The notes under the pieces: generated by a model
Told to the model about the DNA's origin: nothing
Databases searched by the model: none
Seen by the model: only the letters and a program-made list of their open reading frames with translations
NCBI GenBank assembly: GCA_964452025.1
Contig: CAYVKR010000001.1
Location: 1-46,387, forward strand
Direction: 5' to 3'
Length of the DNA: 46,387 nt
Origin: an uncultured Anaerolineales bacterium
Lineage (GTDB): Bacteria > Chloroflexota > Anaerolineae > B4-G1 > SLSP01
In this document: one piece after another, positions 1-46,387 of the stretch
How the letters are laid out: every line of letters starts with the position of its first letter
Numbering within the stretch: the first letter of the stretch is position 1
Position numbers and translations under genes: made by a program

Positions 1-166
1 CGCAGTTTCTACGATACGGAGGGCGTTTTCACCAGCAGACTCGCTTCGAAATCCCACCTCTGCCAAGTTCAGCACAACCTATCTATCCACTCGCAAGGTG
101 TAGCTGTATAATAACAGTTGAGGACTGTATGAGATCAAACACGTATCGGTCAACACCGTTCATGAG

Positions 167-448
167 ATGATGACGTCCATCACGGCATTGCTTATCGGCG
201 CGCTGGGTGTCCTCCTGGTGGTGGGAGCGCACGTGGGAACGCGCGTCAGCAGGCGACGTGCGCAGACTCGGTATCGATCGCTCATGGGAGACAACGTTAT
301 TGAGAACCGCGAGGCCGATATCTGGGCGGAGATACGTTCGTACGCCGGAATCTGGGGCTGCCTGACCATCCCCCTGCTCTTCCTGCGCGTCCTGGGCGCT
401 GCCGTCGCTTGCGGCGCGATGCTGTATTTGCTGTTTGGGGGTAGATAG
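167..448 (+). CDS. hypothetical small membrane protein (93 aa)
   Basis: GC3-rich codon pattern in this frame. Hydrophobic stretches ITALLIGALGVLLVVGA and LRVLGAAVACGAMLYLLF. TATAAT at 107-112 upstream. No family recognised. The overlapping minus-strand ORFs look like GC shadow ORFs. Confidence 0.4.
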   Translation: MMTSITALLIGALGVLLVVGAHVGTRVSRRRAQTRYRSLMGDNVIENREADIWAEIRSYAGIWGCLTIPLLFLRVLGAAVACGAMLYLLFGGR

Positions 449-478
449 GTCCATCTTACTGCGCTGGGGAGGGAAACC

Positions 479-1060
479 ATGACCCAAGCAACGGAGCGTT
501 CTATGACCAACGATGCTCGCAGAACATCGACACCTACGATCCACCCTACAGCTTTCGTCGCGCCTGGCGCTGTGGTCATCGGTGACGTGCGTCTGGCTGA
601 AGGGAGCAGCGTCTGGTTCAACGCCACCCTGCGCGGGGATATCGAACCGCTGATCATCGGCGCGCGCACCAACGTCCAGGATGGCTGTGTTTTTCACACC
701 TCACGGGGCTTTTCCGTGCTGTTGGCGGAAGGTGTGTCGGTGGGACACGCCGCCGTGATCCACGGCGCTACCGTCGGCGCCAACACGCTGGTCGGCATCG
801 GTGCGATCCTGCTCAACGGGGCGGAGGTCGGTGAGAACTGCATCGTCGCCGCCGGGTCCGTGGTCACCGAGGGCAAGCGCTTTCCGGCGGGCTCGCTGAT
901 CCTGGGGACACCGGCGCGTATGGTGAGACAGCTCACCGCAGCGGAGATCGAGCAAAACTGCAGTATCGCCGAACGCTACGTCCGGCGGGCTGCAAAGGAA
1001 CGTCAGTATAGAGATAGAAGAGGAGGCAAATATGGCACGAAAGAAGCAAACACGAGGTAA
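479..1060 (+). CDS. gamma-class carbonic anhydrase family protein (left-handed beta-helix, YrdA/PaaY-like)
   Basis: Hexapeptide-repeat signature VWFNATLRGDIEPLIIGARTNVQDGCVFHT followed by repeated [LIV]G motifs. GGAGG-like RBS (ggggaggg) just upstream of the ATG. Confidence 0.85.
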   Translation: MTQATERSMTNDARRTSTPTIHPTAFVAPGAVVIGDVRLAEGSSVWFNATLRGDIEPLIIGARTNVQDGCVFHTSRGFSVLLAEGVSVGHAAVIHGATVGANTLVGIGAILLNGAEVGENCIVAAGSVVTEGKRFPAGSLILGTPARMVRQLTAAEIEQNCSIAERYVRRAAKERQYRDRRGGKYGTKEANTR

Positions 1061-1718
1061 ATGCGTATTCTGTGGGCGCGAGATGACGCGCGGTGGTATG
1101 TCGCGCCATCTACGGGCTTGCCCGGAACGGGAGGCGGCCATCGAGGAAGCAGCAGAATCCTCGCACCCCTCCCAGACGCTGCACACGTTGCAGGTGAAAG
1201 ACGCCTGGGACGGCGATTACTGGCTCTATCTGGAGATGAAGGGCAAAGCGACGCTCCAGGATTTGGATCGCTATCTACGCGCCATCTGGCTGGAGTGCTG
1301 TGGCCATCTCAGCCGCTTCTCCATCGGTGGCTGGGGTAGCGATGAGATCCCCATGAGCCGGACCATTGACCAGGCCTTCGACTCAGACGTCGAGCTGACC
1401 CACATCTACGACTTCGGGAGCTCATCGCACACGCTGATCCAATCAATGGACACGCGCCAGGGCAAGCCCCTCACCCAACACCCGATCTATCTGATGGCCC
1501 GTAACCATCCGCCGGAGATTCCCTGCATGGAATGCGGTGAACCGGCAGCATGGCTCTGCCTGCAGTGCATGTATGAGCGCGAGGCATCTGGTGCACTCTG
1601 TGACAAGCATGTTGAGCAACATGAGGGACACGATAACTACGGTTCGCCGATGGAAATCGTCAACTCACCGCGTGTGGGGATGTGCGGCTACGCGGGGCCG
1701 GCGGAGCCGCCGTACTGA
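1032..1718 (+). CDS. pRiA4b ORF-3-like (MM3350-like) domain protein with N- and C-terminal Cys/His zinc-ribbon-like motifs
   Basis: Core pattern TLQDLDRYLRAIW...HLSRFSI...THIYDFGSSSHTLI resembles the PRiA4_ORF3 family (YDFGD.W.H). CxxC...HxxxC at the N-terminus, CxxC...CxxC...C..H...H at the C-terminus. Strong RBS aggagg 5-10 nt before the ATG. Confidence 0.6.
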   Translation: MARKKQTRGKCVFCGREMTRGGMSRHLRACPEREAAIEEAAESSHPSQTLHTLQVKDAWDGDYWLYLEMKGKATLQDLDRYLRAIWLECCGHLSRFSIGGWGSDEIPMSRTIDQAFDSDVELTHIYDFGSSSHTLIQSMDTRQGKPLTQHPIYLMARNHPPEIPCMECGEPAAWLCLQCMYEREASGALCDKHVEQHEGHDNYGSPMEIVNSPRVGMCGYAGPAEPPY

Positions 1719-1723
1719 ATCAG

Positions 1724-1760
1724 AAAAACCTCCGGGGATTGGGTACCTCGGAGGTTTTTT
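1724..1760. terminator. bidirectional intrinsic terminator hairpin between convergent genes
   Basis: aaaaaCCTCCG(1729-1734)...CGGAGG(1749-1754)tttttt. A-run on one side and T-run on the other. Confidence 0.6.
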
Positions 1761-1768
1761 CAGATTTG

Positions 1769-1799
1769 CCTTCCGGGATGCTCGAAGCATCCCGGAAGG
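1769..1799. terminator. perfect 13-bp hairpin (second terminator-like stem-loop)
   Basis: ccttccgggatgc (1769-1781), loop tcgaa, gcatcccggaagg (1787-1799). Lies 10 nt from the pheT stop. Confidence 0.45.
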
Positions 1800-1808
1800 T
1801 TTATGGTC

Positions 1809-4364
1809 CTACTCCCGCAGCGCTACGTCGAGGTTGTGCTTAAGGTAGCCGAGGATGCGACCCCGCAGTTTCTGTACGTCCTCCTCGCTAAGTGGGCGGT
1901 TCGGCGCCTGGTAGGTGAGGGCGAAGGCCAGGCTCTTTTTACCTTCAGCGACTTGCTCGCCCCGATAGACGTCGAAGAGCAAGGCGCGGACGACCAGACC
2001 CTGTCCGGCCTTGAGGATAGCGCGGCGGATTTCCTGCGCAGGCACGTCCTCGTCGACGACCAGCGCCAGATCCTGATGGACGGGGGCGTAGGTGGAGACG
2101 GGCGCGATTTCCTTGGCGGCTTCCGCCTGGCGGCTGGCTGCCAGTAGTACGTCCAGATCCCACTCCATCAGCGCGACGGGCTGCTCCGGCAGATCGAAGG
2201 CCTCGCGCACCAGCGGGTGTAGCTCGCCGACGGTGCCCAGCGTTTGCTCGCCCAGGCTGACCGCTGCGCTGCGTCCCGGGTGGAACGCCGGGTGATCGGC
2301 GCGTGTCCATTCAGCCTCACAAGTTAGATCCAGGCGGTGCAGCAGCGCTTCGACGATGCCCTTGAGATCGAAATAGTCCAGGGGCGCGCGGTCAGTCTCC
2401 TCGAACCAGCGCGGTTCCCTCGGCCCCGTGAGCAGGATGCCCACGCGGCGCGGTTCCGCCACGCCGGTCTCACCGGTCTCGGGATCGGGTGCGCCGCTTG
2501 TGTGGTAGATGCTGCCTACCTCGAAGATGGCGACGCGCTCCAGAAAGCGCAGGTTGTCCCAGGCGGTGTGCAGCAGGCCCGGGAGCAGCGTGCGGCGCAT
2601 CTGTGAGCGCTCCGGCGCCAGCGCGTTGCGCAGCGTCACCGGCGCGCCCGGCAGATCGAGGGCCTGATCCGGCGCGGGGTGGAGTCGCTCTTCGTCCTCG
2701 GGATCGACCAGCGAGTAGGAGATGATCTCGTCCAGGCCCAGGCCGACGAGGACGTCGCGGACGTGGTCGGCGCCTTCCAACGCCTCGTTGCGGCGTAGCG
2801 GCGGCATCTCCTCGTCGATGAGCGTGTGCGGGAAGCGGTCGTAGCCCCACATCCGCCCGATCTCCTCGACGAGATCGACGGGTCGCTCCACGTCCATGCG
2901 ATACGAGGGAACGGTGACCTTCCACTCCTTGGCGCCGCCGGTGACGGTCTTGGCCTCCTCGACGTGGAACTCCAGCGCGGTGAGGATGCGTTTCTGTTCC
3001 TTGACGGGCACCTTGATCCCCAGGATGCGGTCAGCCAGGGCCGGCGCGTAGCCGATGGTGGTCGGTTTGGGCTTGCCAGGGTAGAGATCGCCGACGTGGG
3101 GCTCGACGGTGCCGCCGGCGACCTGCGCCATCAGCTCGGCGGCGCGGGCAGCGGCGGTGAAGGCCAGCTCGGGATCGACGCGCTTGCCGAAGCGGCTGGA
3201 CGACTCGGTATGCATCTTGAGTTGCTGGGCCGTGCGTCGGGTGTTGATGAAGTCGAAGTTGGCGGACTCCAACAAGACGTTCGCCGTCTCCCCGCCGACC
3301 TCGCTCTCCAATCCGCCCATGACGCCGGCCACGGCCACGGGGCCGCCGCCGTCGGTGATCAGCAGCATCTCGTCGTCGAAGGTGCGGAGCACGTCGTCCA
3401 GTGTCGGCATCTGCTCCCTTTCTTCCGCGCGGCGCACGATGATGGCGGGCGTCTCCTGGCCCGCTGGAGTGCGCAGCACGGCGTAGTCAAAGGCATGGAG
3501 CGGCTGGCCCAGCTCCAGCATGACGTAGTTGGTCACGTCGACGATGTTGTTGATGGGGCGCACGCCGGCGCGGCGCAGGCGCGTTCGCATCCAGAAGGGC
3601 GCCGGGCCGATCTCCACGTCGCGGATCATGGTGGCGGTGTAGCGCGGGCAGAGTTCGGGATCGGCGATGGCGAGATCGACGAAATCCGGGTCGCGCGTGG
3701 CATTTAAGTCCAGGCGCCGGGCGGCCTCCAGCGGCTCGCGGTTCAGCGGGCGATCCAGCAGCGCGGCGACCTCTCGCGCGATACCGTAGACGGATTGCAG
3801 GTGCCCGAAGGGGCCTTTGATGTCGAAATTGAGCACGTAGTCGCCCAGCACCTCGACCAGCGGCACGCCTACAGGCGTCTCGTCGGGCAGATAGATGATG
3901 TCGGTCTGTTCCTCCGCCAGGCCCAGCTCCTTCTCGGAGCAGACCATGGCGCGCGACGGTACGCCGCGAATCTTCACCTGCCGCAGCGTCATGGCTTCCC
4001 AGCCCTCGATGTGACCGTTGTAGAGCGTGGCGCCCTCCCAGGCGAAGGCGACCTTGAGGTGCAGGTTGTCCTCGTCCAGATAGTCGAAGAGGCTGGGCGC
4101 GCCGGTCACGACGATCTCGTTCTCGTCGCTGCCGTAGTTCACCTCGGCGAGCACCAGCCGGTCGGCGTCGGGGTGGGGGCGCACGTTGACGACCTCGGCG
4201 GTAAGGATCTTCTCCGGGTCCCAGGGTAGGTCGGCCTCCGGGTGCCCGATGGCTTCAATGGCTTCTACTTCCATGCCGGCGAGCGTCAGTCGTTCGGCCA
4301 GCTCCTGTCCGGAAAGGTCGTTTAGATCAACATAGTCTTTTAGCCAAGATAAAGGTATTTTCAT
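1809..4364 (-). CDS. pheT: phenylalanine--tRNA ligase beta subunit
   Basis: 851-aa ORF. N-terminus MKIPLSWLKDYVDL, then tRNA-binding, B3/4, B5 and FDX-ACB-like segments typical of PheT. RBS aaggaga upstream. Confidence 0.97.
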   Translation of the reverse strand: MKIPLSWLKDYVDLNDLSGQELAERLTLAGMEVEAIEAIGHPEADLPWDPEKILTAEVVNVRPHPDADRLVLAEVNYGSDENEIVVTGAPSLFDYLDEDNLHLKVAFAWEGATLYNGHIEGWEAMTLRQVKIRGVPSRAMVCSEKELGLAEEQTDIIYLPDETPVGVPLVEVLGDYVLNFDIKGPFGHLQSVYGIAREVAALLDRPLNREPLEAARRLDLNATRDPDFVDLAIADPELCPRYTATMIRDVEIGPAPFWMRTRLRRAGVRPINNIVDVTNYVMLELGQPLHAFDYAVLRTPAGQETPAIIVRRAEEREQMPTLDDVLRTFDDEMLLITDGGGPVAVAGVMGGLESEVGGETANVLLESANFDFINTRRTAQQLKMHTESSSRFGKRVDPELAFTAAARAAELMAQVAGGTVEPHVGDLYPGKPKPTTIGYAPALADRILGIKVPVKEQKRILTALEFHVEEAKTVTGGAKEWKVTVPSYRMDVERPVDLVEEIGRMWGYDRFPHTLIDEEMPPLRRNEALEGADHVRDVLVGLGLDEIISYSLVDPEDEERLHPAPDQALDLPGAPVTLRNALAPERSQMRRTLLPGLLHTAWDNLRFLERVAIFEVGSIYHTSGAPDPETGETGVAEPRRVGILLTGPREPRWFEETDRAPLDYFDLKGIVEALLHRLDLTCEAEWTRADHPAFHPGRSAAVSLGEQTLGTVGELHPLVREAFDLPEQPVALMEWDLDVLLAASRQAEAAKEIAPVSTYAPVHQDLALVVDEDVPAQEIRRAILKAGQGLVVRALLFDVYRGEQVAEGKKSLAFALTYQAPNRPLSEEDVQKLRGRILGYLKHNLDVALRE

Positions 4365-4380
4365 GGTGTCTCCTTGTGTG

Positions 4381-4436
4381 TAGCGTGTTAGCGGTTCAGC
4401 GTTATAGCGTGGTAGCGGGTCAGCGGGTTAGCGTCT
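4381..4436. repeat. tandem array of 7 x 8-bp units YAGCGNNN
   Basis: tagcgtgt tagcggtt cagcgtta tagcgtgg tagcgggt cagcgggt tagcgtct, in perfect 8-bp phasing. Abuts the stop codon of the four-helix-bundle gene. Confidence 0.9.
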
Positions 4437-4816
4437 TAGTTGTATTTGCGGCCGGATTTCATCTGACGGGTCAGGCTGTTGATGAGGCCTTGCAGGGTTT
4501 TGCCGGTTTCGGCGCATAGGGCGCTGGTTGCCTGTTGGCGGTTTTCTGGAAGGTAGCCCAATCGTTTGGATAGGTGCAGATAGTATTGGACTTCGCTCAG
4601 CGAGCCTCGGGCCAGGTAGAGAAAGCGACGGAAGTCTTTCAGCGAGTGCCGTCCGCTGCCTTCTGCGATGTTGGCGGCGACGGAGACCGCCGCGCGGCGC
4701 AGCTGCGAAGTCAGCCCAAACTTCTCCTCGGAGGGGAAGTGTTCAGTCGCGTGATAGATCATCACGGTCAAGTCATCCGCTTTCTGCCAGGCCAACAATT
4801 TCCTGAAATCCCGCAT
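4436..4816 (-). CDS. four-helix-bundle protein (23S rRNA intervening-sequence protein / Avd-like family)
   Basis: 126 aa. LLAWQKADDL...FGLTSQLRRAAVSVAANIAEGSGR...FLYLARGSLSEVQYYLHLSKRLGYL is the hallmark pattern of the TIGR02436/PF05635 family. RBS aaggag. Confidence 0.9.
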   Translation of the reverse strand: MRDFRKLLAWQKADDLTVMIYHATEHFPSEEKFGLTSQLRRAAVSVAANIAEGSGRHSLKDFRRFLYLARGSLSEVQYYLHLSKRLGYLPENRQQATSALCAETGKTLQGLINSLTRQMKSGRKYN

Positions 4817-4864
4817 CTCCTTTTTCTCCCCTCCCGTATGGTACTCGTGCGATGAACATGCTCA

Positions 4865-4904
4865 TCGCTATGCCGCTACGACGCTAAATCGCTGTTCCGC
4901 TGAG
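4865..4904. repeat. tandem array of 5 x 8-bp units NCGCTRNN (inverted orientation relative to 4381-4436)
   Basis: tcgctatg ccgctacg acgctaaa tcgctgtt ccgctgag. Its reverse complement gives YAGCG octamers. Starts 1 nt after the pheS stop codon. Confidence 0.85.
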
Positions 4905-4905
4905 T

Positions 4906-5949
4906 TTAGAATTGTCGCAGGAAGCGCAGGTCGTTCCCGTAGTACATGCGAATGTCGTTCACGTCGTACTTCATCATGCTGGGACGCTCGACGCCGAAAC
5001 CGAAGGCGAAGCCGCTCCACTCGTCGGGATCGTAGCCGCCGTTCTCCAGCACGACGGGATGGACCATGCCCGCGCCGGCGATCTCCAGCCAGCCGGTGTA
5101 CTTGCAGACGCCGCAGCCCTCGCCGCCGCAGAGGATACAGTTGGTGTCCACCTCGATGCTGGGCTCGGTGAAGGGGAAGTAGGAGCTGCGGACGCGGATG
5201 TCCCGTCCCTTGCCGTAGAAGAGCTCGGCGAACTGGTGTACGGTACCGATGAGATCGGTGATGGCGATGTCGCGCCCGACGGCGAGACCCTCGACCTGGT
5301 AGAACTGATGCTCGCTGCGGGCCGTGATTTGCTCGTAGCGGTAGCACTTGCCGGGTAGGATCACGCGGATGGGCTCCGGCTCACCGGGGCCAGACGAGCG
5401 CTCGCGCATCACGCGGATCTGTCCCGGTGACGTGTGAGTGCGGAGCAGCCGCTGGTCGTCGACCCAGAAGGTGTCCCACATATCCCGCGCCGGATGGTAC
5501 GGTGGGATGTTGAGGAAGTCGAAGTTGTAGGTCTCCAGTTCCACGTCCGGCGCCTCGTAAACCTCGAAGCCCATGCGCCCGAAGATATCGTAGATCTGCC
5601 GCAGGGTCTGCGTGGTGAGGTGCAGGTGGCCCATTGGCGCAGGGCGACCGGGCAGCGTCACGTCGATGGCGCTTTCCGCCAGCTGTTTTTCCAGCTCCGC
5701 GTGCTTCAGCGTCTGAGTACGCGCGTCGTAGGCCGCTTCCAGCTCTTGCTTTATCTCGTTGACGCGCCGTCCGAACGCGGGTCTGTCCTCCGCAGGTAGT
5801 CCGCCGATCTTGCGCGTCTGCAAGGTGACTTTGCCCTTGCGTCCCAGGTAGGCCTTTTGCCACGCTTCAAGATCCTCCATGGTCTGGGTCTTACCCAGCG
5901 AGGATGCTGCTTCCTGGTGGACTTGTTCCAATTCCTCAAATGAATTCAT
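4906..5949 (-). CDS. pheS: phenylalanine--tRNA ligase alpha subunit
   Basis: 347 aa. Class II aaRS motifs including FPFTEPSIEVD and GFAFGFGVERPSMMKY. RBS gaaggagg upstream. Confidence 0.97.
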   Translation of the reverse strand: MNSFEELEQVHQEAASSLGKTQTMEDLEAWQKAYLGRKGKVTLQTRKIGGLPAEDRPAFGRRVNEIKQELEAAYDARTQTLKHAELEKQLAESAIDVTLPGRPAPMGHLHLTTQTLRQIYDIFGRMGFEVYEAPDVELETYNFDFLNIPPYHPARDMWDTFWVDDQRLLRTHTSPGQIRVMRERSSGPGEPEPIRVILPGKCYRYEQITARSEHQFYQVEGLAVGRDIAITDLIGTVHQFAELFYGKGRDIRVRSSYFPFTEPSIEVDTNCILCGGEGCGVCKYTGWLEIAGAGMVHPVVLENGGYDPDEWSGFAFGFGVERPSMMKYDVNDIRMYYGNDLRFLRQF

Positions 5950-5975
5950 CCGTCTGCCTCCTTCTCTCCGTTGTT

Positions 5976-6050
5976 TAGTCGTTTAGTCACTTAGTCGGAT
6001 AGTCAGACTATCAGGCTACGTGACTATCTGACTATTTGACTACCGGACTA
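5976..6050. repeat. back-to-back inverted octamer arrays: 4 x TAGTC units then 6 x GACTA units
   Basis: TAGTC at 5976, 5984, 5992 and 6000. GACTA (one degenerate GGCTA) at 6006, 6014, 6022, 6030, 6038 and 6046, all in 8-bp phase. Central perfect palindrome gatagtc-a-gactatc at 5998-6012. Confidence 0.85.
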
Positions 6051-6051
6051 T

Positions 6052-6400
6052 AAAACAAAAGCGCTCCCGTCCCTGCTGGGACGAGAGCGCAACTCCCGTG
6101 GTACCACCCTGTTTGCCCCAGTTTTGGACTAGGGCCACTCAGTCTCACAGCCACGCTGGCGATGAGGTCTCCCGTTAACGCCGGGCGAACGGAGCCGCTT
6201 ATTCAGTTGTGTAATCGGATAGTCTGGTCGTCGTTAATCAGGTAGTTCTCTGCTGAATGCTTGGACTATCAGACTATATGACTACCTTTCAGCGGTCAGC
6301 TCAGAGGCGAACTTCGCTAGGCCTTCACCGGGCGGGGCTTCCAGTCATCGACCCTGCTTCCCTGGCGGTTTCAGCGTAGTTACTCTTCCTCTTCGCAGCC
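6052..6400 (-). promoter_or_regulatory. T-box riboswitch leader (probable Phe, UUC specifier) controlling pheST
   Basis: Read on the minus strand. Stem I base GCGAAGAGGAAGAGUA (6396-6381). AG-bulge-like CCAGGGAAGC. Distal-loop-like CCGGUGAAGG. Candidate specifier GCGAAG-UUC-G (UUC = plus 6311-6309). F-box-like GGCGUUAACGGGAG (6182-6169). T-box sequence AACAGGGUGGUACCACGGGAG (6113-6093). Terminator of 13 bp, GCGCUCUCGUCCC/GGGACGGGAGCGC (6090-6061), followed by UUUUGUUUU (6060-6052). Confidence 0.85.
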
Positions 6401-6451
6401 TTTGCATATGTGCGGGTCCATTTTCCGACAACAGACCGCTTTCTGATCCCC

Positions 6452-6479
6452 ATTATCTTTGAATTGGCATCTTTGTCAA
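6452..6479 (-). promoter_or_regulatory. sigma70-type promoter for the T-box/pheST transcript
   Basis: Minus strand: TTGACA (6479-6474), 16-nt spacer, GATAAT (6457-6452). This places the start about 45 nt upstream of T-box Stem I. Confidence 0.55.
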
Positions 6480-6703
6480 GATTTTGCACGAGTGTCGGAA
6501 AGGAGAAGGGGCCTGAAAAAGCGTGGCCCCCCGGAGAGGGGGGTCCGGGGGACCAACAGCCAAGGAAAGGAGGAGAGATGCGATCTCTCTCTAACTACGT
6601 TCTATTTACCATGATACTAGAATGGTTAGCTAGGCATAGTGACGAATGACAGGTTGTAATGTGATGGACATCAACGCCGTCCTTCAAGAGCCTCTCATGT
6701 TCA

Positions 6704-8518
6704 TTAGAAGGGCCAGATCAGGGGCAGGAGGACTGCTGAGAGCACAACCGTTATGATAGCCAGGCCCGTCCCATATCGAAGGTAGTCCTTGGCACGATAA
6801 GCGCCTGGTTTTTGTACTAAGAGGGGGGCGGGATGGCCCACGGGCATCAAATAGGTAGCCGAGGCTCCAACGATGACGGCTACGGTCAGCGCGTAGGGAG
6901 TTATCCCCATTCTGGCGGCGGTGTCTAAAGCCACCGGCGTCATGATGACTGCCACCGCGGCGCCGTGCATAACCTGAGTCAGCGCCATAGCCAACGTAAC
7001 CAGTCCTATCAAAACTGCCAGGGGGCCCAGCTGCCCAACTGTCTGTGCGACCAAAGTGGAGACCAGTTCAGCGGCTCCACTCTGATGCATGGCTAAGCCT
7101 AACGGATACATGCCGCCGATGAGGAGAACGGTGTTCCATTCAACGCTTTGGTAAGCCTCATGTGGATTGAGGATTCCCAGTAAAAGCATGACTGCGCTGC
7201 CACCCAAGGCACCTACGGCAATAGGCAAAAAATCAAAAGCGGCGCTGAGAATCACGAGAAGCATGACTAACGCCGCCCAGGGAGCTAGATGCCGCAGCTC
7301 GCGGGGAGATTCTACCGGCTGGGGGGGATTGAGCCAGATGAACTCTGGTTCAGGATTGAAAGCCCGTATGTTTCTTCGGGATCCGTATAACAGAAGTGCG
7401 TCGCCTCTCTGCAGAGGTTCAAAGCCGACGTCTGTGCGCACCGGGGTATCTGAATGCCAAAGCGCAACGCCTGTCAGACCGTTTTTCTCTCGGAAGTCCA
7501 TCTCCGCCAGCGTTTTGCCCACGACTGGAGAGCGGGGGGGCACCACGACTTCGACCATCTCTGCACCAGAGGCCGTAAATTCTTCTTGCTGACGTGGATT
7601 ACCTAGTAGTTCCAACCCCATATCCTCTGTTAAGCGCTTGACGCGTTCTTTTCGACCTGCGATCAACAAGATATCGCCCGTCTTCAGGGGTAACGCCTGT
7701 CCTCGAACTGTGTGAACTTCGTGATCTCGTAATACCAGTAACACACTCAGTCCATAGTGTTTGCCGATATCGGTTTCTCCGAGTTGACGTTTCACCAACG
7801 GGGAGTCAGGCTCCACCGCGAGCTCCCAAAGTCGCTCTTGGATGTTGTAAGTTTGCATTAACTGATGGGTAACGGCTTCACTGTCTTTGGGTATAGTCAA
7901 CTTTCGTTTTGGCAGTAGCTTGGATGAAAAGAGTACGGCATACAGAGCAAAAGCCAGGATTAACGTGAGACCAATAGGTAAGAGAGATAGAAAGCCGAGG
8001 GAGGCGTAGCCTGAATCTCGTAATAAGCTATCGACCACCAGGTTATGGGAGGCGCCGATAAGGGTGAGGTTTCCACCTGCTAATGCTGCCATCGCAATCG
8101 GTAAGAGCAGGCGCGAGTGCGGAACGCCTTTTTTACGTGCCAGACGTATGACAACAGGAATGAAAAGAGAGACTGTCCCGATATCACTGATAAAACCAGA
8201 GAGAAACCCAGGCACTGTGGTGGCTAATAGGATCAGACGTTTCCCATTTCTCTTGGTCAATCTTTCGATCTGGTCGGTTATCCAGATGACGGCGCCGCTA
8301 CGCACCAAACCTTTGCTGAGAATCAATAGACCGGCGGTGGCTATGACGGCTTCGCTACTGAAACCGCTCAGGGCCTCGTGAGCATCTAGAAGCCCTGCGA
8401 TCACAAGTGATACGAGGACCAGTAGGGCTGTTACATCAGAGCGTAGCCATCCAGTGATAAAAACCACCATAGCTGCGAGTAGAATAGCGAATACCAGAGC
8501 AGTTTCTAGGGGCATCAT
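6704..8518 (-). CDS. SLC13/DASS-type anion permease with two central TrkA-C (RCK-C) domains
   Basis: 604 aa. Multi-TM N- and C-terminal halves flank two soluble repeats (…PDSPLVKRQLGETDIGKHYGLSVLLVLRD…GDILLIAG… and …PRSPVVGKTLAEMDFREKNGLTGVALWH…GDALLLYG…) typical of TrkA-C. Confidence 0.88.
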   Translation of the reverse strand: MMPLETALVFAILLAAMVVFITGWLRSDVTALLVLVSLVIAGLLDAHEALSGFSSEAVIATAGLLILSKGLVRSGAVIWITDQIERLTKRNGKRLILLATTVPGFLSGFISDIGTVSLFIPVVIRLARKKGVPHSRLLLPIAMAALAGGNLTLIGASHNLVVDSLLRDSGYASLGFLSLLPIGLTLILAFALYAVLFSSKLLPKRKLTIPKDSEAVTHQLMQTYNIQERLWELAVEPDSPLVKRQLGETDIGKHYGLSVLLVLRDHEVHTVRGQALPLKTGDILLIAGRKERVKRLTEDMGLELLGNPRQQEEFTASGAEMVEVVVPPRSPVVGKTLAEMDFREKNGLTGVALWHSDTPVRTDVGFEPLQRGDALLLYGSRRNIRAFNPEPEFIWLNPPQPVESPRELRHLAPWAALVMLLVILSAAFDFLPIAVGALGGSAVMLLLGILNPHEAYQSVEWNTVLLIGGMYPLGLAMHQSGAAELVSTLVAQTVGQLGPLAVLIGLVTLAMALTQVMHGAAVAVIMTPVALDTAARMGITPYALTVAVIVGASATYLMPVGHPAPLLVQKPGAYRAKDYLRYGTGLAIITVVLSAVLLPLIWPF

Positions 8519-8783
8519 ATCTCCTTCATGTTTGGGTTAAAAGTCCCCGGAAAGGGAGCTTACTCCTTTTGTAAAGCTTTAGCAACATCCAGGGGGTAGG
8601 GGCAAACGAAGCTGGGGTTGATGCGGGAGGGAAACATGATGGGAAGCCGTCTATGGCGTTTGAGCCACCCGACAACTGCTTCGTTTGCCCCATTTTGGCA
8701 GGATTTTTCTCTTTTTTATTCTGTGTTACACTGCGAAACAGGCAATGCTGTCTCTTAAAAAGTGGAATGTCAGAGGAGGCGAT

Positions 8784-9191
8784 ATGAGCGAGGAAAAGAA
8801 GGACGTCTTGGGTGAGGTTGAGATTGTGGAAGAGGCGAAGGCTGAAGCGGTGACTATCCAGCAGGGCGGCGCCCAGTACGTCGAGGCCGATAAAGTCCAC
8901 GTGGAGCAGGGCGGTGTAGGACGCGCCGAGGCGCGCTTCATCGACGTCGTTGAGGGCGGCGTGGGCATCGCATTGGGCGAGAATGTCACGTTGAAGGACG
9001 GCGGCGTGGGCGTGGCGGTCGCCAGTCACATCAAGATGGAAGACGGGAGCGCGTTCTTGGCCGCGGCTCAGACCATCGAGGGCGAGGATGTCACCATTCT
9101 CTTCGACGTGCGGGCAGCTGTTCTCCTTGGTGTCATCGTCGGCTTGATTGTTGGTATCTTCAAGGCGCTGGGACGAAAGAAAGCTGCTTAG
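8784..9191 (+). CDS. hypothetical repeat protein with C-terminal TM anchor
   Basis: Start chosen at the ATG behind RBS gaggagg (8773-8779). About five 15-16-aa repeats of the form GG[VA]G.A....[VI].[VLM].[ED]. C-terminal helix AAVLLGVIVGLIVGIF followed by KALGRKK. Confidence 0.55.
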   Translation: MSEEKKDVLGEVEIVEEAKAEAVTIQQGGAQYVEADKVHVEQGGVGRAEARFIDVVEGGVGIALGENVTLKDGGVGVAVASHIKMEDGSAFLAAAQTIEGEDVTILFDVRAAVLLGVIVGLIVGIFKALGRKKAA

Positions 9192-9266
9192 TGTAAAACC
9201 CATTCACCGTTCCTGGCAGGCGCTCGACGTCTGCTTGGTATCCTCAATATAATGCCGGGGGATACG

Positions 9267-9297
9267 AAAAGGGCGACCCTAACTAAGGTCGCCCTTT
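9267..9297. terminator. bidirectional intrinsic terminator
   Basis: aaaaGGGCGACC (9267-9278), loop ctaactaa, GGTCGCCCttt (9287-9297). Lies between convergent genes (the 8784 CDS and rplT). Confidence 0.65.
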
Positions 9298-9316
9298 GCC
9301 GTTTATCATGAAGCGG

Positions 9317-9661
9317 CTACTGCATCGCTATCTCTACGACTTTCGTGAACGCATCAGGATCACGAACCGCCATGTCCGAAAGCATCTTCCGGTTCAGCTG
9401 AATATCGGCCTCTTTGAGGCCGTGGATTAGCCGGCTGTACGTGGTCCCGTTTTGACGCGCTGCCGCGTTGATGCGCGTAATCCACAGGCGACGGAAGTCG
9501 CGCTTGCGGTTGCGGCGATCACGGTAAGCGTAGCACATGGCATTGATCAGACCCTCATTCGCACGGCGAAACAATCGATGCCGGGTGCCGTAAAAGCCTT
9601 TGGTCCGGCGAATGACCTTCTTATGACGACGGCGTGTTACAACTCCACCTTTTACTCTCAC
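9317..9661 (-). CDS. rplT: 50S ribosomal protein L20
   Basis: 114 aa. (M)[24 protein letters not shown]...INAAARQNG is canonical L20. GTG start with AGGAG RBS. Confidence 0.97.
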
Positions 9662-9672
9662 AATTCCAACTC

Positions 9673-9891
9673 CTAGTCTTTCTCGTGCAGGTAAGGAGCC
9701 AAGCGCTTGACACGCTTCTTGATTGACGGTTCCTTGACCACGTGCATTTCATCGAACTCACGTTTGACATCTTTGGGCTTTCTGCGCCGCAGGTGACTTT
9801 TGCCCTGACGTGTGCGCATCAGTTTGCCCTTACCGCCTTTCGAACGGCGGAAACGTTTTGCTGTCGCTTGGTGTGTTTTGATCTTTGGCAC
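9673..9891 (-). CDS. rpmI: 50S ribosomal protein L35
   Basis: 72 aa. (M)[33 protein letters not shown] is canonical L35. GTG start with GGAG 7 nt upstream. Confidence 0.95.
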
Positions 9892-10083
9892 TTAAGAACT
9901 CCTTTTTGACTTTGGTGAAAAAAGCCTGTTTACCGCAGAGAGCGCCAAGATAAAATTAATAGTTTGTTTAACTATTTTTATATTTCTCCGAATCTCACGA
10001 TAAAAAGTTATAGAAAACCTAAGACTCTCTGTGCCCTCTGCGTGCTCTGTGGTTAGATTGACCTTTTTTCAGGTCAGCCCTTT

Positions 10084-10641
10084 TTACTTTTTCGGGGCCA
10101 GAACCATCAGCATCGTTCGGCCATCCATCTCTGGCTTCTGTTCGATCTGCGCGATATCGTCCAATTCATCGACGACTTTTTGCATCTGTTCGAGCGCAAC
10201 CTCCGGGTAGGTGATCTCCCGGCCTCGGAATCGCACGCGAACTTTGACCTTGTTGCCATTTTCTAGCCAACGACGCGCGTCTCGAATCTTGAAAGAGAGA
10301 TGGTGATCGGTCGTTTTCGGCCTCAGACGGATCTCTTTGATCTCGATCTGCTTCTGGGATTTGCGTGCTTTGCGTTCCTTCTTTGATTGCTCGTACAGGA
10401 ACTTGCCGTAATCCATGATCCGGGTGACGGGTGGGTTGGCATTGGGTGCGACTTCCACCAAATCCATGCCTTTGTCTATGGCTGCTTGATAAGCGTCCTG
10501 GATGGCGACAACGCCGTGGTTGTTACCTTCCTCGTCAATTAAACGAACCTCGCGCGCCCGGATCTGTCGATTCACGCGGTACTTCGATGATGTGCTGATG
10601 ACAGCCCCCTTGTAACTTGACTTATAATGCCTTACAAACAT
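10084..10641 (-). CDS. infC: translation initiation factor IF-3 (5' end uncertain; a possible AUC start at 10599)
   Basis: RVNRQIRAREVRLIDEEGNNHGVV...MDYGKFLYEQSKKE...IRLRPKTTDHHLSFK is canonical IF-3. The listed ATG lacks an RBS and coincides with the predicted transcription start. AAGGGGG-N5-ATC occurs 14 codons downstream. Confidence 0.92.
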   Translation of the reverse strand: MFVRHYKSSYKGAVISTSSKYRVNRQIRAREVRLIDEEGNNHGVVAIQDAYQAAIDKGMDLVEVAPNANPPVTRIMDYGKFLYEQSKKERKARKSQKQIEIKEIRLRPKTTDHHLSFKIRDARRWLENGNKVKVRVRFRGREITYPEVALEQMQKVVDELDDIAQIEQKPEMDGRTMLMVLAPKK

Positions 10642-10645
10642 GGCT

Positions 10646-10673
10646 ATAATAACATGAGTCGAGGCAATGTCAA
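10646..10673 (-). promoter_or_regulatory. sigma70-type promoter upstream of infC
   Basis: Minus strand: TTGACA (10673-10668), 16-nt spacer, TATTAT (10651-10646). Confidence 0.45.
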
Positions 10674-10713
10674 CTATTGATGGGTTTATCTGGGACGCTC
10701 AACGTTCCCGCCT

Positions 10714-13611
10714 CTAACATCCGCCCTTTTGCAGCCAGCGCTTCAGATACTGCCCGGTATACGAGTGTTCGGCCTGGGCGATGTCTTCAGGCGTACCCTG
10801 GGCGACGATTTCTCCGCCTGCGTCGCCGCCTTCCGGCCCCAGGTCGATGATCCAGTCAGAGACTTTGATCACGTCAGGATTGTGTTCGATGACCACGACG
10901 GTGTCGCCGTCATCGGTTAATCGCTGCAGCACGTGGATCAGGCGATCTACGTCGGCGGCGTGCAGCCCCACTGTCGGCTCGTCCAGGATGTAGAGCGTGT
11001 GTCCGCGCGTCTGTTTGGAGAGCTCGCGCGAGAGTTTGATGCGCTGGGCCTCACCGCCGGAAAGCGTCGGCGAGGGCTGTCCCAGTCGAATGTATCCCAG
11101 GCCGACATCGTAGAGAGTCTGGAGGCGGCGCGTGATCTTAGGGATGGCGCTGAAGAAGTCCAAGGCCTCGGTGACGGTCATCTCCAGCACGTCAGCGATG
11201 TTCTTATCCTTGTAACGGATCTGGAGCGTCTCGCGGTTGTAACGCGCGCCGTGGCAGACGTCGCAGGGCACGTAGACTTCTGGCAGGAACTGCATCTCGA
11301 TGCGCAACGTCCCCTGTCCCTTGCAAGCCTCGCAGCGTCCGCCCTTGGTGTTGAAGGAAAAGCGGCCCTTGTCATAGCCGCGCAGTTTGGAGTCCGGCAG
11401 CTCGGCGAAGAGCTCGCGGATGGGCGTGAAGACGCCGGTGTAGGTACCGGGGTTCGAGCGCGGCGTTCGCCCGATGGGTGACTGGTCGATGTTGATGATC
11501 TTGTCCACGTGCTCCAGCCCGTCGAGGCCGTCCATGGCCCCTGCTGGATCGCGCGCGCCGTTGATGATCTGGGCCAGCCGCTTGTAGAGCGTCTCAACGA
11601 CCAGCGTGCTCTTGCCGGAGCCGGAGACGCCGGTGACGCAGGTGAAGAGGCCCAGCGGAAAGCGGACATCGAGGTGTTTGAGGTTGTGCTGGCGCGCGCC
11701 GTGCAGCACCAGCGCCTTGCCGTTGCCCGGACGGCGCTTTTCCGGCAGCGGAATGCACTTGCGCCCGGAGAGGTAAGCTCCCGTGATCGACGTGGGGTGC
11801 TCGATAATGGTCTCGGGCGGTCCCGCCGCGACGACTTCGCCGCCGTGCTCGCCGGCGCCGGGTCCCAGATCGACGATCCAGTCGGCGGTGCGGATGGTCT
11901 CCTCGTCGTGCTCGACCACGAGCACAGTGTTACCCAGATCGCGCATCTCCTTGAGCGTGCGCATGAGGCGGGCGGTGTCGCGTTGGTGCAGGCCGATACT
12001 GGGCTCGTCCAGCACGTAGAGCACACCGGTCAGCCGCGAGCCGACCTGCGTCGCCAGCCGGATGCGCTGCGCTTCGCCCCCGGAGAGGGTGTTAGCCGTG
12101 CGCTCGAGGCTCAGATAGTCGAGGCCCACATCGACCAGAAACGTGAGACGGCTGTGGATCTCCTTGAGCGCGCGCTCGCCGATGGCGTACTGCTTGGGCG
12201 TGAGCTTGCCGTCGTTGATCAACGCCTCGATCCAGGTCCGCAATTGGGCTACCGGCCACTTGTTGAGAGCGTGGATGGGCTCGCCGGCCAGTTTGACGGC
12301 GCGGGCCACGGCGTTGAGCCGGGTGCCGTGGCAATCCTTGCAGGGCGTGTGACTCATCACCTCTTCGATCTTGCCGCGCATGTAGTCGGAACTGGTCTCT
12401 TCGTACCGACGGGAGAGGTTGGGGATGATGCCCTCATAGGCACGGTTGCCTTCCCAGACGCCGTTGGGACTTTCGTAGCGCATGCGAATGCGCTCTCGCC
12501 CGGTTCCGTGCAGGATAACCTCGCGCTGATCAGGGGATAGCTCGCGCCAGGGATCGTCCATATCCACTCCGTAGTGTTCGGCGACGGTCTGGAGCCGTTT
12601 GAAGGTGTAGCTGGTCTTGTCCTCGGAGACGCCGAAAGCGATGGCGCCCTCGTTGAGCGAGCGGTCGGGGTTGGGCACGATGAGGTCGGGGTCCAGTTCC
12701 ATCTTGTAGCCCAGGCCCTGGCAGGTCTCACAGGCGCCGTGGGGACTGTTGAAGGAGAAGGAGCGCGGCTCAATCTCCGGCAGACTGATGCCGCAGATGG
12801 GGCAGGCCAGGTTCTCCGAGAAGAGCACGTCGCCGGTTGGCCGGGCCTCCGGGTCCGGGGCGCGGACCACGTCGATGATGAGGATGCCGTCGCCCAGCCG
12901 GAGCGCCGTCTCCACGGAATCGGTCACGCGGCTGACGAAGTCGCGATAAACGTCTTCGGGCGTCTCCTCGGGCTCAGGGATGATCAGGCGGTCGACGACG
13001 GCCTCGATATCATGCAGCTTGTAGCGGTCGAGCTCGGGGATCTCCTCGAGCTCATAGACCTCGCCATCGACGCGCACGCGGATAAAGCCCAGCTTGCGCA
13101 CTTCATCGAAGATGGTCTCGTGATGCCCTTTGCGTCCCCGCACCAACGGCGAGAGCACCTGCAACCGGGTGTTGCTGGGCATCTCCAGCACAGCGTCGAC
13201 GATCTCCTGAGCGCTCTGCTGGGTCACCGGACGCCCGCACTGCGGGCAGTGGGGCACGCCGATGCGGGCGTAGAGCAGGCGCAGATAATCGTAGATCTCC
13301 GTCACCGTGCCCACCGTCGAGCGTGGGTTGTGCGAGACGCCCTTCTGGTCGATGGCGATAGCCGGGCTGAGCCCGTCGATGGTCTCGACGTGCGGCTTGT
13401 TCATCTGACCGAGAAACTGTCGGGCATAAGAGCTAAGCGATTCGATATACCGACGCTGTCCCTCAGCGAAAATCGTATCGAAGGCCAGGGACGATTTCCC
13501 TGAGCCTGAAAGACCGGTGATGACGACCAGTTTGTTTTTCGGTATCTCGACCGTGATATTCTTGAGGTTGTGTTGTTGCGCACCTCTTACAATCAGTTTG
13601 TCACTTGGCAT
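10714..13611 (-). CDS. uvrA: excinuclease ABC subunit A
   Basis: 965 aa. [50 protein letters not shown], two ABC modules and zinc-finger Cys clusters. Unambiguous UvrA. Confidence 0.98.
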
Positions 13612-13638
13612 CTTCTATCCCTTTCTGTGCAACTGCCT

Positions 13639-13647
13639 ATTATAACA
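13639..13647 (-). promoter_or_regulatory. extended -10 element TGTTATAAT upstream of uvrA
   Basis: The minus strand reads catgTGTTATAATagg, about 28 nt upstream of the uvrA ATG. The same 9-mer recurs at 27795 and 34072. Confidence 0.4.
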
Positions 13648-13690
13648 TGGTTCAGAAGAAAAGAGTAAAACATCCGTTCTATTTTGTTGG

Positions 13691-13718
13691 TTGCGACTTT
13701 CCTTTGATCGGTTATGAT
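13691..13718 (+). promoter_or_regulatory. sigma70-type promoter for the secreted-protein gene set
   Basis: TTGCGA (13691-13696), 16-nt spacer, TATGAT (13713-13718). Lies 38 nt before the ATG at 13756. Confidence 0.45.
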
Positions 13719-13755
13719 TACGGATGGAGAGCGTAGGTGACGATACATCTAGCGC

Positions 13756-14373
13756 ATGAAAGGAGAGCTTTTGCGACGTCGAAATCTTCTTGGGGGGATG
13801 AGTGTGGCGCTTGCCATCTGGGTGGCGTTAAGTCTGCTGCCGGTGACGTGGGCCAGACCGGAGCAGAACGAAGATCGGCAGACGGTACCGACGCGCACGC
13901 CCAGTCCGCTGCCGACGACGGAGGAGCCACCGACGGAAGAGCCGCCGACAGAGGAGCCGCCTCCGCCGGCAACGGAAGCGCCCGAAGCGACGGCTACGCC
14001 TACCTCTACGCCAGCGGACGCTACGACGTCAACGCCCACCTCGTTGCCGCCCACCGCCTCGCCTTCCCTCACCGCTACGGAAGACATGACCGTCCCTGTC
14101 ACGGTGACGCCTTCCCCTTCTTCCCCACCCACGGAGACGGCAACTACAACGCCGAGCGCGACGACTGCTGCCATGTCGAGTCCTACGTCAACCGTTGAGC
14201 CACTCTTTGCTACTGAGACCACAGAACCCCCTGCGATTGCCGAGACGCCATCCGAGGACGTCACCGCAGAGCCGAGGCGGCGCCTCTCCCCGTTGCTGCT
14301 GGGCGGAGGTCTGTTGCTCTTGTTGGGACTGACTATGCTGCTGGTAGGTCGAAGGTTTTCGAGCGAAGAGTAG
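13756..14373 (+). CDS. secreted Pro/Thr/Ser-rich (mucin-like) protein with C-terminal membrane anchor
   Basis: N-terminal signal LRRRNLLGGMSVALAIWVALSLLPVTWA. About 150 aa of PT-rich low-complexity sequence including a triple EEPPT repeat. C-terminal LLLGGGLLLLLGLTMLLVGRRF. Confidence 0.7.
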   Translation: MKGELLRRRNLLGGMSVALAIWVALSLLPVTWARPEQNEDRQTVPTRTPSPLPTTEEPPTEEPPTEEPPPPATEAPEATATPTSTPADATTSTPTSLPPTASPSLTATEDMTVPVTVTPSPSSPPTETATTTPSATTAAMSSPTSTVEPLFATETTEPPAIAETPSEDVTAEPRRRLSPLLLGGGLLLLLGLTMLLVGRRFSSEE

Positions 14374-14401
14374 CCGGCTATTGGAGGCTGGCGAGGAGGG
14401 C

Positions 14402-15505
14402 ATGATGAGGTGGAGGCGCATGGGGTTAGCTGTTGTTGGGGCTTTGTTGGGTTTGGTGTTGATGGGGCAGGCGACCGGCATTAGAGCAGATGACGCTTCA
14501 CAACCTTTTACCACGAACATGGCGGGCACAGGCTACGTCTATTTATTCGACTCGGAGAATGAGGAGTTTATCTTCACGTTTACGCTACCTATGCTGGATG
14601 CAAATCCCCGGGACGTTGACGTGGTGACACAAGGCAGCGTGCAAGAAGTGTGGTTCACGGAACCGGGCGCGGATCGCATCGGGCGGCTGGTCTACACGGA
14701 TACGGAGCACACGTCCTATCAGGCGTATGACGTTGGCCCCGGCTGTTCTCCGTTGAATCTAGAGGTTGATGGGCAGTGGGTCTGGTTCACGGCGCCGGGA
14801 TGCGATCAAATCGGGCGGCTCTCTCGACAGACCCAGAGCACGGACACCTTCGACATCACGCCTGCCGGCACGTATCCTGCCGACCTCGCAATTGCCGGCG
14901 ACGGCAGTGTCTGGTTCACGCAGATGCAGGCGGATCAGCTGGCGCATCTTGTGGTCACGTCCACTGTGGACTATCAGTTAACGACGTATCAAGACGATTT
15001 GCTGGATGGCGGTCGGCCCTATGGCATTGCCTTGGCGCAACAAGGTGTGTACATCGCCCAGACAATGAACGATAAGGTCTCCAAGTACACGCCAGCAACC
15101 GGCTTGTGGCTCAACGTCTCATTACCTGGCATGGATAATCTAGAGAATCCCTATAAATTGACAGTTGGGAATGAAGGTGCTGTATGGGGAACAGAGATGT
15201 CAGGTAACCGCGTTACCCGGTTTACGTATGGGACGTTTGCCGTTCTCGCCTCTTATGATTTGGAGCCGGCAGGTAGTTCGCCGATGGCGTTGGCAGCAGG
15301 TGCTGCCGATCAGCTGTGGTTTACGCAGTGGGGCGCCGGTCAGATTGGACGCTTAGCAACTAAGGCTGAAACTCTATCCTATTATCCTCTGCCCATGGAT
15401 AGGCTGGCGCCTTCTGGTGTTGTTGTGGAAGATCAGAATGTCTGGGTTGTGGCTACGAAACCGTACGTTGTCTATCTTCCGCTGACTGTTCGTTTTTGGG
15501 GGTAG
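14402..15505 (+). CDS. secreted beta-propeller protein, Vgb (streptogramin lyase)-like repeats
   Basis: Repeated blades: VWFTEPGADRIGRL, VWFTAPGCDQIGRL, VWFTQMQADQLAHL, VWGTEMSGNRVTRF, LWFTQWGAGQIGRL. Signal peptide MMRWRRMGLAVVGALLGLVLMG. Start moved to the ATG behind gaggaggg. Confidence 0.8.
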   Translation: MMRWRRMGLAVVGALLGLVLMGQATGIRADDASQPFTTNMAGTGYVYLFDSENEEFIFTFTLPMLDANPRDVDVVTQGSVQEVWFTEPGADRIGRLVYTDTEHTSYQAYDVGPGCSPLNLEVDGQWVWFTAPGCDQIGRLSRQTQSTDTFDITPAGTYPADLAIAGDGSVWFTQMQADQLAHLVVTSTVDYQLTTYQDDLLDGGRPYGIALAQQGVYIAQTMNDKVSKYTPATGLWLNVSLPGMDNLENPYKLTVGNEGAVWGTEMSGNRVTRFTYGTFAVLASYDLEPAGSSPMALAAGAADQLWFTQWGAGQIGRLATKAETLSYYPLPMDRLAPSGVVVEDQNVWVVATKPYVVYLPLTVRFWG

Positions 15506-15506
15506 G

Positions 15507-16955
15507 ATGTTGAACATAGAATCAAAAAGTATATTGTTGGGGGTCATACTCCTTCTAGTGAGTGTATGGGGTTTGGGGATACTCAACTCTCAACAGACAT
15601 TGGATTTGGCACTGGCAAAGTCTTCTTCGGAAGAATCTCTGTTGCGCGTTACCGACGCTATGACGCACACGACCTATCTACCGTTGGTCAACAGATTTTG
15701 GAACTCAAGCGTGCCACCCTTTGGCATTCAGTTCTACGGCACGCTAAGTGATAATCGAGGGTTGACAGAGATTGCGGAGGTTGGGGTTCGCTGGGTGCGC
15801 ATGCCGCTCAGCTGGGCTAGCATCGAGCGAGAGAACACCACGCCAGAAGAGTACGATTGGAGTAGGTTGGATACGTCGGTGATTCGCGCCGAGGAACGGA
15901 ACCTGCAGTTGATTTTGACCATCGCTGGTCAGCCCTCGTGGGCGGCGGAGTATGCCATGGGACCGGTATATGATGTTGAGGACATCAAGGAATTCGTCGG
16001 CGCGCTGGTCTCTCGCTACGATGGGACGACGCCAGGAGTGCCCGAAGTTCTTTACTTCGAGCTTTACAATGAGCCCGACAACGCGGATTTGGGCCATGCT
16101 GCCCACGGTGGCTGGGGCTATTGGGGATTGAACGGAGATGGCTACGCGGCGTTGCTCCGCGATCTATATCCGGTGGTCAAGGCAGCCAATCCTGACGCGC
16201 AGCTTGTCTTCGGTGGGATGGCCATGGACTGGTTCATTCGAGACGGCGGCCCTTTCGATGAGAATTTTCTTGAGGATGTGCTGGCGGTATGCCAGGGGCA
16301 CGATTGCTTCGACGTGATGAACTTTCACTACTATCCGGTTTTTCGCTGGGATGAGTACGGACCTGGCATCATGGGGAAAGCGACGTACATCCGGCAGATG
16401 ATGGATCAGTATGGTTTTGTTGACGAACCCATTATCTGCACCGAGATGGGGTGGGATAGCGAGGCCAGTTGGGGCAGCACCGAGCTTCAGAGTCGCTATC
16501 CGGCGATCGGGTATATTCGGTCTATGGCGGCGGACCTGCCTGTGGTGATTTGGTTTTCGTTGATTGACCTGGACGGTTACGGATATTCTGGACTTCTGGA
16601 CGGTGACTACCAGATCAAGCCATCCTATGGGGCTTATCAGACGATGACGGAGATGTTGGGCTACGCTCGCTATCAACGCCCCCTGACTTTGGCGGAGAAA
16701 GGGTCCGACCAGATCGAAGGCTACGTCTTCGAGGTCTCGTCTGGTCGCATGGACGTGGTGTGGACGGTCGATGACACTCGTTTCGAGGCTGCTGATGATC
16801 CTGTGCTCGACTTCGAAGTCCGGGCCGAGACGCTGCGTGTCGTCGACAAATATGGTGGGGAGATGCTCTATTCTGATGCTGACGATGGACAAAACGACGG
16901 TCGGATCACCCTAAAGGTGGAGGGCAGCCCCCAGTATCTGGTCTATAACCCATGA
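15507..16955 (+). CDS. secreted clan GH-A (TIM-barrel, GH5/GH39-like) glycoside hydrolase
   Basis: Acid/base motif FELYNEPD and nucleophile motif ICTEMGW. N-terminal TM/signal segment ILLGVILLLVSVWGLGIL. Confidence 0.82.
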   Translation: MLNIESKSILLGVILLLVSVWGLGILNSQQTLDLALAKSSSEESLLRVTDAMTHTTYLPLVNRFWNSSVPPFGIQFYGTLSDNRGLTEIAEVGVRWVRMPLSWASIERENTTPEEYDWSRLDTSVIRAEERNLQLILTIAGQPSWAAEYAMGPVYDVEDIKEFVGALVSRYDGTTPGVPEVLYFELYNEPDNADLGHAAHGGWGYWGLNGDGYAALLRDLYPVVKAANPDAQLVFGGMAMDWFIRDGGPFDENFLEDVLAVCQGHDCFDVMNFHYYPVFRWDEYGPGIMGKATYIRQMMDQYGFVDEPIICTEMGWDSEASWGSTELQSRYPAIGYIRSMAADLPVVIWFSLIDLDGYGYSGLLDGDYQIKPSYGAYQTMTEMLGYARYQRPLTLAEKGSDQIEGYVFEVSSGRMDVVWTVDDTRFEAADDPVLDFEVRAETLRVVDKYGGEMLYSDADDGQNDGRITLKVEGSPQYLVYNP

Positions 16956-18502
16956 CACAACAGACGCATAAGTGGTTGAAAGCGAGTCGACGGCTTCTGG
17001 TCGTGTTTGCGTTTCTCGGCGTCTCGATTCTGAGTTGGTTCTTGATGCGGCGGCCTTTGGAAAGCAGGTCGGTTGTGGTAGATGGCGTAGAGCGATCTGG
17101 AGCAGAGCGTGTTGCTTTAGCGGCGACAGAGACCTATACGCACTGTCGCTTCGGATTTGGCGCTACGGGAACGGGCGGGCCTCCCTCACAGTATGATGTG
17201 GCGTCACTCAATGCCGGGTGGTATTGGGATTGGGGGGCGCGTGCAACGCCCTCTTTATCCTCTGTGGAGCACGTACAGACCATTCGTCTGTCGCCGACGC
17301 CCACCGGTTATTCAGCATCGCCCACCGGGACGAAGTTGCTCTCCATCGCGTCCGCGCGTCCGGGTGCCCGTTGGTTTATCGGTAACGAGCCGGATTGTAT
17401 CTGGCAGGACAATATGCGCTCTGATCTCTATGCACAGGCCTATCATGACCTCTACTACCTTATCAAAGGGGCTGATCCAACGGCGCAGATCGGTGTGGGC
17501 TCTATCGTGCAGCCTACGCCCCAGCGCATGCGTTACCTGGATCGCATTTTGGCGGCGTATGTTGAACGCTATGGTGAGCCACTGCCTACGGATTTCTGGG
17601 TCACGCACAGTTATATTTTGTGCGAGACATGTTTTGTCAAAGGCTACGAACCTTGGGGTTGGGGGGCCTGTCCCGTACCAGATTGGCCTGATCCCAATGA
17701 CCCGCCGGATGAGGCAGTACACTATTCGCTCGAAGATCACTGGCGCCTCGATATCTTCCAGCAGCGACTTATTGATTTCCGGCGTTGGATGCGAGATCGT
17801 GGTTATCGGGACGTGCCTTTGCTCGTCTCGGAGTACGGTATCCTGTTCTATTATCCCTTTGAGCAGGGAGATCTCTATAAAACCGAGGATGACGCCATTG
17901 CGTTCATGCAAGGCACCTTCGATTGGATGCGGGAGGCGCGCGATTCTGAGTTAGGCTATCCGGCTGATGACAATCGTCTGGTGCAGCGCTGGGCGTGGTT
18001 CAGTCTGGATCACATCGACTGGGAGATGGGTGGGGCGCTCTTCGACAACGAGACCTATCAGCCCTTCAAAATCGGCTTGGCTTACGCGGAGTACACCGCC
18101 GATCTTTCGCCCGTCGTCGACCTCGTCGCCGTGGACGTGCGTCAGACCGCGCCGACGCCCTACTCGCCGACGCAGCCGGTCTCCGTGACCTTGGACGTTC
18201 AGGTCTCCAACGCGGGCAACGTGCCGCTGACGGCGCCGTTCACCGTGAGATTCCTGGATGCAGCGGGATCCCCCATAGCTGAGGACCAAGTGGTCGCCTC
18301 AACGCTGAGCGGTTGTGGCGCAACGGTGAGCTTGCACGTTGTCTACCCAAATCTGGAGCCGGGGGCGTACCCGGTGCGCGTGGTCGTCGATCCCGAAGGC
18401 GAGATCGCAGAAGCCGATGAGCAGAACAACGAGACGACCGGAACGGTATTGGTGGCAACAAACCGGCTCTTTCTACCTCTGGTGCGACAGGAGATCTGGT
18501 AG
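16952..18502 (+). CDS. secreted glycosyl-hydrolase-catalytic-core-like protein with C-terminal CARDB-like domain
   Basis: WFIGNEPD and LLVSEYGIL motifs (clan GH-A style). C-terminus VQVSNAGNVPL...VVVDPEGEIAEADEQNNETTG resembles CARDB. The ATGA start overlaps the upstream stop. Confidence 0.78.
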   Translation: MTQQTHKWLKASRRLLVVFAFLGVSILSWFLMRRPLESRSVVVDGVERSGAERVALAATETYTHCRFGFGATGTGGPPSQYDVASLNAGWYWDWGARATPSLSSVEHVQTIRLSPTPTGYSASPTGTKLLSIASARPGARWFIGNEPDCIWQDNMRSDLYAQAYHDLYYLIKGADPTAQIGVGSIVQPTPQRMRYLDRILAAYVERYGEPLPTDFWVTHSYILCETCFVKGYEPWGWGACPVPDWPDPNDPPDEAVHYSLEDHWRLDIFQQRLIDFRRWMRDRGYRDVPLLVSEYGILFYYPFEQGDLYKTEDDAIAFMQGTFDWMREARDSELGYPADDNRLVQRWAWFSLDHIDWEMGGALFDNETYQPFKIGLAYAEYTADLSPVVDLVAVDVRQTAPTPYSPTQPVSVTLDVQVSNAGNVPLTAPFTVRFLDAAGSPIAEDQVVASTLSGCGATVSLHVVYPNLEPGAYPVRVVVDPEGEIAEADEQNNETTGTVLVATNRLFLPLVRQEIW

Positions 18503-18541
18503 CAGAAGACCTTTGCCTTTCGATCTGGGTGTGCTATGATG

Positions 18542-18576
18542 GCAGCGCGGTGGTGGCAAAGCCGCGCTGCTGTTTT
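18542..18576 (+). terminator. intrinsic terminator candidate after the hydrolase genes
   Basis: GCAGCGCGG (18542-18550), 11-nt loop, CCGCGCTGC (18562-18570), then tgtttt. Confidence 0.55.
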
Positions 18577-18637
18577 AATCTGATGTCTTGCTATGGGTTA
18601 TTTGAGAGTCAAGCGATTGGTTTAGGATGTTATTGGC

Positions 18638-19852
18638 ATGAGTGTTGTCATCTCTATTGAGCATCTCTCCAAGGAATTCGTTCTTAAGCAAGCCGCACCG
18701 CGCTCGTTTCAAGAACTCGTGGTTGACCTGTTGAGACGAAAAACGCACTCCCAGGTGGAGCGCTTTGTGGCGCTTGACGATGTCAGTCTAGAGATTGAGC
18801 AGGGCGAAACCGTGGGGCTGATCGGGCCCAATGGCGCGGGGAAGAGCACGCTGCTCAAGCTGGTGGCCGGCATTATCGAGCCTACCAGCGGCAACGTACA
18901 GATCTACGGAAGAGTGGGGGCCCTCTTGGAGCTCGGCGCCGGCTTTCATCCCGATCTGACGGGACGTGAGAACATCTACCTCAACGGGTCCATCCTGGGT
19001 CTATCTCGAGCTGAAATTCAGGACAAAATGGACGATATCATCTCCTTTGCCGAGCTGGAGCGCTTCATCGATGCGCCGGTGCGTCATTATTCCTCGGGCA
19101 TGTACGTGCGTCTGGGCTTTTCCGTGGCAGTGCACACGGAGCCGCAAATTCTCTTGGTGGATGAGGTGTTGGCCGTTGGCGACGCAGCCTTTCAGCGCAA
19201 ATGTATGGATAAAATCGACGACATGCGCAGGGCTGGCGTGACCATCCTCTTCGTCTCTCACAGCGCTGAACTTGTACGCAAGATCTGCAAGCGCGCCGTA
19301 TGGTTGGACGCGGGGCGCTGTGTGGCCGATGGTGCAGCGGAGTCGGTGGCGGCGCGGTATCTGGATCACTCGTGGGCGCAGGAGCAAACCCAAGTCGTCT
19401 CTGAAGAGGAGCGACGGTGGGGAAACGGCAAGGTGCGCATCACCGACGTGCGATTATTGGGCGGCGAGGGAAAAGAGCAGCAACGTTTTCGCACGGGAGA
19501 GCCGATGACCGTGGAGATGCACTACGTGGCAAAGGAGCGGATCGAACAACCGGTCTTCGGACTGGCGATTCATCGGAGCGACGGGACCCACATCACCGGG
19601 CCGAATACGCAATTCGCCGGGCACGAGATCCCGTGGATCGCGGGGGAAGGAGCAGTCCGGTACACTATTCCCTTCTTGCCGTTACTCGAAGGGCGCTATT
19701 TTATCTCGGTAGCGGCCCACAATTGGGAAGACACAGAAATGTACGACTATCGGGATCGAGAGTACACGTTTCGGATGTTACCCAGTGAGAACCAGGGATA
19801 TGGTATAGTGACGCTGAGAGGAGGATGGTTCTGGAGCGGACAAACGTCTTAA
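18638..19852 (+). CDS. polysaccharide-export ABC transporter ATP-binding protein (Wzt/TagH type) with C-terminal Wzt-C-like carbohydrate-binding domain
   Basis: Walker A GPNGAGKST, signature YSSGMYVRLGF, Walker B ILLVDEVLAVGD. The GALLELGAGFHPDLTGRENIYLNG block is typical of Wzt/TagH. An extra beta-rich tail of about 150 aa (VRITDVRLLG...YFISVAAHN). Confidence 0.92.
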   Translation: MSVVISIEHLSKEFVLKQAAPRSFQELVVDLLRRKTHSQVERFVALDDVSLEIEQGETVGLIGPNGAGKSTLLKLVAGIIEPTSGNVQIYGRVGALLELGAGFHPDLTGRENIYLNGSILGLSRAEIQDKMDDIISFAELERFIDAPVRHYSSGMYVRLGFSVAVHTEPQILLVDEVLAVGDAAFQRKCMDKIDDMRRAGVTILFVSHSAELVRKICKRAVWLDAGRCVADGAAESVAARYLDHSWAQEQTQVVSEEERRWGNGKVRITDVRLLGGEGKEQQRFRTGEPMTVEMHYVAKERIEQPVFGLAIHRSDGTHITGPNTQFAGHEIPWIAGEGAVRYTIPFLPLLEGRYFISVAAHNWEDTEMYDYRDREYTFRMLPSENQGYGIVTLRGGWFWSGQTS

Positions 19853-21219
19853 TTATCAGTCATGATGTGGTTGGGAAGCGGATGGCCGGACCTGGCATCC
19901 GTTATTATCACTTAGCCCGCGTTTTAGGTCAAGAGTTTGAGACAGTGTTGGCTGTGCCCTCAGAAATCTCACCTGACATCTCTCCTGAAGGTTTTCGTTT
20001 TACTTCCTATACACGACGCGATTGGGATTCTATTGCCACGTGGGTAGCTGCAGCAGATACGGTGATCTTTCCCAGTGACATCGCCAGTGATTTCCCTTTA
20101 CTGGCCCAGAGTGGCACTTTTTTGGTCGTCGACGGATACGATCCCTTGTTAGCCGAATGGTTATCCCTGAGTCAAGGGGAACCCCTGGAGAATTGGGAAC
20201 GGTACTGGTGGGATCGGATGTGCTCCTTAAACGAACAGTATCTGATGGGTGATTTTTTCATCTGCGCTAGTGAACGTCAGCGTGACTGGTGGTTGGGTTT
20301 ACTAGAAGCGAATGGCCGTATTAACCCCTACACGTTCAAAGGGGATCCCTCGTTGAGATCTCTAATCGACGTGGTGCCTTATGGCTTGCGGGACGTGGCT
20401 CCGCAAAGCACTGAGCCGGTGATCAAAGGGGTCTGGTCAGGGATTGAGCCTGAGGATAAGGTCATCTTGTGGGGTGGAGGGCTGTGGCCGTGGCTAGACC
20501 CCCTGACGGCTATCCGGGCCGTGGAATCTGTCAGGCAGCAGCGGCGTGACGTGCGTTTGGTCTTTCCTGGTACGAAACATCCGAATCCCTGGATGGAGGA
20601 AACACCGACGCACACCGATTCTGCTCGCGCATTAGCTCGGGAGAAAGGCCTATTGGGGAGGGCCGTCTTTTTTGGTGACTGGATACCCTATGAAGATTGG
20701 CCCAATGTGTTGTTGGAGAGTGATCTTGCTCTTTCCCTGCACTACGACACGTTGGAAACCCGGCTCGCTTTTCGCAGTCGAGTGCTGGATTACATTTGGG
20801 CGGGGCTGCCCGTGGTGGCGACAAAAGGCGATGCGACCAGCGATCTCATTTCCAACCATCACCTTGGCGCTGTGGTCGACTTCGAAGCTGTTGGGGGTGT
20901 TTCCGCAGCTATTCTGCAGCTCCTGGAAAAGCCTCGTGCTGAGTTTGATAAGCGGTTTGAAGAGGTGCGAAAAACGTTGACGTGGAGGGAGACAGCACGT
21001 CCGTTGTTGAATTTCTGCCGGCATCCTCATCGTGCAGCAGACAAGGCAGCACTGGGTGAAGATCTTGGTAGCCCCTTTTATACTGCAAAGATTCAGCAGA
21101 TCGTTGCTGAGTGGGAATATTGGCGTGAGCTGACACGGCAATATGAGCAAGGTCGGTTTATGCGTTTCATGCGCTGGATGGAGCGGATGCGGCGAAAATA
21201 TCTGGAGAAAGATGGATGA
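19825..21219 (+). CDS. glycosyltransferase (GT-B fold, GT4-like)
   Basis: N-terminal VLIISHDVVGKRMAGPGIRY. C-terminal half VILWGGGLWPWLDP...VRLVFPGTKHPN...DLALSLHYDTLETRLAFRSRVLDYIWAGLPVVATKGD. The exact start is uncertain (28-nt overlap with the ABC gene). Confidence 0.8.
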   Translation: MVLERTNVLIISHDVVGKRMAGPGIRYYHLARVLGQEFETVLAVPSEISPDISPEGFRFTSYTRRDWDSIATWVAAADTVIFPSDIASDFPLLAQSGTFLVVDGYDPLLAEWLSLSQGEPLENWERYWWDRMCSLNEQYLMGDFFICASERQRDWWLGLLEANGRINPYTFKGDPSLRSLIDVVPYGLRDVAPQSTEPVIKGVWSGIEPEDKVILWGGGLWPWLDPLTAIRAVESVRQQRRDVRLVFPGTKHPNPWMEETPTHTDSARALAREKGLLGRAVFFGDWIPYEDWPNVLLESDLALSLHYDTLETRLAFRSRVLDYIWAGLPVVATKGDATSDLISNHHLGAVVDFEAVGGVSAAILQLLEKPRAEFDKRFEEVRKTLTWRETARPLLNFCRHPHRAADKAALGEDLGSPFYTAKIQQIVAEWEYWRELTRQYEQGRFMRFMRWMERMRRKYLEKDG

Positions 21220-22532
21220 AGGCCTCGATTATCATCCCGGTTTGGAACGGACGGGAGTATCTACGCGACTGCCTTGATGCGGTGCTGGCCCAGGATTATC
21301 CAGACTTTGAGGTTATCGCTGTGGATAATGCGTCCACGGACGGTTCTGCCGATTTTGTGGCGGAGCAGTATCCCGACGTGCGCTTGATCCTGTACGAAGA
21401 AAACCGGGGATTCGCAAAGGCGTGTAACGCCGGTTTGTGCTCTGCGTCTGGCGAAGTCCTTATCTTACTTAACCAGGACACGGAAGTCCAACTTGGCTGG
21501 CTGACTGCGTTGATCAAGGTACTGAGATCTGACCCACAGGTGGGCATTGTGGGGGGCAAGGCTTTGTATCCCGATGGGCGTATTCAACATGCAGGCGGGC
21601 ATATTGATATGCGCGGCGCGGGTGTGCACTATGGACACGGCGACGTCGACATGGGTCAGCATGATCAGCGTCGGGAGGTCGATTACGTCACCGGCGCAGG
21701 CCTGGCTATCACGCGGCAGGCCTATGACCTCATAGGCCCATTGGATGAAGGGTTTTCTCCTGCCTATTATGAGGACGTAGATTGGTGTTATCGTGCGTCG
21801 GAAGTGGGATTTCGTGTCGTCTATGTGCCCCAGGCGGTGATGATCCACGAGGAGACGAGTTCGCTTGCCCGTCCCCATTCCTATGAGGGCATGTACTTGC
21901 CCCAACGCAATCGACTGCGCTTTGTTTTGAAACATTGGCCAACAGATCGATTGCTGGATGAATTTTTACCTCATGAGACTGCTTGGCTCCAGACGTTGGA
22001 TGAGGGTGGTGAACGACTTGTCGCCGTGATGCACCGTGTCTATCTCTTTCATCTGCTGCATCTACAGTCAACGTTGAGGGCACGGGCAGCACGATATGGG
22101 AGCGCGATGGAGGACGTTGACCCCATCGCCCACGTGCTCTTGACGTTGCGGGCGGTGACGCCCCTACGTCCTGCGCGATTGTTTGACGAATCGCCGGATC
22201 AGCCTGCTGCACAGACCGCGCTTCTTCGCCGTCTTCACGAAGGATGGTCTATTGAGCCACGGCCCTTTCAATCCGACGTGCCTGTTATCGGACCACTTAT
22301 CGTCTTTTTCCGTCGTCAGTGGAACCGTGTTGCAACGGAGTGGTATGTTCGCCCCATGATTCAGCAGCAAGTCGAGTTCAACGCCGAAGTGGTGACCATG
22401 CTCAAGCAGTTGCACCGCGACTATCAGAGGTTGGCTGAAGTTCTGGCGGAATATCTTCGCGAGGATGGCCGAGAGATTGCGGAGTTGGGCCAGGCGATTC
22501 AAGATCTGGCTGTCTCAATGGAGAAAGATTAG
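21216..22532 (+). CDS. GT2 family glycosyltransferase with ~95-aa C-terminal helical/coiled-coil module
   Basis: SIIIPVWNGREYLRDCLDAVLAQDYPDFEVIAVDNASTDGS, a DxD-equivalent in LLNQDTE, and YYEDVDWCYR. The C-terminal tail is described in the findings. Confidence 0.9.
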   Translation: MKASIIIPVWNGREYLRDCLDAVLAQDYPDFEVIAVDNASTDGSADFVAEQYPDVRLILYEENRGFAKACNAGLCSASGEVLILLNQDTEVQLGWLTALIKVLRSDPQVGIVGGKALYPDGRIQHAGGHIDMRGAGVHYGHGDVDMGQHDQRREVDYVTGAGLAITRQAYDLIGPLDEGFSPAYYEDVDWCYRASEVGFRVVYVPQAVMIHEETSSLARPHSYEGMYLPQRNRLRFVLKHWPTDRLLDEFLPHETAWLQTLDEGGERLVAVMHRVYLFHLLHLQSTLRARAARYGSAMEDVDPIAHVLLTLRAVTPLRPARLFDESPDQPAAQTALLRRLHEGWSIEPRPFQSDVPVIGPLIVFFRRQWNRVATEWYVRPMIQQQVEFNAEVVTMLKQLHRDYQRLAEVLAEYLREDGREIAELGQAIQDLAVSMEKD

Positions 22533-22545
22533 AATTTCAGTTACT

Positions 22546-23784
22546 ATGCGGGTTCTAGTCGTGACCAACACGTTTCCCCCCGGATACACTGGCGGGGCCG
22601 AGATCTCCAATTATCATACCTGCCGGGGATTGCGAAAGCGCGGGATAGATTGCTCGATTCTGGTTCTCAACAACCGCCGGGGCAAGACAGTGGACGAGTG
22701 GTATGAGTTTGACGGCATCCCAGTTCATCGCGCCCATGTGGTCACCAAAAAACGGACGGCATGGCGAGATGTTTTTGATCCGCGAATCTATCGTGCGGTG
22801 CGAACGGCCTTGCGGAAGCTACAGCCCGACCTTGTGCACGTCCACAACGTCTCGGGAACCACCTTGGCACCTTACCTGGCCTGTCGGCAGGTGGGCGTGC
22901 CGGTGGTCAATACGTTGCACGATCTCTGGTTACTCTGTCCGAATAACATGCTCTATCGAAAGGATGGGTCGTTTTGCGATCCCAAACAATACCCTCGCGG
23001 GTGCGGAGACTGCTTCCGACGTTACGATTATTGGGGCGACATCGTCGGGCGACGCCGGATTTTTTCTCTGCTGACCGCCAACGTCTCGTATTTCATCTCT
23101 CCCAGTCAGGCGATCATTGACCGGCACGTGGAAGCGGGCTATGCACGTGAACGTTTTCGGCTGGTGCGACTGGGCTTCGAGAACCCAGGCCCTCAAAGAC
23201 CACAGCATCCAACCGTGCGCGCCGTTGTGGAGATGGCTAGGCGTTATCAAGTGATCGTTTTTGCCGGCGGCGGTGTGGAGATTAAAGGCGCGTGCGTTTT
23301 ACTGGAGGCGATACCTATGTTACTCGCCCACATCGACCGTTTGAGAATGGTGGTCGCTGGCGGCGGGGACAAACGGTTCCTGGATCAGTTTCGCAGATAT
23401 GCACCAGCGGTTCAGGTGCTGGGAAAGGTCCCTTTCCGGGAGATGCGCACGCTATTTGGTGCTGGTGATTTGACGATACTTCCTTCGGTTTGGCATGAAA
23501 ACTCACCTGTGGTCATCTTTGAAAGCTTCCAGAGAGGCACGCCGGTCCTTGCTTCCAAGATTGGGGGGATTCCCGAGTTTATTCAAGAAAATCGTACCGG
23601 CTATCTGTTTCCGCCCGCCAGCGCCAGTGCGCTGGCGGAAAAGGCAATCTTGCATTTCGCTCGTTCTGCTGTGGAGCGGCGAAGGATGCGCCAAACGTGC
23701 TATCGATATGTCGATGAAGAACTGGCGTTCAAGCAGCATATCGAAGGGATACTGACCGCCTATGATGAGGTTCTGGGATACTGA
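22546..23784 (+). CDS. GT4 family glycosyltransferase
   Basis: MRVLVVTNTFPPGYTGGAE start. C-terminus PSVWHENSPVVIFESFQRGTPVLASKIGGIPEFI (E-x7-E-type motif). Confidence 0.9.
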   Translation: MRVLVVTNTFPPGYTGGAEISNYHTCRGLRKRGIDCSILVLNNRRGKTVDEWYEFDGIPVHRAHVVTKKRTAWRDVFDPRIYRAVRTALRKLQPDLVHVHNVSGTTLAPYLACRQVGVPVVNTLHDLWLLCPNNMLYRKDGSFCDPKQYPRGCGDCFRRYDYWGDIVGRRRIFSLLTANVSYFISPSQAIIDRHVEAGYARERFRLVRLGFENPGPQRPQHPTVRAVVEMARRYQVIVFAGGGVEIKGACVLLEAIPMLLAHIDRLRMVVAGGGDKRFLDQFRRYAPAVQVLGKVPFREMRTLFGAGDLTILPSVWHENSPVVIFESFQRGTPVLASKIGGIPEFIQENRTGYLFPPASASALAEKAILHFARSAVERRRMRQTCYRYVDEELAFKQHIEGILTAYDEVLGY

Positions 23785-25010
23785 TGCGGTTGTTACACGT
23801 GACCCATCAATACCGGCCTGCCATTGGTGGCGCTGAGACGTACATCGCCGATCTTTCGGAAACGCTGGCGCGGCGCGGACATCATATAGACGTTTTCACC
23901 AGTCGTTCTGTTGACTATCGAACCTGGCGCAGTGCCTTACCCGGGTTCGAGCGATTAAATGGCGTCGATGTGTATCGCTTTCGCAGCTTGCCGCGCACGG
24001 ATCACGTCTGGCGAGCGCTCAAATGTGGCTTCAAGCATTACTGGCGTACGAGACGATGGTGGTACGAACCCTTTATCTTCTACGGCAACGGCCCTGTGAG
24101 TCTGGGTATGTTGGCAGCGCTTATGCGCCGGGTTGGTTCCTATGATCTCGTTCATATCAACAATCTGCACTATGCGCACGCGCTTCTTGCGTATCTGGCG
24201 GCTCGGTTGCGGCGGGTGCCGTACGTCATCACGCCTCATCTCCACGCGGAACAGCGGGAGACCCATGACGTAGGATATATGCACACAATCTTACGAGACA
24301 GCCATGCGATTCTGACCGTGAGCCGCGCTGAAAAGCAATATCTGTTGATGCGCGGCTGGAACGACCGCGTGATCGTGGGCGGCAATGGCTTACGACTGGA
24401 GGATTTTCCGGTGTATGACCGGCGAGCGTGTCGAGCGCATTTTGGATTGCCGGATGCCGCTTTCGTGATGCTATTCCTGGGGCGGAAGACGGCCTACAAG
24501 GGCCTGGAATTGTGTCTAGATGCATTTCTAACCCTGCGTCAGGTACGGGAGGACATCCATTTTTTGGCCGTCGGGCCGGAAACCGAGTTCTCACAGCGTT
24601 TATGGGAGCGCCGGCCCGAGGTCAAGGGTCTGGTCGTGCGGGGTAGGGTGTCTGATGAGGAACGTCTGAAAGCCCTACAAGCGTGTGACGTCCTGGTGCT
24701 TCCTTCCGTTGGAGAGGCGTTTGGCATCGTCTATCTGGAAGCGTGGGCCTACGAGAAGCCAGTCATTGGGGCGGACATTGCGTCGGTAGCTTCTATTATC
24801 GATCATGGCGTGGATGGGCTGCTGGTCGCGCCCCAGGCGCTGGGTAGGCTGGTAAAGGGGCTTTCCCAGATCGCCGACAACCCTTCCCAGGCTCAAGAGA
24901 TGGGACGGCGGGGGCGAGAAAAGCTCGAAGAACGCTACACGGTTGAGCGCATTGCGGACATTGTCGAGGGGACCTGTGCGCGAGTGATAAGGGCATACGG
25001 TACAGGGTGA
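23784..25010 (+). CDS. GT4 family glycosyltransferase
   Basis: MRLLHVTHQYRPAIGGAETY. PSVGEAFGIVYLEAWAYEKPVIGADIASVASII. Confidence 0.9.
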   Translation: MRLLHVTHQYRPAIGGAETYIADLSETLARRGHHIDVFTSRSVDYRTWRSALPGFERLNGVDVYRFRSLPRTDHVWRALKCGFKHYWRTRRWWYEPFIFYGNGPVSLGMLAALMRRVGSYDLVHINNLHYAHALLAYLAARLRRVPYVITPHLHAEQRETHDVGYMHTILRDSHAILTVSRAEKQYLLMRGWNDRVIVGGNGLRLEDFPVYDRRACRAHFGLPDAAFVMLFLGRKTAYKGLELCLDAFLTLRQVREDIHFLAVGPETEFSQRLWERRPEVKGLVVRGRVSDEERLKALQACDVLVLPSVGEAFGIVYLEAWAYEKPVIGADIASVASIIDHGVDGLLVAPQALGRLVKGLSQIADNPSQAQEMGRRGREKLEERYTVERIADIVEGTCARVIRAYGTG

Positions 25011-25121
25011 ATCGTCTAATCTAGTCCCCGGTTTATCTTAACACCTTGTTGCTTTCTCTGTTTACAATCATGTATACTCACTCCTACTGGGTGAGCTGAG
25101 ACGTTCCAGAGGGTTGCGACT

Positions 25122-26636
25122 ATGCGTATAAGTTTGATCAATGTGAATCTGGTAGCACAAGACGCGATTGGTCAGTGTATGCTGCACCAGTTGCGCTTCT
25201 TCCGTCGTCGGGGTGATGAGGTACGGACCTACACCTTGCATCCCCCAGAAGGTGTAACAGAAGACATCGTGGAGCTGACGCGCGTGGTAGACCTTGCAGA
25301 TCTTATTGCCCGTCGGGGTGAGCACTTTGCACGTTCCGACCTGTACATCTATCATTATCCGGGACGATATCCCTTGATGGAGAGCATCAAGGGGCTGGAG
25401 CGCGGCGCCGTGATCTTCTACTATCACAACGTGACGCCGCCAGAGCTCTGGAACGCGGCCTCGGATCGCGAGGCGCTGCGCCACAGTGCTACCAGCGTCG
25501 ATGAGCTGGCCTATTACGCAGATCTTGTGGTGACCCCTAGCCCCTTCAACGCAAAGCAGTTGGTCGAGGAGCAGCACCTTGAAAGGGATCAAATCCGAGT
25601 ACTGCCGCTTGCAGTTCCGCTCAACGACTTTTCTCCAGGGGCACCCGATCCCGCGTTGGTGCGTTTCTATCACGCCGACGGACGCGCCGTGGTCCTCTTC
25701 GTGGGACGAATGGCGAGCAATAAGCGGATCGATCTGCTGATTGAAGCATTATCCAAGGTTCGCCACGCGGTGCCCGGGGCGATGCTTATGTTGGTGGGTG
25801 ATAATGATAGCAATCCGGCGATTAAAGAAACCGTAGCCCATGCCCATCGCAAGGCCGCCGATTTAGGAGTGGCAGATGATGTGGTGTTTGCTGGACGTGT
25901 GGATGACTTGCCCGACTACTATCGCATGGCGTCCGTTTACGCCTCTGCCAGTTTGCACGAGGGCTTTGGCGTGCCGCTCATCGAGGCGATGGCTTCTGGG
26001 TTGCCCGTGGTGGCCAGCCGGACGACGGCGCATCCCTGGGTGGTGAACGAGGCCGGCCTGCTGGCTGAACCTGGGGACGCAGGTGATATGGCTGAAAAGA
26101 TCCTCCAGGTGCTCACAGATGACGAGATCTATGGGGAGTTGGTGCGTCGAGGTTTGCAACGGGCGCGTGAATTCTCGCTGGAGCAGTATCTCTATGGTTG
26201 GGATAAGATTGTGCGGGAAGCAACCGCCTGGCTCCCCGATCAACCTTACCCGCGACCGCAATCGGTCAGGGCGCGCCTAGTAGAGCCCCACGCGGCAGAT
26301 GCGCCCACTGTGGAGGATGTGTTGTTCCAGGGCGAGCTGGGTCGGCTGAACGCGAAGGCGGATATCCGCTTGCGTGGTTACAAGATCCGCTCTAAGATAC
26401 CGATTTTTGGCCCGCTGGTCACATGGTTTCGCCGGAACCTCACCTCGCATCTTCGAGAACCTTACATCGATCCTACTTTTGCGCGCCAGGTGGCTTTCAA
26501 CCGCGAACTCGTTGATCGGCTAGGATGGTTCATAGATCAACTCAAAAAGGCGGAGCGGCGATTAGCTGAGCAGGCGGCACGTATCACCACGTTGGAGAGA
26601 GAGCTGGCGAAACGCAAATCAGGTGAAGACCGGTGA
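25122..26636 (+). CDS. GT4 family glycosyltransferase, paralog A1 (YYHNVTPP type) with C-terminal helical module
   Basis: VIFYYHNVTPPELW and SLHEGFGVPLIEAMASGLPVVAS. About 87-aa tail IPIFGPLVTWFRRN...QVAFNRELV plus coiled coil. Confidence 0.9.
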   Translation: MRISLINVNLVAQDAIGQCMLHQLRFFRRRGDEVRTYTLHPPEGVTEDIVELTRVVDLADLIARRGEHFARSDLYIYHYPGRYPLMESIKGLERGAVIFYYHNVTPPELWNAASDREALRHSATSVDELAYYADLVVTPSPFNAKQLVEEQHLERDQIRVLPLAVPLNDFSPGAPDPALVRFYHADGRAVVLFVGRMASNKRIDLLIEALSKVRHAVPGAMLMLVGDNDSNPAIKETVAHAHRKAADLGVADDVVFAGRVDDLPDYYRMASVYASASLHEGFGVPLIEAMASGLPVVASRTTAHPWVVNEAGLLAEPGDAGDMAEKILQVLTDDEIYGELVRRGLQRAREFSLEQYLYGWDKIVREATAWLPDQPYPRPQSVRARLVEPHAADAPTVEDVLFQGELGRLNAKADIRLRGYKIRSKIPIFGPLVTWFRRNLTSHLREPYIDPTFARQVAFNRELVDRLGWFIDQLKKAERRLAEQAARITTLERELAKRKSGEDR

Positions 26637-26651
26637 AGTGTCGTAAGAGGT

Positions 26652-27527
26652 ATGATGACGTACCATAAAGTTTCTACAGACACGACGGTCATCTTCTTGC
26701 ACATCCAGAAGACCGCAGGGACGACGTTACACCGCATCATCGAGCGATACTACACGCCGGAGGAGATCTATTTCTTCGACGCGCACACGTATACGTATGA
26801 GCATTTCTCGAGTTTGAGTGCAGCAGAGCGGGCAAACATCCGCATGCTCCGGGGCCACATGGTCTTTGGACCGCATGAGCTGTTGCCGCAACCGACGACC
26901 TACTTCACCGTACTGCGCGATCCCATCGAACGTGTGGTCTCGCACTATTACCACGTCCGGCGTGACGCCAATCACTGTTATCATGATTTCCTGATCTCAA
27001 ACGAGATGGATCTAAAAGCCTACGTCGAAAGTGGTATTCATCGGGGAATGAGCGATTTTCAGACGCGAGTGTTGGCCGGCGGCAAGTGGCACAATGCACC
27101 CTATGGGAAGTGTCCAGAGGAAGCATTGGAGGCTGCGAAGGAAAACTTTCGAAAACACTTTGCCGTAGTCGGCTTGATGGAGCGGTTCGATGAGACGTTG
27201 TTTTTTCTTAGACGGGCCTTCGGCTGGCGAGACATCTTCTACGTCCCTCGGAACGTGAGTCGCCGCCGACCGAGCAAGCATGAGCTCGCGCCTGAAACGC
27301 TAGAGGCTATTGTCAACGTCAATCGTGTTGACGTTAAACTGTATGCCCATGTGAAGGAGCAATTTGATCAGAACGTTCGCCGACTCGGCCCTGCATTTGC
27401 AGGAAAAGTTCGGGTATTTCGAATAGTCAACCGTTGGTTTGGTCCCTTTCTGTATGGAGAAGGCAAGGCGCAAACAGGATGGGTACGAGATAAAATCCGG
27501 CGCGGGGTCCATTGGATGGTTTCGTAG
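26652..27527 (+). CDS. carbohydrate sulfotransferase-like protein (Sulfotransfer_2/HS6ST-like)
   Basis: 5'-PSB-like FLHIQKTAGTTLHRII and 3'-PB-like YFTVLRDPIERVVSHYYH, as in heparan-sulfate 6-O-sulfotransferase-type enzymes. Confidence 0.85.
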   Translation: MMTYHKVSTDTTVIFLHIQKTAGTTLHRIIERYYTPEEIYFFDAHTYTYEHFSSLSAAERANIRMLRGHMVFGPHELLPQPTTYFTVLRDPIERVVSHYYHVRRDANHCYHDFLISNEMDLKAYVESGIHRGMSDFQTRVLAGGKWHNAPYGKCPEEALEAAKENFRKHFAVVGLMERFDETLFFLRRAFGWRDIFYVPRNVSRRRPSKHELAPETLEAIVNVNRVDVKLYAHVKEQFDQNVRRLGPAFAGKVRVFRIVNRWFGPFLYGEGKAQTGWVRDKIRRGVHWMVS

Positions 27528-27610
27528 GGCTTGTTAAGATATCAGTTCTCGTCGCCATCACGCCATGCAGAGATAAACTGAACCCCCGATTTTTTTTGGA
27601 TTTTTTCAGT

Positions 27611-27770
27611 GGTAGTCACCCCTTAACCTGTTGGTGGCATAAGCTACCTTCCCGGAAGCTGGGAAAACTAATCTGACAGGCTAAAACCTGCGCAAGGGTG
27701 GGTAGTTCTGCTCAGAACCATCCGCCCTACCTTCCGGGAAGGTGACCCACACTCAAGAGGGAGACTATCT
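27611..27770 (+). other. nested inverted-repeat / structured-RNA candidate in a 360-bp intergenic gap
   Basis: Outer imperfect IR ggtagtcaccc (27611-27621) / gggagactatc (27759-27769). Perfect 13-bp stem accttcccggaag (27646-27658) / cttccgggaaggt (27731-27743). Central 13-position hairpin gggtgggtagttc (27696-27708) / gaaccatccgccc (27715-27727): 10 Watson-Crick pairs, 2 GU wobbles and 1 mismatch. Confidence 0.35.
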
Positions 27771-27794
27771 TTCAGTAGAGTCAGTGTTATTTAG

Positions 27795-27803
27795 TGTTAT
27801 AAT
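27795..27803 (+). promoter_or_regulatory. extended -10 promoter element TGTTATAAT
   Basis: Exact TGnTATAAT about 85 nt upstream of the epimerase ATG. Same 9-mer as at 13639(-) and 34072(+). Confidence 0.45.
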
Positions 27804-27888
27804 GGGATTTTGCTGGAAATCCTTGTTATCATGTTGGCACAACACGGATTTGATTAGCTACAATAGATAATCAGTAAGGAGGAATTGG

Positions 27889-28908
27889 ATGAAAATATTT
27901 ATCACAGGCGGCGCTGGCTTCATCGGCTGCAATCTAGCGGATTATCACCTCAGCCAGGGTGACGAGGTCATCGTCTTTGACAACCTCTCTCGAAAAGGAA
28001 CCGATAACAATTTGCAGTGGTTGCGGGAGCGTAGCGATGGGTTGACGTTTATCTGGGGCGATATTCGAGACTTTGAGGCGCTTCGGGCAGCGCTAAGCGC
28101 GGACGTGGAGCGTGTTTACCACATGGCGGGACAGGTGGCGGTCACCACCTCGGTCACCGATCCCCGCGAAGATTTCGACATCAATGCGCTGGGGACGTTC
28201 AACCTCTTGGAAGCGGTGCGTGCCGAGGCCTCTGAGGCCATCGTCTTCTACGCCTCGACCAACAAAGTGTACGGTGGGATGGAAGACGTAGTGGTTGTTG
28301 AAGACGAGACACGTTACCGTTACCGGGATTTCCCTCAAGGTATTTCCGAGACTCAACCCCTGGATTTTCATTCACCCTATGGTTGTTCCAAAGGCGCTGG
28401 TGATCAATATGTGCGCGATTATGCGCGCATCTACGGCTTGAAGACCGTTGTCTTTCGGCAGTCGTGCATCTACGGGACGCGCCAGTTCGGCGTAGAGGAT
28501 CAGGGCTGGGTGGCCCATTTCTGCATTGCTGCTCGGCTCGGACGTCCCATCACGATCTACGGCAACGGCAAACAGGTGCGAGATGTGCTGTGGATCGAGG
28601 ATCTGGTGCAGGCCTACGAATCGGCGGCATCCAACATCGAACAGACGGCGGGGAGGATCTACAATATCGGGGGCGGCGCAAAGAACACCATGGCGATCTG
28701 GGCGGAGTTTGGCCCTATCCTGGAGGAACTGGCGGGACATCCGATTCCTGTGACGTATTCCGAATGGCGTCCGGGGGATCAGCCCGTCTACGTCAGTGAC
28801 ATCAGCCGGGCGGAGGAGGAATTCGGTTGGATGCCTGAGACCTCCGTTAGAGAAGGCATTGGCAAATTGTGGGCCTGGATCGACAGCAATCCTGAGCTCT
28901 TTGAGTGA
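27889..28908 (+). CDS. NAD-dependent epimerase/dehydratase, CDP-paratose 2-epimerase (RfbE/TyvE)-like
   Basis: MKIFITGGAGFIGCNL, FDNLSRKGTDNNLQWL, STNKVYG, LDFHSPYGCSKGAGDQYVRDYARIYGLKTVVFRQSCIYGTRQFGVEDQGW. Strong aaggagg RBS. Confidence 0.9.
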   Translation: MKIFITGGAGFIGCNLADYHLSQGDEVIVFDNLSRKGTDNNLQWLRERSDGLTFIWGDIRDFEALRAALSADVERVYHMAGQVAVTTSVTDPREDFDINALGTFNLLEAVRAEASEAIVFYASTNKVYGGMEDVVVVEDETRYRYRDFPQGISETQPLDFHSPYGCSKGAGDQYVRDYARIYGLKTVVFRQSCIYGTRQFGVEDQGWVAHFCIAARLGRPITIYGNGKQVRDVLWIEDLVQAYESAASNIEQTAGRIYNIGGGAKNTMAIWAEFGPILEELAGHPIPVTYSEWRPGDQPVYVSDISRAEEEFGWMPETSVREGIGKLWAWIDSNPELFE

Positions 28909-28932
28909 GCCAGTCAGGACGTGGGAGAGCCT

Positions 28933-29448
28933 ATGAACAGAGACGACGTACGTGACGTTATCGAGATCCGAGATCCTGAGCTTGATGCGGAAGCCATCAT
29001 GCGGCAGATCCGGGAGAACATCCGCGAGCGACGCGCAGAGGCCGAAGCCAAGGGATTGAACTACGAGGCTTTTGTTGAAGGTTTGTACGCATCGCAGGTC
29101 AGCGCCCGTTTTGACCACCAGATTTACTATGATCTGCGCCGCATGAGTGTGGGATATGACAAGGTCGGAGTGGGGCTTTCGCTCACCGAGTCTCAACTGC
29201 CCATTATTGCTCCGCTGGTGCAGCGAGTCCGCCGGGCCTTACATCACCTCGTGATCTACTACGTCAACAAGTTGGCGGCGCAACAGGCGCGTTTCAATGA
29301 GTTTGTGGTGCGTGCCCTGACCAATCTTGTCAAGGCATTGGAAGATGGCCCGACGCCCGATGAGGTCGCAGCGCTGCAGGCGGAGGTAGAGGCATTGCGT
29401 GACCGGATCGAACACCTGGAGGCGCAGGCAGGTTCAGAACAAGCATGA
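28933..29448 (+). CDS. hypothetical helical/coiled-coil protein: stand-alone copy of the GT C-terminal module
   Basis: 171 aa. LPIIAPLVQRVRRALHHLVIYYVNKLAAQQARFNEFVV aligns with the tails of the 21216 and 25122 products. C-terminal heptad-like EVAALQAEVEALRDRIEHLEAQ. Confidence 0.7.
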   Translation: MNRDDVRDVIEIRDPELDAEAIMRQIRENIRERRAEAEAKGLNYEAFVEGLYASQVSARFDHQIYYDLRRMSVGYDKVGVGLSLTESQLPIIAPLVQRVRRALHHLVIYYVNKLAAQQARFNEFVVRALTNLVKALEDGPTPDEVAALQAEVEALRDRIEHLEAQAGSEQA

Positions 29449-30620
29449 AACTGGCCATTGTGGTGCCTCGCTACGGTGAGGAGATTCTGGGCGGCGCGGA
29501 GACCTTCGCGCGGGAACTGGCGGAGCGCCTGCCCAGCCCGGCGTACGAGGTTGAGGTATTGACAACCTGCGCTGACGATCTCGTCCGCTGGCGTAACGTC
29601 TTTCCCGCCGGAGAGACAAAGATCAACGGCGTACTGGTCCATCGCTTCCCCATCGATCACAGCCAGCGGAACGAAAAGCGGTACTGGGAACTGATGATCA
29701 AGTTTACCAACCGCTGGCCTACCACCGTCGACGAGGAGTATGAGTGGATTGAGCAGAGCGCGCACAGCCCAGAGCTCTACGCGCACATTGCGCGTTACGG
29801 CTCATCCTATGACTTCCTGATCTTTGTGCCTTACCTCTTTGGGACCACGTTCTACGGCACCGCTCTCTGGCCGGACCGCAGCGTTCTGTGGCCCTGCCTG
29901 CACGATGAACCGTTTGCCCGCTTCTTGCAGACGCGCGTGATGATGCAAGATTGTCGTGGGATCATGTTCACCAGTGAACCGGAGCGGCGGCTGGCTGAGG
30001 GAAAACTGGGCATTCGAAATCCCGGCGCCACCATCGTGGGGTTTGGGCTTGAGCCGTACTTAGCTGACCCCGAACGTTTCCGTCAGCAGTTTGGCATATC
30101 TGATCCTTTTATGCTTTACTCTGGGCGCATTGACAGTATGAAGAACCTGTTGCAACTGCTAACTTTCTTCATTTCCTATAAAGAGACGCATCCCGGCCCG
30201 CTGAAACTGGTGCTGATGGGAAAGGGGCCTCTTCCCATTCCCGACCGATCTGATATCATCGAGATCGGATTTCAGACCGGTCAGACGAAACTGGATGCCT
30301 ACGCAGCTGCAACTCTTCTCTGTCAACCGTCCTTGATGGAAAGTTTCTCGATTGTGATCATGGAAGCGTGGCTGGCCGGCGTGCCCGTGTTGGTCCACGG
30401 CGATTGCGACGTGACTCGGCATCATGTTCTGCGCAGCGATGGCGGCTTGTACTTTGCCGATGAGAAAGAGTTCCACGGCGCTGTGCAGTGGCTGATGTCC
30501 CATCCTGACCAACGACAGCGTATGGGTGAGTTGGGATACGCTTACGTGCGTCGTGAGTACAATTGGGACACGGTCTTAGGGCGGTTTCAGGATGCAATCC
30601 GGCTCTGGCAGCGTCTCTGA
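29445..30620 (+). CDS. GT4 family glycosyltransferase
   Basis: MKLAIVVPRYGEEILGGAETF. QPSLMESFSIVIMEAWLAGVPVLVHG. The ATGA start overlaps the upstream stop. Confidence 0.88.
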   Translation: MKLAIVVPRYGEEILGGAETFARELAERLPSPAYEVEVLTTCADDLVRWRNVFPAGETKINGVLVHRFPIDHSQRNEKRYWELMIKFTNRWPTTVDEEYEWIEQSAHSPELYAHIARYGSSYDFLIFVPYLFGTTFYGTALWPDRSVLWPCLHDEPFARFLQTRVMMQDCRGIMFTSEPERRLAEGKLGIRNPGATIVGFGLEPYLADPERFRQQFGISDPFMLYSGRIDSMKNLLQLLTFFISYKETHPGPLKLVLMGKGPLPIPDRSDIIEIGFQTGQTKLDAYAAATLLCQPSLMESFSIVIMEAWLAGVPVLVHGDCDVTRHHVLRSDGGLYFADEKEFHGAVQWLMSHPDQRQRMGELGYAYVRREYNWDTVLGRFQDAIRLWQRL

Positions 30621-30621
30621 T

Positions 30622-31716
30622 ATGCGTATCCATCAGTTTATTCCCTATTTGCACGGGCCTGGCGATGCGGCAGCCGACCTGATCTACGCGTTTCAACAGG
30701 CGTTTCGTGCCTGGGGGCATGATTCTCGGGTCTTCGCTCTGGAAGCGGACGCTGGCATTGAGGATAGGTGGCTGCCGGTGGAAGCCTATCTCTCAGAGAG
30801 CGACGCTCGCGACATTTTTCTCTACCATTACGTTGTTGGCTCACCGCTGGTGGCACGGCTGCTGGAGAGCCCGGCACGTCTGATGTTATACTATCACAAT
30901 ATCACGCCTGCACGCTATATTGCACCGTTTCATCCGAATCTTGCGGCTTCCCTGCGCGCCGGACGGGAAGCTATTCGAGAACTGCGAGCCGTGCCAGCGC
31001 TTACTCCGTCCAAGTACAACCGCCAGGAACTCCTACAGATGGGCTTTCGGGACGTTAGGGTGGTCCCTTTGTTGGTTGATTTTGAACGCTTGCAGGCGTC
31101 GGCACAGACACCTACGGGCCAGGCGCTCATCCAGCGCTTCGCAGACGGGACTGTCAATTGGGTAACGGTAGGGCGGATTGCGCCCAATAAACGCTGCGAG
31201 GATGTACTCAAGGCCTTTGCCTACTATCAACGAATGATACACGCAGAGGCGCGGTTGTTCTTTGTCGGGGGGAGTCGGCACTTTGAGGCGTATCATTTCA
31301 ATTTGGTTCGCCTCGCAGAGCATCTGGGCATTGAAGATAAAGTGCATTGGTGCGGCTGGGTGCCTTATGAGGAAGGCTTTGGTGCCTATTATCAGATCGC
31401 ATCTGTCTTTGTCTACATGAGCGAGCATGAGGGATTCTGTGTACCGCTGGTGGAAGCGATGTATTTTGAGGTGCCTATTGTCGCCTATGCAGCCGCAGCT
31501 ATCCCCGATACGCTGGGAAGTGCCGGGGTGTTGGTGAAGCATAAACAACACGAGATGATTGCTGGCATGGTCAACCGACTACAAGAGGACCGCGCACTGC
31601 GCGAAAGCCTGCGGCTCAATCAGCGGGAGCGCCTGGCAGATTTTTCGGCTGAGATGATTCTGAGGCGGTTGGCTTCTGCGCTAGATCTTCAGGAAGGAGT
31701 CCGAAGTGACCGCTAG
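30622..31716 (+). CDS. GT4 family glycosyltransferase, paralog A2 (YYHNITP type)
   Basis: MRIHQFIPYL, LMLYYHNITPARYI, SEHEGFCVPLVEAMYFEVPIVAY. Start moved to the ATG 2 nt after the upstream stop. Confidence 0.88.
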   Translation: MRIHQFIPYLHGPGDAAADLIYAFQQAFRAWGHDSRVFALEADAGIEDRWLPVEAYLSESDARDIFLYHYVVGSPLVARLLESPARLMLYYHNITPARYIAPFHPNLAASLRAGREAIRELRAVPALTPSKYNRQELLQMGFRDVRVVPLLVDFERLQASAQTPTGQALIQRFADGTVNWVTVGRIAPNKRCEDVLKAFAYYQRMIHAEARLFFVGGSRHFEAYHFNLVRLAEHLGIEDKVHWCGWVPYEEGFGAYYQIASVFVYMSEHEGFCVPLVEAMYFEVPIVAYAAAAIPDTLGSAGVLVKHKQHEMIAGMVNRLQEDRALRESLRLNQRERLADFSAEMILRRLASALDLQEGVRSDR

Positions 31717-32581
31717 AACTGACGATAGGGATAGAGCCATCGTTTTTCTTCATATTCCCAAGACCGCTGGCACGACGCTGCATCGCATTATCGAGCGCCA
31801 GTATGCGCCCGAGGAGATGTACTCCGTCGGGTTGGTCGACGGGCACTCGGTGGCCCACCTCCAGCAGATGGAGGAAGCGCAGCGCGCCGGCATTCGGATG
31901 TTCCGGGGACACATGGGTTTTGGCGTACATCAGTACCTGCCCGGGCCGACGACCTACTTCACGGTGCTACGTGATCCGGTGGATCGGGTGATCTCGTACT
32001 ACTACTTCATTCGGCGCACTGCAAGTCATTATCTGCACGATTTCATCAGCGAGGGCGAGATTGATCTGAAATCCTTCATTGAGAGCAAAGCCCACGTGAT
32101 GATCGACAACGCGCAAACCCGCGTGATCTCTGGGGTCTGGCACGGGCCGAAGTTTGGTCAGTGCTCGCCAGAGATGCTGGAGAGGGCCAAACAGCATCTA
32201 CAAGATGAGTTCGCTGTGATCGGGCTGACGGAACGGTTCAACGAGACGCTGCTTTTACTCTCCAAGACCTTCGGTTGGCGGCACCTCTATTACACGCGTA
32301 AAAATGTCTCCCGTAAACGACCACGAAAAGAGGATCTGTCAGGGGATACTTTGGACGCCGTGATTCGGGCCAATCGTCTGGATATGGAACTCTACGAATT
32401 CGGCAAACGGTTGTTTGAGGCTCACCTTCAACGCCAATCTTCAGGATTCCAGAGAGAGGTACGTTGGTTTGAAACCACAAATCGCGTGGTTAATGTGGTG
32501 ATCAAAGGCTATTGGGAAGCTAGGAAAGTATCCATACGCACGATGGTAAGAGACTGGTGGCGCCGGATGCGTGACCAATAA
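31706..32581 (+). CDS. carbohydrate sulfotransferase-like protein (paralog of 26652..27527)
   Basis: FLHIPKTAGTTLHRIIER and YFTVLRDPVDRVISYYYF. Same length (291 aa) and colinear with the first sulfotransferase. Confidence 0.85.
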   Translation: MTARTDDRDRAIVFLHIPKTAGTTLHRIIERQYAPEEMYSVGLVDGHSVAHLQQMEEAQRAGIRMFRGHMGFGVHQYLPGPTTYFTVLRDPVDRVISYYYFIRRTASHYLHDFISEGEIDLKSFIESKAHVMIDNAQTRVISGVWHGPKFGQCSPEMLERAKQHLQDEFAVIGLTERFNETLLLLSKTFGWRHLYYTRKNVSRKRPRKEDLSGDTLDAVIRANRLDMELYEFGKRLFEAHLQRQSSGFQREVRWFETTNRVVNVVIKGYWEARKVSIRTMVRDWWRRMRDQ

Positions 32582-32599
32582 ACATCGATGGGAGATAAG

Positions 32600-33679
32600 A
32601 TGAAAATTCATCAGATCATGCCTGGGTTTCTATACAGCGATGCGCTAGGTAACCAGGCCGCTCGCATTCGCAAACTTTTGCGAGAGTGGGGCTTTGAATC
32701 CCAAGTCTATGCGCAGCATCGTGATCGGCGGTTGCGTGATCCAGGTGTTGATTACCGGCGGTATCATAGTGACCCTAATAACATCCTGATCTTTCATTAT
32801 TCCATTGCCTCACCGGTGACGGAGTTTGTGCGTCAGCTTCCAGACAAGGTCGTAGTTTACTATCACAACGTCACACCGCCCGAATTCCTGCGTGGCTACA
32901 ATCCAGATCTCGCCAGGTTGTTGGAGCAAGGGCGCCTGGAGCTGGCATCACTTAAAGACGCTCCCTACGCACTTGCGGCGTCGGAGTACAATCGCCAGGA
33001 GATGTTGGACGTGGGTTTCAAGGATGTTGCTATCTTACCCTACTTCCTCTATTTTGATGAGCTGTTGGCCTCAGCAGAAAGTCCTGCGGGCCAAGAGATT
33101 GTCGAACGTTACGACGACGGCTGGGATAACCTGCTTTTTGTGGGGCGTATTGTGCCGAATAAGCGGCAAGATGATCTGATTCGAGCGTTCAATTACTATC
33201 ACAAACTTGTGAATCCGCAGTCGCGCCTCTTTTTGGTAGGTTCAGATGTCAATGCGCCTGGGTATCAGTTAGAATTGGAGATGATGATTGAGGCGCTGGA
33301 ACTTGATCACGTCCATTTGACAGGGTCTGTAGGATTGCATGAGGGGCTGGGGGGATACTATCGGGCTGCCACGGCGTTTATGTGCATGAGCGAGCACGAA
33401 GGCTTCTGCGTTCCCCTGTTAGAAGCCATGGCGTTTGATGTACCTGTTCTCGCTTTCAACGCGACAGGTATACCGTATACCCTGGGGCCTTCAGGGCTGA
33501 TGGTGAATCGCAAGCAGTATGATGTCTTAGGAGAACTTCTAGGATTGCTTCATGAAGACACAGCTTTGCGTCAGCAGGTGGTCAGGAGCCAACATCGACA
33601 GTTCGAAATGTATGCTCCTGAATACATTGAGCAGAGACTCAAGTCATATGTTGGGGGATTGGTTGACAGCTTTACATAG
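32600..33679 (+). CDS. GT4 family glycosyltransferase, paralog A3 (YYHNVTPP type)
   Basis: MKIHQIMPGF, VVVYYHNVTPPEFL, SEHEGFCVPLLEAMAFDVPVLAF. Colinear with 30622..31716. Confidence 0.88.
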   Translation: MKIHQIMPGFLYSDALGNQAARIRKLLREWGFESQVYAQHRDRRLRDPGVDYRRYHSDPNNILIFHYSIASPVTEFVRQLPDKVVVYYHNVTPPEFLRGYNPDLARLLEQGRLELASLKDAPYALAASEYNRQEMLDVGFKDVAILPYFLYFDELLASAESPAGQEIVERYDDGWDNLLFVGRIVPNKRQDDLIRAFNYYHKLVNPQSRLFLVGSDVNAPGYQLELEMMIEALELDHVHLTGSVGLHEGLGGYYRAATAFMCMSEHEGFCVPLLEAMAFDVPVLAFNATGIPYTLGPSGLMVNRKQYDVLGELLGLLHEDTALRQQVVRSQHRQFEMYAPEYIEQRLKSYVGGLVDSFT

Positions 33680-33765
33680 GTTACAGACTTAGGAATGGTG
33701 ATTAAATAAGTTGTGCGTTTCGTAACCAAAGTTTTCTGGGTATGAGAGCCCCTACTTGTTCTCCG

Positions 33766-33872
33766 TCATTCCGAGGGGCGAAGCGAGTCGAGGAATCTCC
33801 CCCTCTTGCCTCCAATGTTTCCGATGCTTGCACATGAACGTGGTTTTGCGGTCCGGGCGGGGAGATTCCCCG
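33766..33872. repeat. palindromic intergenic element (candidate dispersed repeat)
   Basis: gtcattccgaggggcgaagcgagtcgaggaatctcccc. Perfect 11-bp inverted repeat ggaatctcccc (33792-33802) / ggggagattcc (33859-33869). Confidence 0.35.
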
Positions 33873-34071
33873 GCCACGGGACCTCTGGGCCAGGGCAGGG
33901 ACCTTTACCCAAAAACGGCCCTCCGCTCGAAATAATGCGGAAAAGAATGCCATTTTGGTCCACCTGGCCAAATACAAAGATTATTTTCACCTGAGTCTTT
34001 AATGCAAGGAGCCTTGTCTCGACTCAGATTAGAATATCCCACCAAATTCCTATATACAAATAGCCGCTGTG

Positions 34072-34080
34072 TGTTATAAT
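34072..34080 (+). promoter_or_regulatory. extended -10 promoter element TGTTATAAT
   Basis: Exact TGnTATAAT. It overlaps the first codons of the longest ORF form, which argues for a downstream start of the FG-GAP gene. Confidence 0.4.
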
Positions 34081-34137
34081 ATAGTTAGAGCGTGGCTGGC
34101 GGTTATGAAGAGGATAGACAACTTGGATGAGGTGGGT

Positions 34138-36126
34138 ATGTTAAAACTAGGGCGGATATGGCGATCAGTTGGTCTATTAGCGCTTTGTGGTCTTCTGCTA
34201 GGCCTCACATTTCCAGAGGGTGATCTTGTGAAAGCTGAGTGGAACGTTAATCCTCAGTTTACCCCTGGTTTTCCAGTGCATCTGGCAGGGGCATCTATCT
34301 ACGAGAGTTCTCCTACGTTGGTAGACTTGAACGGAGATGGTCAACTTGATATTGTGGTGGGTGGGGTAGGACAGAATGCCTGTCGCGGTCGCTTGTATGC
34401 AGTGAGCGGGTCAGGGCAGGTCTTGTGGGATATTCAGACGCGCGCGCCCATCAACTCGACGCCAGCAGTTGATGATATTGACCTTGATGGTGTGCTAGAG
34501 GTCGTGGTGGGGATGGGTACCAATAGCAGCAAGAATTGTGCCCATGGTGGCGTCCTTGCGGTGGACGGGTTGTCTGGGACAAAGGAGTGGGCGTTCGACA
34601 CGCAGGACTGGCTCAACCATACGCAAAACGGCTATTTGGACCCCGTATTCTCTTCTCCGACCATCGCTGACTTCGATAATGATGGGGATAAGGAGATTAC
34701 CTTTGGCAGCTGGGATCAGTGTGTTTATCTTATTGACCATAATGGCATGCCGCTCTGGCCCGATCTCACAGGTATTGAAGGCCAGCGTCATTGTGGGGGG
34801 CACGGTTTCTACAACGAGGATACCATCTGGTCGTCACCTGCTGTGGGCGATTTGAACGGTGATGGGGTTCTGGAGATTATCATTGGTGCCGACATCTCAA
34901 CCGGCAATCGCAATGGAGATCCCCCGGGCGGCTATCTCTATGTTTTGGATATAGAGGGCAATGTCCTCGCTCGCGAGTGGTTCAATCAGACCATCTATTC
35001 TTCGCCTGCCGTAGGGGATCTGGACGACGACGGTGTGCTCGAAATCGTGGTGGGCACAGGTGGCTGGTTGGAGGGTGCGGGGTACTACGTGACGGCCTGG
35101 AACTTTGTGGGCTGTAACGATCCTCGATCTGCACTGGTGGAGAAATACCATTGGTCCACAAACGGTCGCGCCTTTGGCTCACCGGCTTTAGCGGATCTAA
35201 ACGGAAACGGTGGCTTGGACGTGATTACTATTGCCAACGTGGGCGATGGCCCCTGGACAGGAGGATGCGACAACGGCAGTCAGGTCTGGGCTTGGGATGG
35301 CAAGACGGGAGAGAATCTGTTCAAGACCATGGCCTGCGATACGTTTGGCAATGCGTTTAACGTTCATGCTTCTCCCTCCGTAGCTGATATTGATGGTGAT
35401 GGATTCCTGGAGATCTTGTATAGTCATGCCTGGGAAGTCAGCATTCTTAATCATGATGGGACCTACTACACGGATTACTCATCTCACTCAGTCAATAATT
35501 ATGCATGTGCACAGACGACACCCCCCACAACGAATTTGACCTTCTGGGCCAATTGGAATGTCTTTGGAACGCCGGCTGTGGGAGATCTGAACGGCGACGG
35601 CAATTTGGATGTGGTCATTGGTGGGGGAAAGGACAAAGACAACGACGTTGCAACACTCTATGCTTGGAGTCCAGGTGACACCGGAGTCGCAGCGCCTTGG
35701 CCTATGTTCCGAAAGGACGCCAAACATACCGGCTACTCTGAACTCTCCCCTCGTTTGGTTGTCATGCCAGATTCAATTACTCTGTATCATGATATAGACT
35801 CTTCTGAGAGTCGCCTGAATGTAGACTTCCAGATTGTGAATGCTGGCGATGGCGGATTTAGCTGTACCGTTGGGGTGCCTGATCAAGTATCTCTCATGCA
35901 ACAGATGGACCTAATAGAGCCAAACACGGTCGTATCCCTAAGCGTTTTTGTGGACGGCTACTCTGAGGGGATGCATGATCTTGGAGATATTCGTGTGACG
36001 TGTTCCAATGAGAACGGTGAGGTGAAAGACAGCCCGAAGTCAATCCCGTTGCGCTTGTACTATGGGAAAGTGGGGCGAGTATATCTACCCTTGTCCCTAA
36101 ATGTCTGTGCCATGTCAGATCAGTAA
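34138..36126 (+). CDS. secreted FG-GAP/VCBS-repeat (integrin-alpha-like beta-propeller) protein
   Basis: At least 8 repeats of the form SSP[AT][VI][GA]D[LI][ND]GDG.L[ED][IV][VI].G. Signal peptide MLKLGRIWRSVGLLALCGLLLGL behind RBS gaggtggg. Confidence 0.85.
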   Translation: MLKLGRIWRSVGLLALCGLLLGLTFPEGDLVKAEWNVNPQFTPGFPVHLAGASIYESSPTLVDLNGDGQLDIVVGGVGQNACRGRLYAVSGSGQVLWDIQTRAPINSTPAVDDIDLDGVLEVVVGMGTNSSKNCAHGGVLAVDGLSGTKEWAFDTQDWLNHTQNGYLDPVFSSPTIADFDNDGDKEITFGSWDQCVYLIDHNGMPLWPDLTGIEGQRHCGGHGFYNEDTIWSSPAVGDLNGDGVLEIIIGADISTGNRNGDPPGGYLYVLDIEGNVLAREWFNQTIYSSPAVGDLDDDGVLEIVVGTGGWLEGAGYYVTAWNFVGCNDPRSALVEKYHWSTNGRAFGSPALADLNGNGGLDVITIANVGDGPWTGGCDNGSQVWAWDGKTGENLFKTMACDTFGNAFNVHASPSVADIDGDGFLEILYSHAWEVSILNHDGTYYTDYSSHSVNNYACAQTTPPTTNLTFWANWNVFGTPAVGDLNGDGNLDVVIGGGKDKDNDVATLYAWSPGDTGVAAPWPMFRKDAKHTGYSELSPRLVVMPDSITLYHDIDSSESRLNVDFQIVNAGDGGFSCTVGVPDQVSLMQQMDLIEPNTVVSLSVFVDGYSEGMHDLGDIRVTCSNENGEVKDSPKSIPLRLYYGKVGRVYLPLSLNVCAMSDQ

Positions 36127-36135
36127 CGGTCTTTG

Positions 36136-37395
36136 ATGCGTATCCTCCATGTGAATGCAGCCTATCCGCCCTTTCTTGGGGGAGCCGAAACCTATACGCA
36201 AGCAATCTCAAAGCATTTTCAGCGCTCTGGAGATGACATCACGGTCGTAACCACCGATGCTGGCGAGGTGGAGTATTTCTGGAACCCTCGTAAGCGTCAT
36301 CTCTCCACTGGTCGTGAAGACCAGGTTGGTATTGAGATCATTCGCTGTCCCGTAGGACATTTACCGCTCTCACCCTGGTCTTTCTACGTTTTGCGCAAGG
36401 TGGCGACTATGATCGCCACCTTGCCGTTTCAGTTAAGCTCGGTTTTCCGCTACCTTGCACCATATATGCCTTCTGTTCCTCAGATCGAAGCCGTGCTTAC
36501 CGGCCTTTCCCCCGGCTATGATGTAGTTCATGGCATCAATATCGCCTTAGAATGGCCTTTGCTAGCCGCCTGGCGTTATGCTCGCCGTGAGGGTCTCCCA
36601 TTTGTTACGACGCCTTTCGTCCACGTGGGCGAACAGAGCAATACAGACGTGCTGATTAACTACACGATGCCACATCAGCTGGAAGCGTTACGAGATGCAG
36701 ACGCGGTCATCGTGCAGACCAATATTGAAAAAGAAGCATTGGCACGACAGGGGATTGTCCTAGAAAAAATGCATCGGCTGGGCATGGGCGTTGATCTGGC
36801 AGAATTGCAGGGCGGTGTGCCTCAACGCTTTCGTGAACGCTATGATCTTAATGAACCTATCGTTACCTTTCTTGGTGTCGTGACCTACGACAAGGGAAGT
36901 TTTCACCTGGTACGTGCTATGGAAAAGTTGTGGGAGCGGGCGCATGACGTTCACCTTGTCATTGCTGGGCCTACGGTAGATGAGTTTGATCGCTTTTATC
37001 AAAGTCTCTCCCGGCAAATACGCGAACGTGTGGTCTTGTTAGGGCCTGTTATGGGAGACGACAAGCGTGATCTCCTCGCAGCAACTGATATCTTTGCGCT
37101 TCCTTCACGCATTGACTCCTTTGGCATTGTCTATTTGGAAGCCTGGAGCTATTGCAAACCGGTGATTGGCGCGCGGGCCGGGGGTGTACCTGACGTGATC
37201 GCACATGGTAAGGATGGTTTATTGGTAGATTTTGGCGCTGTAGACGATCTGGCGGCGAGTATCACGGCCCTTCTGAACGATCCCAACTGGGCGCATGCTC
37301 TGGGACAACGTGGCCGAGAAAAGGTCGAAGCCCACTATACTTGGGAACGAATTTGTGAGGCGCTCCACGAGGTATATGAGCGCGTAGCAGGGTGA
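36136..37395 (+). CDS. GT4 family glycosyltransferase
   Basis: MRILHVNAAYPPFLGGAETY. PSRIDSFGIVYLEAWSYCKPVIGARAGGVPDVI. Confidence 0.9.
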   Translation: MRILHVNAAYPPFLGGAETYTQAISKHFQRSGDDITVVTTDAGEVEYFWNPRKRHLSTGREDQVGIEIIRCPVGHLPLSPWSFYVLRKVATMIATLPFQLSSVFRYLAPYMPSVPQIEAVLTGLSPGYDVVHGINIALEWPLLAAWRYARREGLPFVTTPFVHVGEQSNTDVLINYTMPHQLEALRDADAVIVQTNIEKEALARQGIVLEKMHRLGMGVDLAELQGGVPQRFRERYDLNEPIVTFLGVVTYDKGSFHLVRAMEKLWERAHDVHLVIAGPTVDEFDRFYQSLSRQIRERVVLLGPVMGDDKRDLLAATDIFALPSRIDSFGIVYLEAWSYCKPVIGARAGGVPDVIAHGKDGLLVDFGAVDDLAASITALLNDPNWAHALGQRGREKVEAHYTWERICEALHEVYERVAG

Positions 37396-38519
37396 CGCTC
37401 GTGCATCTCGTGATCAATGCGACCGAGGTCGGTCGTCGACGGGGTGGAAACGAGTCGTACATCAGAGGCTTGCTGGCTGGACTTTCTGCTCTTCACACGC
37501 GTCCGGAGACTACGCTTTTGACGTGCGACTGGGAGATGCCCCTTAACGTTCCTGATGGATTTCGGCGATTAGGCCTGGGACAGTACCGAAGGCTACCTTT
37601 CTTTCTCTGGCAACAGACACGTGCAGTGCGTCGTTTCCACGCCGACTGGTACCTATCCAACTACTTCTTGCCACTTATTCTGCCCTGCCGGGGAATCGTA
37701 ATCGTACATGATATGTCCTTCTGTGCCCATCCTGAGTATTATCCGCGCTTTGTGGCCTGGTATATGGCATGTCTCACCGCCAGAGCGGTGCGGCAAGCCC
37801 GTTGGGTGGTGACGGTGTCGGAGTTCTCGCGTCGGGAGATTCTGCGTTTCTATCATCTTGATCCAGGTAAGGTCGTCGTCATTCCCAACGGCATTGGTGC
37901 AGAATTTCATCCTGGCTTGGACAACACCGCGTCCGGCGACGAGAGTATTTTGAAGAGCTATGGTGTGTCTGTTCCCTATATCTTAGCGTTGGGAAACATT
38001 CATCCCCGTAAGAACCTTTCCCGGCTCCTCGATGCCTATCTGATGATCAAGGAGCAAAGATCGACGGTTCCCCCGATGGTGTGGGTGGGTATTGAGCGCT
38101 GGGCCAGCGCAGAGTTGGTGCAGCGTGCCAAAAGCGTCGGTGTACATCTGACCGGCTTTGTGGCCCAGGAACACCTGCCGGCGCTTTACCGCCAGGCCAC
38201 CATGCTGGTTTATCCTTCTCTTTATGAGGGATTTGGCTTGCCTCCTGTGGAAGCCATGGCGTGTGGGACCCCCGTAATCGCCAGCAACACCACCAGTCTG
38301 CCGGAAGTTGTGGGGCACGCTGGAATTCTTGTTGATCCGAAGGAGGCGGGTCAGATTGCCGGTGCGATGATAAAAGTGTTGGACGATGCGCCTTTGCGTC
38401 AGGCGTTGCGCGATAGAGCCCTGGAGCGCGCACAAGACTTTAGCTGGCAAGAGACGGCTCGTCAGCTGGTAGGACTTATGGGCAGACGAGGTAGTTCCAG
38501 GACAGCTCAAACGTTATGA
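37392..38519 (+). CDS. GT4 family glycosyltransferase (mannosyltransferase-like)
   Basis: [35 protein letters not shown]. The GTGA start overlaps the upstream stop. Confidence 0.9.
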
Positions 38520-38550
38520 GGAATCTCCAGTTATGTTTGCTATGCGCATT

Positions 38551-38597
38551 AACCTCGGCGCACATCAACTCCGGCTGCGTTTGCCGAGGTTTTGTCT
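38551..38597 (+). terminator. intrinsic terminator candidate at the end of the GT operon
   Basis: AACCTCGGC (38551-38559), 23-nt loop, GCCGAGGTT (38583-38591), then ttgtct. Confidence 0.45.
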
Positions 38598-38667
38598 ACG
38601 CAGGATCTAAGGTGTGAAGAGCGTTTTCGCCAGCTGGCTTACTTTGAACTCCCAGCCCTCGTTTCCG

Positions 38668-38695
38668 TTGACATTCCATTGCCTGCTGATAGAAT
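38668..38695 (+). promoter_or_regulatory. sigma70-type promoter
   Basis: TTGACA (38668-38673), 16-nt spacer, TAGAAT (38690-38695). Confidence 0.5.
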
Positions 38696-38771
38696 GTGTC
38701 TGTAAATGACGCATGTATAAGAAATCAGTGAGCTACATTGTATGAATAGACTTCTGCCATACGCTAGGTAT

Positions 38772-38796
38772 AAAAAGCCCCGAACGGGGATTTTTT
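38772..38796 (+). terminator. short terminator-like hairpin with U-tract inside the 5' leader of the 806-aa gene
   Basis: aaaaaGCCCC gaac GGGGa tttttt. Flanked by an 11-nt direct repeat cgctaggtata (38762-38772 and 38821-38831). Confidence 0.4.
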
Positions 38797-38849
38797 CGTA
38801 TATCATATCCTTGGATTGTTCGCTAGGTATACTTTCCTGGAGATAGGCG

Positions 38850-41270
38850 GTGAATGTGCGACGACGCAGATGCATACTTTTGATCCTGATTTTCGTCTTT
38901 ACGCTCCTGGGGTGTTCAAGTTATCTGGATCAGGATCAAGTCTCTACGGGTTTTCAGAGCGATCTCTATCTTGGAAACCACAATACGGTTGGCCAGACTT
39001 TCGTCGCGCGTCACGGCGGTCTAAACGGCGTTGAGTTCTGGCTGCATCCTACGCCGGGCGCGAGTGGTCGCCTGCGGATGCGCCTGTTTCGTGGGCCTGA
39101 TACTGATCAAGAAATTGCCACTGCTGAGCTCTCTCTTGAAAGCGGTTCCTCTCCTGGCTTTCACAGATTCACCTTTGAGCCCTTGCGCGCATCCCATGGA
39201 GAGTATTACTACGCCGTGCTGACCTTCGAAGGTGAAGGCGAGGTCCAGTTAGGAACCGGACTCGGTGACGCCTACCTCGATGGTGCCGTATACCAGGACC
39301 ATGAGCCGAAAAATGCCCAGGCCGCTTTCCGCCTGACCTACGATCCTTGGTGGATGGCGCTGGAATTGGCCGGCGCGGCGGTGCGCGGAGCAGGACTCAT
39401 CGGGGTGGCGCTGCTGCTCTACGCAGTGCCGGGGTGGGCGCTGCTGGCCTGGCTCTGGCCGCACTCTGATCTCACCTGGGCCGAGCGACTGGCGTTAGCC
39501 GTAGGCATTAGCCTGGCGCTCTATCCTCTGCTCCTGCTCTGGACCGATGTCGTGGGCCTGCACCTCGGCGCACTCTATGCTTGGATTCCCGTCGTAGGCG
39601 GCCTCGTTGCTCTGGTGTGGCGCCACCGCGACTGGCGACCGCGCAAAGGCGGGGATGCGTTGAAGCGTTGGGCGCGCTCCGACGTGCTCTGGCCTGACGT
39701 GACCTTGTTGATCGTCCTGGCCCTGGTCTTTGGGGTGCGGTTGCTCGTCGTGCGGACGCTGGACGCGCCCATGTGGGGCGATTCGTACCAGCACACCATG
39801 ATCGCGCAGCTGTTGGTGGACAATGGCGGTCTCTTCAATTCTTGGGAACCGTATGCGGATCTACGCTCGTTTACCTATCATTTTGGATTTCACACTGCTG
39901 TGGCCGTTTTTCACTGGGTGACCCGAACGCCAATGGTCAACTCGGTTATCTGGATGGGACAGCTGCTAAATGGGTTGGCGGTTTTCACGCCAGCGCTTTT
40001 GACCCGGCGGATCAGCAAAAACCCGTGGGTTGTCCCCTCGACCGTATTATTGTCCGGCTTGCTTTCGCCCATGCCCATGTATTACGTCAACTGGGGGCGC
40101 TACACGCAGTTGGCTGGGCAGGTAATTCTGCCGGTCGCGGTGTGGCTTTCTTGGGAGGCCTTCAGCGCTGAGCGGCGACGCTGGCACTTGGTGGCGCTGA
40201 CCTGGTTGGCCGTGGGGGGGCTTGCCCTGACGCACTATCGCGTCTTGATTTTCTACGTCGCGTTTGTGTTGGCCTGGTTGCTCGTCTCTTTCCGGGGCGA
40301 TGGGCGCAAGGCCGTATCTCGCGTCGTCACGGTAGGTCTGGGCGGCGCACTCCTTTTCTTACCCTGGTTCATGCATATCGCAGGTGGAAAGATCCTGGCA
40401 AACTTCGGTCGCCAATTGACGACGGGCGCGAGCCAGGTTTCGGGGTTCACTCAAGATTACAATACCATCGGTGATTTTACTCTTTACTTGGCGCCCGCTG
40501 GCTGGCTTCTCTTTGCTGTAGCGTTAGGGTATAGTCTTTGGCTACGCAAACGAGGATCACTGCTGATAGGCCTCTGGTGGTTTTTTCTCTTGATCGCTAC
40601 CAATCCAGCGTGGTTACATCTCCCGGGTAGCGGGGCGATCAGCAATTTTGCCCTGTTCATAGCAACCTATTTACCCTGGGGAGTATTGGTCGGGATCCTG
40701 GTGGCTGATATGTTCACCTACTTGACGTCCTTAAGGTTTGGGACTATTCTGGTCATGTTGGTTGTTGTGGTTACAAGCTTATTGGGGGCTCGAGAGCGTT
40801 TGCGCGACCTGCGTATCTCTCAGCACGCGATGGTCACCCGTCCTGATCTTCGGGCTATGAAATGGATCCAAGAACACACGTCTGAGGATGCACGTTTCTT
40901 GGTTAATTCATTCTTTGCGTATGGGGATAGCGTGATTGTAGGTGCGGATGGCGGCTGGTGGCTCCCATTGTTGGCTGGGCGGGAGAATACGGTTCCACCC
41001 TTAAATTACGATTTTGAATCTGCACCTTGGGAAGGATATCGATCTTCACTGCATAGCTTAGCACGCGAAATTATCGAGTACGATTTTGGTGATCCGGAGT
41101 TGATTGAATCCCTCGACCTTCAGAGGATTACTCATATATATATTGGTCAGAGGCAGGGAAGTATTAATCATAGCAACGGTTTCTTAATAGTTGAACAGCT
41201 TGTTGAGGAGCCGTACTATGAATTGCTTTATCATCAAGATCGTGTGTGGATCTTTCGAGTTGTGAAATGA
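38850..41270 (+). CDS. polytopic membrane protein with lipoprotein-type N-terminal domain; putative GT-C-like glycan transferase or polymerase (function uncertain)
   Basis: 806 aa. Lipobox-like FTLLGCSS. A soluble domain of about 160 aa, then at least 12 hydrophobic segments. Loop DAPMWGDSYQHTMIAQLLVDNGG after an early TM. A soluble C-terminal domain of about 140 aa. No family assigned with confidence. Confidence 0.8.
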   Translation: MNVRRRRCILLILIFVFTLLGCSSYLDQDQVSTGFQSDLYLGNHNTVGQTFVARHGGLNGVEFWLHPTPGASGRLRMRLFRGPDTDQEIATAELSLESGSSPGFHRFTFEPLRASHGEYYYAVLTFEGEGEVQLGTGLGDAYLDGAVYQDHEPKNAQAAFRLTYDPWWMALELAGAAVRGAGLIGVALLLYAVPGWALLAWLWPHSDLTWAERLALAVGISLALYPLLLLWTDVVGLHLGALYAWIPVVGGLVALVWRHRDWRPRKGGDALKRWARSDVLWPDVTLLIVLALVFGVRLLVVRTLDAPMWGDSYQHTMIAQLLVDNGGLFNSWEPYADLRSFTYHFGFHTAVAVFHWVTRTPMVNSVIWMGQLLNGLAVFTPALLTRRISKNPWVVPSTVLLSGLLSPMPMYYVNWGRYTQLAGQVILPVAVWLSWEAFSAERRRWHLVALTWLAVGGLALTHYRVLIFYVAFVLAWLLVSFRGDGRKAVSRVVTVGLGGALLFLPWFMHIAGGKILANFGRQLTTGASQVSGFTQDYNTIGDFTLYLAPAGWLLFAVALGYSLWLRKRGSLLIGLWWFFLLIATNPAWLHLPGSGAISNFALFIATYLPWGVLVGILVADMFTYLTSLRFGTILVMLVVVVTSLLGARERLRDLRISQHAMVTRPDLRAMKWIQEHTSEDARFLVNSFFAYGDSVIVGADGGWWLPLLAGRENTVPPLNYDFESAPWEGYRSSLHSLAREIIEYDFGDPELIESLDLQRITHIYIGQRQGSINHSNGFLIVEQLVEEPYYELLYHQDRVWIFRVVK

Positions 41271-41278
41271 GGTAAATT

Positions 41279-41944
41279 ATGAAAAATATCGCGATGCTTA
41301 CGTTGTGGACGACGGTTTTAATTGGGGTCATGTTTTTGCTAAGTGATTGTAAGTATACAGAAATGTCGACTTCACCATTGTCTTCACCTTTGCAGTCAAA
41401 TTCACCGATTTCATCACCATCAGCTAGATCGATTTTACCTACAATGCCCGCAGTCGAGGAGACTCCTGTTCCTGGATCAATAGTGGAACCCGATATTGAT
41501 CTTGAAGCACTTGTTTTGCGTCCTGGAGATATGCAACCTTTTTTTGACCATGCGACTTATGCGATTACCCAACCTTATGAATCTGAATCGATGTGGGGGC
41601 TTCTAGTGACTTATCCTACAGAGATTCTGCAACATACAACTGCCTTTGCTGAGGGTTTTTCTACTCAAGTGGAGATATATAAGGAGTATTCACAAGCGGT
41701 CGATATGTATTATCTGAAGATGAAGGCACTTGAGGGTGAACGTATTAATCTAGATGACATTGCAGACAAAGGAGTCGCTTTTGTTTTGTCACCAACGTTG
41801 TCAGAATTAAATAAGCATGAATATACAATAATCATGAGGAAAGGCAATGTCCTTATCACTATAGAGATAAGAAGGGCTCACCCCATTACGGAGAAGGATA
41901 TTAAATCGATTTCGGGTCAAACTATCGATAAAATTTCCTACTAG
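41279..41944 (+). CDS. hypothetical lipoprotein
   Basis: 221 aa. Signal plus LLSDC lipobox-like site, then a Ser/Pro-rich linker. AT-rich codon usage unlike the core genome. Confidence 0.65.
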   Translation: MKNIAMLTLWTTVLIGVMFLLSDCKYTEMSTSPLSSPLQSNSPISSPSARSILPTMPAVEETPVPGSIVEPDIDLEALVLRPGDMQPFFDHATYAITQPYESESMWGLLVTYPTEILQHTTAFAEGFSTQVEIYKEYSQAVDMYYLKMKALEGERINLDDIADKGVAFVLSPTLSELNKHEYTIIMRKGNVLITIEIRRAHPITEKDIKSISGQTIDKISY

Positions 41945-42021
41945 ATCTCACATGATTCTTGACCGCGTTTTTTGGCTAATGCAACATTGGAGCAGTGCTG
42001 CAATTAACAGGGAGATACTTC

Positions 42022-43203
42022 ATGATTAATAAAGAATGCTCTAGACGCGAGGAATTTTTGGTTTTTGCTTCTCCTTATTTATTGGAGGAAGATATAAAAG
42101 AAGTTGTGGAAACGATTCGGTCTGGCTGGATTGGCACTGGGCCTAAAGTGCTTAGATTTGAGGAAAAATTTCAGGAATTGGTTGGTTCTCAGTACGCGAT
42201 TGCTATGAATTCATGTACTGCTGCATTATATATCGGACTACAGGTTGCAGGCATTGATTCTGGTGATGAAGTTATAACTACGCCTATGACATTTGCGGCT
42301 ACCGCAAATGTAGTTATTCATCACGGGGCTACTCCTGTCTTTGCTGATGTAGATAAACAGACGGGTAATATTTCTCCTGTCGAGATTGAAAGGAAGATAA
42401 CTTCTAGGACTAAAATGATAATACCTGTTCATCTGGCAGGTCGACCATGTGAGATGGATAAGATCCTTGATATTGCAGAAAGGAATGATCTATTGGTTAT
42501 GGAGGATGCTGCTCATGCGCTGGAAGCATTTTATCTGGGGCAGAAAATTGGCAATATAGGTGATATGGCTGCGTTCAGTTTTTATCCTACAAAAAGTCTC
42601 ACTACAGCGGAAGGTGGGATGTTGGTTACAAATTCTTCAATTTGGGCTGAAAAGGCTAGGTTATTGCGATTGCATGGGCTAGATGCCGATGCCTGGAAGC
42701 GATACTCTGATGAGGGATATGCGCATTATGAGACTATCGTGCCTGGTTATAAATTCAATATGTCTGATTTACAGGCTGCACTTGGTCTAAACCAGTTCAA
42801 GCGCTTAGCAGAAAATCTTGAACATCGGAGAAAGATATGGGAGATTTATGATGAGGGTCTTCAGGAGATTCCCGGTTTGGTTATTCCCCCAGAAGTTTCG
42901 GGGTCGGATACAATTCATGCCCGTCATTTGTATACAATTATGGTAGAATCTGATGAATTTGGTTTGACCCGGGATGAGTTAATGAGTCAGTTGAAAACAA
43001 TGAATATTGGTACTGGTGTTCACTATATTGGAGTTCACCTTCATGAATTTTACAGAAGGAAATTTGGTTATAAACCGGAGGATTTCCCAAATGCTACTTG
43101 GATTTCGGAACGGACACTCTCTTTGCCACTTTCTGCAAGTATGAAATTATCGGATGCTCGGTATGTTGTGAATGCTATTCAGTGGCTGTTTGAGCACCGG
43201 TAG
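42022..43203 (+). CDS. DegT/DnrJ/EryC1/StrS family PLP-dependent sugar aminotransferase (ArnB/PglE-like)
   Basis: SGWIGTGPKVLRFEEKF, AMNSCTAALYIGL, FSFYPTKSLTTAEGGM (catalytic Lys context), PGYKFNMSDLQAALGLNQ. Start moved to the ATG behind gggaga. Confidence 0.92.
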   Translation: MINKECSRREEFLVFASPYLLEEDIKEVVETIRSGWIGTGPKVLRFEEKFQELVGSQYAIAMNSCTAALYIGLQVAGIDSGDEVITTPMTFAATANVVIHHGATPVFADVDKQTGNISPVEIERKITSRTKMIIPVHLAGRPCEMDKILDIAERNDLLVMEDAAHALEAFYLGQKIGNIGDMAAFSFYPTKSLTTAEGGMLVTNSSIWAEKARLLRLHGLDADAWKRYSDEGYAHYETIVPGYKFNMSDLQAALGLNQFKRLAENLEHRRKIWEIYDEGLQEIPGLVIPPEVSGSDTIHARHLYTIMVESDEFGLTRDELMSQLKTMNIGTGVHYIGVHLHEFYRRKFGYKPEDFPNATWISERTLSLPLSASMKLSDARYVVNAIQWLFEHR

Positions 43204-43209
43204 ATTTTT

Positions 43210-43971
43210 ATGCACTTCTACATGGAGATTTCCGATTATTGGAAACTTTTACAATATGCTTATAAGCGCTTGAAATCTAAGCAGGATTATAGGGAATTTC
43301 AGTTCTTCCAAGGGGAGTTATTGATTAAATATCTTCACAGCAAGTCAATCAATTTGACGAATCTGACTGTGCTTGATTTGGGGTGCGGGTATGGTGGCTA
43401 CAGTTTAGCGTTTAAGTCAAAGAATAATAAGGTTCTTGCTATTGACCGATTCAATGTTGATGAGCAATTAGGTGTGGACAGCTTAATGTCTGATGCTGTG
43501 AATTTGCCCTTACTAACTGAAAGCTTCGATCTGATTATATGTGCAAGTTTAATTGAGCATGTTGCTCGACCGAAAAGTCTATTGAAGGAATTACGTCGTG
43601 TCATAAAGCCTGATGGATATGTGTATTTGAGTTTTCCGCCTTTCTATAGTCTGCTTGGAGGACACCAGTTTAGTCCTTTCCATTATTTGGGTGAAAAATT
43701 GGCTCTGCGTTTGATGGGACTTTTTCGTCATTGGGATGATGAAAGTTGGCTGGGAGAAAATTATCCTACGTCCCCTGACTCGTTTTCTGCTGCATATGGC
43801 GATTGGGGATTATACGTAATGACGATTAAGAAATTCAACTCTCTCGTCAAAGAGGTGGATTTCTTGATTATGGAAAGTGCTACTCGATTTCTTCCTTTCG
43901 ATTTCTCCGGACTGCCTTATTTGGGTGAGATTTTGACTTGGCATGTTCAATATCTACTGAGAAAAGAATAG
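43210..43971 (+). CDS. class I SAM-dependent methyltransferase
   Basis: Motif I VLDLGCGYGGYSL, motif post-I VLAIDR, FDLIICASLIEHV, IKPDGYVYLS. Confidence 0.85.
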   Translation: MHFYMEISDYWKLLQYAYKRLKSKQDYREFQFFQGELLIKYLHSKSINLTNLTVLDLGCGYGGYSLAFKSKNNKVLAIDRFNVDEQLGVDSLMSDAVNLPLLTESFDLIICASLIEHVARPKSLLKELRRVIKPDGYVYLSFPPFYSLLGGHQFSPFHYLGEKLALRLMGLFRHWDDESWLGENYPTSPDSFSAAYGDWGLYVMTIKKFNSLVKEVDFLIMESATRFLPFDFSGLPYLGEILTWHVQYLLRKE

Positions 43972-43984
43972 TATAGCGTCACAT

Positions 43985-44815
43985 ATGCAAGATTTTTGGT
44001 TTGAACATGATAAGCATTTGAATGGTGTGCATTTACCTAGAGAGGTGATGCTGTCACATGATCTCTATAGGGGGATGCCATCATGGTTCAATGCTTATTA
44101 TGCACATTTTCAGACACAGGCTGTTAAGGCCTTGTTGAATGAGATAGGTTCTATAGATGATATGTGTGTTCTTGATGTGGGATGCGGGACAGGGCGCTGG
44201 ACCGAGTTTCTTGCTGAACAAGGTGGGCGAATAATAGGAGTTGATATTGGAACATTAGCAGTGCAACTTGCTTCTATCCGGGGTTTGGAGAATGCGGGAT
44301 ATAGTGTTATGGCGCTTCCGGATTTAGGTTTTCAGAGTTCGAGTTTTGATCTTATTATTTCTGTCACTGTATTACAGCATCTACCATACTCTGAACAGTA
44401 TGAGGCGTTGTCTGTTTTGTATCGTATTCTCCGGCCAAGTGGATTTTTGATTACTTTAGAGATTGTGGAGGAAGACCCGGCACCTCATGTCTTCGGTAAT
44501 TCACGTGAGGTCTGGATTGAGAAATTTGAATCCGAAGGGTTTCATCTAGTTCGGTATAGACCGTGTGAATATTTGCCTTACGTTAAGATTTTTCATTGGC
44601 TTCGTGCTAAAATCAGCAAACATCGATATGCTCGTAGTAGTTTAATCTCAGGCTCGGACGTTTCTCAAGTGTCCGGGTTTTTGAAGAAGTATACTTTTAT
44701 ACGTTTGCTTGTTAGAGGTATGATCCTGATGTCCTATCCTCTTGAGTATCTATCAATGTATCTTCTATCGTCCAGATTGGCAAGAGTGGGCGGATTTCTC
44801 CTTGTCAAACAGTAA
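43985..44815 (+). CDS. class I SAM-dependent methyltransferase with hydrophobic C-terminal tail
   Basis: VLDVGCGTGRWTEFLAEQGGRIIGVDI, FDLIISVTVLQHL, LRPSGFLITLE. C-terminal hydrophobic segments. Confidence 0.85.
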   Translation: MQDFWFEHDKHLNGVHLPREVMLSHDLYRGMPSWFNAYYAHFQTQAVKALLNEIGSIDDMCVLDVGCGTGRWTEFLAEQGGRIIGVDIGTLAVQLASIRGLENAGYSVMALPDLGFQSSSFDLIISVTVLQHLPYSEQYEALSVLYRILRPSGFLITLEIVEEDPAPHVFGNSREVWIEKFESEGFHLVRYRPCEYLPYVKIFHWLRAKISKHRYARSSLISGSDVSQVSGFLKKYTFIRLLVRGMILMSYPLEYLSMYLLSSRLARVGGFLLVKQ

Positions 44816-44830
44816 AACGAGGTTAAATAA

Positions 44831-45970
44831 GTGCGAATTGGTATTGTGACTAGTTCTTATCCAGTATCTTCTAAAGATACAGTTAATGCTGGAGTGTTTG
44901 TACGAGATTTGGGTCATGAATTGGTTAATCTAGGACATGAAGTGTATGTTATTACTCCTAGAAAATGGGGAAACATAGAAACAGATCCTAAGGTAGAAGT
45001 CTATTACTTTCCCTGGTTGGGTGGCGAAAAAGACTTGGCTAGTTCTTCTGCGAAGAATGTGCTCACCATGACGAGGTATGCTACCTTAGTGCTCGGCGGA
45101 GTATATTTCGTGACACGCTATGTCAAGAAAAACAACCTTCAGGTGTTGTTGGCGATGTGGGCTATACCCAGCGGTTTGTTTGCTTTGGTGACGAAGAAAA
45201 TACTGGGTGTTCCTTACGGGGTTTGGGCCCTAGGCTCGGATATTTGGGCTCGGGATGAATATCCATTTGGTGATTATCTTGTTAGACGTGTATTGCGTAA
45301 GGCCTCATTCCGTTTTGCTGATGGGATAGACTTAGCAGCTGAGACAGCAAACCTCACCGAATCCAGTTGTGAATTTGTACCATCTGTCAGAAATTTGTCG
45401 TCTGATGAATTTGGGAGAGTTGATTTGGATCCGGATATGCCTCAATTCCTTTATATAGGCCGTTATGAATATAATAAAGGGCCTGATCTATTGGTTGACG
45501 CTATGTGTAGCCTACTGGATTCTGGATTTGATGCTACATTACATATGTTCGGAATAGGATCAATGAAATCTAGTTTGATTAAGCGAGTTAGCGGGTATGA
45601 GGATTATATTCATCTCAATAGTTATGCGCCACCGGACATTGTGGTTTCATATATGAAAGCTTGTGATTGGCTAGTGATTCCATCGCGTATTGAAAGCATA
45701 CCATTGGTCTTTATGGATGCGCTCAACATGAATATACCTGTGATTGTCTCTGATGTAGGAGATATTGGTGAATTAGTACGGAAATATCAGATTGGTAGGG
45801 TTGTGCCATCAGCGGATCGTGATGCTTTGCAAGATGCATTGTTGTGGGCATCTCAAAAGAATAAAGAGTGTTTTAATTCCTCGTTAAAAAAACTTGCCAG
45901 AAGATTTAGTTTGCGAGAATCTACTGTCCGGTGTGTTGAAGCACTAGCCAAGGCAATTCATCAAGGTTAA
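44831..45970 (+). CDS. GT4 family glycosyltransferase
   Basis: GTG start. (M)RIGIVTSSYPVSSKDTVNAGVFVRDL. PSRIESIPLVFMDALNMNIPVIVSDVGDIGELV. Confidence 0.85.
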   Translation: MRIGIVTSSYPVSSKDTVNAGVFVRDLGHELVNLGHEVYVITPRKWGNIETDPKVEVYYFPWLGGEKDLASSSAKNVLTMTRYATLVLGGVYFVTRYVKKNNLQVLLAMWAIPSGLFALVTKKILGVPYGVWALGSDIWARDEYPFGDYLVRRVLRKASFRFADGIDLAAETANLTESSCEFVPSVRNLSSDEFGRVDLDPDMPQFLYIGRYEYNKGPDLLVDAMCSLLDSGFDATLHMFGIGSMKSSLIKRVSGYEDYIHLNSYAPPDIVVSYMKACDWLVIPSRIESIPLVFMDALNMNIPVIVSDVGDIGELVRKYQIGRVVPSADRDALQDALLWASQKNKECFNSSLKKLARRFSLRESTVRCVEALAKAIHQG

Positions 45971-46035
45971 TTATCAGCAATTCTCATTATGACATCCGGC
46001 ATTAAAATATCGGCAATTGGTGATATATTAATACT

Positions 46036-46387
46036 ATGAAAACCATGACAAGCTCTAAACCTAAGATAAAAAGCACTGTAGTTGATGCTACCATCGCCCG
46101 TCTCAAGAAGCTTGCTCCCGAGTTACCGGACAAGCGGGTCGGCAAAAACTGCCAATATACGATGAGTGATATTGTCTTGGGAGCGTTCGCCATTTTCTTT
46201 CTGCAGTGTCCTTCGTTTCTGGCCCGGCAGCAGGCGATGCAACAACAACGCGGACGCAGTAATGCTACGGCACTCTTCCACATGGAGCGGACGCCCTGTG
46301 ATAACCATATTCGGGATATGCTGGACCCGGTTACGCCGGAGCATTTCTACCCGGAATTCCGAGCGTTGTTGCAGACCGTGCGGGAGC
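46036..46387 (+). CDS. transposase, N-terminal 117 codons (open at the window end); probable IS element border
   Basis: My own translation: MKTMTSSKPKIKSTVVDATIARLKKLAPELPDKRVGKNCQYTMSDIVLGAFAIFFLQCPSFLARQQAMQQQRGRSNATALFHMERTPCDNHIRDMLDPV... It has no stop before 46387. The GKNxxY..D..LGAF..FF.Q.PSFL..Q pattern recalls IS4/ISKra4-like DDE transposase N-termini. It is missing from the ORF track because the frame is open-ended. Confidence 0.55.
   Translation, partial: MKTMTSSKPKIKSTVVDATIARLKKLAPELPDKRVGKNCQYTMSDIVLGAFAIFFLQCPSFLARQQAMQQQRGRSNATALFHMERTPCDNHIRDMLDPVTPEHFYPEFRALLQTVRE

Follow-up and report, generated by a model that had tools for sequence, protein, structure and literature searches.

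Four exported proteins encoded in the window (the whole stretch of 46,387 nucleotides analyzed here, from an uncultured Anaerolineales bacterium) carry a short motif with a [YF]LPL core, and all four motifs are copies of the YLP-box. The initial annotation had presented the motif as a possible sorting or processing signal of a form not described before. This last point was incorrect, since NCBIfam release 20 already holds two models, NF050076.1 (sort_motif_YLP) and NF053834.1 (ultrashort_CTERM), both assigned to “YLP-box putative sorting motif”-containing proteins. The signal is real yet already catalogued, and hence it is no discovery in itself. The motif is a strongly selected, fold-independent tag of signal-peptide proteins; in the literature searched, neither a paper nor an experiment on it came up. 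We infer, as NCBIfam does, a sorting or processing role for the box.

All four carrier genes are on the forward strand. The first (14381..15505) encodes an exported Vgb-lyase-like beta-propeller (Pfam PF24684, Vgb_lyase, E=2e-41), whose true start is likely the MRWRR codon at about 14405, judging by the 99%-identical protein P0001. Its AlphaFold2 model (mean pLDDT 90.7) shows an N-terminal helix (residues 8–28) and the propeller (51–359), and directly after the last propeller strand comes the box, as a coil tail of 10–16 residues (residues 360–374, pLDDT ~78–80). This C-terminal copy is divergent (VVYLPLTVRFWG, then the stop codon; 15467..15502, from the ORF list and a six-frame scan), with the [YF]LPL core at 15473–15484, six codons ahead of the stop. 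The second gene (15507..16955) encodes a GH5-like (cellulase-family) glycoside hydrolase (PF00150, E=5.9e-07) that has a membrane helix at its N-terminus and was modelled with a helix at residues 5–26, disorder at 23–57 and a folded domain from about residue 72 (mean pLDDT 88.7). Here the box is N-proximal (TTYLPLVNRFW, aa 55–65, 15669..15701; core at 15675–15686, aa 57–60 by the six-frame scan), placed past the membrane helix and a disordered spacer of about 30 residues. In the AlphaFold2 models, neither the C-terminal box of the Vgb-like protein nor the N-proximal box of the GH5-like protein is part of the fold. The third gene (16952..18502) encodes an exported protein with a Glyco_hydro_cc-like catalytic core and a CARDB domain (PF11790 and PF07705), and ends in a box (RLFLPLVRQEIW before the stop; 18464..18499) with its core at 18470–18481, again six codons ahead of the stop in the six-frame scan. 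The fourth (34069..36126, start likely MLKLGR at about 34138) encodes an exported FG-GAP beta-propeller with a C-terminal Ig-like domain (PF13517 and PF01839); according to the ORF list and the scan, its C-terminal box (RVYLPLSLNVCAMSDQ before the stop; 36076..36123) is degenerate beyond LPL and its tail spans 10 residues, the core (36082–36093) being 10 codons ahead of the stop.

The four motifs are therefore where they had been annotated, as seen in both the six-frame scan and the ORF lists, apart from a one-base offset in the start given for the Vgb-like copy (15474). The three C-terminal copies are 6–10 residues from the stop; the annotated distance of 8–15 residues from a terminus is wrong for the GH5-like copy, at aa 57. 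That all four proteins have N-terminal signal sequences is supported by a hydrophobic segment in 4/4 ORF translations, and by an AlphaFold2 helix in the Vgb-like and GH5-like proteins. In total, 4 of the 41 window genes carry the box. The carriers, four exported enzymes or propellers, lie within or beside a surface-glycan biosynthesis cluster. Two further [YF]LPL occurrences in the window are inside cytoplasmic proteins, a Wzt ATPase (19673) and a glycosyltransferase (37665), and neither matches the NCBIfam YLP models.

The two NCBIfam models are only 10–11 residues long, with cutoffs of 15 bits (NF050076) and 10 bits (NF053834). The GH5-like box scored 15.5 bits with NF050076, at or above the cutoff, and the box of the GH_cc/CARDB protein scored 14.4 bits with NF053834, above the cutoff, and 14.7 bits with NF050076, just below it. 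Scans of the full-length proteins picked up neither box with either model, because the models are so short. For the Vgb-like and FG-GAP window tails, no match to either YLP model was reported, and the tail of P0001 scored 13.0 bits against the cutoff of 15. We treat these two boxes as diverged YLP-box copies by homology, since their orthologues match the YLP model or end in the canonical RVYLPxxLR. Among 99 tails of the Vgb family, 29 matched NF050076 (at E<=0.1) and 18 matched NF053834; a small metagenome protein also matched the YLP models. For 100 control C-termini taken from other phyla, the listed families included neither model.

The enrichment tests proposed in the initial annotation gave strongly positive results: against shuffled sequences, in the tails of homologues, in the positions of metagenome ORFs and in flanking ORFs. 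When each of the 41 window proteins was shuffled 20,000 times, 0.0215 proteins on average had the motif in their last 16 residues, versus three observed; the maximum was two, and three were reached in none of the 20,000 shuffles. The motif could conceivably arise by chance, by compositional bias or from a repeated DNA element overlapping gene ends, given that its core is just four residues long and that two additional copies occur within cytoplasmic window proteins. Nevertheless, the observed count was never attained by shuffling, synonymous codons differ among the four window copies, metagenome copies of VYLPLV[LM]R use all synonymous codons, and the box is kept in homologues at 25–50% identity. 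We regard such an origin as refuted by these data, with next to no probability left to it.

Homologues of all four window proteins keep the box, and keep it in the same place. It comprises about 8–12 residues, [YHF]-[RK]-[VI]-[YFH]-L-P-[LIV]-[VIT]-[LMV]-[RK]-[N]-[YHF], with the extended consensus [YHF]-[RK]-V-Y-L-P-L-V-[LM]-R-N-[YHF] followed by the protein end. In metagenome copies the N-terminal flank has Y at -2 in 38/120 and R or K at -1 in 51/120, and on the C-terminal side R at position 8 is followed by N and Y/H/F. The ending [YHF]LP[LIV]xx[RK]x(0-4) is shared by nearly all Chloroflexota homologues of the Vgb-like protein, including those at just 26% identity, and the box proline, P367, is invariant in alignments A1 and A2. 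Variants of the box were found in nearly all homologues of the GH5-like protein; in 42 of these, P59 is invariant and L58 at least 90% conserved, while the upstream spacer is unconserved. In the Vgb-like and the GH5-like alignments alike, the box proline is conserved on a par with core residues. For the GH_cc/CARDB protein, the strict C-terminal motif was present in 75 of 120 homologues (87 with the relaxed motif), and the syntenic orthologue L001 ends in LLPLVMR. Homologues of the FG-GAP protein with the same C-terminal domain end in LYVGxVxR[VT][YF]LPxxxR, with 32 strict and 17 relaxed matches in the top 150 representatives. In an Anaerolineales MAG, a syntenic module of three genes with about 33% identity has likewise retained the box.

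DNA coding for VYLPLV[LM]R was found at 126 sites in metagenome contigs, all 126 within an open reading frame. Of the 124 copies with a downstream stop, 96 (~77%) have it 0–4 codons past the box, and 13 end exactly at the box R. About one fifth of the occurrences are not terminal. Some of them are between domains, and such interdomain boxes are followed by Pro-rich linkers; in L084 a true C-terminal membrane helix follows the box at a distance of 25 residues. Among the homologues, the Vgb+GH5 fusions P0148, P0159 and P0200 also have an internal box (Vgb-box-GH5). Usually there is a single box per polypeptide, 4–7 residues past the last structural element of a domain. By a crude test, 56 of the 75 complete metagenome carriers have an N-terminal hydrophobic segment, and most of the others look like proteins with over-extended starts. 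The carriers belong to many unrelated secreted families (propellers, CARDB, beta-helix, PKD-like, Calx-beta, FN3-like and small fibre-associated proteins). The box was also seen directly after a “choice-of-anchor Q” domain (NF041518), a domain named for preceding alternative C-terminal anchors in other phyla. It is present in 16 of 468 non-seed ORFs flanking the metagenome matches (3.4%), versus 4 of 1168 ORFs at control loci, mostly from other phyla, and one metagenome locus has three boxes within 5.7 kb. The named sources are Anaerolineae, Anaerolineales, Ardenticatenaceae, Promineifilaceae and “Chloroflexi bacterium”, with additional copies in an Anaerolineales MAG and one Chloroflexia MAG; Vgb homologues from other phyla lack the box.

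On balance we consider it probable, with a good deal of room for doubt, that the YLP-box is an extracytoplasmic tag without a transmembrane helix, carried by Sec-exported proteins of Anaerolineae-type Chloroflexota and read by another molecule. We infer both the sorting function and the existence of such a partner. After export, the exposed box would be bound by a shared partner, which would be a receptor or scaffold of the envelope or else a processing or transfer enzyme, and the box protein would be retained, positioned or processed at the cell surface. Since the box follows the last structural element so closely, recognition would probably occur while the chain is still unfolded or has just emerged, or with the box lying flat on the domain surface. 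Genes for fibre-like proteins, ABC transporters and glycosyltransferases recur next to box genes, and we found no partner enzyme or receptor among the neighbours. Neither the window ORFs nor 680 kb of metagenome flanking DNA yielded a sortase-type TLxTC signature; the sole match to the TLxTC regular expression was in a cytoplasmic glycosyltransferase. A tail of 0–4 residues after the box offers no obvious reason for cleavage, and the box has no membrane-spanning segment to keep the substrate at the membrane; both observations count against the reading of a partner-recognised tag, as do the fruitless search for a partner, the two window boxes that score below the NCBIfam cutoffs and the one fifth of occurrences away from a terminus. 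To our knowledge, no bacterial C-terminal sorting system of the sortase or exosortase type characterised so far works without a membrane-spanning segment in its substrate. As a more tentative proposal, which we hold to be possible and rather doubtful, Anaerolineae-type Chloroflexota may have a sorting or attachment machinery of their own that reads the box without such a span, alike in C-terminal, N-proximal and interdomain positions; if true, proteins would be placed on the envelope of this mostly uncultured lineage by a new mechanism.

Other functions can be proposed. The box may be a self-sufficient peripheral anchor that wedges into the membrane's outer leaflet or into a hydrophobic sheath or polymer, with the V-Y-L-P-L-V-L core kinked by the proline and framed on both sides by Arg/Lys and aromatic residues, so that the protein stays cell-associated with neither enzyme nor receptor. 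The symmetrical flanks, the failure to find a partner gene and the L084 box upstream of a membrane helix are consistent with this, and position-independent action would suit C-terminal, N-proximal and interdomain boxes. However, seven hydrophobic residues would give only weak membrane affinity, a generic wedge needs neither an invariant L-P nor a fixed register across unrelated families, and N-proximal boxes are at the end of a long linker, distant from the membrane anchor; we judge this anchor unlikely, at roughly one chance in five. Still less probable is a role solely in proteolytic maturation, in which a dedicated protease would cut at the box, free domains from their N-terminal anchors and split fusions, leaving C-terminal boxes as vestiges or short propeptides. 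Split and fused genes would then give the same products (in the window, Vgb-box followed by anchor-spacer-box-GH5; in the three fusions, Vgb-box-GH5), and the linkers after interdomain boxes also point this way. Yet the great majority of boxes are so close to the stop, or end with it, that cutting there would be pointless, these near-stop copies are the best conserved, and there is nearly always one box per polypeptide rather than one per domain boundary.

We give even less weight to the box being an intrinsic structural cap or linker, a Pro-containing, charge-flanked strand shielding the edge strands of beta-rich secreted domains with no partner and no sorting, which we consider quite improbable. 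The carriers are mostly beta-rich (propellers, Ig-like domains, beta-helices), the box comes just after the last strand, and the pLDDT of the Vgb-like tail (~78) is moderate rather than very low, all of which speaks for such a cap. Against it, the same consensus is found after unrelated folds and ahead of a TIM barrel, the box is modelled as coil and not as strand, it also follows a “choice-of-anchor” domain, and it is limited to one bacterial lineage, the same domains in other phyla having no box.

Sediments, sludge and mats harbour abundant Anaerolineae-type Chloroflexota, whose envelope and protein display are poorly understood. A sizeable share of their exported proteins appears to be tagged by the YLP-box. 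In metagenome-assembled genomes, where most genes are “hypothetical”, the box marks out exported surface or matrix proteins, and it gives a clear substrate set for a partner search by phylogenetic profiling. The novelty of the box is low, and the question of its mechanism is still of interest: a partner enzyme with no need for a membrane-anchored substrate would represent a new sorting principle, and possibly a tool for protein ligation or display.

The closest known entries are the NCBIfam models themselves, which describe the same motif as the window boxes and whose “putative sorting motif” label agrees with the idea of the initial annotation. They supply just a name and a cutoff, and the family-conserved N-proximal copy of the GH5-like protein and the interdomain copies are at odds with a purely C-terminal reading of them. 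The box was correctly said to differ from LPXTG, PEP-CTERM and GlyGly-CTERM signals in having no transmembrane helix after it. Like LPXTG sortase substrates, the carriers are Sec-exported surface proteins with a usually C-terminal signal, which has a conserved L-P core and, two residues on, a beta-branched residue (T in LPXTG; V, I or T in the box). However, there is no Gly at position 5, only 0–10 residues follow, with no membrane helix, hydrophobic stretch or basic tail, and the box is 4–7 residues from a folded domain and may also be N-proximal or internal; we rejected a sortase substrate on the missing Gly and hydrophobic stretch. PEP-CTERM/exosortase, GlyGly-CTERM/rhombosortase, PGF-CTERM/archaeosortase and MYXO-CTERM are likewise lineage-restricted C-terminal tags on many unrelated secreted proteins, with the same order of signature, hydrophobic part and basic residue(s), and they occupy the same slot behind “choice-of-anchor” domains. 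Theirs is a full membrane helix of about 18–20 residues read by an intramembrane enzyme, whereas the 3–4 hydrophobic residues past the YLP-box proline cannot span a membrane. We rejected membership of the PEP-CTERM, GlyGly-CTERM and PGF-CTERM classes, given the absence of a helix after the box and of any NCBIfam match to such models. The type IX secretion CTD likewise serves as a signal at the C-terminus of signal-peptide proteins, beta-helix and choice-of-anchor proteins among them, but it is a folded beta-sandwich domain of about 80–100 residues in diderm Bacteroidota, whereas the box is a coil of 8–12 residues; it was rejected on the coil tail of the Vgb-like protein. Finally, the eukaryotic KDEL, PTS1 (-SKL) and CaaX signals are unrelated in sequence, compartment and lineage, and must stand at the very end of the protein; the YLP-box, by contrast, can have a tail after it or be internal. 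In these signals 3–4 C-terminal residues suffice, given a dedicated receptor or enzyme, and by analogy they support recognition of the YLP-box by a partner.

We located four copies of a short (Y/F)LPL-type motif, the YLP-box (written as the 12-mer YRVYLPLVLRNY), in proteins encoded on the forward strand of the window, using ORF lists and a six-frame regular-expression scan for [YF]LPL, and assigned the domains of these proteins by Pfam. The box lies at 15473-15484 in a Vgb-like protein (ORF 14381-15505, C-terminal end VVYLPLTVRFWG), at 18470-18481 in a Glyco_hydro_cc + CARDB protein (GH_cc/CARDB; ORF 16952-18502, C-terminal end RLFLPLVRQEIW), and at 36082-36093 in an FG-GAP protein (ORF 34069-36126, C-terminal end RVYLPLSLNVCAMSDQ), each sequence running up to the stop codon. 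The fourth copy, at 15675-15686, is N-proximal: it occupies aa 57-60 (...THTTYLPLVNRFWNSS) of a GH5-like protein (ORF 15507-16955). All four proteins have a hydrophobic N-terminal segment, in agreement with the signal sequences reported in the initial annotation; AlphaFold2 models it as a helix in the Vgb-like (residues 8-28) and GH5-like (residues 5-26) proteins. Two more [YF]LPL sites in the window lie within cytoplasmic proteins, a Wzt ATPase and a glycosyltransferase, and neither internal site matched the NCBIfam YLP models described below.

The recurrence of the motif, which the initial annotation had pointed out, goes far beyond chance. When each of the 41 window proteins was shuffled 20,000 times, a mean of 0.0215 proteins carried it within their final 16 residues, and the observed number, three, was never reached; together with the conservation of the box in all four families, this refutes a chance origin. 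An origin as a DNA repeat is excluded because the four copies differ in their synonymous codons, and codon usage differing between copies, in the window as in metagenomes, also rules out a terminator.

In the Vgb-like family (115 homologues), nearly all Chloroflexota members end in [RK][VI][YHF]LP[LIV][VIT]x[RK] plus 0-4 residues, down to ~26% identity; homologues from other phyla are without the terminal box. Only ten columns of a 42-sequence alignment are invariant; the box proline, P367, is among them, and L366 is at least 90% conserved. The GH5-like box, ~13 residues ahead of the first barrel strand, has an invariant P59 and a nearly invariant L58 (42 sequences), and members failing the strict expression carry near variants instead (e.g., YVPLV, YLPSV, YIPLI); the membrane helix and spacer upstream of it are not conserved and vary in length. 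In the GH_cc/CARDB family the C-terminal motif was found in 75 of 120 homologues under the strict expression and in 87 under a relaxed one, and is retained even with a different C-terminal domain. Finally, FG-GAP homologues with the common C-terminal Ig-like domain end in LYVGxVxR[VT][YF]LPxxxR, and of the top 150 representatives of the family, 32 matched the strict expression and another 17 a relaxed one.

We also scanned metagenome contigs for DNA coding VYLPLV[LM]R, obtaining at least 126 matches in at least 120 loci. All 126 matches listed fall in an open reading frame, with all synonymous codons in use; where a stop was found, it came 0-4 codons past the Arg in 96 of 124 and within 7 codons in 99. 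The extended consensus of the listed matches is Y/H/F at -2 and R/K at -1, then VYLPLV[LM]R, N, Y/H/F, P/R and the stop. The carriers among them are mutually unrelated, and include beta-helix proteins with a DIGADE end, proteins containing Calx-beta and pre-peptidase (PPC) domains, proteins 1000-2000 residues long, and a family of ~95-residue proteins. A crude hydrophobicity criterion detected a signal-like segment at the N-terminus of 56 of 75 complete carriers, and most of those failing it have apparently over-extended starts. About one fifth of the listed matches are non-terminal: some come after an N-terminal anchor and linker, others are interdomain and typically followed by a Pro-rich linker (e.g., RNYTPP), and a few resemble chance occurrences in non-secreted ORFs. 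Other ORFs flanking the matches ended in the motif in 16 of 468 cases, compared with 4 of 1168 at control loci, which came from a search of genome contigs with a profile of the Vgb-like alignment, the matches listed being for the most part remote homologues of other phyla (one of the four control positives was from a Chloroflexia MAG). One 5705 bp contig (L102) has three boxes, at 458-480, 3029-3051 and 5516-5538; they belong to three tandem paralogous genes, each ending in WVYLPLVLR[GN]AP before the stop, the two complete products having ~810-830 residues.

The ~95-residue carriers form a secreted family of ~92-100 residues (..GGYxLxGTIGQP.. ..GFWGGxxxxYxVYLPLVLRN, then stop), with members at L112 1412-1696, L145 1975-2253 and L190 2205-2489, and also in L139, L117, L127 and L161. 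Their genes always come after a larger secreted fibre-like gene, whose product ends in GIIxMLVMLQ or GVSLRVGHHPMY; near the family, L148 1021-2877 encodes a Peptidase_S74 chaperone domain with a C-terminal membrane anchor. The small box proteins and fibre-like genes may belong to a fibre or pilus-like surface structure. The small proteins also had a weak match (33 bits, cutoff 240) to PamT, a CPR pilus tip pilin (10.64898/2026.03.03.709456). We rejected this match as evidence for donor-strand assembly, since it extends over no more than the signal peptide and the Gly-rich N-terminus.

Full-length Pfam and NCBIfam scans of the four window proteins gave no sorting-signal match. The relevant NCBIfam models are only 10-11 residues long and are missed unless the query is a short segment or a small protein; we found them by scanning one small carrier, and then segments of 20-30 residues. 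NF050076.1 ("sort_motif_YLP"; 11 positions, cutoff 15 bits) and NF053834.1 ("ultrashort_CTERM"; 10 positions, cutoff 10 bits) are both described as "YLP-box putative sorting motif-containing protein". The GH5-like box scored 15.5 bits with NF050076 and had no match to NF053834; the GH_cc/CARDB box scored 14.7 bits with NF050076, just under the cutoff, and 14.4 bits with NF053834. The Vgb-like and FG-GAP boxes matched neither model; the tail of P0001, a near-identical homologue of the Vgb-like protein, reached 13.0 bits on NF050076 (cutoff 15), and at E<=0.1 NF050076 matched 29 and NF053834 18 of 99 Vgb-family tails. For 100 control C-termini, the families listed included neither model. A literature search found no paper mentioning the YLP-box, its sequence strings or the models. 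The box is already catalogued as a curated database model, with the same tentative reading as in the initial annotation, whose statement that no signal of this form had been described has to be withdrawn.

The four box proteins of the window are encoded beside or inside a large surface-glycan cluster (18638-45970), which makes them plausible enzymes of the envelope or matrix. At 18638-19852 the cluster encodes a Wzt-type ABC-transporter ATPase that has a Wzt_C domain; next to this gene, no Wzm permease gene is obvious. The cluster also has two genes of the sulfotransferase family, at 26652-27527 and 31706-32581, genes for a DegT aminotransferase (41995-43203) and a methyltransferase (43985-44815), and many for GT4 glycosyltransferases. 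This content suggests that it makes a sulfated glycan. Between glycosyltransferase genes, 21219-22465 has no ORFs other than short ones on the minus strand (21730-22212, 22164-22502), whose coding quality is doubtful. Two genes on the forward strand, 38850-41270 (with only a weak DUF1616 match) and 41279-41944, encode exported proteins that lack a YLP-box and begin like lipoproteins (..LLGCSS.., ..LSDCKY..); the tag is therefore not on every exported protein of the cluster.

The Vgb-like propeller, GH5-like hydrolase and GH_cc/CARDB genes form a module (window 14381-18502) that is conserved at ~33% identity in an Anaerolineales MAG (L001, 9749-14075), where every gene has its box in the corresponding position: the Vgb-like product ends in SLPVVLR, the GH5-like one has FLPLVSN at aa 55, and the GH_cc one ends in LLPLVMR. 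A further locus (L031, 8309-12405) has the propeller and the GH5-like hydrolase, with a box in each. Directly upstream of the Vgb-like gene in the window, 13756-14373 (forward strand) encodes a 205-residue protein with a signal peptide, a low-complexity body rich in Pro, Thr and Glu, a C-terminal membrane helix and an RR tail (..PRRRLSPLLLGGGLLLLLGLTMLLVGRRFSSEE), to which neither Pfam nor NCBIfam assigns a family; its C-terminus may be another sort of anchor, of the classical tripartite kind. A gene for 200 residues has the equivalent place in L201, and a protein of L084 has a YLP-box followed, 25 residues on, by a similar membrane helix and RR end.

To the catalogued motif our results add the conservation of the N-proximal copy across the GH5-like family, the interdomain placements, the nearly constant limit of one box per polypeptide, the conserved box-bearing module, and the tight spacing between box and folded domain. 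The box sits outside the folded domain in exported proteins: in the AlphaFold2 models it is coil past the last propeller strand in the Vgb-like protein (pLDDT ~78), and marks the boundary between disordered spacer and TIM barrel in the GH5-like one. Of the sorting or processing signal proposed in the initial annotation, what is upheld is that the motif genuinely tags secreted proteins and has no transmembrane helix; the sorting role stays putative. We infer a shared partner that would read the box outside the cytoplasm and would retain, position or process its carriers at the envelope. Since the box is only 4-7 residues beyond the last structural element in the Vgb-like, GH_cc/CARDB and FG-GAP families, recognition would likely occur while the chain is leaving the Sec translocon, or with the box flat against the surface of the domain.

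Other readings appear less convincing. The symmetrical Y-R...R-N-Y flanks agree with a hydrophobic wedge that anchors the protein by itself, which we consider unlikely given the invariant L-P. That the box is only a protease site seems more doubtful still: Vgb and GH5 occur both split and fused, the ~790-residue fusions (P0148, P0159 and P0200) having a single box at the junction, as cleavage there would predict, but this is at odds with boxes located at the very end of the protein. That the box serves as an intrinsic structural cap is highly improbable, as it is fold-independent and confined to one lineage. As for the shared partner, we clustered 599 ORFs flanking box genes and searched the recurrent clusters against Pfam and NCBIfam; no candidate enzyme was found; the co-distributed protease or transpeptidase that the initial annotation had suggested looking for did not emerge from these neighbourhoods, nor did the sortase TLxTC signature. 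Recurrent neighbours were fibre-like proteins, ABC transporters and glycosyltransferases.

Sortase and exosortase signals work with a membrane helix; the YLP-box, in contrast, has none, and thus cannot act in their manner. It does fill the slot after the "choice-of-anchor Q" domain (NF041518), and the slot after a choice-of-anchor domain is occupied in other phyla by PEP-CTERM, LPXTG or T9SS signals.

Follow-up and report, generated by a model that had tools for sequence, protein, structure and literature searches.

A locus for a probable sulfated, ABC-exported cell-envelope polysaccharide in Anaerolineae-type Chloroflexota

The stretch of DNA analysed here (the window, 46,387 nucleotides) probably directs the synthesis of a sulfated, methylated cell-envelope heteropolysaccharide of Anaerolineae-type Chloroflexota, exported by an ABC transporter of the Wzm/Wzt type. 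The domain identities, the fold and catalytic residues of the sulfotransferases, the GT-C fold of a membrane protein and the conserved synteny are directly established; from the genes we infer the substrate, sulfation, export and wall attachment. The same probability extends to the statement that positions 14381-45970 hold most of a biosynthetic locus, not the whole. The Chloroflexi-like background perceived in an earlier, sequence-only reading was borne out by a first protein search, in which the named homologues all came from Anaerolineae, Promineifilaceae or Leptofilum. Of the computational checks suggested in that reading, all those run favoured its interpretation.

Locus layout and its counterparts in Chloroflexota

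A single co-directional 27-kb locus had been proposed for positions 18638-45970. All open reading frames there lie on the + strand, with short gaps or overlaps apart from three gaps of 330-390 bp, and co-directionality therefore stands; the single 27-kb unit does not, on the evidence of synteny and GC content. Conserved synteny places the true start near 14381, bringing in three secreted hydrolase-like genes (14381-18502). The features are as follows.

14381-15505, + strand: secreted Vgb-lyase/SGL-like beta-propeller (Vgb_lyase 142 bits; N-terminal hydrophobic segment)
15507-16955, + strand: secreted GH5-like glycoside hydrolase (Pfam Cellulase 29.7 bits; homologues adjoin Wzt in L031 and L035)
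16952-18502, + strand: secreted glycosyl-hydrolase-core protein with a CARDB domain (Pfam Glyco_hydro_cc, CARDB)
18638-19852, + strand: Wzt, ABC-transporter ATPase with a C-terminal carbohydrate-binding domain (Pfam ABC_tran 81 bits, Wzt_C 117 bits)
19825-21219, + strand: GT4, invariably paired with Wzt in relatives (homologues 48-50% identical adjoin Wzt in L031 and L035)
21216-22532, + strand: GT2 with a C-terminal shared tail motif (at 22281) and coiled coil (Glycos_transf_2 98.6 bits)
22465-23784 and 23784-25010, + strand: two GT4 (Pfam)
25122-26636, + strand: 504-aa GT4 with a C-terminal shared tail motif (at 26400) and coiled coil (Pfam)
26652-27527, + strand: ST1, 291-aa sulfotransferase, lineage-restricted extra copy (Pfam, fold model, profile alignment)
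27889-28908, + strand: CDP-tyvelose 2-epimerase-like SDR, a nucleotide-sugar epimerase (syntenic in L004)
28921-29448, + strand: 175-aa protein (cc175) with shared tail motif and coiled coil (homologues in 11 related loci)
29445-30620 and 30592-31716, + strand: two GT4 (Pfam; order kept in relatives)
31706-32581, + strand: ST2, 291-aa sulfotransferase, copy conserved across Chloroflexota loci (Pfam, locus comparison)
32588-33679, + strand: GT4, paralogue of the GT4 at 30592 with 39% identity (Pfam)
34069-36126, + strand: signal-anchored extracytoplasmic FG-GAP beta-propeller (FG-GAP_3 102 bits; TM segment at residue 30)
36133-37395 and 37392-38519, + strand: two GT4 (Pfam; the 36133-like GT4 follows FG-GAP in relatives)
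38850-41270, + strand: 806-aa DUF6541 membrane protein with a GT-C glycosyltransferase fold (homologues carry PF20176; AF2 pLDDT 85)
41279-45970, + strand: low-GC accessory module of five genes (GC drop; Pfam and PDB matches)

Across the comparison set of 80 genome loci, the same sulfotransferase is found in relatives inside the same Wzt/Wzm glycan locus. The recurring Chloroflexota order runs from GH genes through Wzt, GTs, cc175, further GTs, sulfotransferase, FG-GAP and GTs to Wzm and LCP, and was observed in L002/L014, L012, L018, L021, L023, L028, L031, L035 and L004. Of the 28 Chloroflexota loci that are 10 kb or longer, half (14) contain at least two window-like GT4 genes, 11 contain FG-GAP and nine contain Wzm or Wzt. 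By sequence comparison, the layout thus recurs in filamentous Chloroflexota. The hydrolase-like genes share in this conservation. In L035, homologues of the 16952 protein (39-40% identity) lie immediately 5' of Wzt; in L031 they are found close to it, and a homologue of the 14381 propeller adjoins GH5, GHcc and Wzt there.

The module at the 3' end encodes a 221-aa signal-anchored protein, an ArnB-like aminotransferase, two SAM methyltransferases and a GT4. Its GC content is 0.39-0.42 and its GC3 0.34-0.40, compared with about 0.55 and 0.62 elsewhere in the locus, and both values fall abruptly at 41270/41279. The final 4.7 kb is a compositionally foreign, separately acquired add-on. An assembly error at this junction was considered and rejected, as two independent assemblies bridge it at 100% identity.

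This drop in composition is one reason to consider a mosaic of at least two neighbouring, independent glycan pathways, in which the sulfotransferases would decorate a product other than that of Wzt, and the low-GC module would act with the GT-C protein in an Arn-like extracytoplasmic amino-sugar modification. The best two promoter-like sites (34053-34080 and 38668-38695) lie in two of the three 330-390 bp gaps, the ArnB-like enzyme adjoins a protein with an ArnT-like fold, and ST1 and the epimerase constitute a lineage-specific insertion in the locus comparison. As many as 11 glycosyltransferases is unusual for a polymer of the ABC type, which leaves room for more than one product. However, the Wzt-sulfotransferase-FG-GAP-GT core order recurs as a single block across Chloroflexota orders, DUF6541 has a host-like GC content and is present in L005, where the aminotransferase is missing, and no equivalents of ArnA, ArnC or ArnD were found in the window by Pfam. 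A mosaic is thus considered quite unlikely.

Two sulfotransferases with a fold like that of the heparan sulfate enzymes

Both ST1 and ST2 (47% identical) fall in the Sulfotransfer_2/Gal-3-O-sulfotransferase group, with Gal-3-O_sulfotr scores of 66.6 and 43.9 bits and Sulfotransfer_2 scores of 41 and 45 bits, all above the Pfam gathering cut-offs. The PAPS-binding motifs quoted in the sequence-only reading occur verbatim (FLHIQKTAGTT / FLHIPKTAGTT, and TVLRDPIERVVSHYY / TVLRDPVDRVISYYY). The resemblance to HS6ST claimed there was likewise recovered, zebrafish HS6ST3 (5t03) being the best sequence match among solved structures (E 5e-7 with a single sequence, 1e-20 with a family profile). In a confident fold model (pLDDT 93.7), the top 50 matches are exclusively sulfotransferases, the best being HS2ST (E 5e-8) and HS6ST (TM 0.57). 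Residues H17, G23, G68, H69, R89, R94 and S97 are invariant in 53 family members, while position 20 is K or R. In the profile alignment with HS2ST, K20 aligns with the PKTA lysine, H69 with the HGH histidine, and R89 and S97 with RDPIERLVS; the 5'-phosphosulfate lysine, the 3'-phosphate Arg/Ser and the catalytic His are thus retained.

In comparison with the animal heparan sulfate 2-O- and 6-O-sulfotransferases (4ndz/3f5f and 5t03), the fold, 5'-PSB, 3'-PB, catalytic His and C-terminal helical region all align, though with just 17-22% identity and TM-scores of about 0.52-0.57. Unlike the animal enzymes, ST1 and ST2 are soluble, with neither Golgi stem nor TM segment. As no TM segment or signal sequence was detected in either, both are probably cytoplasmic, where PAPS is located, and would add sulfate esters to the glycan before it leaves the cytoplasm. 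PAPS-synthesis genes are absent from this contig, and a regex-level search found no PAPS-pathway motifs in the window or in 88 fetched loci; other Chloroflexota are reported to carry CysN/CysD/CysC (PMC11005417).

Among bacterial pathways for sulfated EPS, only the synechan (xss) cluster of Synechocystis PCC 6803 has been characterised genetically (PMC8205485). Like the present locus, it combines two sulfotransferases with about 8-11 glycosyltransferases in one locus, and a sulfated extracellular heteropolysaccharide is predicted in common. The xss cluster, however, exports by Wzx/Wzy/PCP/OPX rather than by an ABC transporter (PMC8205485). Moreover, XssA and XssE, the sole characterised bacterial EPS sulfotransferases, are of the Sulfotransfer_3/Sulfotransfer_1 type and score 28 and 16 bits against ST1. 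On sequence grounds, the Sulfotransfer_2/Gal-3-O-type ST1/ST2 family is distinct from both, and no biochemical data on any bacterial member of its clade were found in the literature searched.

The two copies differ in distribution. Only the close relatives L004 and L006 have orthologues of ST1 (73% and 72% identity), and ST2 is the best match of the lone sulfotransferase in all ten loci examined (L010, L012, L018, L021, L023, L028, L030, L031, L035 and L046). The wider family comprises about 4,700 representative clusters and extends to phyla other than Chloroflexota. Many members are encoded away from any recognisable glycan locus, Priestia plasmids being one example, and around half of those in Chloroflexota have surroundings without recognisable window-like GT genes. 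This distribution would fit enzymes that are inactive, leaving the glycan unsulfated, or that act on a glycolipid, lipid-linked primer, small metabolite or protein, as would the lipo-oligosaccharide and glycolipid substrates of the characterised bacterial carbohydrate sulfotransferases cited in PMC8205485 (Nod factor, mycobacterial sulfolipid). Nevertheless, the PAPS-site and catalytic residues are conserved, the model is closer to the polymer-modifying HS2ST/HS6ST than to small-molecule SULTs (TM 0.31-0.37), and the sulfotransferase genes abut or overlap GT4 genes (-11 to +15 bp), a pairing kept in relatives. A target other than a polysaccharide, or inactivity, is therefore very improbable.

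Proposed chain assembly and export

The estimate of about 11 GT4/GT2 glycosyltransferases proved exact by Pfam: ten Glycos_transf_1/GT4 enzymes, starting at the nine positions listed above and at 44831, and one GT2, starting at 21216. These enzymes would assemble the chain on the cytoplasmic side of the membrane, with polyprenyl phosphate as the carrier. Unusual sugars may be supplied by the 2-epimerase-like SDR, identified through its CDP-tyvelose 2-epimerase matches (9rl0, 352 bits; 1orr, 325 bits), and by the ArnB-like aminotransferase (ArnB 1mdo, 301 bits). The SAM methyltransferases would add O-methyl groups to the cytoplasmic glycan. The 175-aa protein, which has no Pfam match and is a candidate scaffold or chain-length ruler, shows homology to the tail of the 504-aa GT4 (E 1e-6). 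The three proteins with the shared tail and coiled coil, these two and the GT2, might, speculatively, keep the assembly machinery in one complex or determine the length of the chain.

The glycan-binding tail attributed to the Wzt/TagH ATPase is clearly present. Full-length Aquifex aeolicus Wzt (8dku) matches with 268 bits over residues 32-378, including the carbohydrate-binding domain. The methyl-pocket residues L300, T346, A348, H350 and W362 of the A. aeolicus protein correspond here to A, S, A, H and Y, respectively, and the trap loop is two residues shorter. This domain would read a terminal modification and license export through Wzm, which is known from the loci of relatives. No Wzm permease, LCP or other ligase, or priming phosphoglycosyltransferase was found on this contig (Pfam; tblastn at E<=10); since Wzm is not on it, we infer export from Wzt and from relatives.

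A close parallel for export is offered by the CBD-dependent Wzm/Wzt O-antigen systems (E. coli O9a; A. aeolicus 8dku/7k2t; PMC9445017), which likewise fuse the NBD to Wzt_C. Shared features include cytoplasmic GT4/GT2 assembly, methyltransferases as candidate caps and coiled-coil proteins as possible rulers. The differences are the Chloroflexota host and the lack of Wzm or WaaL on this contig, as well as the LCP ligase that ends the loci of relatives in place of LPS ligation. In addition, the known O-antigen caps are methyl, (methyl)phosphate or Kdo, whereas this locus has sulfotransferases.

Extracytoplasmic proteins and possible attachment

The SAM methyltransferase pair, FG-GAP propeller and 806-aa membrane protein described from sequence were all confirmed, the last with at least 11 TM segments. 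Outside the membrane, this GT-C enzyme, the propeller and the three secreted hydrolase-like proteins may decorate, trim or turn over the polymer. The FG-GAP homologues in mapped loci lie downstream of the sulfotransferase. DUF6541 occupies the same place in L005, after FG-GAP, GT4 and GT4, and its homologues are overwhelmingly from Anaerolineae/Chloroflexota, apart from two entries labelled as archaeal MAGs. The protein has an N-terminal beta-sandwich and a soluble C-terminal domain with an invariant DGGWW at residues 700-704, and its 13 fold matches at E<=1e-3 are without exception GT-C enzymes (AftA, STT3, DPY19, PglB, ArnT).

As STT3/OST and PglB are no weaker fold matches than AftA and ArnT, DUF6541 might instead be an oligosaccharyltransferase that moves the glycan en bloc onto a protein of the surface, S-layer or sheath; the product would be a protein-bound sulfated glycan like those of haloarchaeal S-layers. 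Bacillota are known to have S-layer glycan pathways that depend on an ABC transporter with Wzt_C, the window lacks an LCP gene, and DGGWW recalls the WWDxG motif of oligosaccharyltransferases without equalling it. However, a true WWDxG motif is missing, no candidate acceptor protein gene was found in the locus, and DUF6541 occurs in only two of the sulfotransferase loci examined. In relatives, the same core locus ends in Wzm and LCP, which indicates attachment to peptidoglycan; transfer to a protein is thus unlikely.

Attachment of the exported polysaccharide to peptidoglycan by the LCP ligase, as predicted for relatives, would resemble the TagGH/Wzm-Wzt-exported, LCP-attached wall glycopolymers of monoderms, namely wall teichoic acids, rhamnose polysaccharides and mycobacterial galactan (PMC7831098). 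LCP, TagO and TagA-type genes are missing from this contig, unlike in those systems, and wall linkage is putative here. Against models of the TagH and galactan-exporter ATPases, the locus Wzt reaches 190-210 bits, and the loci of relatives end in Wzm and LytR_cpsA_psr. The predicted polymer is also anionic, although sulfate esters, not phosphodiesters, would provide its negative charge.

Gene content and recurrence of the locus

The window is a complete 46,387-bp MAG contig, in which a housekeeping block is followed by 26 forward-strand genes (13756-45970) that mostly overlap or lie a few bases apart.

1-13.6 kb, reverse strand: housekeeping block (pheT, pheS, CitMHS transporter, L20, IF3, UvrA)
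18638-19852, forward strand: Wzt, an ABC ATPase
26652-27527, forward strand: ST1, a 291-aa sulfotransferase
31706-32581, forward strand: ST2, a 291-aa sulfotransferase
38850-41270, forward strand: DUF6541, an 806-aa membrane protein
41279-45970, forward strand: low-GC module of five genes

The sequence-only reading had placed a sulfated, ABC-exported surface glycan pathway at 18638-45970, an interval that opens on the Wzt start codon and closes with the stop codon of the final GT4. Pfam bears out each component listed for it, namely Wzt, the glycosyltransferases, the sulfotransferases, the SDR, the DegT aminotransferase, the methyltransferases (two, class I), the FG-GAP propeller and the membrane protein, which is polytopic. 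The estimate of about 11 glycosyltransferases agrees with the ten Glycos_transf_1/GT4 enzymes and one GT2 found with Pfam. The SDR, described as 2-epimerase-like, resembles CDP-tyvelose-2-epimerase (352 bits to 9rl0), and the DegT aminotransferase, described as ArnB-like, has ArnB as its nearest match (301 bits).

Comparison with related genomes, in which the fetched loci were annotated with the window's own proteins and with Wzm and LCP (LytR-CpsA-Psr ligase) from the Ca. Leptofilum locus, revealed a recurrent Chloroflexota architecture of Wzt/Wzm glycan genes and a sulfotransferase, in line with the earlier claim. The recurrent order begins with a Vgb-like propeller, GH5 and a GH-core/CARDB gene, followed by Wzt with its Wzt_C domain, a GT4 like that at 19825 and a GT2. 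It continues with GT4s, a protein like the 175-aa coiled-coil protein of the window, GT4s like those at 29445 and 32588 and the sulfotransferase, and concludes with a GT4, FG-GAP, a GT4 like that at 36133, a further GT4, Wzm and LCP. Among individual relatives, one locus (L035) keeps the window's order from GH5 through FG-GAP, another (L031) combines three hydrolase-like genes, Wzt, a sulfotransferase and Wzm, and a third (L004) is syntenic over a GT4 (513 aa), sulfotransferase, SDR, 179-aa protein, GT4, GT4, sulfotransferase and GT4. The homologous loci L012, L018, L021, L023 and L002/L014 end with Wzm and then LytR_cpsA_psr, the LCP gene. Among the Chloroflexota loci of at least 10 kb (n = 28), at least two window-like GT4s occur in 14, FG-GAP in 11, Wzm or Wzt in nine and LCP in five. 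Carriers of the locus or its relatives include Promineifilum, Trichofilum, Leptofilum, Ardenticatenaceae and Anaerolineales MAGs.

This architecture indicates that the window locus starts at 14381, not 18638: the genes of the proposed interval are all present, but the true start lies with the secreted hydrolase-like genes upstream. It likewise identifies ST2 as the conserved copy, ST1 and the epimerase as an addition found only in close relatives, and the Wzm-LCP pair as missing from the window where relatives carry one. ST2 is what the lone sulfotransferase matches best in each of the 10 relatives' loci examined.

The sulfotransferases and their family

ST1 and ST2 share 47% identity, and in the HMM check proposed with the earlier claim each scores above the Pfam cut-offs of Gal-3-O_sulfotr and Sulfotransfer_2. 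ST1 scores 66.6 bits for PF06990 (cut-off 27) and 41.1 bits for PF03567 (cut-off 22), and ST2 scores 43.9 and 45.4 bits against the same cut-offs. The database protein for ST1 (P0001) begins one codon after the first Met of the ORF. In NCBIfam, no model matched the sulfotransferases, the 175-aa protein, a 221-aa protein of the low-GC module or DUF6541. The nearest solved structures are HS6ST3 (E 5e-7) and HS2ST (E 2e-3) in a single-sequence search, and a family-profile search gave E 1e-20 and E 3e-13 for the same two enzymes.

The 5'-phosphosulfate loop reads HIQKTAGTT and HIPKTAGTT in the window's two enzymes and aligns with HIQKTGGTT of HS6ST and PKTAST of HS2ST. Its consensus, H-I-x-[K/R]-T-A-G-T-T, is invariant or nearly so among 53 aligned family members, with K (46/53) or R (7/53) at position 20 and an invariant G23. 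In the 3'-phosphate motif, R89, R94 and S97 are invariant (53/53) and align with RDPIERLVS of HS2ST and RDPVSRYLS of HS6ST. The G68-H69 pair is also invariant, and in the profile alignment H69 falls on the second His of the HS2ST 'HGH' motif, which contains the catalytic base. An AlphaFold2 model built on 53 homologues is of high confidence (pLDDT 93.7, pTM 0.90). The best 50 Foldseek matches in the PDB are all sulfotransferases (HS2ST E 5e-8; HS6ST TM 0.57), with HS2ST/HS6ST ranked first (TM 0.52-0.57) and the cytosolic small-molecule SULTs behind (TM 0.31-0.37). Given that the motifs, fold and aligned residues are kept, the PAPS pocket and catalytic machinery are intact in sequence and model.

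Both enzymes are without a TM segment or signal sequence and are therefore probably cytoplasmic, that is, in the compartment of PAPS synthesis. On the contig, no gene for cysC, cysDN or sat was found, and a search of the window and fetched loci for PAPS-pathway motifs (APS kinase, ATP sulfurylase, CysN, CysQ), weak in that it used regular expressions only, returned none. CysN, CysD and CysC have been reported in other Chloroflexota (PMC11005417), which makes a supply of PAPS plausible for the phylum as a whole. The literature searched contained no experimental data on the ST1/ST2 clade or on this type of locus.

The family is large. A profile search of 1.84 billion representatives returned 4,709 matches at E<=1e-30, a number that rises to 16,682 when the threshold is relaxed to E<=1e-10, and GTDB contigs, at one genome per species, hold at least 525 relatives in Chloroflexota, Cyanobacteria, Verrucomicrobiota, Actinomycetota and other phyla. 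Within Chloroflexota, relatives occur in Anaerolineae, Promineifilaceae, Ardenticatenaceae, Caldilineales and Chloroflexia. NCBI names these proteins just 'sulfotransferase family 2 domain-containing protein'. The gene-context statistics outside Chloroflexota rest on similarity to the window's own proteins, and zeros among them do not mean that glycan genes are absent. Plasmids of the cultured species Priestia megaterium and P. aryabhattai encode homologues with 30-35% identity. On plasmid pBM600 of P. megaterium QM B1551, the homologue (11986-12657) lies in an IS-rich region without a glycan cluster; because the gene stands isolated among IS elements, this context is uninformative, and the P. 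megaterium plasmid homologues were dropped as a tractable model. Among the top profile matches there are also proteins of 540-1250 aa in which 2-4 sulfotransferase domains of the same family stand in tandem (P0241-P0247, P0243), which suggests multi-site sulfation enzymes in some organisms.

ST1 and ST2 differ in family from the sulfotransferases of synechan. XssA and XssE belong to Sulfotransfer_3 and Sulfotransfer_1, whereas ST1 and ST2 belong to Sulfotransfer_2 and Gal-3-O_sulfotr, and XssA and XssE are barely alignable to ST1 (28 and 16 bits). This difference may explain why a mat metagenome survey using PF13469 scored the Chloroflexi MAGs as without sulfotransferases (PMC9723792).

Predicted export, extracytoplasmic steps and polymer

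In Pfam, Wzt has an ABC_tran domain and a Wzt_C domain (117 bits), and it aligns at 268 bits with full-length Aquifex aeolicus Wzt, including the carbohydrate-binding domain (CBD), over A. aeolicus residues 26-370. The proposal of an ABC-exported glycan therefore stands for the ATPase with its Wzt_C domain, but the Wzm permease is not on the contig. No ABC2_membrane ORF occurs in the window, tblastn with Chloroflexota Wzm gave no match at E<=10, and searches of the window found neither an LCP ligase nor remnants of Wzm or LCP, degenerate or frameshifted. Seven relatives (L002, L012, L018, L021, L023, L028 and L031) have a Wzm gene in their equivalent loci and, as the contig ends 417 bp past the last gene, that of this genome may lie elsewhere. 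The scanned ORFs also hold no Glycos_transf_4 (PF00953) or Bac_transf domain of a priming transferase; in many systems, the priming gene (wecA/tagO) is located elsewhere in the genome. The synechan (xss) cluster encodes Wzx, Wzy and PCP, whereas Pfam detected none of these domains in the window.

Known export caps are methyl, (methyl)phosphate or Kdo (PMC9445017). The locus offers two methyltransferases and two sulfotransferases as candidate cap enzymes. The methyl-pocket residues L300, T346, A348, H350 and W362 of A. aeolicus Wzt correspond to A, S, A, H and Y in the window's Wzt, a partly conserved pocket, and the trap loop is shorter than that of the A. aeolicus protein. Judged by sequence, these pocket residues would be compatible with a methyl cap or another cap. 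One of the predicted sulfate groups might even be the non-reducing-end cap read by the Wzt CBD, a chemistry outside those listed for known systems.

The membrane protein DUF6541 has more than 1,700 homologues with 48-75% identity, mostly in Anaerolineae. A few homologues with some 55% identity carry the label of archaeal MAGs (Methanomethylicaceae, Bathyarchaeia; P0157, P0184), reflecting either inter-domain transfer or binning contamination. As a sequence search of the PDB gave no match, assignment of the protein to the GT-C enzymes rests on the fold search, in which all 13 Foldseek matches of the AlphaFold2 model (pLDDT 85) at E<=1e-3 are GT-C enzymes (AftA, STT3, DPY19, PglB, ArnT). The protein consists of an N-terminal beta-sandwich, a multi-TM region and a C-terminal soluble domain. 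D311 and D324 in a conserved loop are invariant and are inferred to be the catalytic acidic residues of GT-C type. The C-terminal domain contains an invariant DGGWW (residues 700-704), which recalls, but does not equal, the WWDxG of oligosaccharyltransferases. In the closest relative (L005, 74% identity), DUF6541 likewise follows FG-GAP, GT4 and GT4 and precedes two GT4s and two methyltransferases, and in some relatives a PMT_2-type GT-C lies beside the sulfotransferase instead. Since one or the other GT-C recurs, these loci regularly include an extracytoplasmic transferase for lipid-linked sugars.

In the proposed pathway, a heteroglycan on polyprenyl phosphate would be put together in the cytoplasm, where ST1 and ST2 would O-sulfate it with PAPS and O-methylation would also take place. 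A terminal cap would then be read by the Wzt CBD, and the chain would be exported through Wzm/Wzt. Outside the membrane, the GT-C enzyme, FG-GAP propeller and hydrolases would process the chain, which in relatives would be joined to peptidoglycan by LCP.

The individual components, a CBD-type Wzt, GT4, GT2 and GT-C enzymes and Sulfotransfer_2 enzymes, are of known kinds, and for cyanobacteria there are earlier predictions of ABC-type clusters that contain sulfotransferases (PMC8205485). The novelty lies in how the components are combined: a conserved Chloroflexota locus has an HS2ST/HS6ST-like sulfotransferase as a fixed member of a Wzm/Wzt pathway that terminates with LCP in relatives. This combination implies that a phylum with no such polymer described makes a sulfated polymer of the wall or surface. 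The whole case is a solid, testable prediction at the level of annotation. It is possible, if on balance unlikely, that filamentous monoderm Chloroflexota of the Anaerolineae type build a sulfated (and methylated) peptidoglycan-linked wall polysaccharide via Wzm/Wzt and LCP, as a sulfate-based counterpart of teichoic acid. If true, the same Sulfotransfer_2 clade would be a main source of the unassigned sulfated glycoconjugates in the EPS of activated and granular sludge.

Bacterial sulfated polysaccharides are still described as essentially cyanobacterial (PMC8205485, PMC13390465), and the sole characterised cluster, that of synechan, relies on Wzx/Wzy and on sulfotransferases of another family. 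Wastewater granular sludge is chemically rich in sulfated glycoconjugates; since reference sulfotransferases find few matches there, neither the producing organisms nor the enzymes are known (PMC10483923). The locus and its relatives provide a concrete set of conserved genes with which to test Chloroflexota for a sulfated polymer of the wall or EPS, and the clade of about 4,700 representative clusters (E<=1e-30) can be used to annotate metagenomes, which bears on the open question of which organisms make sulfated polymers in sludge and mats (PMC10483923). If confirmed, the pathway would extend the wall-polymer chemistries of monoderm bacteria by a new anionic one and supply candidate enzymes with which microbes could make sulfated glycans.

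The low-GC module, shared tail and minor features

The low-GC module encodes a signal-anchored 221-aa protein, the ArnB-like aminotransferase, the two methyltransferases and a GT4. Its GC content is 0.39-0.42 and its GC3 0.34-0.40, against about 0.55 and 0.62 in the rest of the locus, and the drop occurs within 8 bp of the DUF6541 stop codon. A chimeric join at 41279 was ruled out, as Logan assemblies SRR7048227 and SRR7048219 cross the junction with 100% identity; coverage by these two independent assemblies from two runs establishes the module as genuine. Surface-glycan loci commonly acquire genes horizontally at their variable ends, and the low-GC module is probably a horizontally acquired accessory module.

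A motif of about 50 residues, P-[VI]-[IF]-[GA]-P-L-[VI]..[FV]-R-R...Q..F-N, is followed by a heptad-rich coiled coil and has no Pfam match. It is common to the 175-aa protein, itself without a Pfam domain, and the C-termini of two glycosyltransferases:

22281-22380, forward strand: tail motif of the GT2 that starts at 21216
26400-26500, forward strand: tail motif of the 504-aa GT4 that starts at 25122
29200-29300, forward strand: tail motif of the 175-aa protein

Stand-alone homologues of the motif occur in 11 related loci. WbdD and WbbB are coiled-coil rulers of CBD-dependent O-antigen systems, and by analogy we speculate that the tail module may organise an assembly complex or set chain length.

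An Rfam scan of the window found no RNA family, and a repeat scan returned protein-repeat and paralogue echoes and one small inverted repeat, nothing else. Inside the Vgb-lyase-like gene, a direct repeat of about 41 nt recurs in four diverged copies at intervals of about 130 nt (14648-15354), reflecting the propeller blades. The 18-nt inverted repeat (27646-27663 and 27726-27743; 89% complementary, 62 nt apart) is within the 361 bp that separate ST1 from the epimerase gene, and could represent either a regulatory hairpin or what is left of the insertion through which these two genes arrived. The best two forward-strand sigma-70-like promoter matches, at 34053-34080 (10/12) and 38668-38695 (11/12), both have an extended-10 TG, and each lies in one of the three large gaps between genes; the total number of promoter matches is not above the shuffled expectation. 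Because the match at 34053-34080 overlaps the listed GTG start of the FG-GAP gene, translation probably begins further downstream, at a Met immediately ahead of the signal-anchor segment. Within the housekeeping block, pheT and pheS are separated by an inserted gene (4436-4816, reverse strand) whose product is a '23S rRNA intervening sequence protein', a bAvd-like four-helix bundle.

Follow-up and report, generated by a model that had tools for sequence, protein, structure and literature searches.

The Gene Cluster and Its Features

The window (the whole stretch of DNA that was analysed, 46,387 nt from an uncultured Anaerolineales bacterium, GCA_964452025.1 CAYVKR010000001.1:1-46387) contains a sugar-polymer gene cluster in which an unannotated helical module of about 55 residues recurs in three proteins: one GT2 and one GT4 glycosyltransferase, and a small protein that has no enzyme domain. 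In all three carriers, the module precedes a predicted coiled coil. The features are listed below; the module matches are those of a profile HMM that was built on database proteins alone, excluding the window copies, and run on the six-frame translation of the window (the database-only HMM).

18638..19852, plus strand: Wzt-type ABC ATPase with a C-terminal carbohydrate-binding domain (Pfam ABC_tran and Wzt_C, E 7.6e-34)
21216..22532, plus strand: GT2 glycosyltransferase, 438 aa, with module and coiled-coil tail at the C-terminus (Pfam)
22245..22409, plus strand: module copy 1, aa 344-398, WSIEPRPFQSDVPVIGPLIVFFRRQWNRVATEWYVRPMIQQQVEFNAEVVTMLKQ (database-only HMM E 2.4e-28; groups with the subtype B clade)
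22410..22529, plus strand: predicted amphipathic helical (coiled-coil-like) tail after module 1, about 40 aa (hydrophobic moment)
25122..26636, plus strand: GT4 glycosyltransferase A1 (GT4-A1), 504 aa, with module and coiled-coil tail at the C-terminus (Pfam Glycos_transf_1, aa 185-342)
26358..26522, plus strand: module copy 2, aa 413-467, ADIRLRGYKIRSKIPIFGPLVTWFRRNLTSHLREPYIDPTFARQVAFNRELVDRL (database-only HMM E 7.3e-26; groups with the subtype A clade)
26523..26633, plus strand: predicted amphipathic helical tail after module 2, about 37 aa (hydrophobic moment 0.5-0.7)
28933..29448, plus strand: ORF171, a stand-alone helical protein of 171 aa with an N-terminal head helix, module and coiled coil (no enzyme domain)
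29176..29328, plus strand: module copy 3, LSLTESQLPIIAPLVQRVRRALHHLVIYYVNKLAAQQARFNEFVVRALTNL (database-only HMM E 4.6e-13; groups with the subtype C clade)
29445..30620, plus strand: tail-less GT4, 391 aa, whose ATG overlaps the stop codon of ORF171 (ATGA)

In the GT2 protein, Pfam covers only the catalytic part (Glycos_transf_2, aa 4-121; Glyco_tranf_2_3, aa 4-218), and aa 220-438 have no Pfam coverage. The hydrophobic moment of its tail reaches 0.54-0.69 over tail aa 52-90, and the AF2 models of relatives suggest that the segment after the module is helical. The GT domain of GT4-A1 is paralogous to those of A2 (E 3e-27) and A3 (E 4e-27), two proteins that stop at 374 and 363 aa, respectively, without a tail.

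ORF171 starts at the ATG at 28933 (an alternative GTG at 28921 would yield 175 aa) and matches no Pfam or NCBIfam family above chance. It has 81 homologues, nearly all of about 170 aa, the named ones coming from Chloroflexi or Anaerolineae MAGs. Judging by the ATGA overlap, ORF171 is translationally coupled to the tail-less GT4 that follows, and the same gene pair is kept in other loci (L005, L006 and the distant L007). This GT4 is probably the partner enzyme that ORF171 recruits.

Homology and Subtypes of the Three Copies

A sequence-only reading of this DNA had quoted three similar segments, and all three are present as quoted: S353 to V393 in GT2, S424 to V464 in GT4-A1 and, in the small protein, S87 to V126, which had been placed one residue off, at aa 88. 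The similarity that it proposed is significant. Pairwise BLASTP aligns the GT2 and GT4-A1 tails with 37% identity over 79 aa (E 2e-12), the GT2 tail with ORF171 at E 3e-7 and the GT4-A1 tail with ORF171 at E 7e-7, and the database-only HMM matches just these three frames of the window, with no further match at E<=10 in its six-frame translation. The 464-aa GT4-like protein adjoining Wzt proved, on inspection, to lack even a degenerate module. When the profile scan suggested by the same reading was carried out, a profile of the three tails found only these copies in the 3.1 Mb assembly (next best E 0.13), so that all the copies of this genome lie inside 7 kb, and the databases yielded a large family. 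A chance or compositional likeness of coiled-coil-like sequences can practically be dismissed: the motif to which the invariant residues belong is not heptad-based, and a model that had never included these three ORFs picks them out.

The family motif is [FY]-x-S-x-x-P-x-x-G-P-L-I-x3-R-R-x10-Y-x2-P-x3-[QR]-Q-x2-F-N, to which the window copies conform, all three aligning over the complete 55-position core. Residues that hardly vary across 182 instances of the module are S (92%), P (89%), G (93%), R (96%), Y (96%), Q (97%), F (81%) and N (99%). The pattern first drawn from the sequence was essentially right, except that a short helix and an aromatic residue, starting about 10 residues ahead of it, also belong to the module. 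The copy in ORF171 is a variant, with A for G, no mid-helix Pro and one residue fewer, and this variant is common to the whole subtype C clade.

Clade support is 0.87 for subtype A, 0.71 for B and 0.97 for C. Each of the three window copies represents a different old paralogous subtype: GT2 carries B, GT4-A1 carries A and ORF171 carries C. They are only 36-41% identical to one another, as against 58-74% to copies of the same subtype elsewhere, which suggests that the subtypes have non-redundant roles.

A Module Family on Glycan Enzymes in Chloroflexota

At E<=1e-3, the family comprises 1032 cluster representatives (clusters at 50% identity), and every named record is from Chloroflexota. Among 65 large carriers, a glycosyltransferase or methyltransferase is present on 63: GT2 on 35/65, GT4 on 15/65 and a methyltransferase on 13/65. 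The methyltransferase-bearing relatives have Methyltransf_23 or FkbM domains, and IMG labels some of them "O-antigen chain-terminating methyltransferase"; architectures include module-coil-methyltransferase and, in one protein (P0082), GT4-module-coil-methyltransferase. At 66 loci with a small carrier, a GT4 gene follows directly in 58, often with a 4-bp overlap, and the downstream ORF is a glycosyltransferase or methyltransferase in 61. The window repeats these arrangements: the module is fused to a GT2 and to a GT4, and the stop of ORF171 overlaps the start of the GT4 that follows. In Chloroflexota, then, the module is found almost only on sugar-adding or sugar-capping enzymes or in their gene neighbours, and this preference for glycan loci (63/65 large carriers, 58/66 neighbours of small carriers) is not that of a generic amphipathic anchor, which the sequence-only reading had named as the outcome that would count against it.

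That reading had also called the module undescribed, and this holds as far as examined. No Pfam or NCBIfam model covers the module in the three proteins, the GT2 and GT4 matches ending before the tails; the module profile, run against all PDB sequences, gives a single chance-level match (E 0.1), which is no glycan enzyme; and a literature search found no paper on it. The non-enzyme families found in 150 relatives are generic coiled-coil ones only, such as DUF7310 in 4/150. A tblastn search of the consensus module against 72,556 plasmids gave chance matches only (E>=2) and thus no evidence of the module outside Chloroflexota. Stretches resembling '...RRLLRWY..P...QQ..FN' may occur ahead of methyltransferases in other phyla.

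Locus Clustering and Export Context

The search for related loci started from the subtype B pattern only (70 loci), so that the subtype combinations are biased towards B; 35 of these loci are fully flanked. Two to five module ORFs, nearly all on the same strand, are present in 24/35. In five genomes of 6.5-7.9 Mb, all of the 2-4 matches fall inside one cluster of <=10 kb. A single module within 10 kb is present in the other 11/35 and in locus L078, where a homologue search with the N-terminal part of the protein P0044 returned P0044 itself alone. Hetero-association is therefore not obligatory.

The single-module loci fit an explanation in which the module is only a trigger of homo-oligomerisation: each enzyme would form its own homodimer or homotrimer, co-occurrence would reflect the clustering of glycan genes, and the copies would not touch. 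WbdD is itself a homotrimer (PMC3482155), and the three subtypes have diverged as independent families would. However, enzyme-free copies coupled to tail-less GT4 genes make sense only with a partner, in the five large genomes all copies lie in one cluster of <=10 kb despite what are surely many other glycosyltransferase genes, and there are single proteins with three modules in tandem. We consider this explanation unlikely.

The Wzt with its Wzt_C domain marks, as context only, an ABC-transporter-dependent, cap-reading pathway. No Wzm gene was found in the window, the ABC2_membrane matches lying on other contigs only, and no recognisable module-bearing terminator was found there either. An exporter could be what the modules bind: the enzymes would dock onto a common third partner (Wzm/Wzt or the initiating transferase) and not onto other modules. 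A Wzt with a carbohydrate-binding domain is indeed present in the window, and a Wzt_C-like ORF lies <=10 kb from the module in 15/35 fully flanked loci; however, more than half of the related loci have no Wzt_C within 10 kb, and the window has no Wzm gene, which leaves this idea highly improbable.

Predicted Structure and Proposed Function

The AF2 model of an ORF171-type protein is all-helical (residues 19-39, 62-77, 93-137 and 142-170; mean pLDDT 72). That of a tandem-triple protein consists of long helices (pTM 0.58), with top confidence (pLDDT 87-91) around and just after the QQ..FN of its three modules; Foldseek with this model against the PDB gave only generic long-helix proteins (E>0.1, TM<0.25) and was uninformative.

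In its first half, the module combines hydrophobic, aromatic and basic residues (PVIGPLIVFFRRQW; hydrophobic moment 0.45-0.58), of which the basic and aromatic ones (F/W, RR, W) would also suit a membrane-interface helix. The module might then be a peripheral tether, an interfacial amphipathic helix that brings enzymes to the lipid-linked acceptor without specific protein contacts. Module enzymes must work at the membrane, and WbdD has a membrane-associated amphipathic helix beside its polymerase recruitment site (PMC11231755). However, the moment does not exceed the threshold usually set for surface-seeking helices of the module's mean hydrophobicity, and conservation is strongest at polar residues (S, R, Y, Q and N, 92-99%), which points to a defined fold or interface and not to lipid contact. 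Moreover, the module-less 464-aa GT4-like protein and both sulfotransferases have short basic-aromatic tails that are more tether-like, and a pure tether would leave the three conserved subtypes and the tandem-triple proteins unexplained. A tether thus seems to us an improbable account.

The reading that we prefer, at a probability of roughly 0.5, is that the module is the docking and oligomerisation head of a coiled-coil enzyme complex, analogous to WbdD. It would be the conserved first part of a helical tail that is portable and has no catalytic role, and that runs from a short helix through an S-x-x-P-x-x-G-P turn and a helix of about 45 residues (RR...Y...QQ..FN) to a heptad coiled coil. 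By nucleating and specifying coiled-coil association, it would gather the enzymes of one glycan assembly line into a single complex. Such a complex would include transferases of the GT2 and GT4 families and, in other genomes, capping methyltransferases; small adaptor proteins would add tail-less GT4s, as ORF171 would add its neighbour. For the window, we infer that the tails of GT2, GT4-A1 and ORF171 may join as a hetero-oligomer, possibly three-stranded by analogy with the WbdD trimer; the physical association, its stoichiometry and any effect of the module on chain length are likewise matters that we infer.

A docking or ruler element had been proposed from the sequence. Comparative genomics favours docking, through the sets of copies per locus, the coupled stand-alone copies, the terminator-type methyltransferases and the tandem triples. 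The putative ruler role is weaker for the window because only about 40 helical residues follow each module, as against 100-130 aa between module and enzyme in the methyltransferase relatives, and because the window has neither a recognisable module-bearing terminator nor Wzm.

A further and more tentative idea, which we think possible but doubtful, is that subtypes A, B and C make up a combinatorial assembly code: one of each would give a defined hetero-trimeric coiled coil that fixes which enzymes, adaptor-recruited GT4s and cappers come together and in what geometry. If so, the modules would do for glycan pathways what docking domains do for modular polyketide synthases, and the tandem-triple proteins would be the same bundle in a single chain.

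Significance

A handful of enterobacterial O-antigen systems are known to use coiled-coil scaffolds to couple polymerisation with capping and export; to our knowledge, partner recognition in these systems is poorly defined. Here, a short sequence-defined module directly marks the candidate partners, GT2s, GT4s, capping methyltransferases and small adaptors, at one locus and in conserved subtypes. It offers a signature with which glycan assembly complexes can be searched for in a phylum that has been little studied, a testable hypothesis on how tail-less glycosyltransferases are recruited, and compact candidate parts for engineered enzyme co-localisation. With about 1000 clusters (50% identity) that have no annotation over the module region, a new family model is merited.

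Comparison with Known Systems

WbdD of E. coli O9a and K. pneumoniae O3 is a chain terminator with a coiled-coil molecular ruler, and its C-terminal region binds the membrane. It is a trimer formed through a three-helix bundle, and the C-terminal region recruits the polymerase WbdA (PMC3482155). The likeness to the present system lies in the ABC-transporter pathway with a Wzt that has a carbohydrate-binding domain, in a glycan enzyme's helical or coiled-coil region without catalytic function, which in WbdD serves trimerisation and enzyme recruitment (PMC3482155; PMC11231755), and in the module relatives on methyltransferases that IMG names as chain-terminating. The differences are several. The module profile has no match among PDB sequences, which would cover the WbdD 1-556 constructs (PMC3482155) and not residues 557-708, a region absent from the solved structures. 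The window carriers hold GT2, GT4 or no enzyme domain, with no terminating enzyme among them, and have coiled coils of only about 40 aa. Whereas WbdD is one scaffold that binds an unrelated polymerase, here a homologous module is found on several partners (GT2, GT4, adaptor and methyltransferase). Since the host is a Chloroflexota bacterium, the product of the window is not a classical LPS O antigen.

The K. pneumoniae O4, O7 and O12 systems (ORF7-O4, ORF6-O7 and WbbB), in which coiled-coil proteins scaffold polymerase and terminator, offer a second comparison (PMC11231755). As described, these systems have coiled coils with no head motif shared between partners and no stand-alone adaptor family paired with GT4 genes, and the published descriptions set them apart from the present one in both respects (PMC11231755). 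They resemble it in that catalytic modules are variably spread over single- and multi-module proteins, which in K. pneumoniae assemble on a coiled-coil protein (PMC11231755), and the GT4-module-coil-methyltransferase order of P0082 mirrors their methyltransferase-coil-GT layouts.

Three Copies of One Module in a Glycan Locus

The glycan genes of the window form a long run, all on one strand, in which the GT2, the glycosyltransferase GT4-A1 and ORF171, a stand-alone helical protein that has no enzyme domain, carry the module:

18638-19852, Wzt ATPase with Wzt_C carbohydrate-binding domain
19825-21219, GT4-like protein, 464 aa
21216-22532, GT2
22465-25010, two GT4s
25122-26636, GT4-A1
26652-27527, sulfotransferase 1
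27889-28908, SDR epimerase
28933-29448, ORF171, small ORF of 171 aa from the ATG at 28933 (175 aa from an alternative GTG at 28921)
29445-30620, GT4, 391 aa, whose start overlaps the ORF171 stop (ATGA, 29445-29448)
After the GT4 at 29445-30620: GT4-A2, sulfotransferase 2 and GT4-A3

The sequence-only reading had proposed that these three proteins share one helical element, and the strings that it quoted were found where it had placed them, to within one residue. Tail-against-tail BLASTP bore the similarity out for GT2 and GT4-A1 (E 2e-12), GT2 and ORF171 (E 3e-7), and GT4-A1 and ORF171 (E 7e-7). Using a profile of the three tails, just these three copies were found in the 3.1 Mb assembly, and when the window was translated in six frames, an HMM derived solely from database proteins picked out just those three frames (E 2.4e-28, 7.3e-26 and 4.6e-13), with no further frame matching at E<=10. 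A chance or compositional similarity is ruled out by the BLASTP E-values, the assembly search and the database-only HMM.

No Wzm permease gene was found beside the Wzt ATPase (18638-19852); when the whole assembly was scanned (85% complete, 336 contigs), ABC2_membrane matches lay only on other contigs (C40, C98, C64, C141, C88, C8, C127 and C156). Three enzymes of the locus that have no module end in short basic-aromatic C-terminal tails (21100-21216, 27440-27527 and 32490-32581), namely the 464-aa GT4-like protein (...RFMRFMRWMERMRRKYLEKDG), sulfotransferase 1 (...KIRRGVHWMVS) and sulfotransferase 2 (...IRTMVRDWWRRMRDQ); these tails look like interfacial membrane tethers. In the last 5 kb (41000-46387), which code for an aminotransferase, two methyltransferases and a GT4, G+C falls from about 0.55 to about 0.40; this part of the glycan locus may have been acquired separately.

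Extent of the Family

No model of Pfam-A or NCBIfam lies on the GT2 and GT4-A1 tails or on ORF171. PDB sequences compared with the module profile gave nothing past a chance match, a Foldseek search with a predicted model returned no significant match, and a full-text literature search found no paper describing such a module. When 1.84 billion cluster representatives were scanned in full with HMMER, 295 proteins matched at E<=1e-10 and 1032 at E<=1e-3, the weak end of which may include generic coiled coils, since the query profile took in about 40 coiled-coil positions; the alignment takes in the core in every one of the 150 best. Every record that bears an organism name comes from the Chloroflexota (Anaerolineae, Chloroflexia, Caldilineae, Ardenticatenia, Thermoflexales, Ktedonobacterales, Dehalococcoidia and Oscillochloris). 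Within an even sample of this phylum, at least 33 of 301 genomes have a match at E<=1e-5, a lower bound because at most 22 candidates were scored in each genome, and presence is patchy across families. Among 72,556 plasmids, there was no real match.

Anatomy and Predicted Structure

The core comprises 55 positions (182 instances), with the consensus a-D-[VI]-x-E-R-x-[FY]-x-S-x-x-P-[VIL]-[VIL]-G-P-L-I-x-x-x-R-R-x-[WL]-[TN]-x5-[WP]-Y-x-x-P-x3-[QR]-Q-x-x-F-N-x-x-V-V-x-x-L, in which S, P, G, R, Y, Q and N are near-invariant (89-99% each). The ORF171 family is predicted to be all-helical (AF2 model, 33 sequences, mean pLDDT 72); the module forms a single long helix (H93-137) that begins directly past the S-x-x-P-x-x-[GA]-P turn and is followed by a helix H142-170. 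In its catalytic domain, GT4-A1 is a paralogue of GT4-A2 (E 3e-27) and GT4-A3 (E 4e-27); both of these stop without a tail, and the tail of GT4-A1 is an add-on.

The stretches after the module in GT2 and GT4-A1 are strongly amphipathic (hydrophobic moment 0.5-0.7); the first half of the module itself has a moment of 0.45-0.58 and a mean hydrophobicity of about 0, which does not exceed the threshold usual for surface-seeking helices. A role of the module as a membrane tether is less probable than the docking role proposed below, and so is one in homo-oligomerisation; the three readings are compatible with one another.

A second conserved element of ORF171, a head helix N-terminal of the module (aa 10-40, window 28960-29050), reads I-E-I-R-D-P-E-I-D-A-E-A-I-M-R-Q-I-R-E-N-I-R-x-R-R. 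Stretches like it, of the form '[DN]-P-x-I-D...I-M-x-x-I-R...R-R', lie between both modules of the database protein P0011 (aa ~255-290) and at the N-termini of module-bearing methyltransferases (P0137 and P0088). The head helix may make the contact with the partner enzyme.

Carriers and Their Loci

The Pfam domains found in the best 150 representatives are GT4, GT2, Methyltransf_23 and its relatives, and FkbM. A set of 70 genome loci, obtained with the subtype B pattern as query, plus three loci of the ORF171 family, holds 67 large and 79 small module-bearing ORFs. The large carriers scanned (n=65) include 35 GT2s, 15 GT4s and 13 methyltransferases; the module comes after the enzyme domain in GT carriers and before it in methyltransferases, where about 100-130 residues lie between the two, and one protein has the layout GT4-module-coil-methyltransferase. 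Some of these methyltransferases are named "O-antigen chain-terminating methyltransferase" in IMG, by automatic annotation. Directly after the small carriers (about 120-190 aa) comes an ORF of some 350-440 aa, very commonly with a 4-bp overlap; in 58 of 66 cases, this ORF encodes a GT4. The ORF171-GT4 pair is retained in a syntenic relative (loci L005 and L006) and also at L007, where the locus is organised differently.

The module is also found on a radical SAM/SPASM protein (P0304, 571 aa) and on a GT4-FkbM methyltransferase fusion (P0308, 624 aa), which broaden the range of module-linked enzymes. P0044 has the layout module-coil-methyltransferase and belongs to a 90%-identity cluster of 20 members, of which several lie on contigs of 1-3 Mb; it stands at the head of a GT4-GT4-GT2 run in a genome of 63% G+C (L078, ENA ERZ25068917 contig_38), where it is the single module within 10 kb.

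Module ORFs occur in sets. In the 35 loci with full 10-kb flanks, there is one in 11 loci, two in 11, three in 9, four in 1 and five in 3, nearly all on the same strand of their locus, and 15 of these loci have a Wzt_C-like ORF at most 10 kb away. In five genomes of 6.5-7.9 Mb, all 2-4 matches per genome fall in a single cluster spanning 1.5-9.5 kb, just as all three copies of the source genome lie inside 7 kb.

Subtypes and Tandem Modules

Subtype A has the signature RRNLTSHLREPY-x-DP, subtype B W-N-x-[VI]-[SA]-T-x-W-Y-V-x-P, and subtype C, from which Pro is absent, H-x-L-V-I-[FY]-Y-V-N. Their clades have supports of 0.87, 0.71 and 0.97, respectively (FastTree, 129 modules), a partly circular result in that the labels come from the same sequences. 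The window holds one copy each of A, B and C, which are 36-41% identical to each other and 58-74% identical to the nearest same-subtype modules of other genomes; on this comparison, they are old paralogues with separately conserved sequences rather than products of recent duplication.

A truncated subtype D (RRLLRWY-x-x-P-I-V-x-QQN-x-FN) is found on small proteins in loci that also carry subtype B modules; over a longer stretch it reads KITAAIQKVVRRLLRWYINPIVxQQNxFN, and it is without the S-x-x-P-x-x-G-P turn. Its sites, by locus, are:

L014:12844-13632
L026:13464-13919
L030:13156-13614
L039:3686-4144
L072:11366-11947

In a small family, each chain holds three subtype A modules, alone or following a GT4 domain (P0001 to P0005, P0004 included, P0009, P0255 and others), and an A and a B module are combined in P0011, P0015 and P0016. 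The AF2 model of P0001 (12 sequences, mean pLDDT 69, pTM 0.58) has long helices, H52-109, H173-212, H230-271, H304-384 and H390-413, with confidence peaking (pLDDT 87-91) around and just past the QQ..FN of its three modules.

A Putative Docking Head and Its Precedents

We propose, with a probability of about one half, that the module is the docking and oligomerisation head of a coiled-coil enzyme complex. This is suggested by the restriction of its carriers to enzymes of one pathway, the presence of all copies of a genome in one locus, the separate conservation of the subtypes, the coupling of enzyme-free copies to genes for tail-less GT4s, and the chain-terminator-like methyltransferases, in which a longer helical spacer has the module at its foot. 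The sequence-only reading had spoken of a docking or ruler element; a physical association and its stoichiometry, contact with the membrane and a ruler role of any kind are inferences.

The closest mechanistic precedents are WbdD, the coiled-coil chain terminator of E. coli O9a and K. pneumoniae O3, and the complexes of Klebsiella O4, O7 and O12. A three-helix bundle holds the WbdD trimer together, and WbdA, the polymerase, is recruited by the C-terminal region of WbdD (PMC3482155); in Klebsiella O4, O7 and O12, polymerase and terminator modules are assembled on a coiled-coil scaffold protein (PMC11231755). By sequence, as compared with PDB chains, the window module falls outside the WbdD family, and its carriers in the window, unlike WbdD, are without a terminator domain. 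In contrast to both precedents, one homologous module is here common to all partners, and an adaptor family exists.
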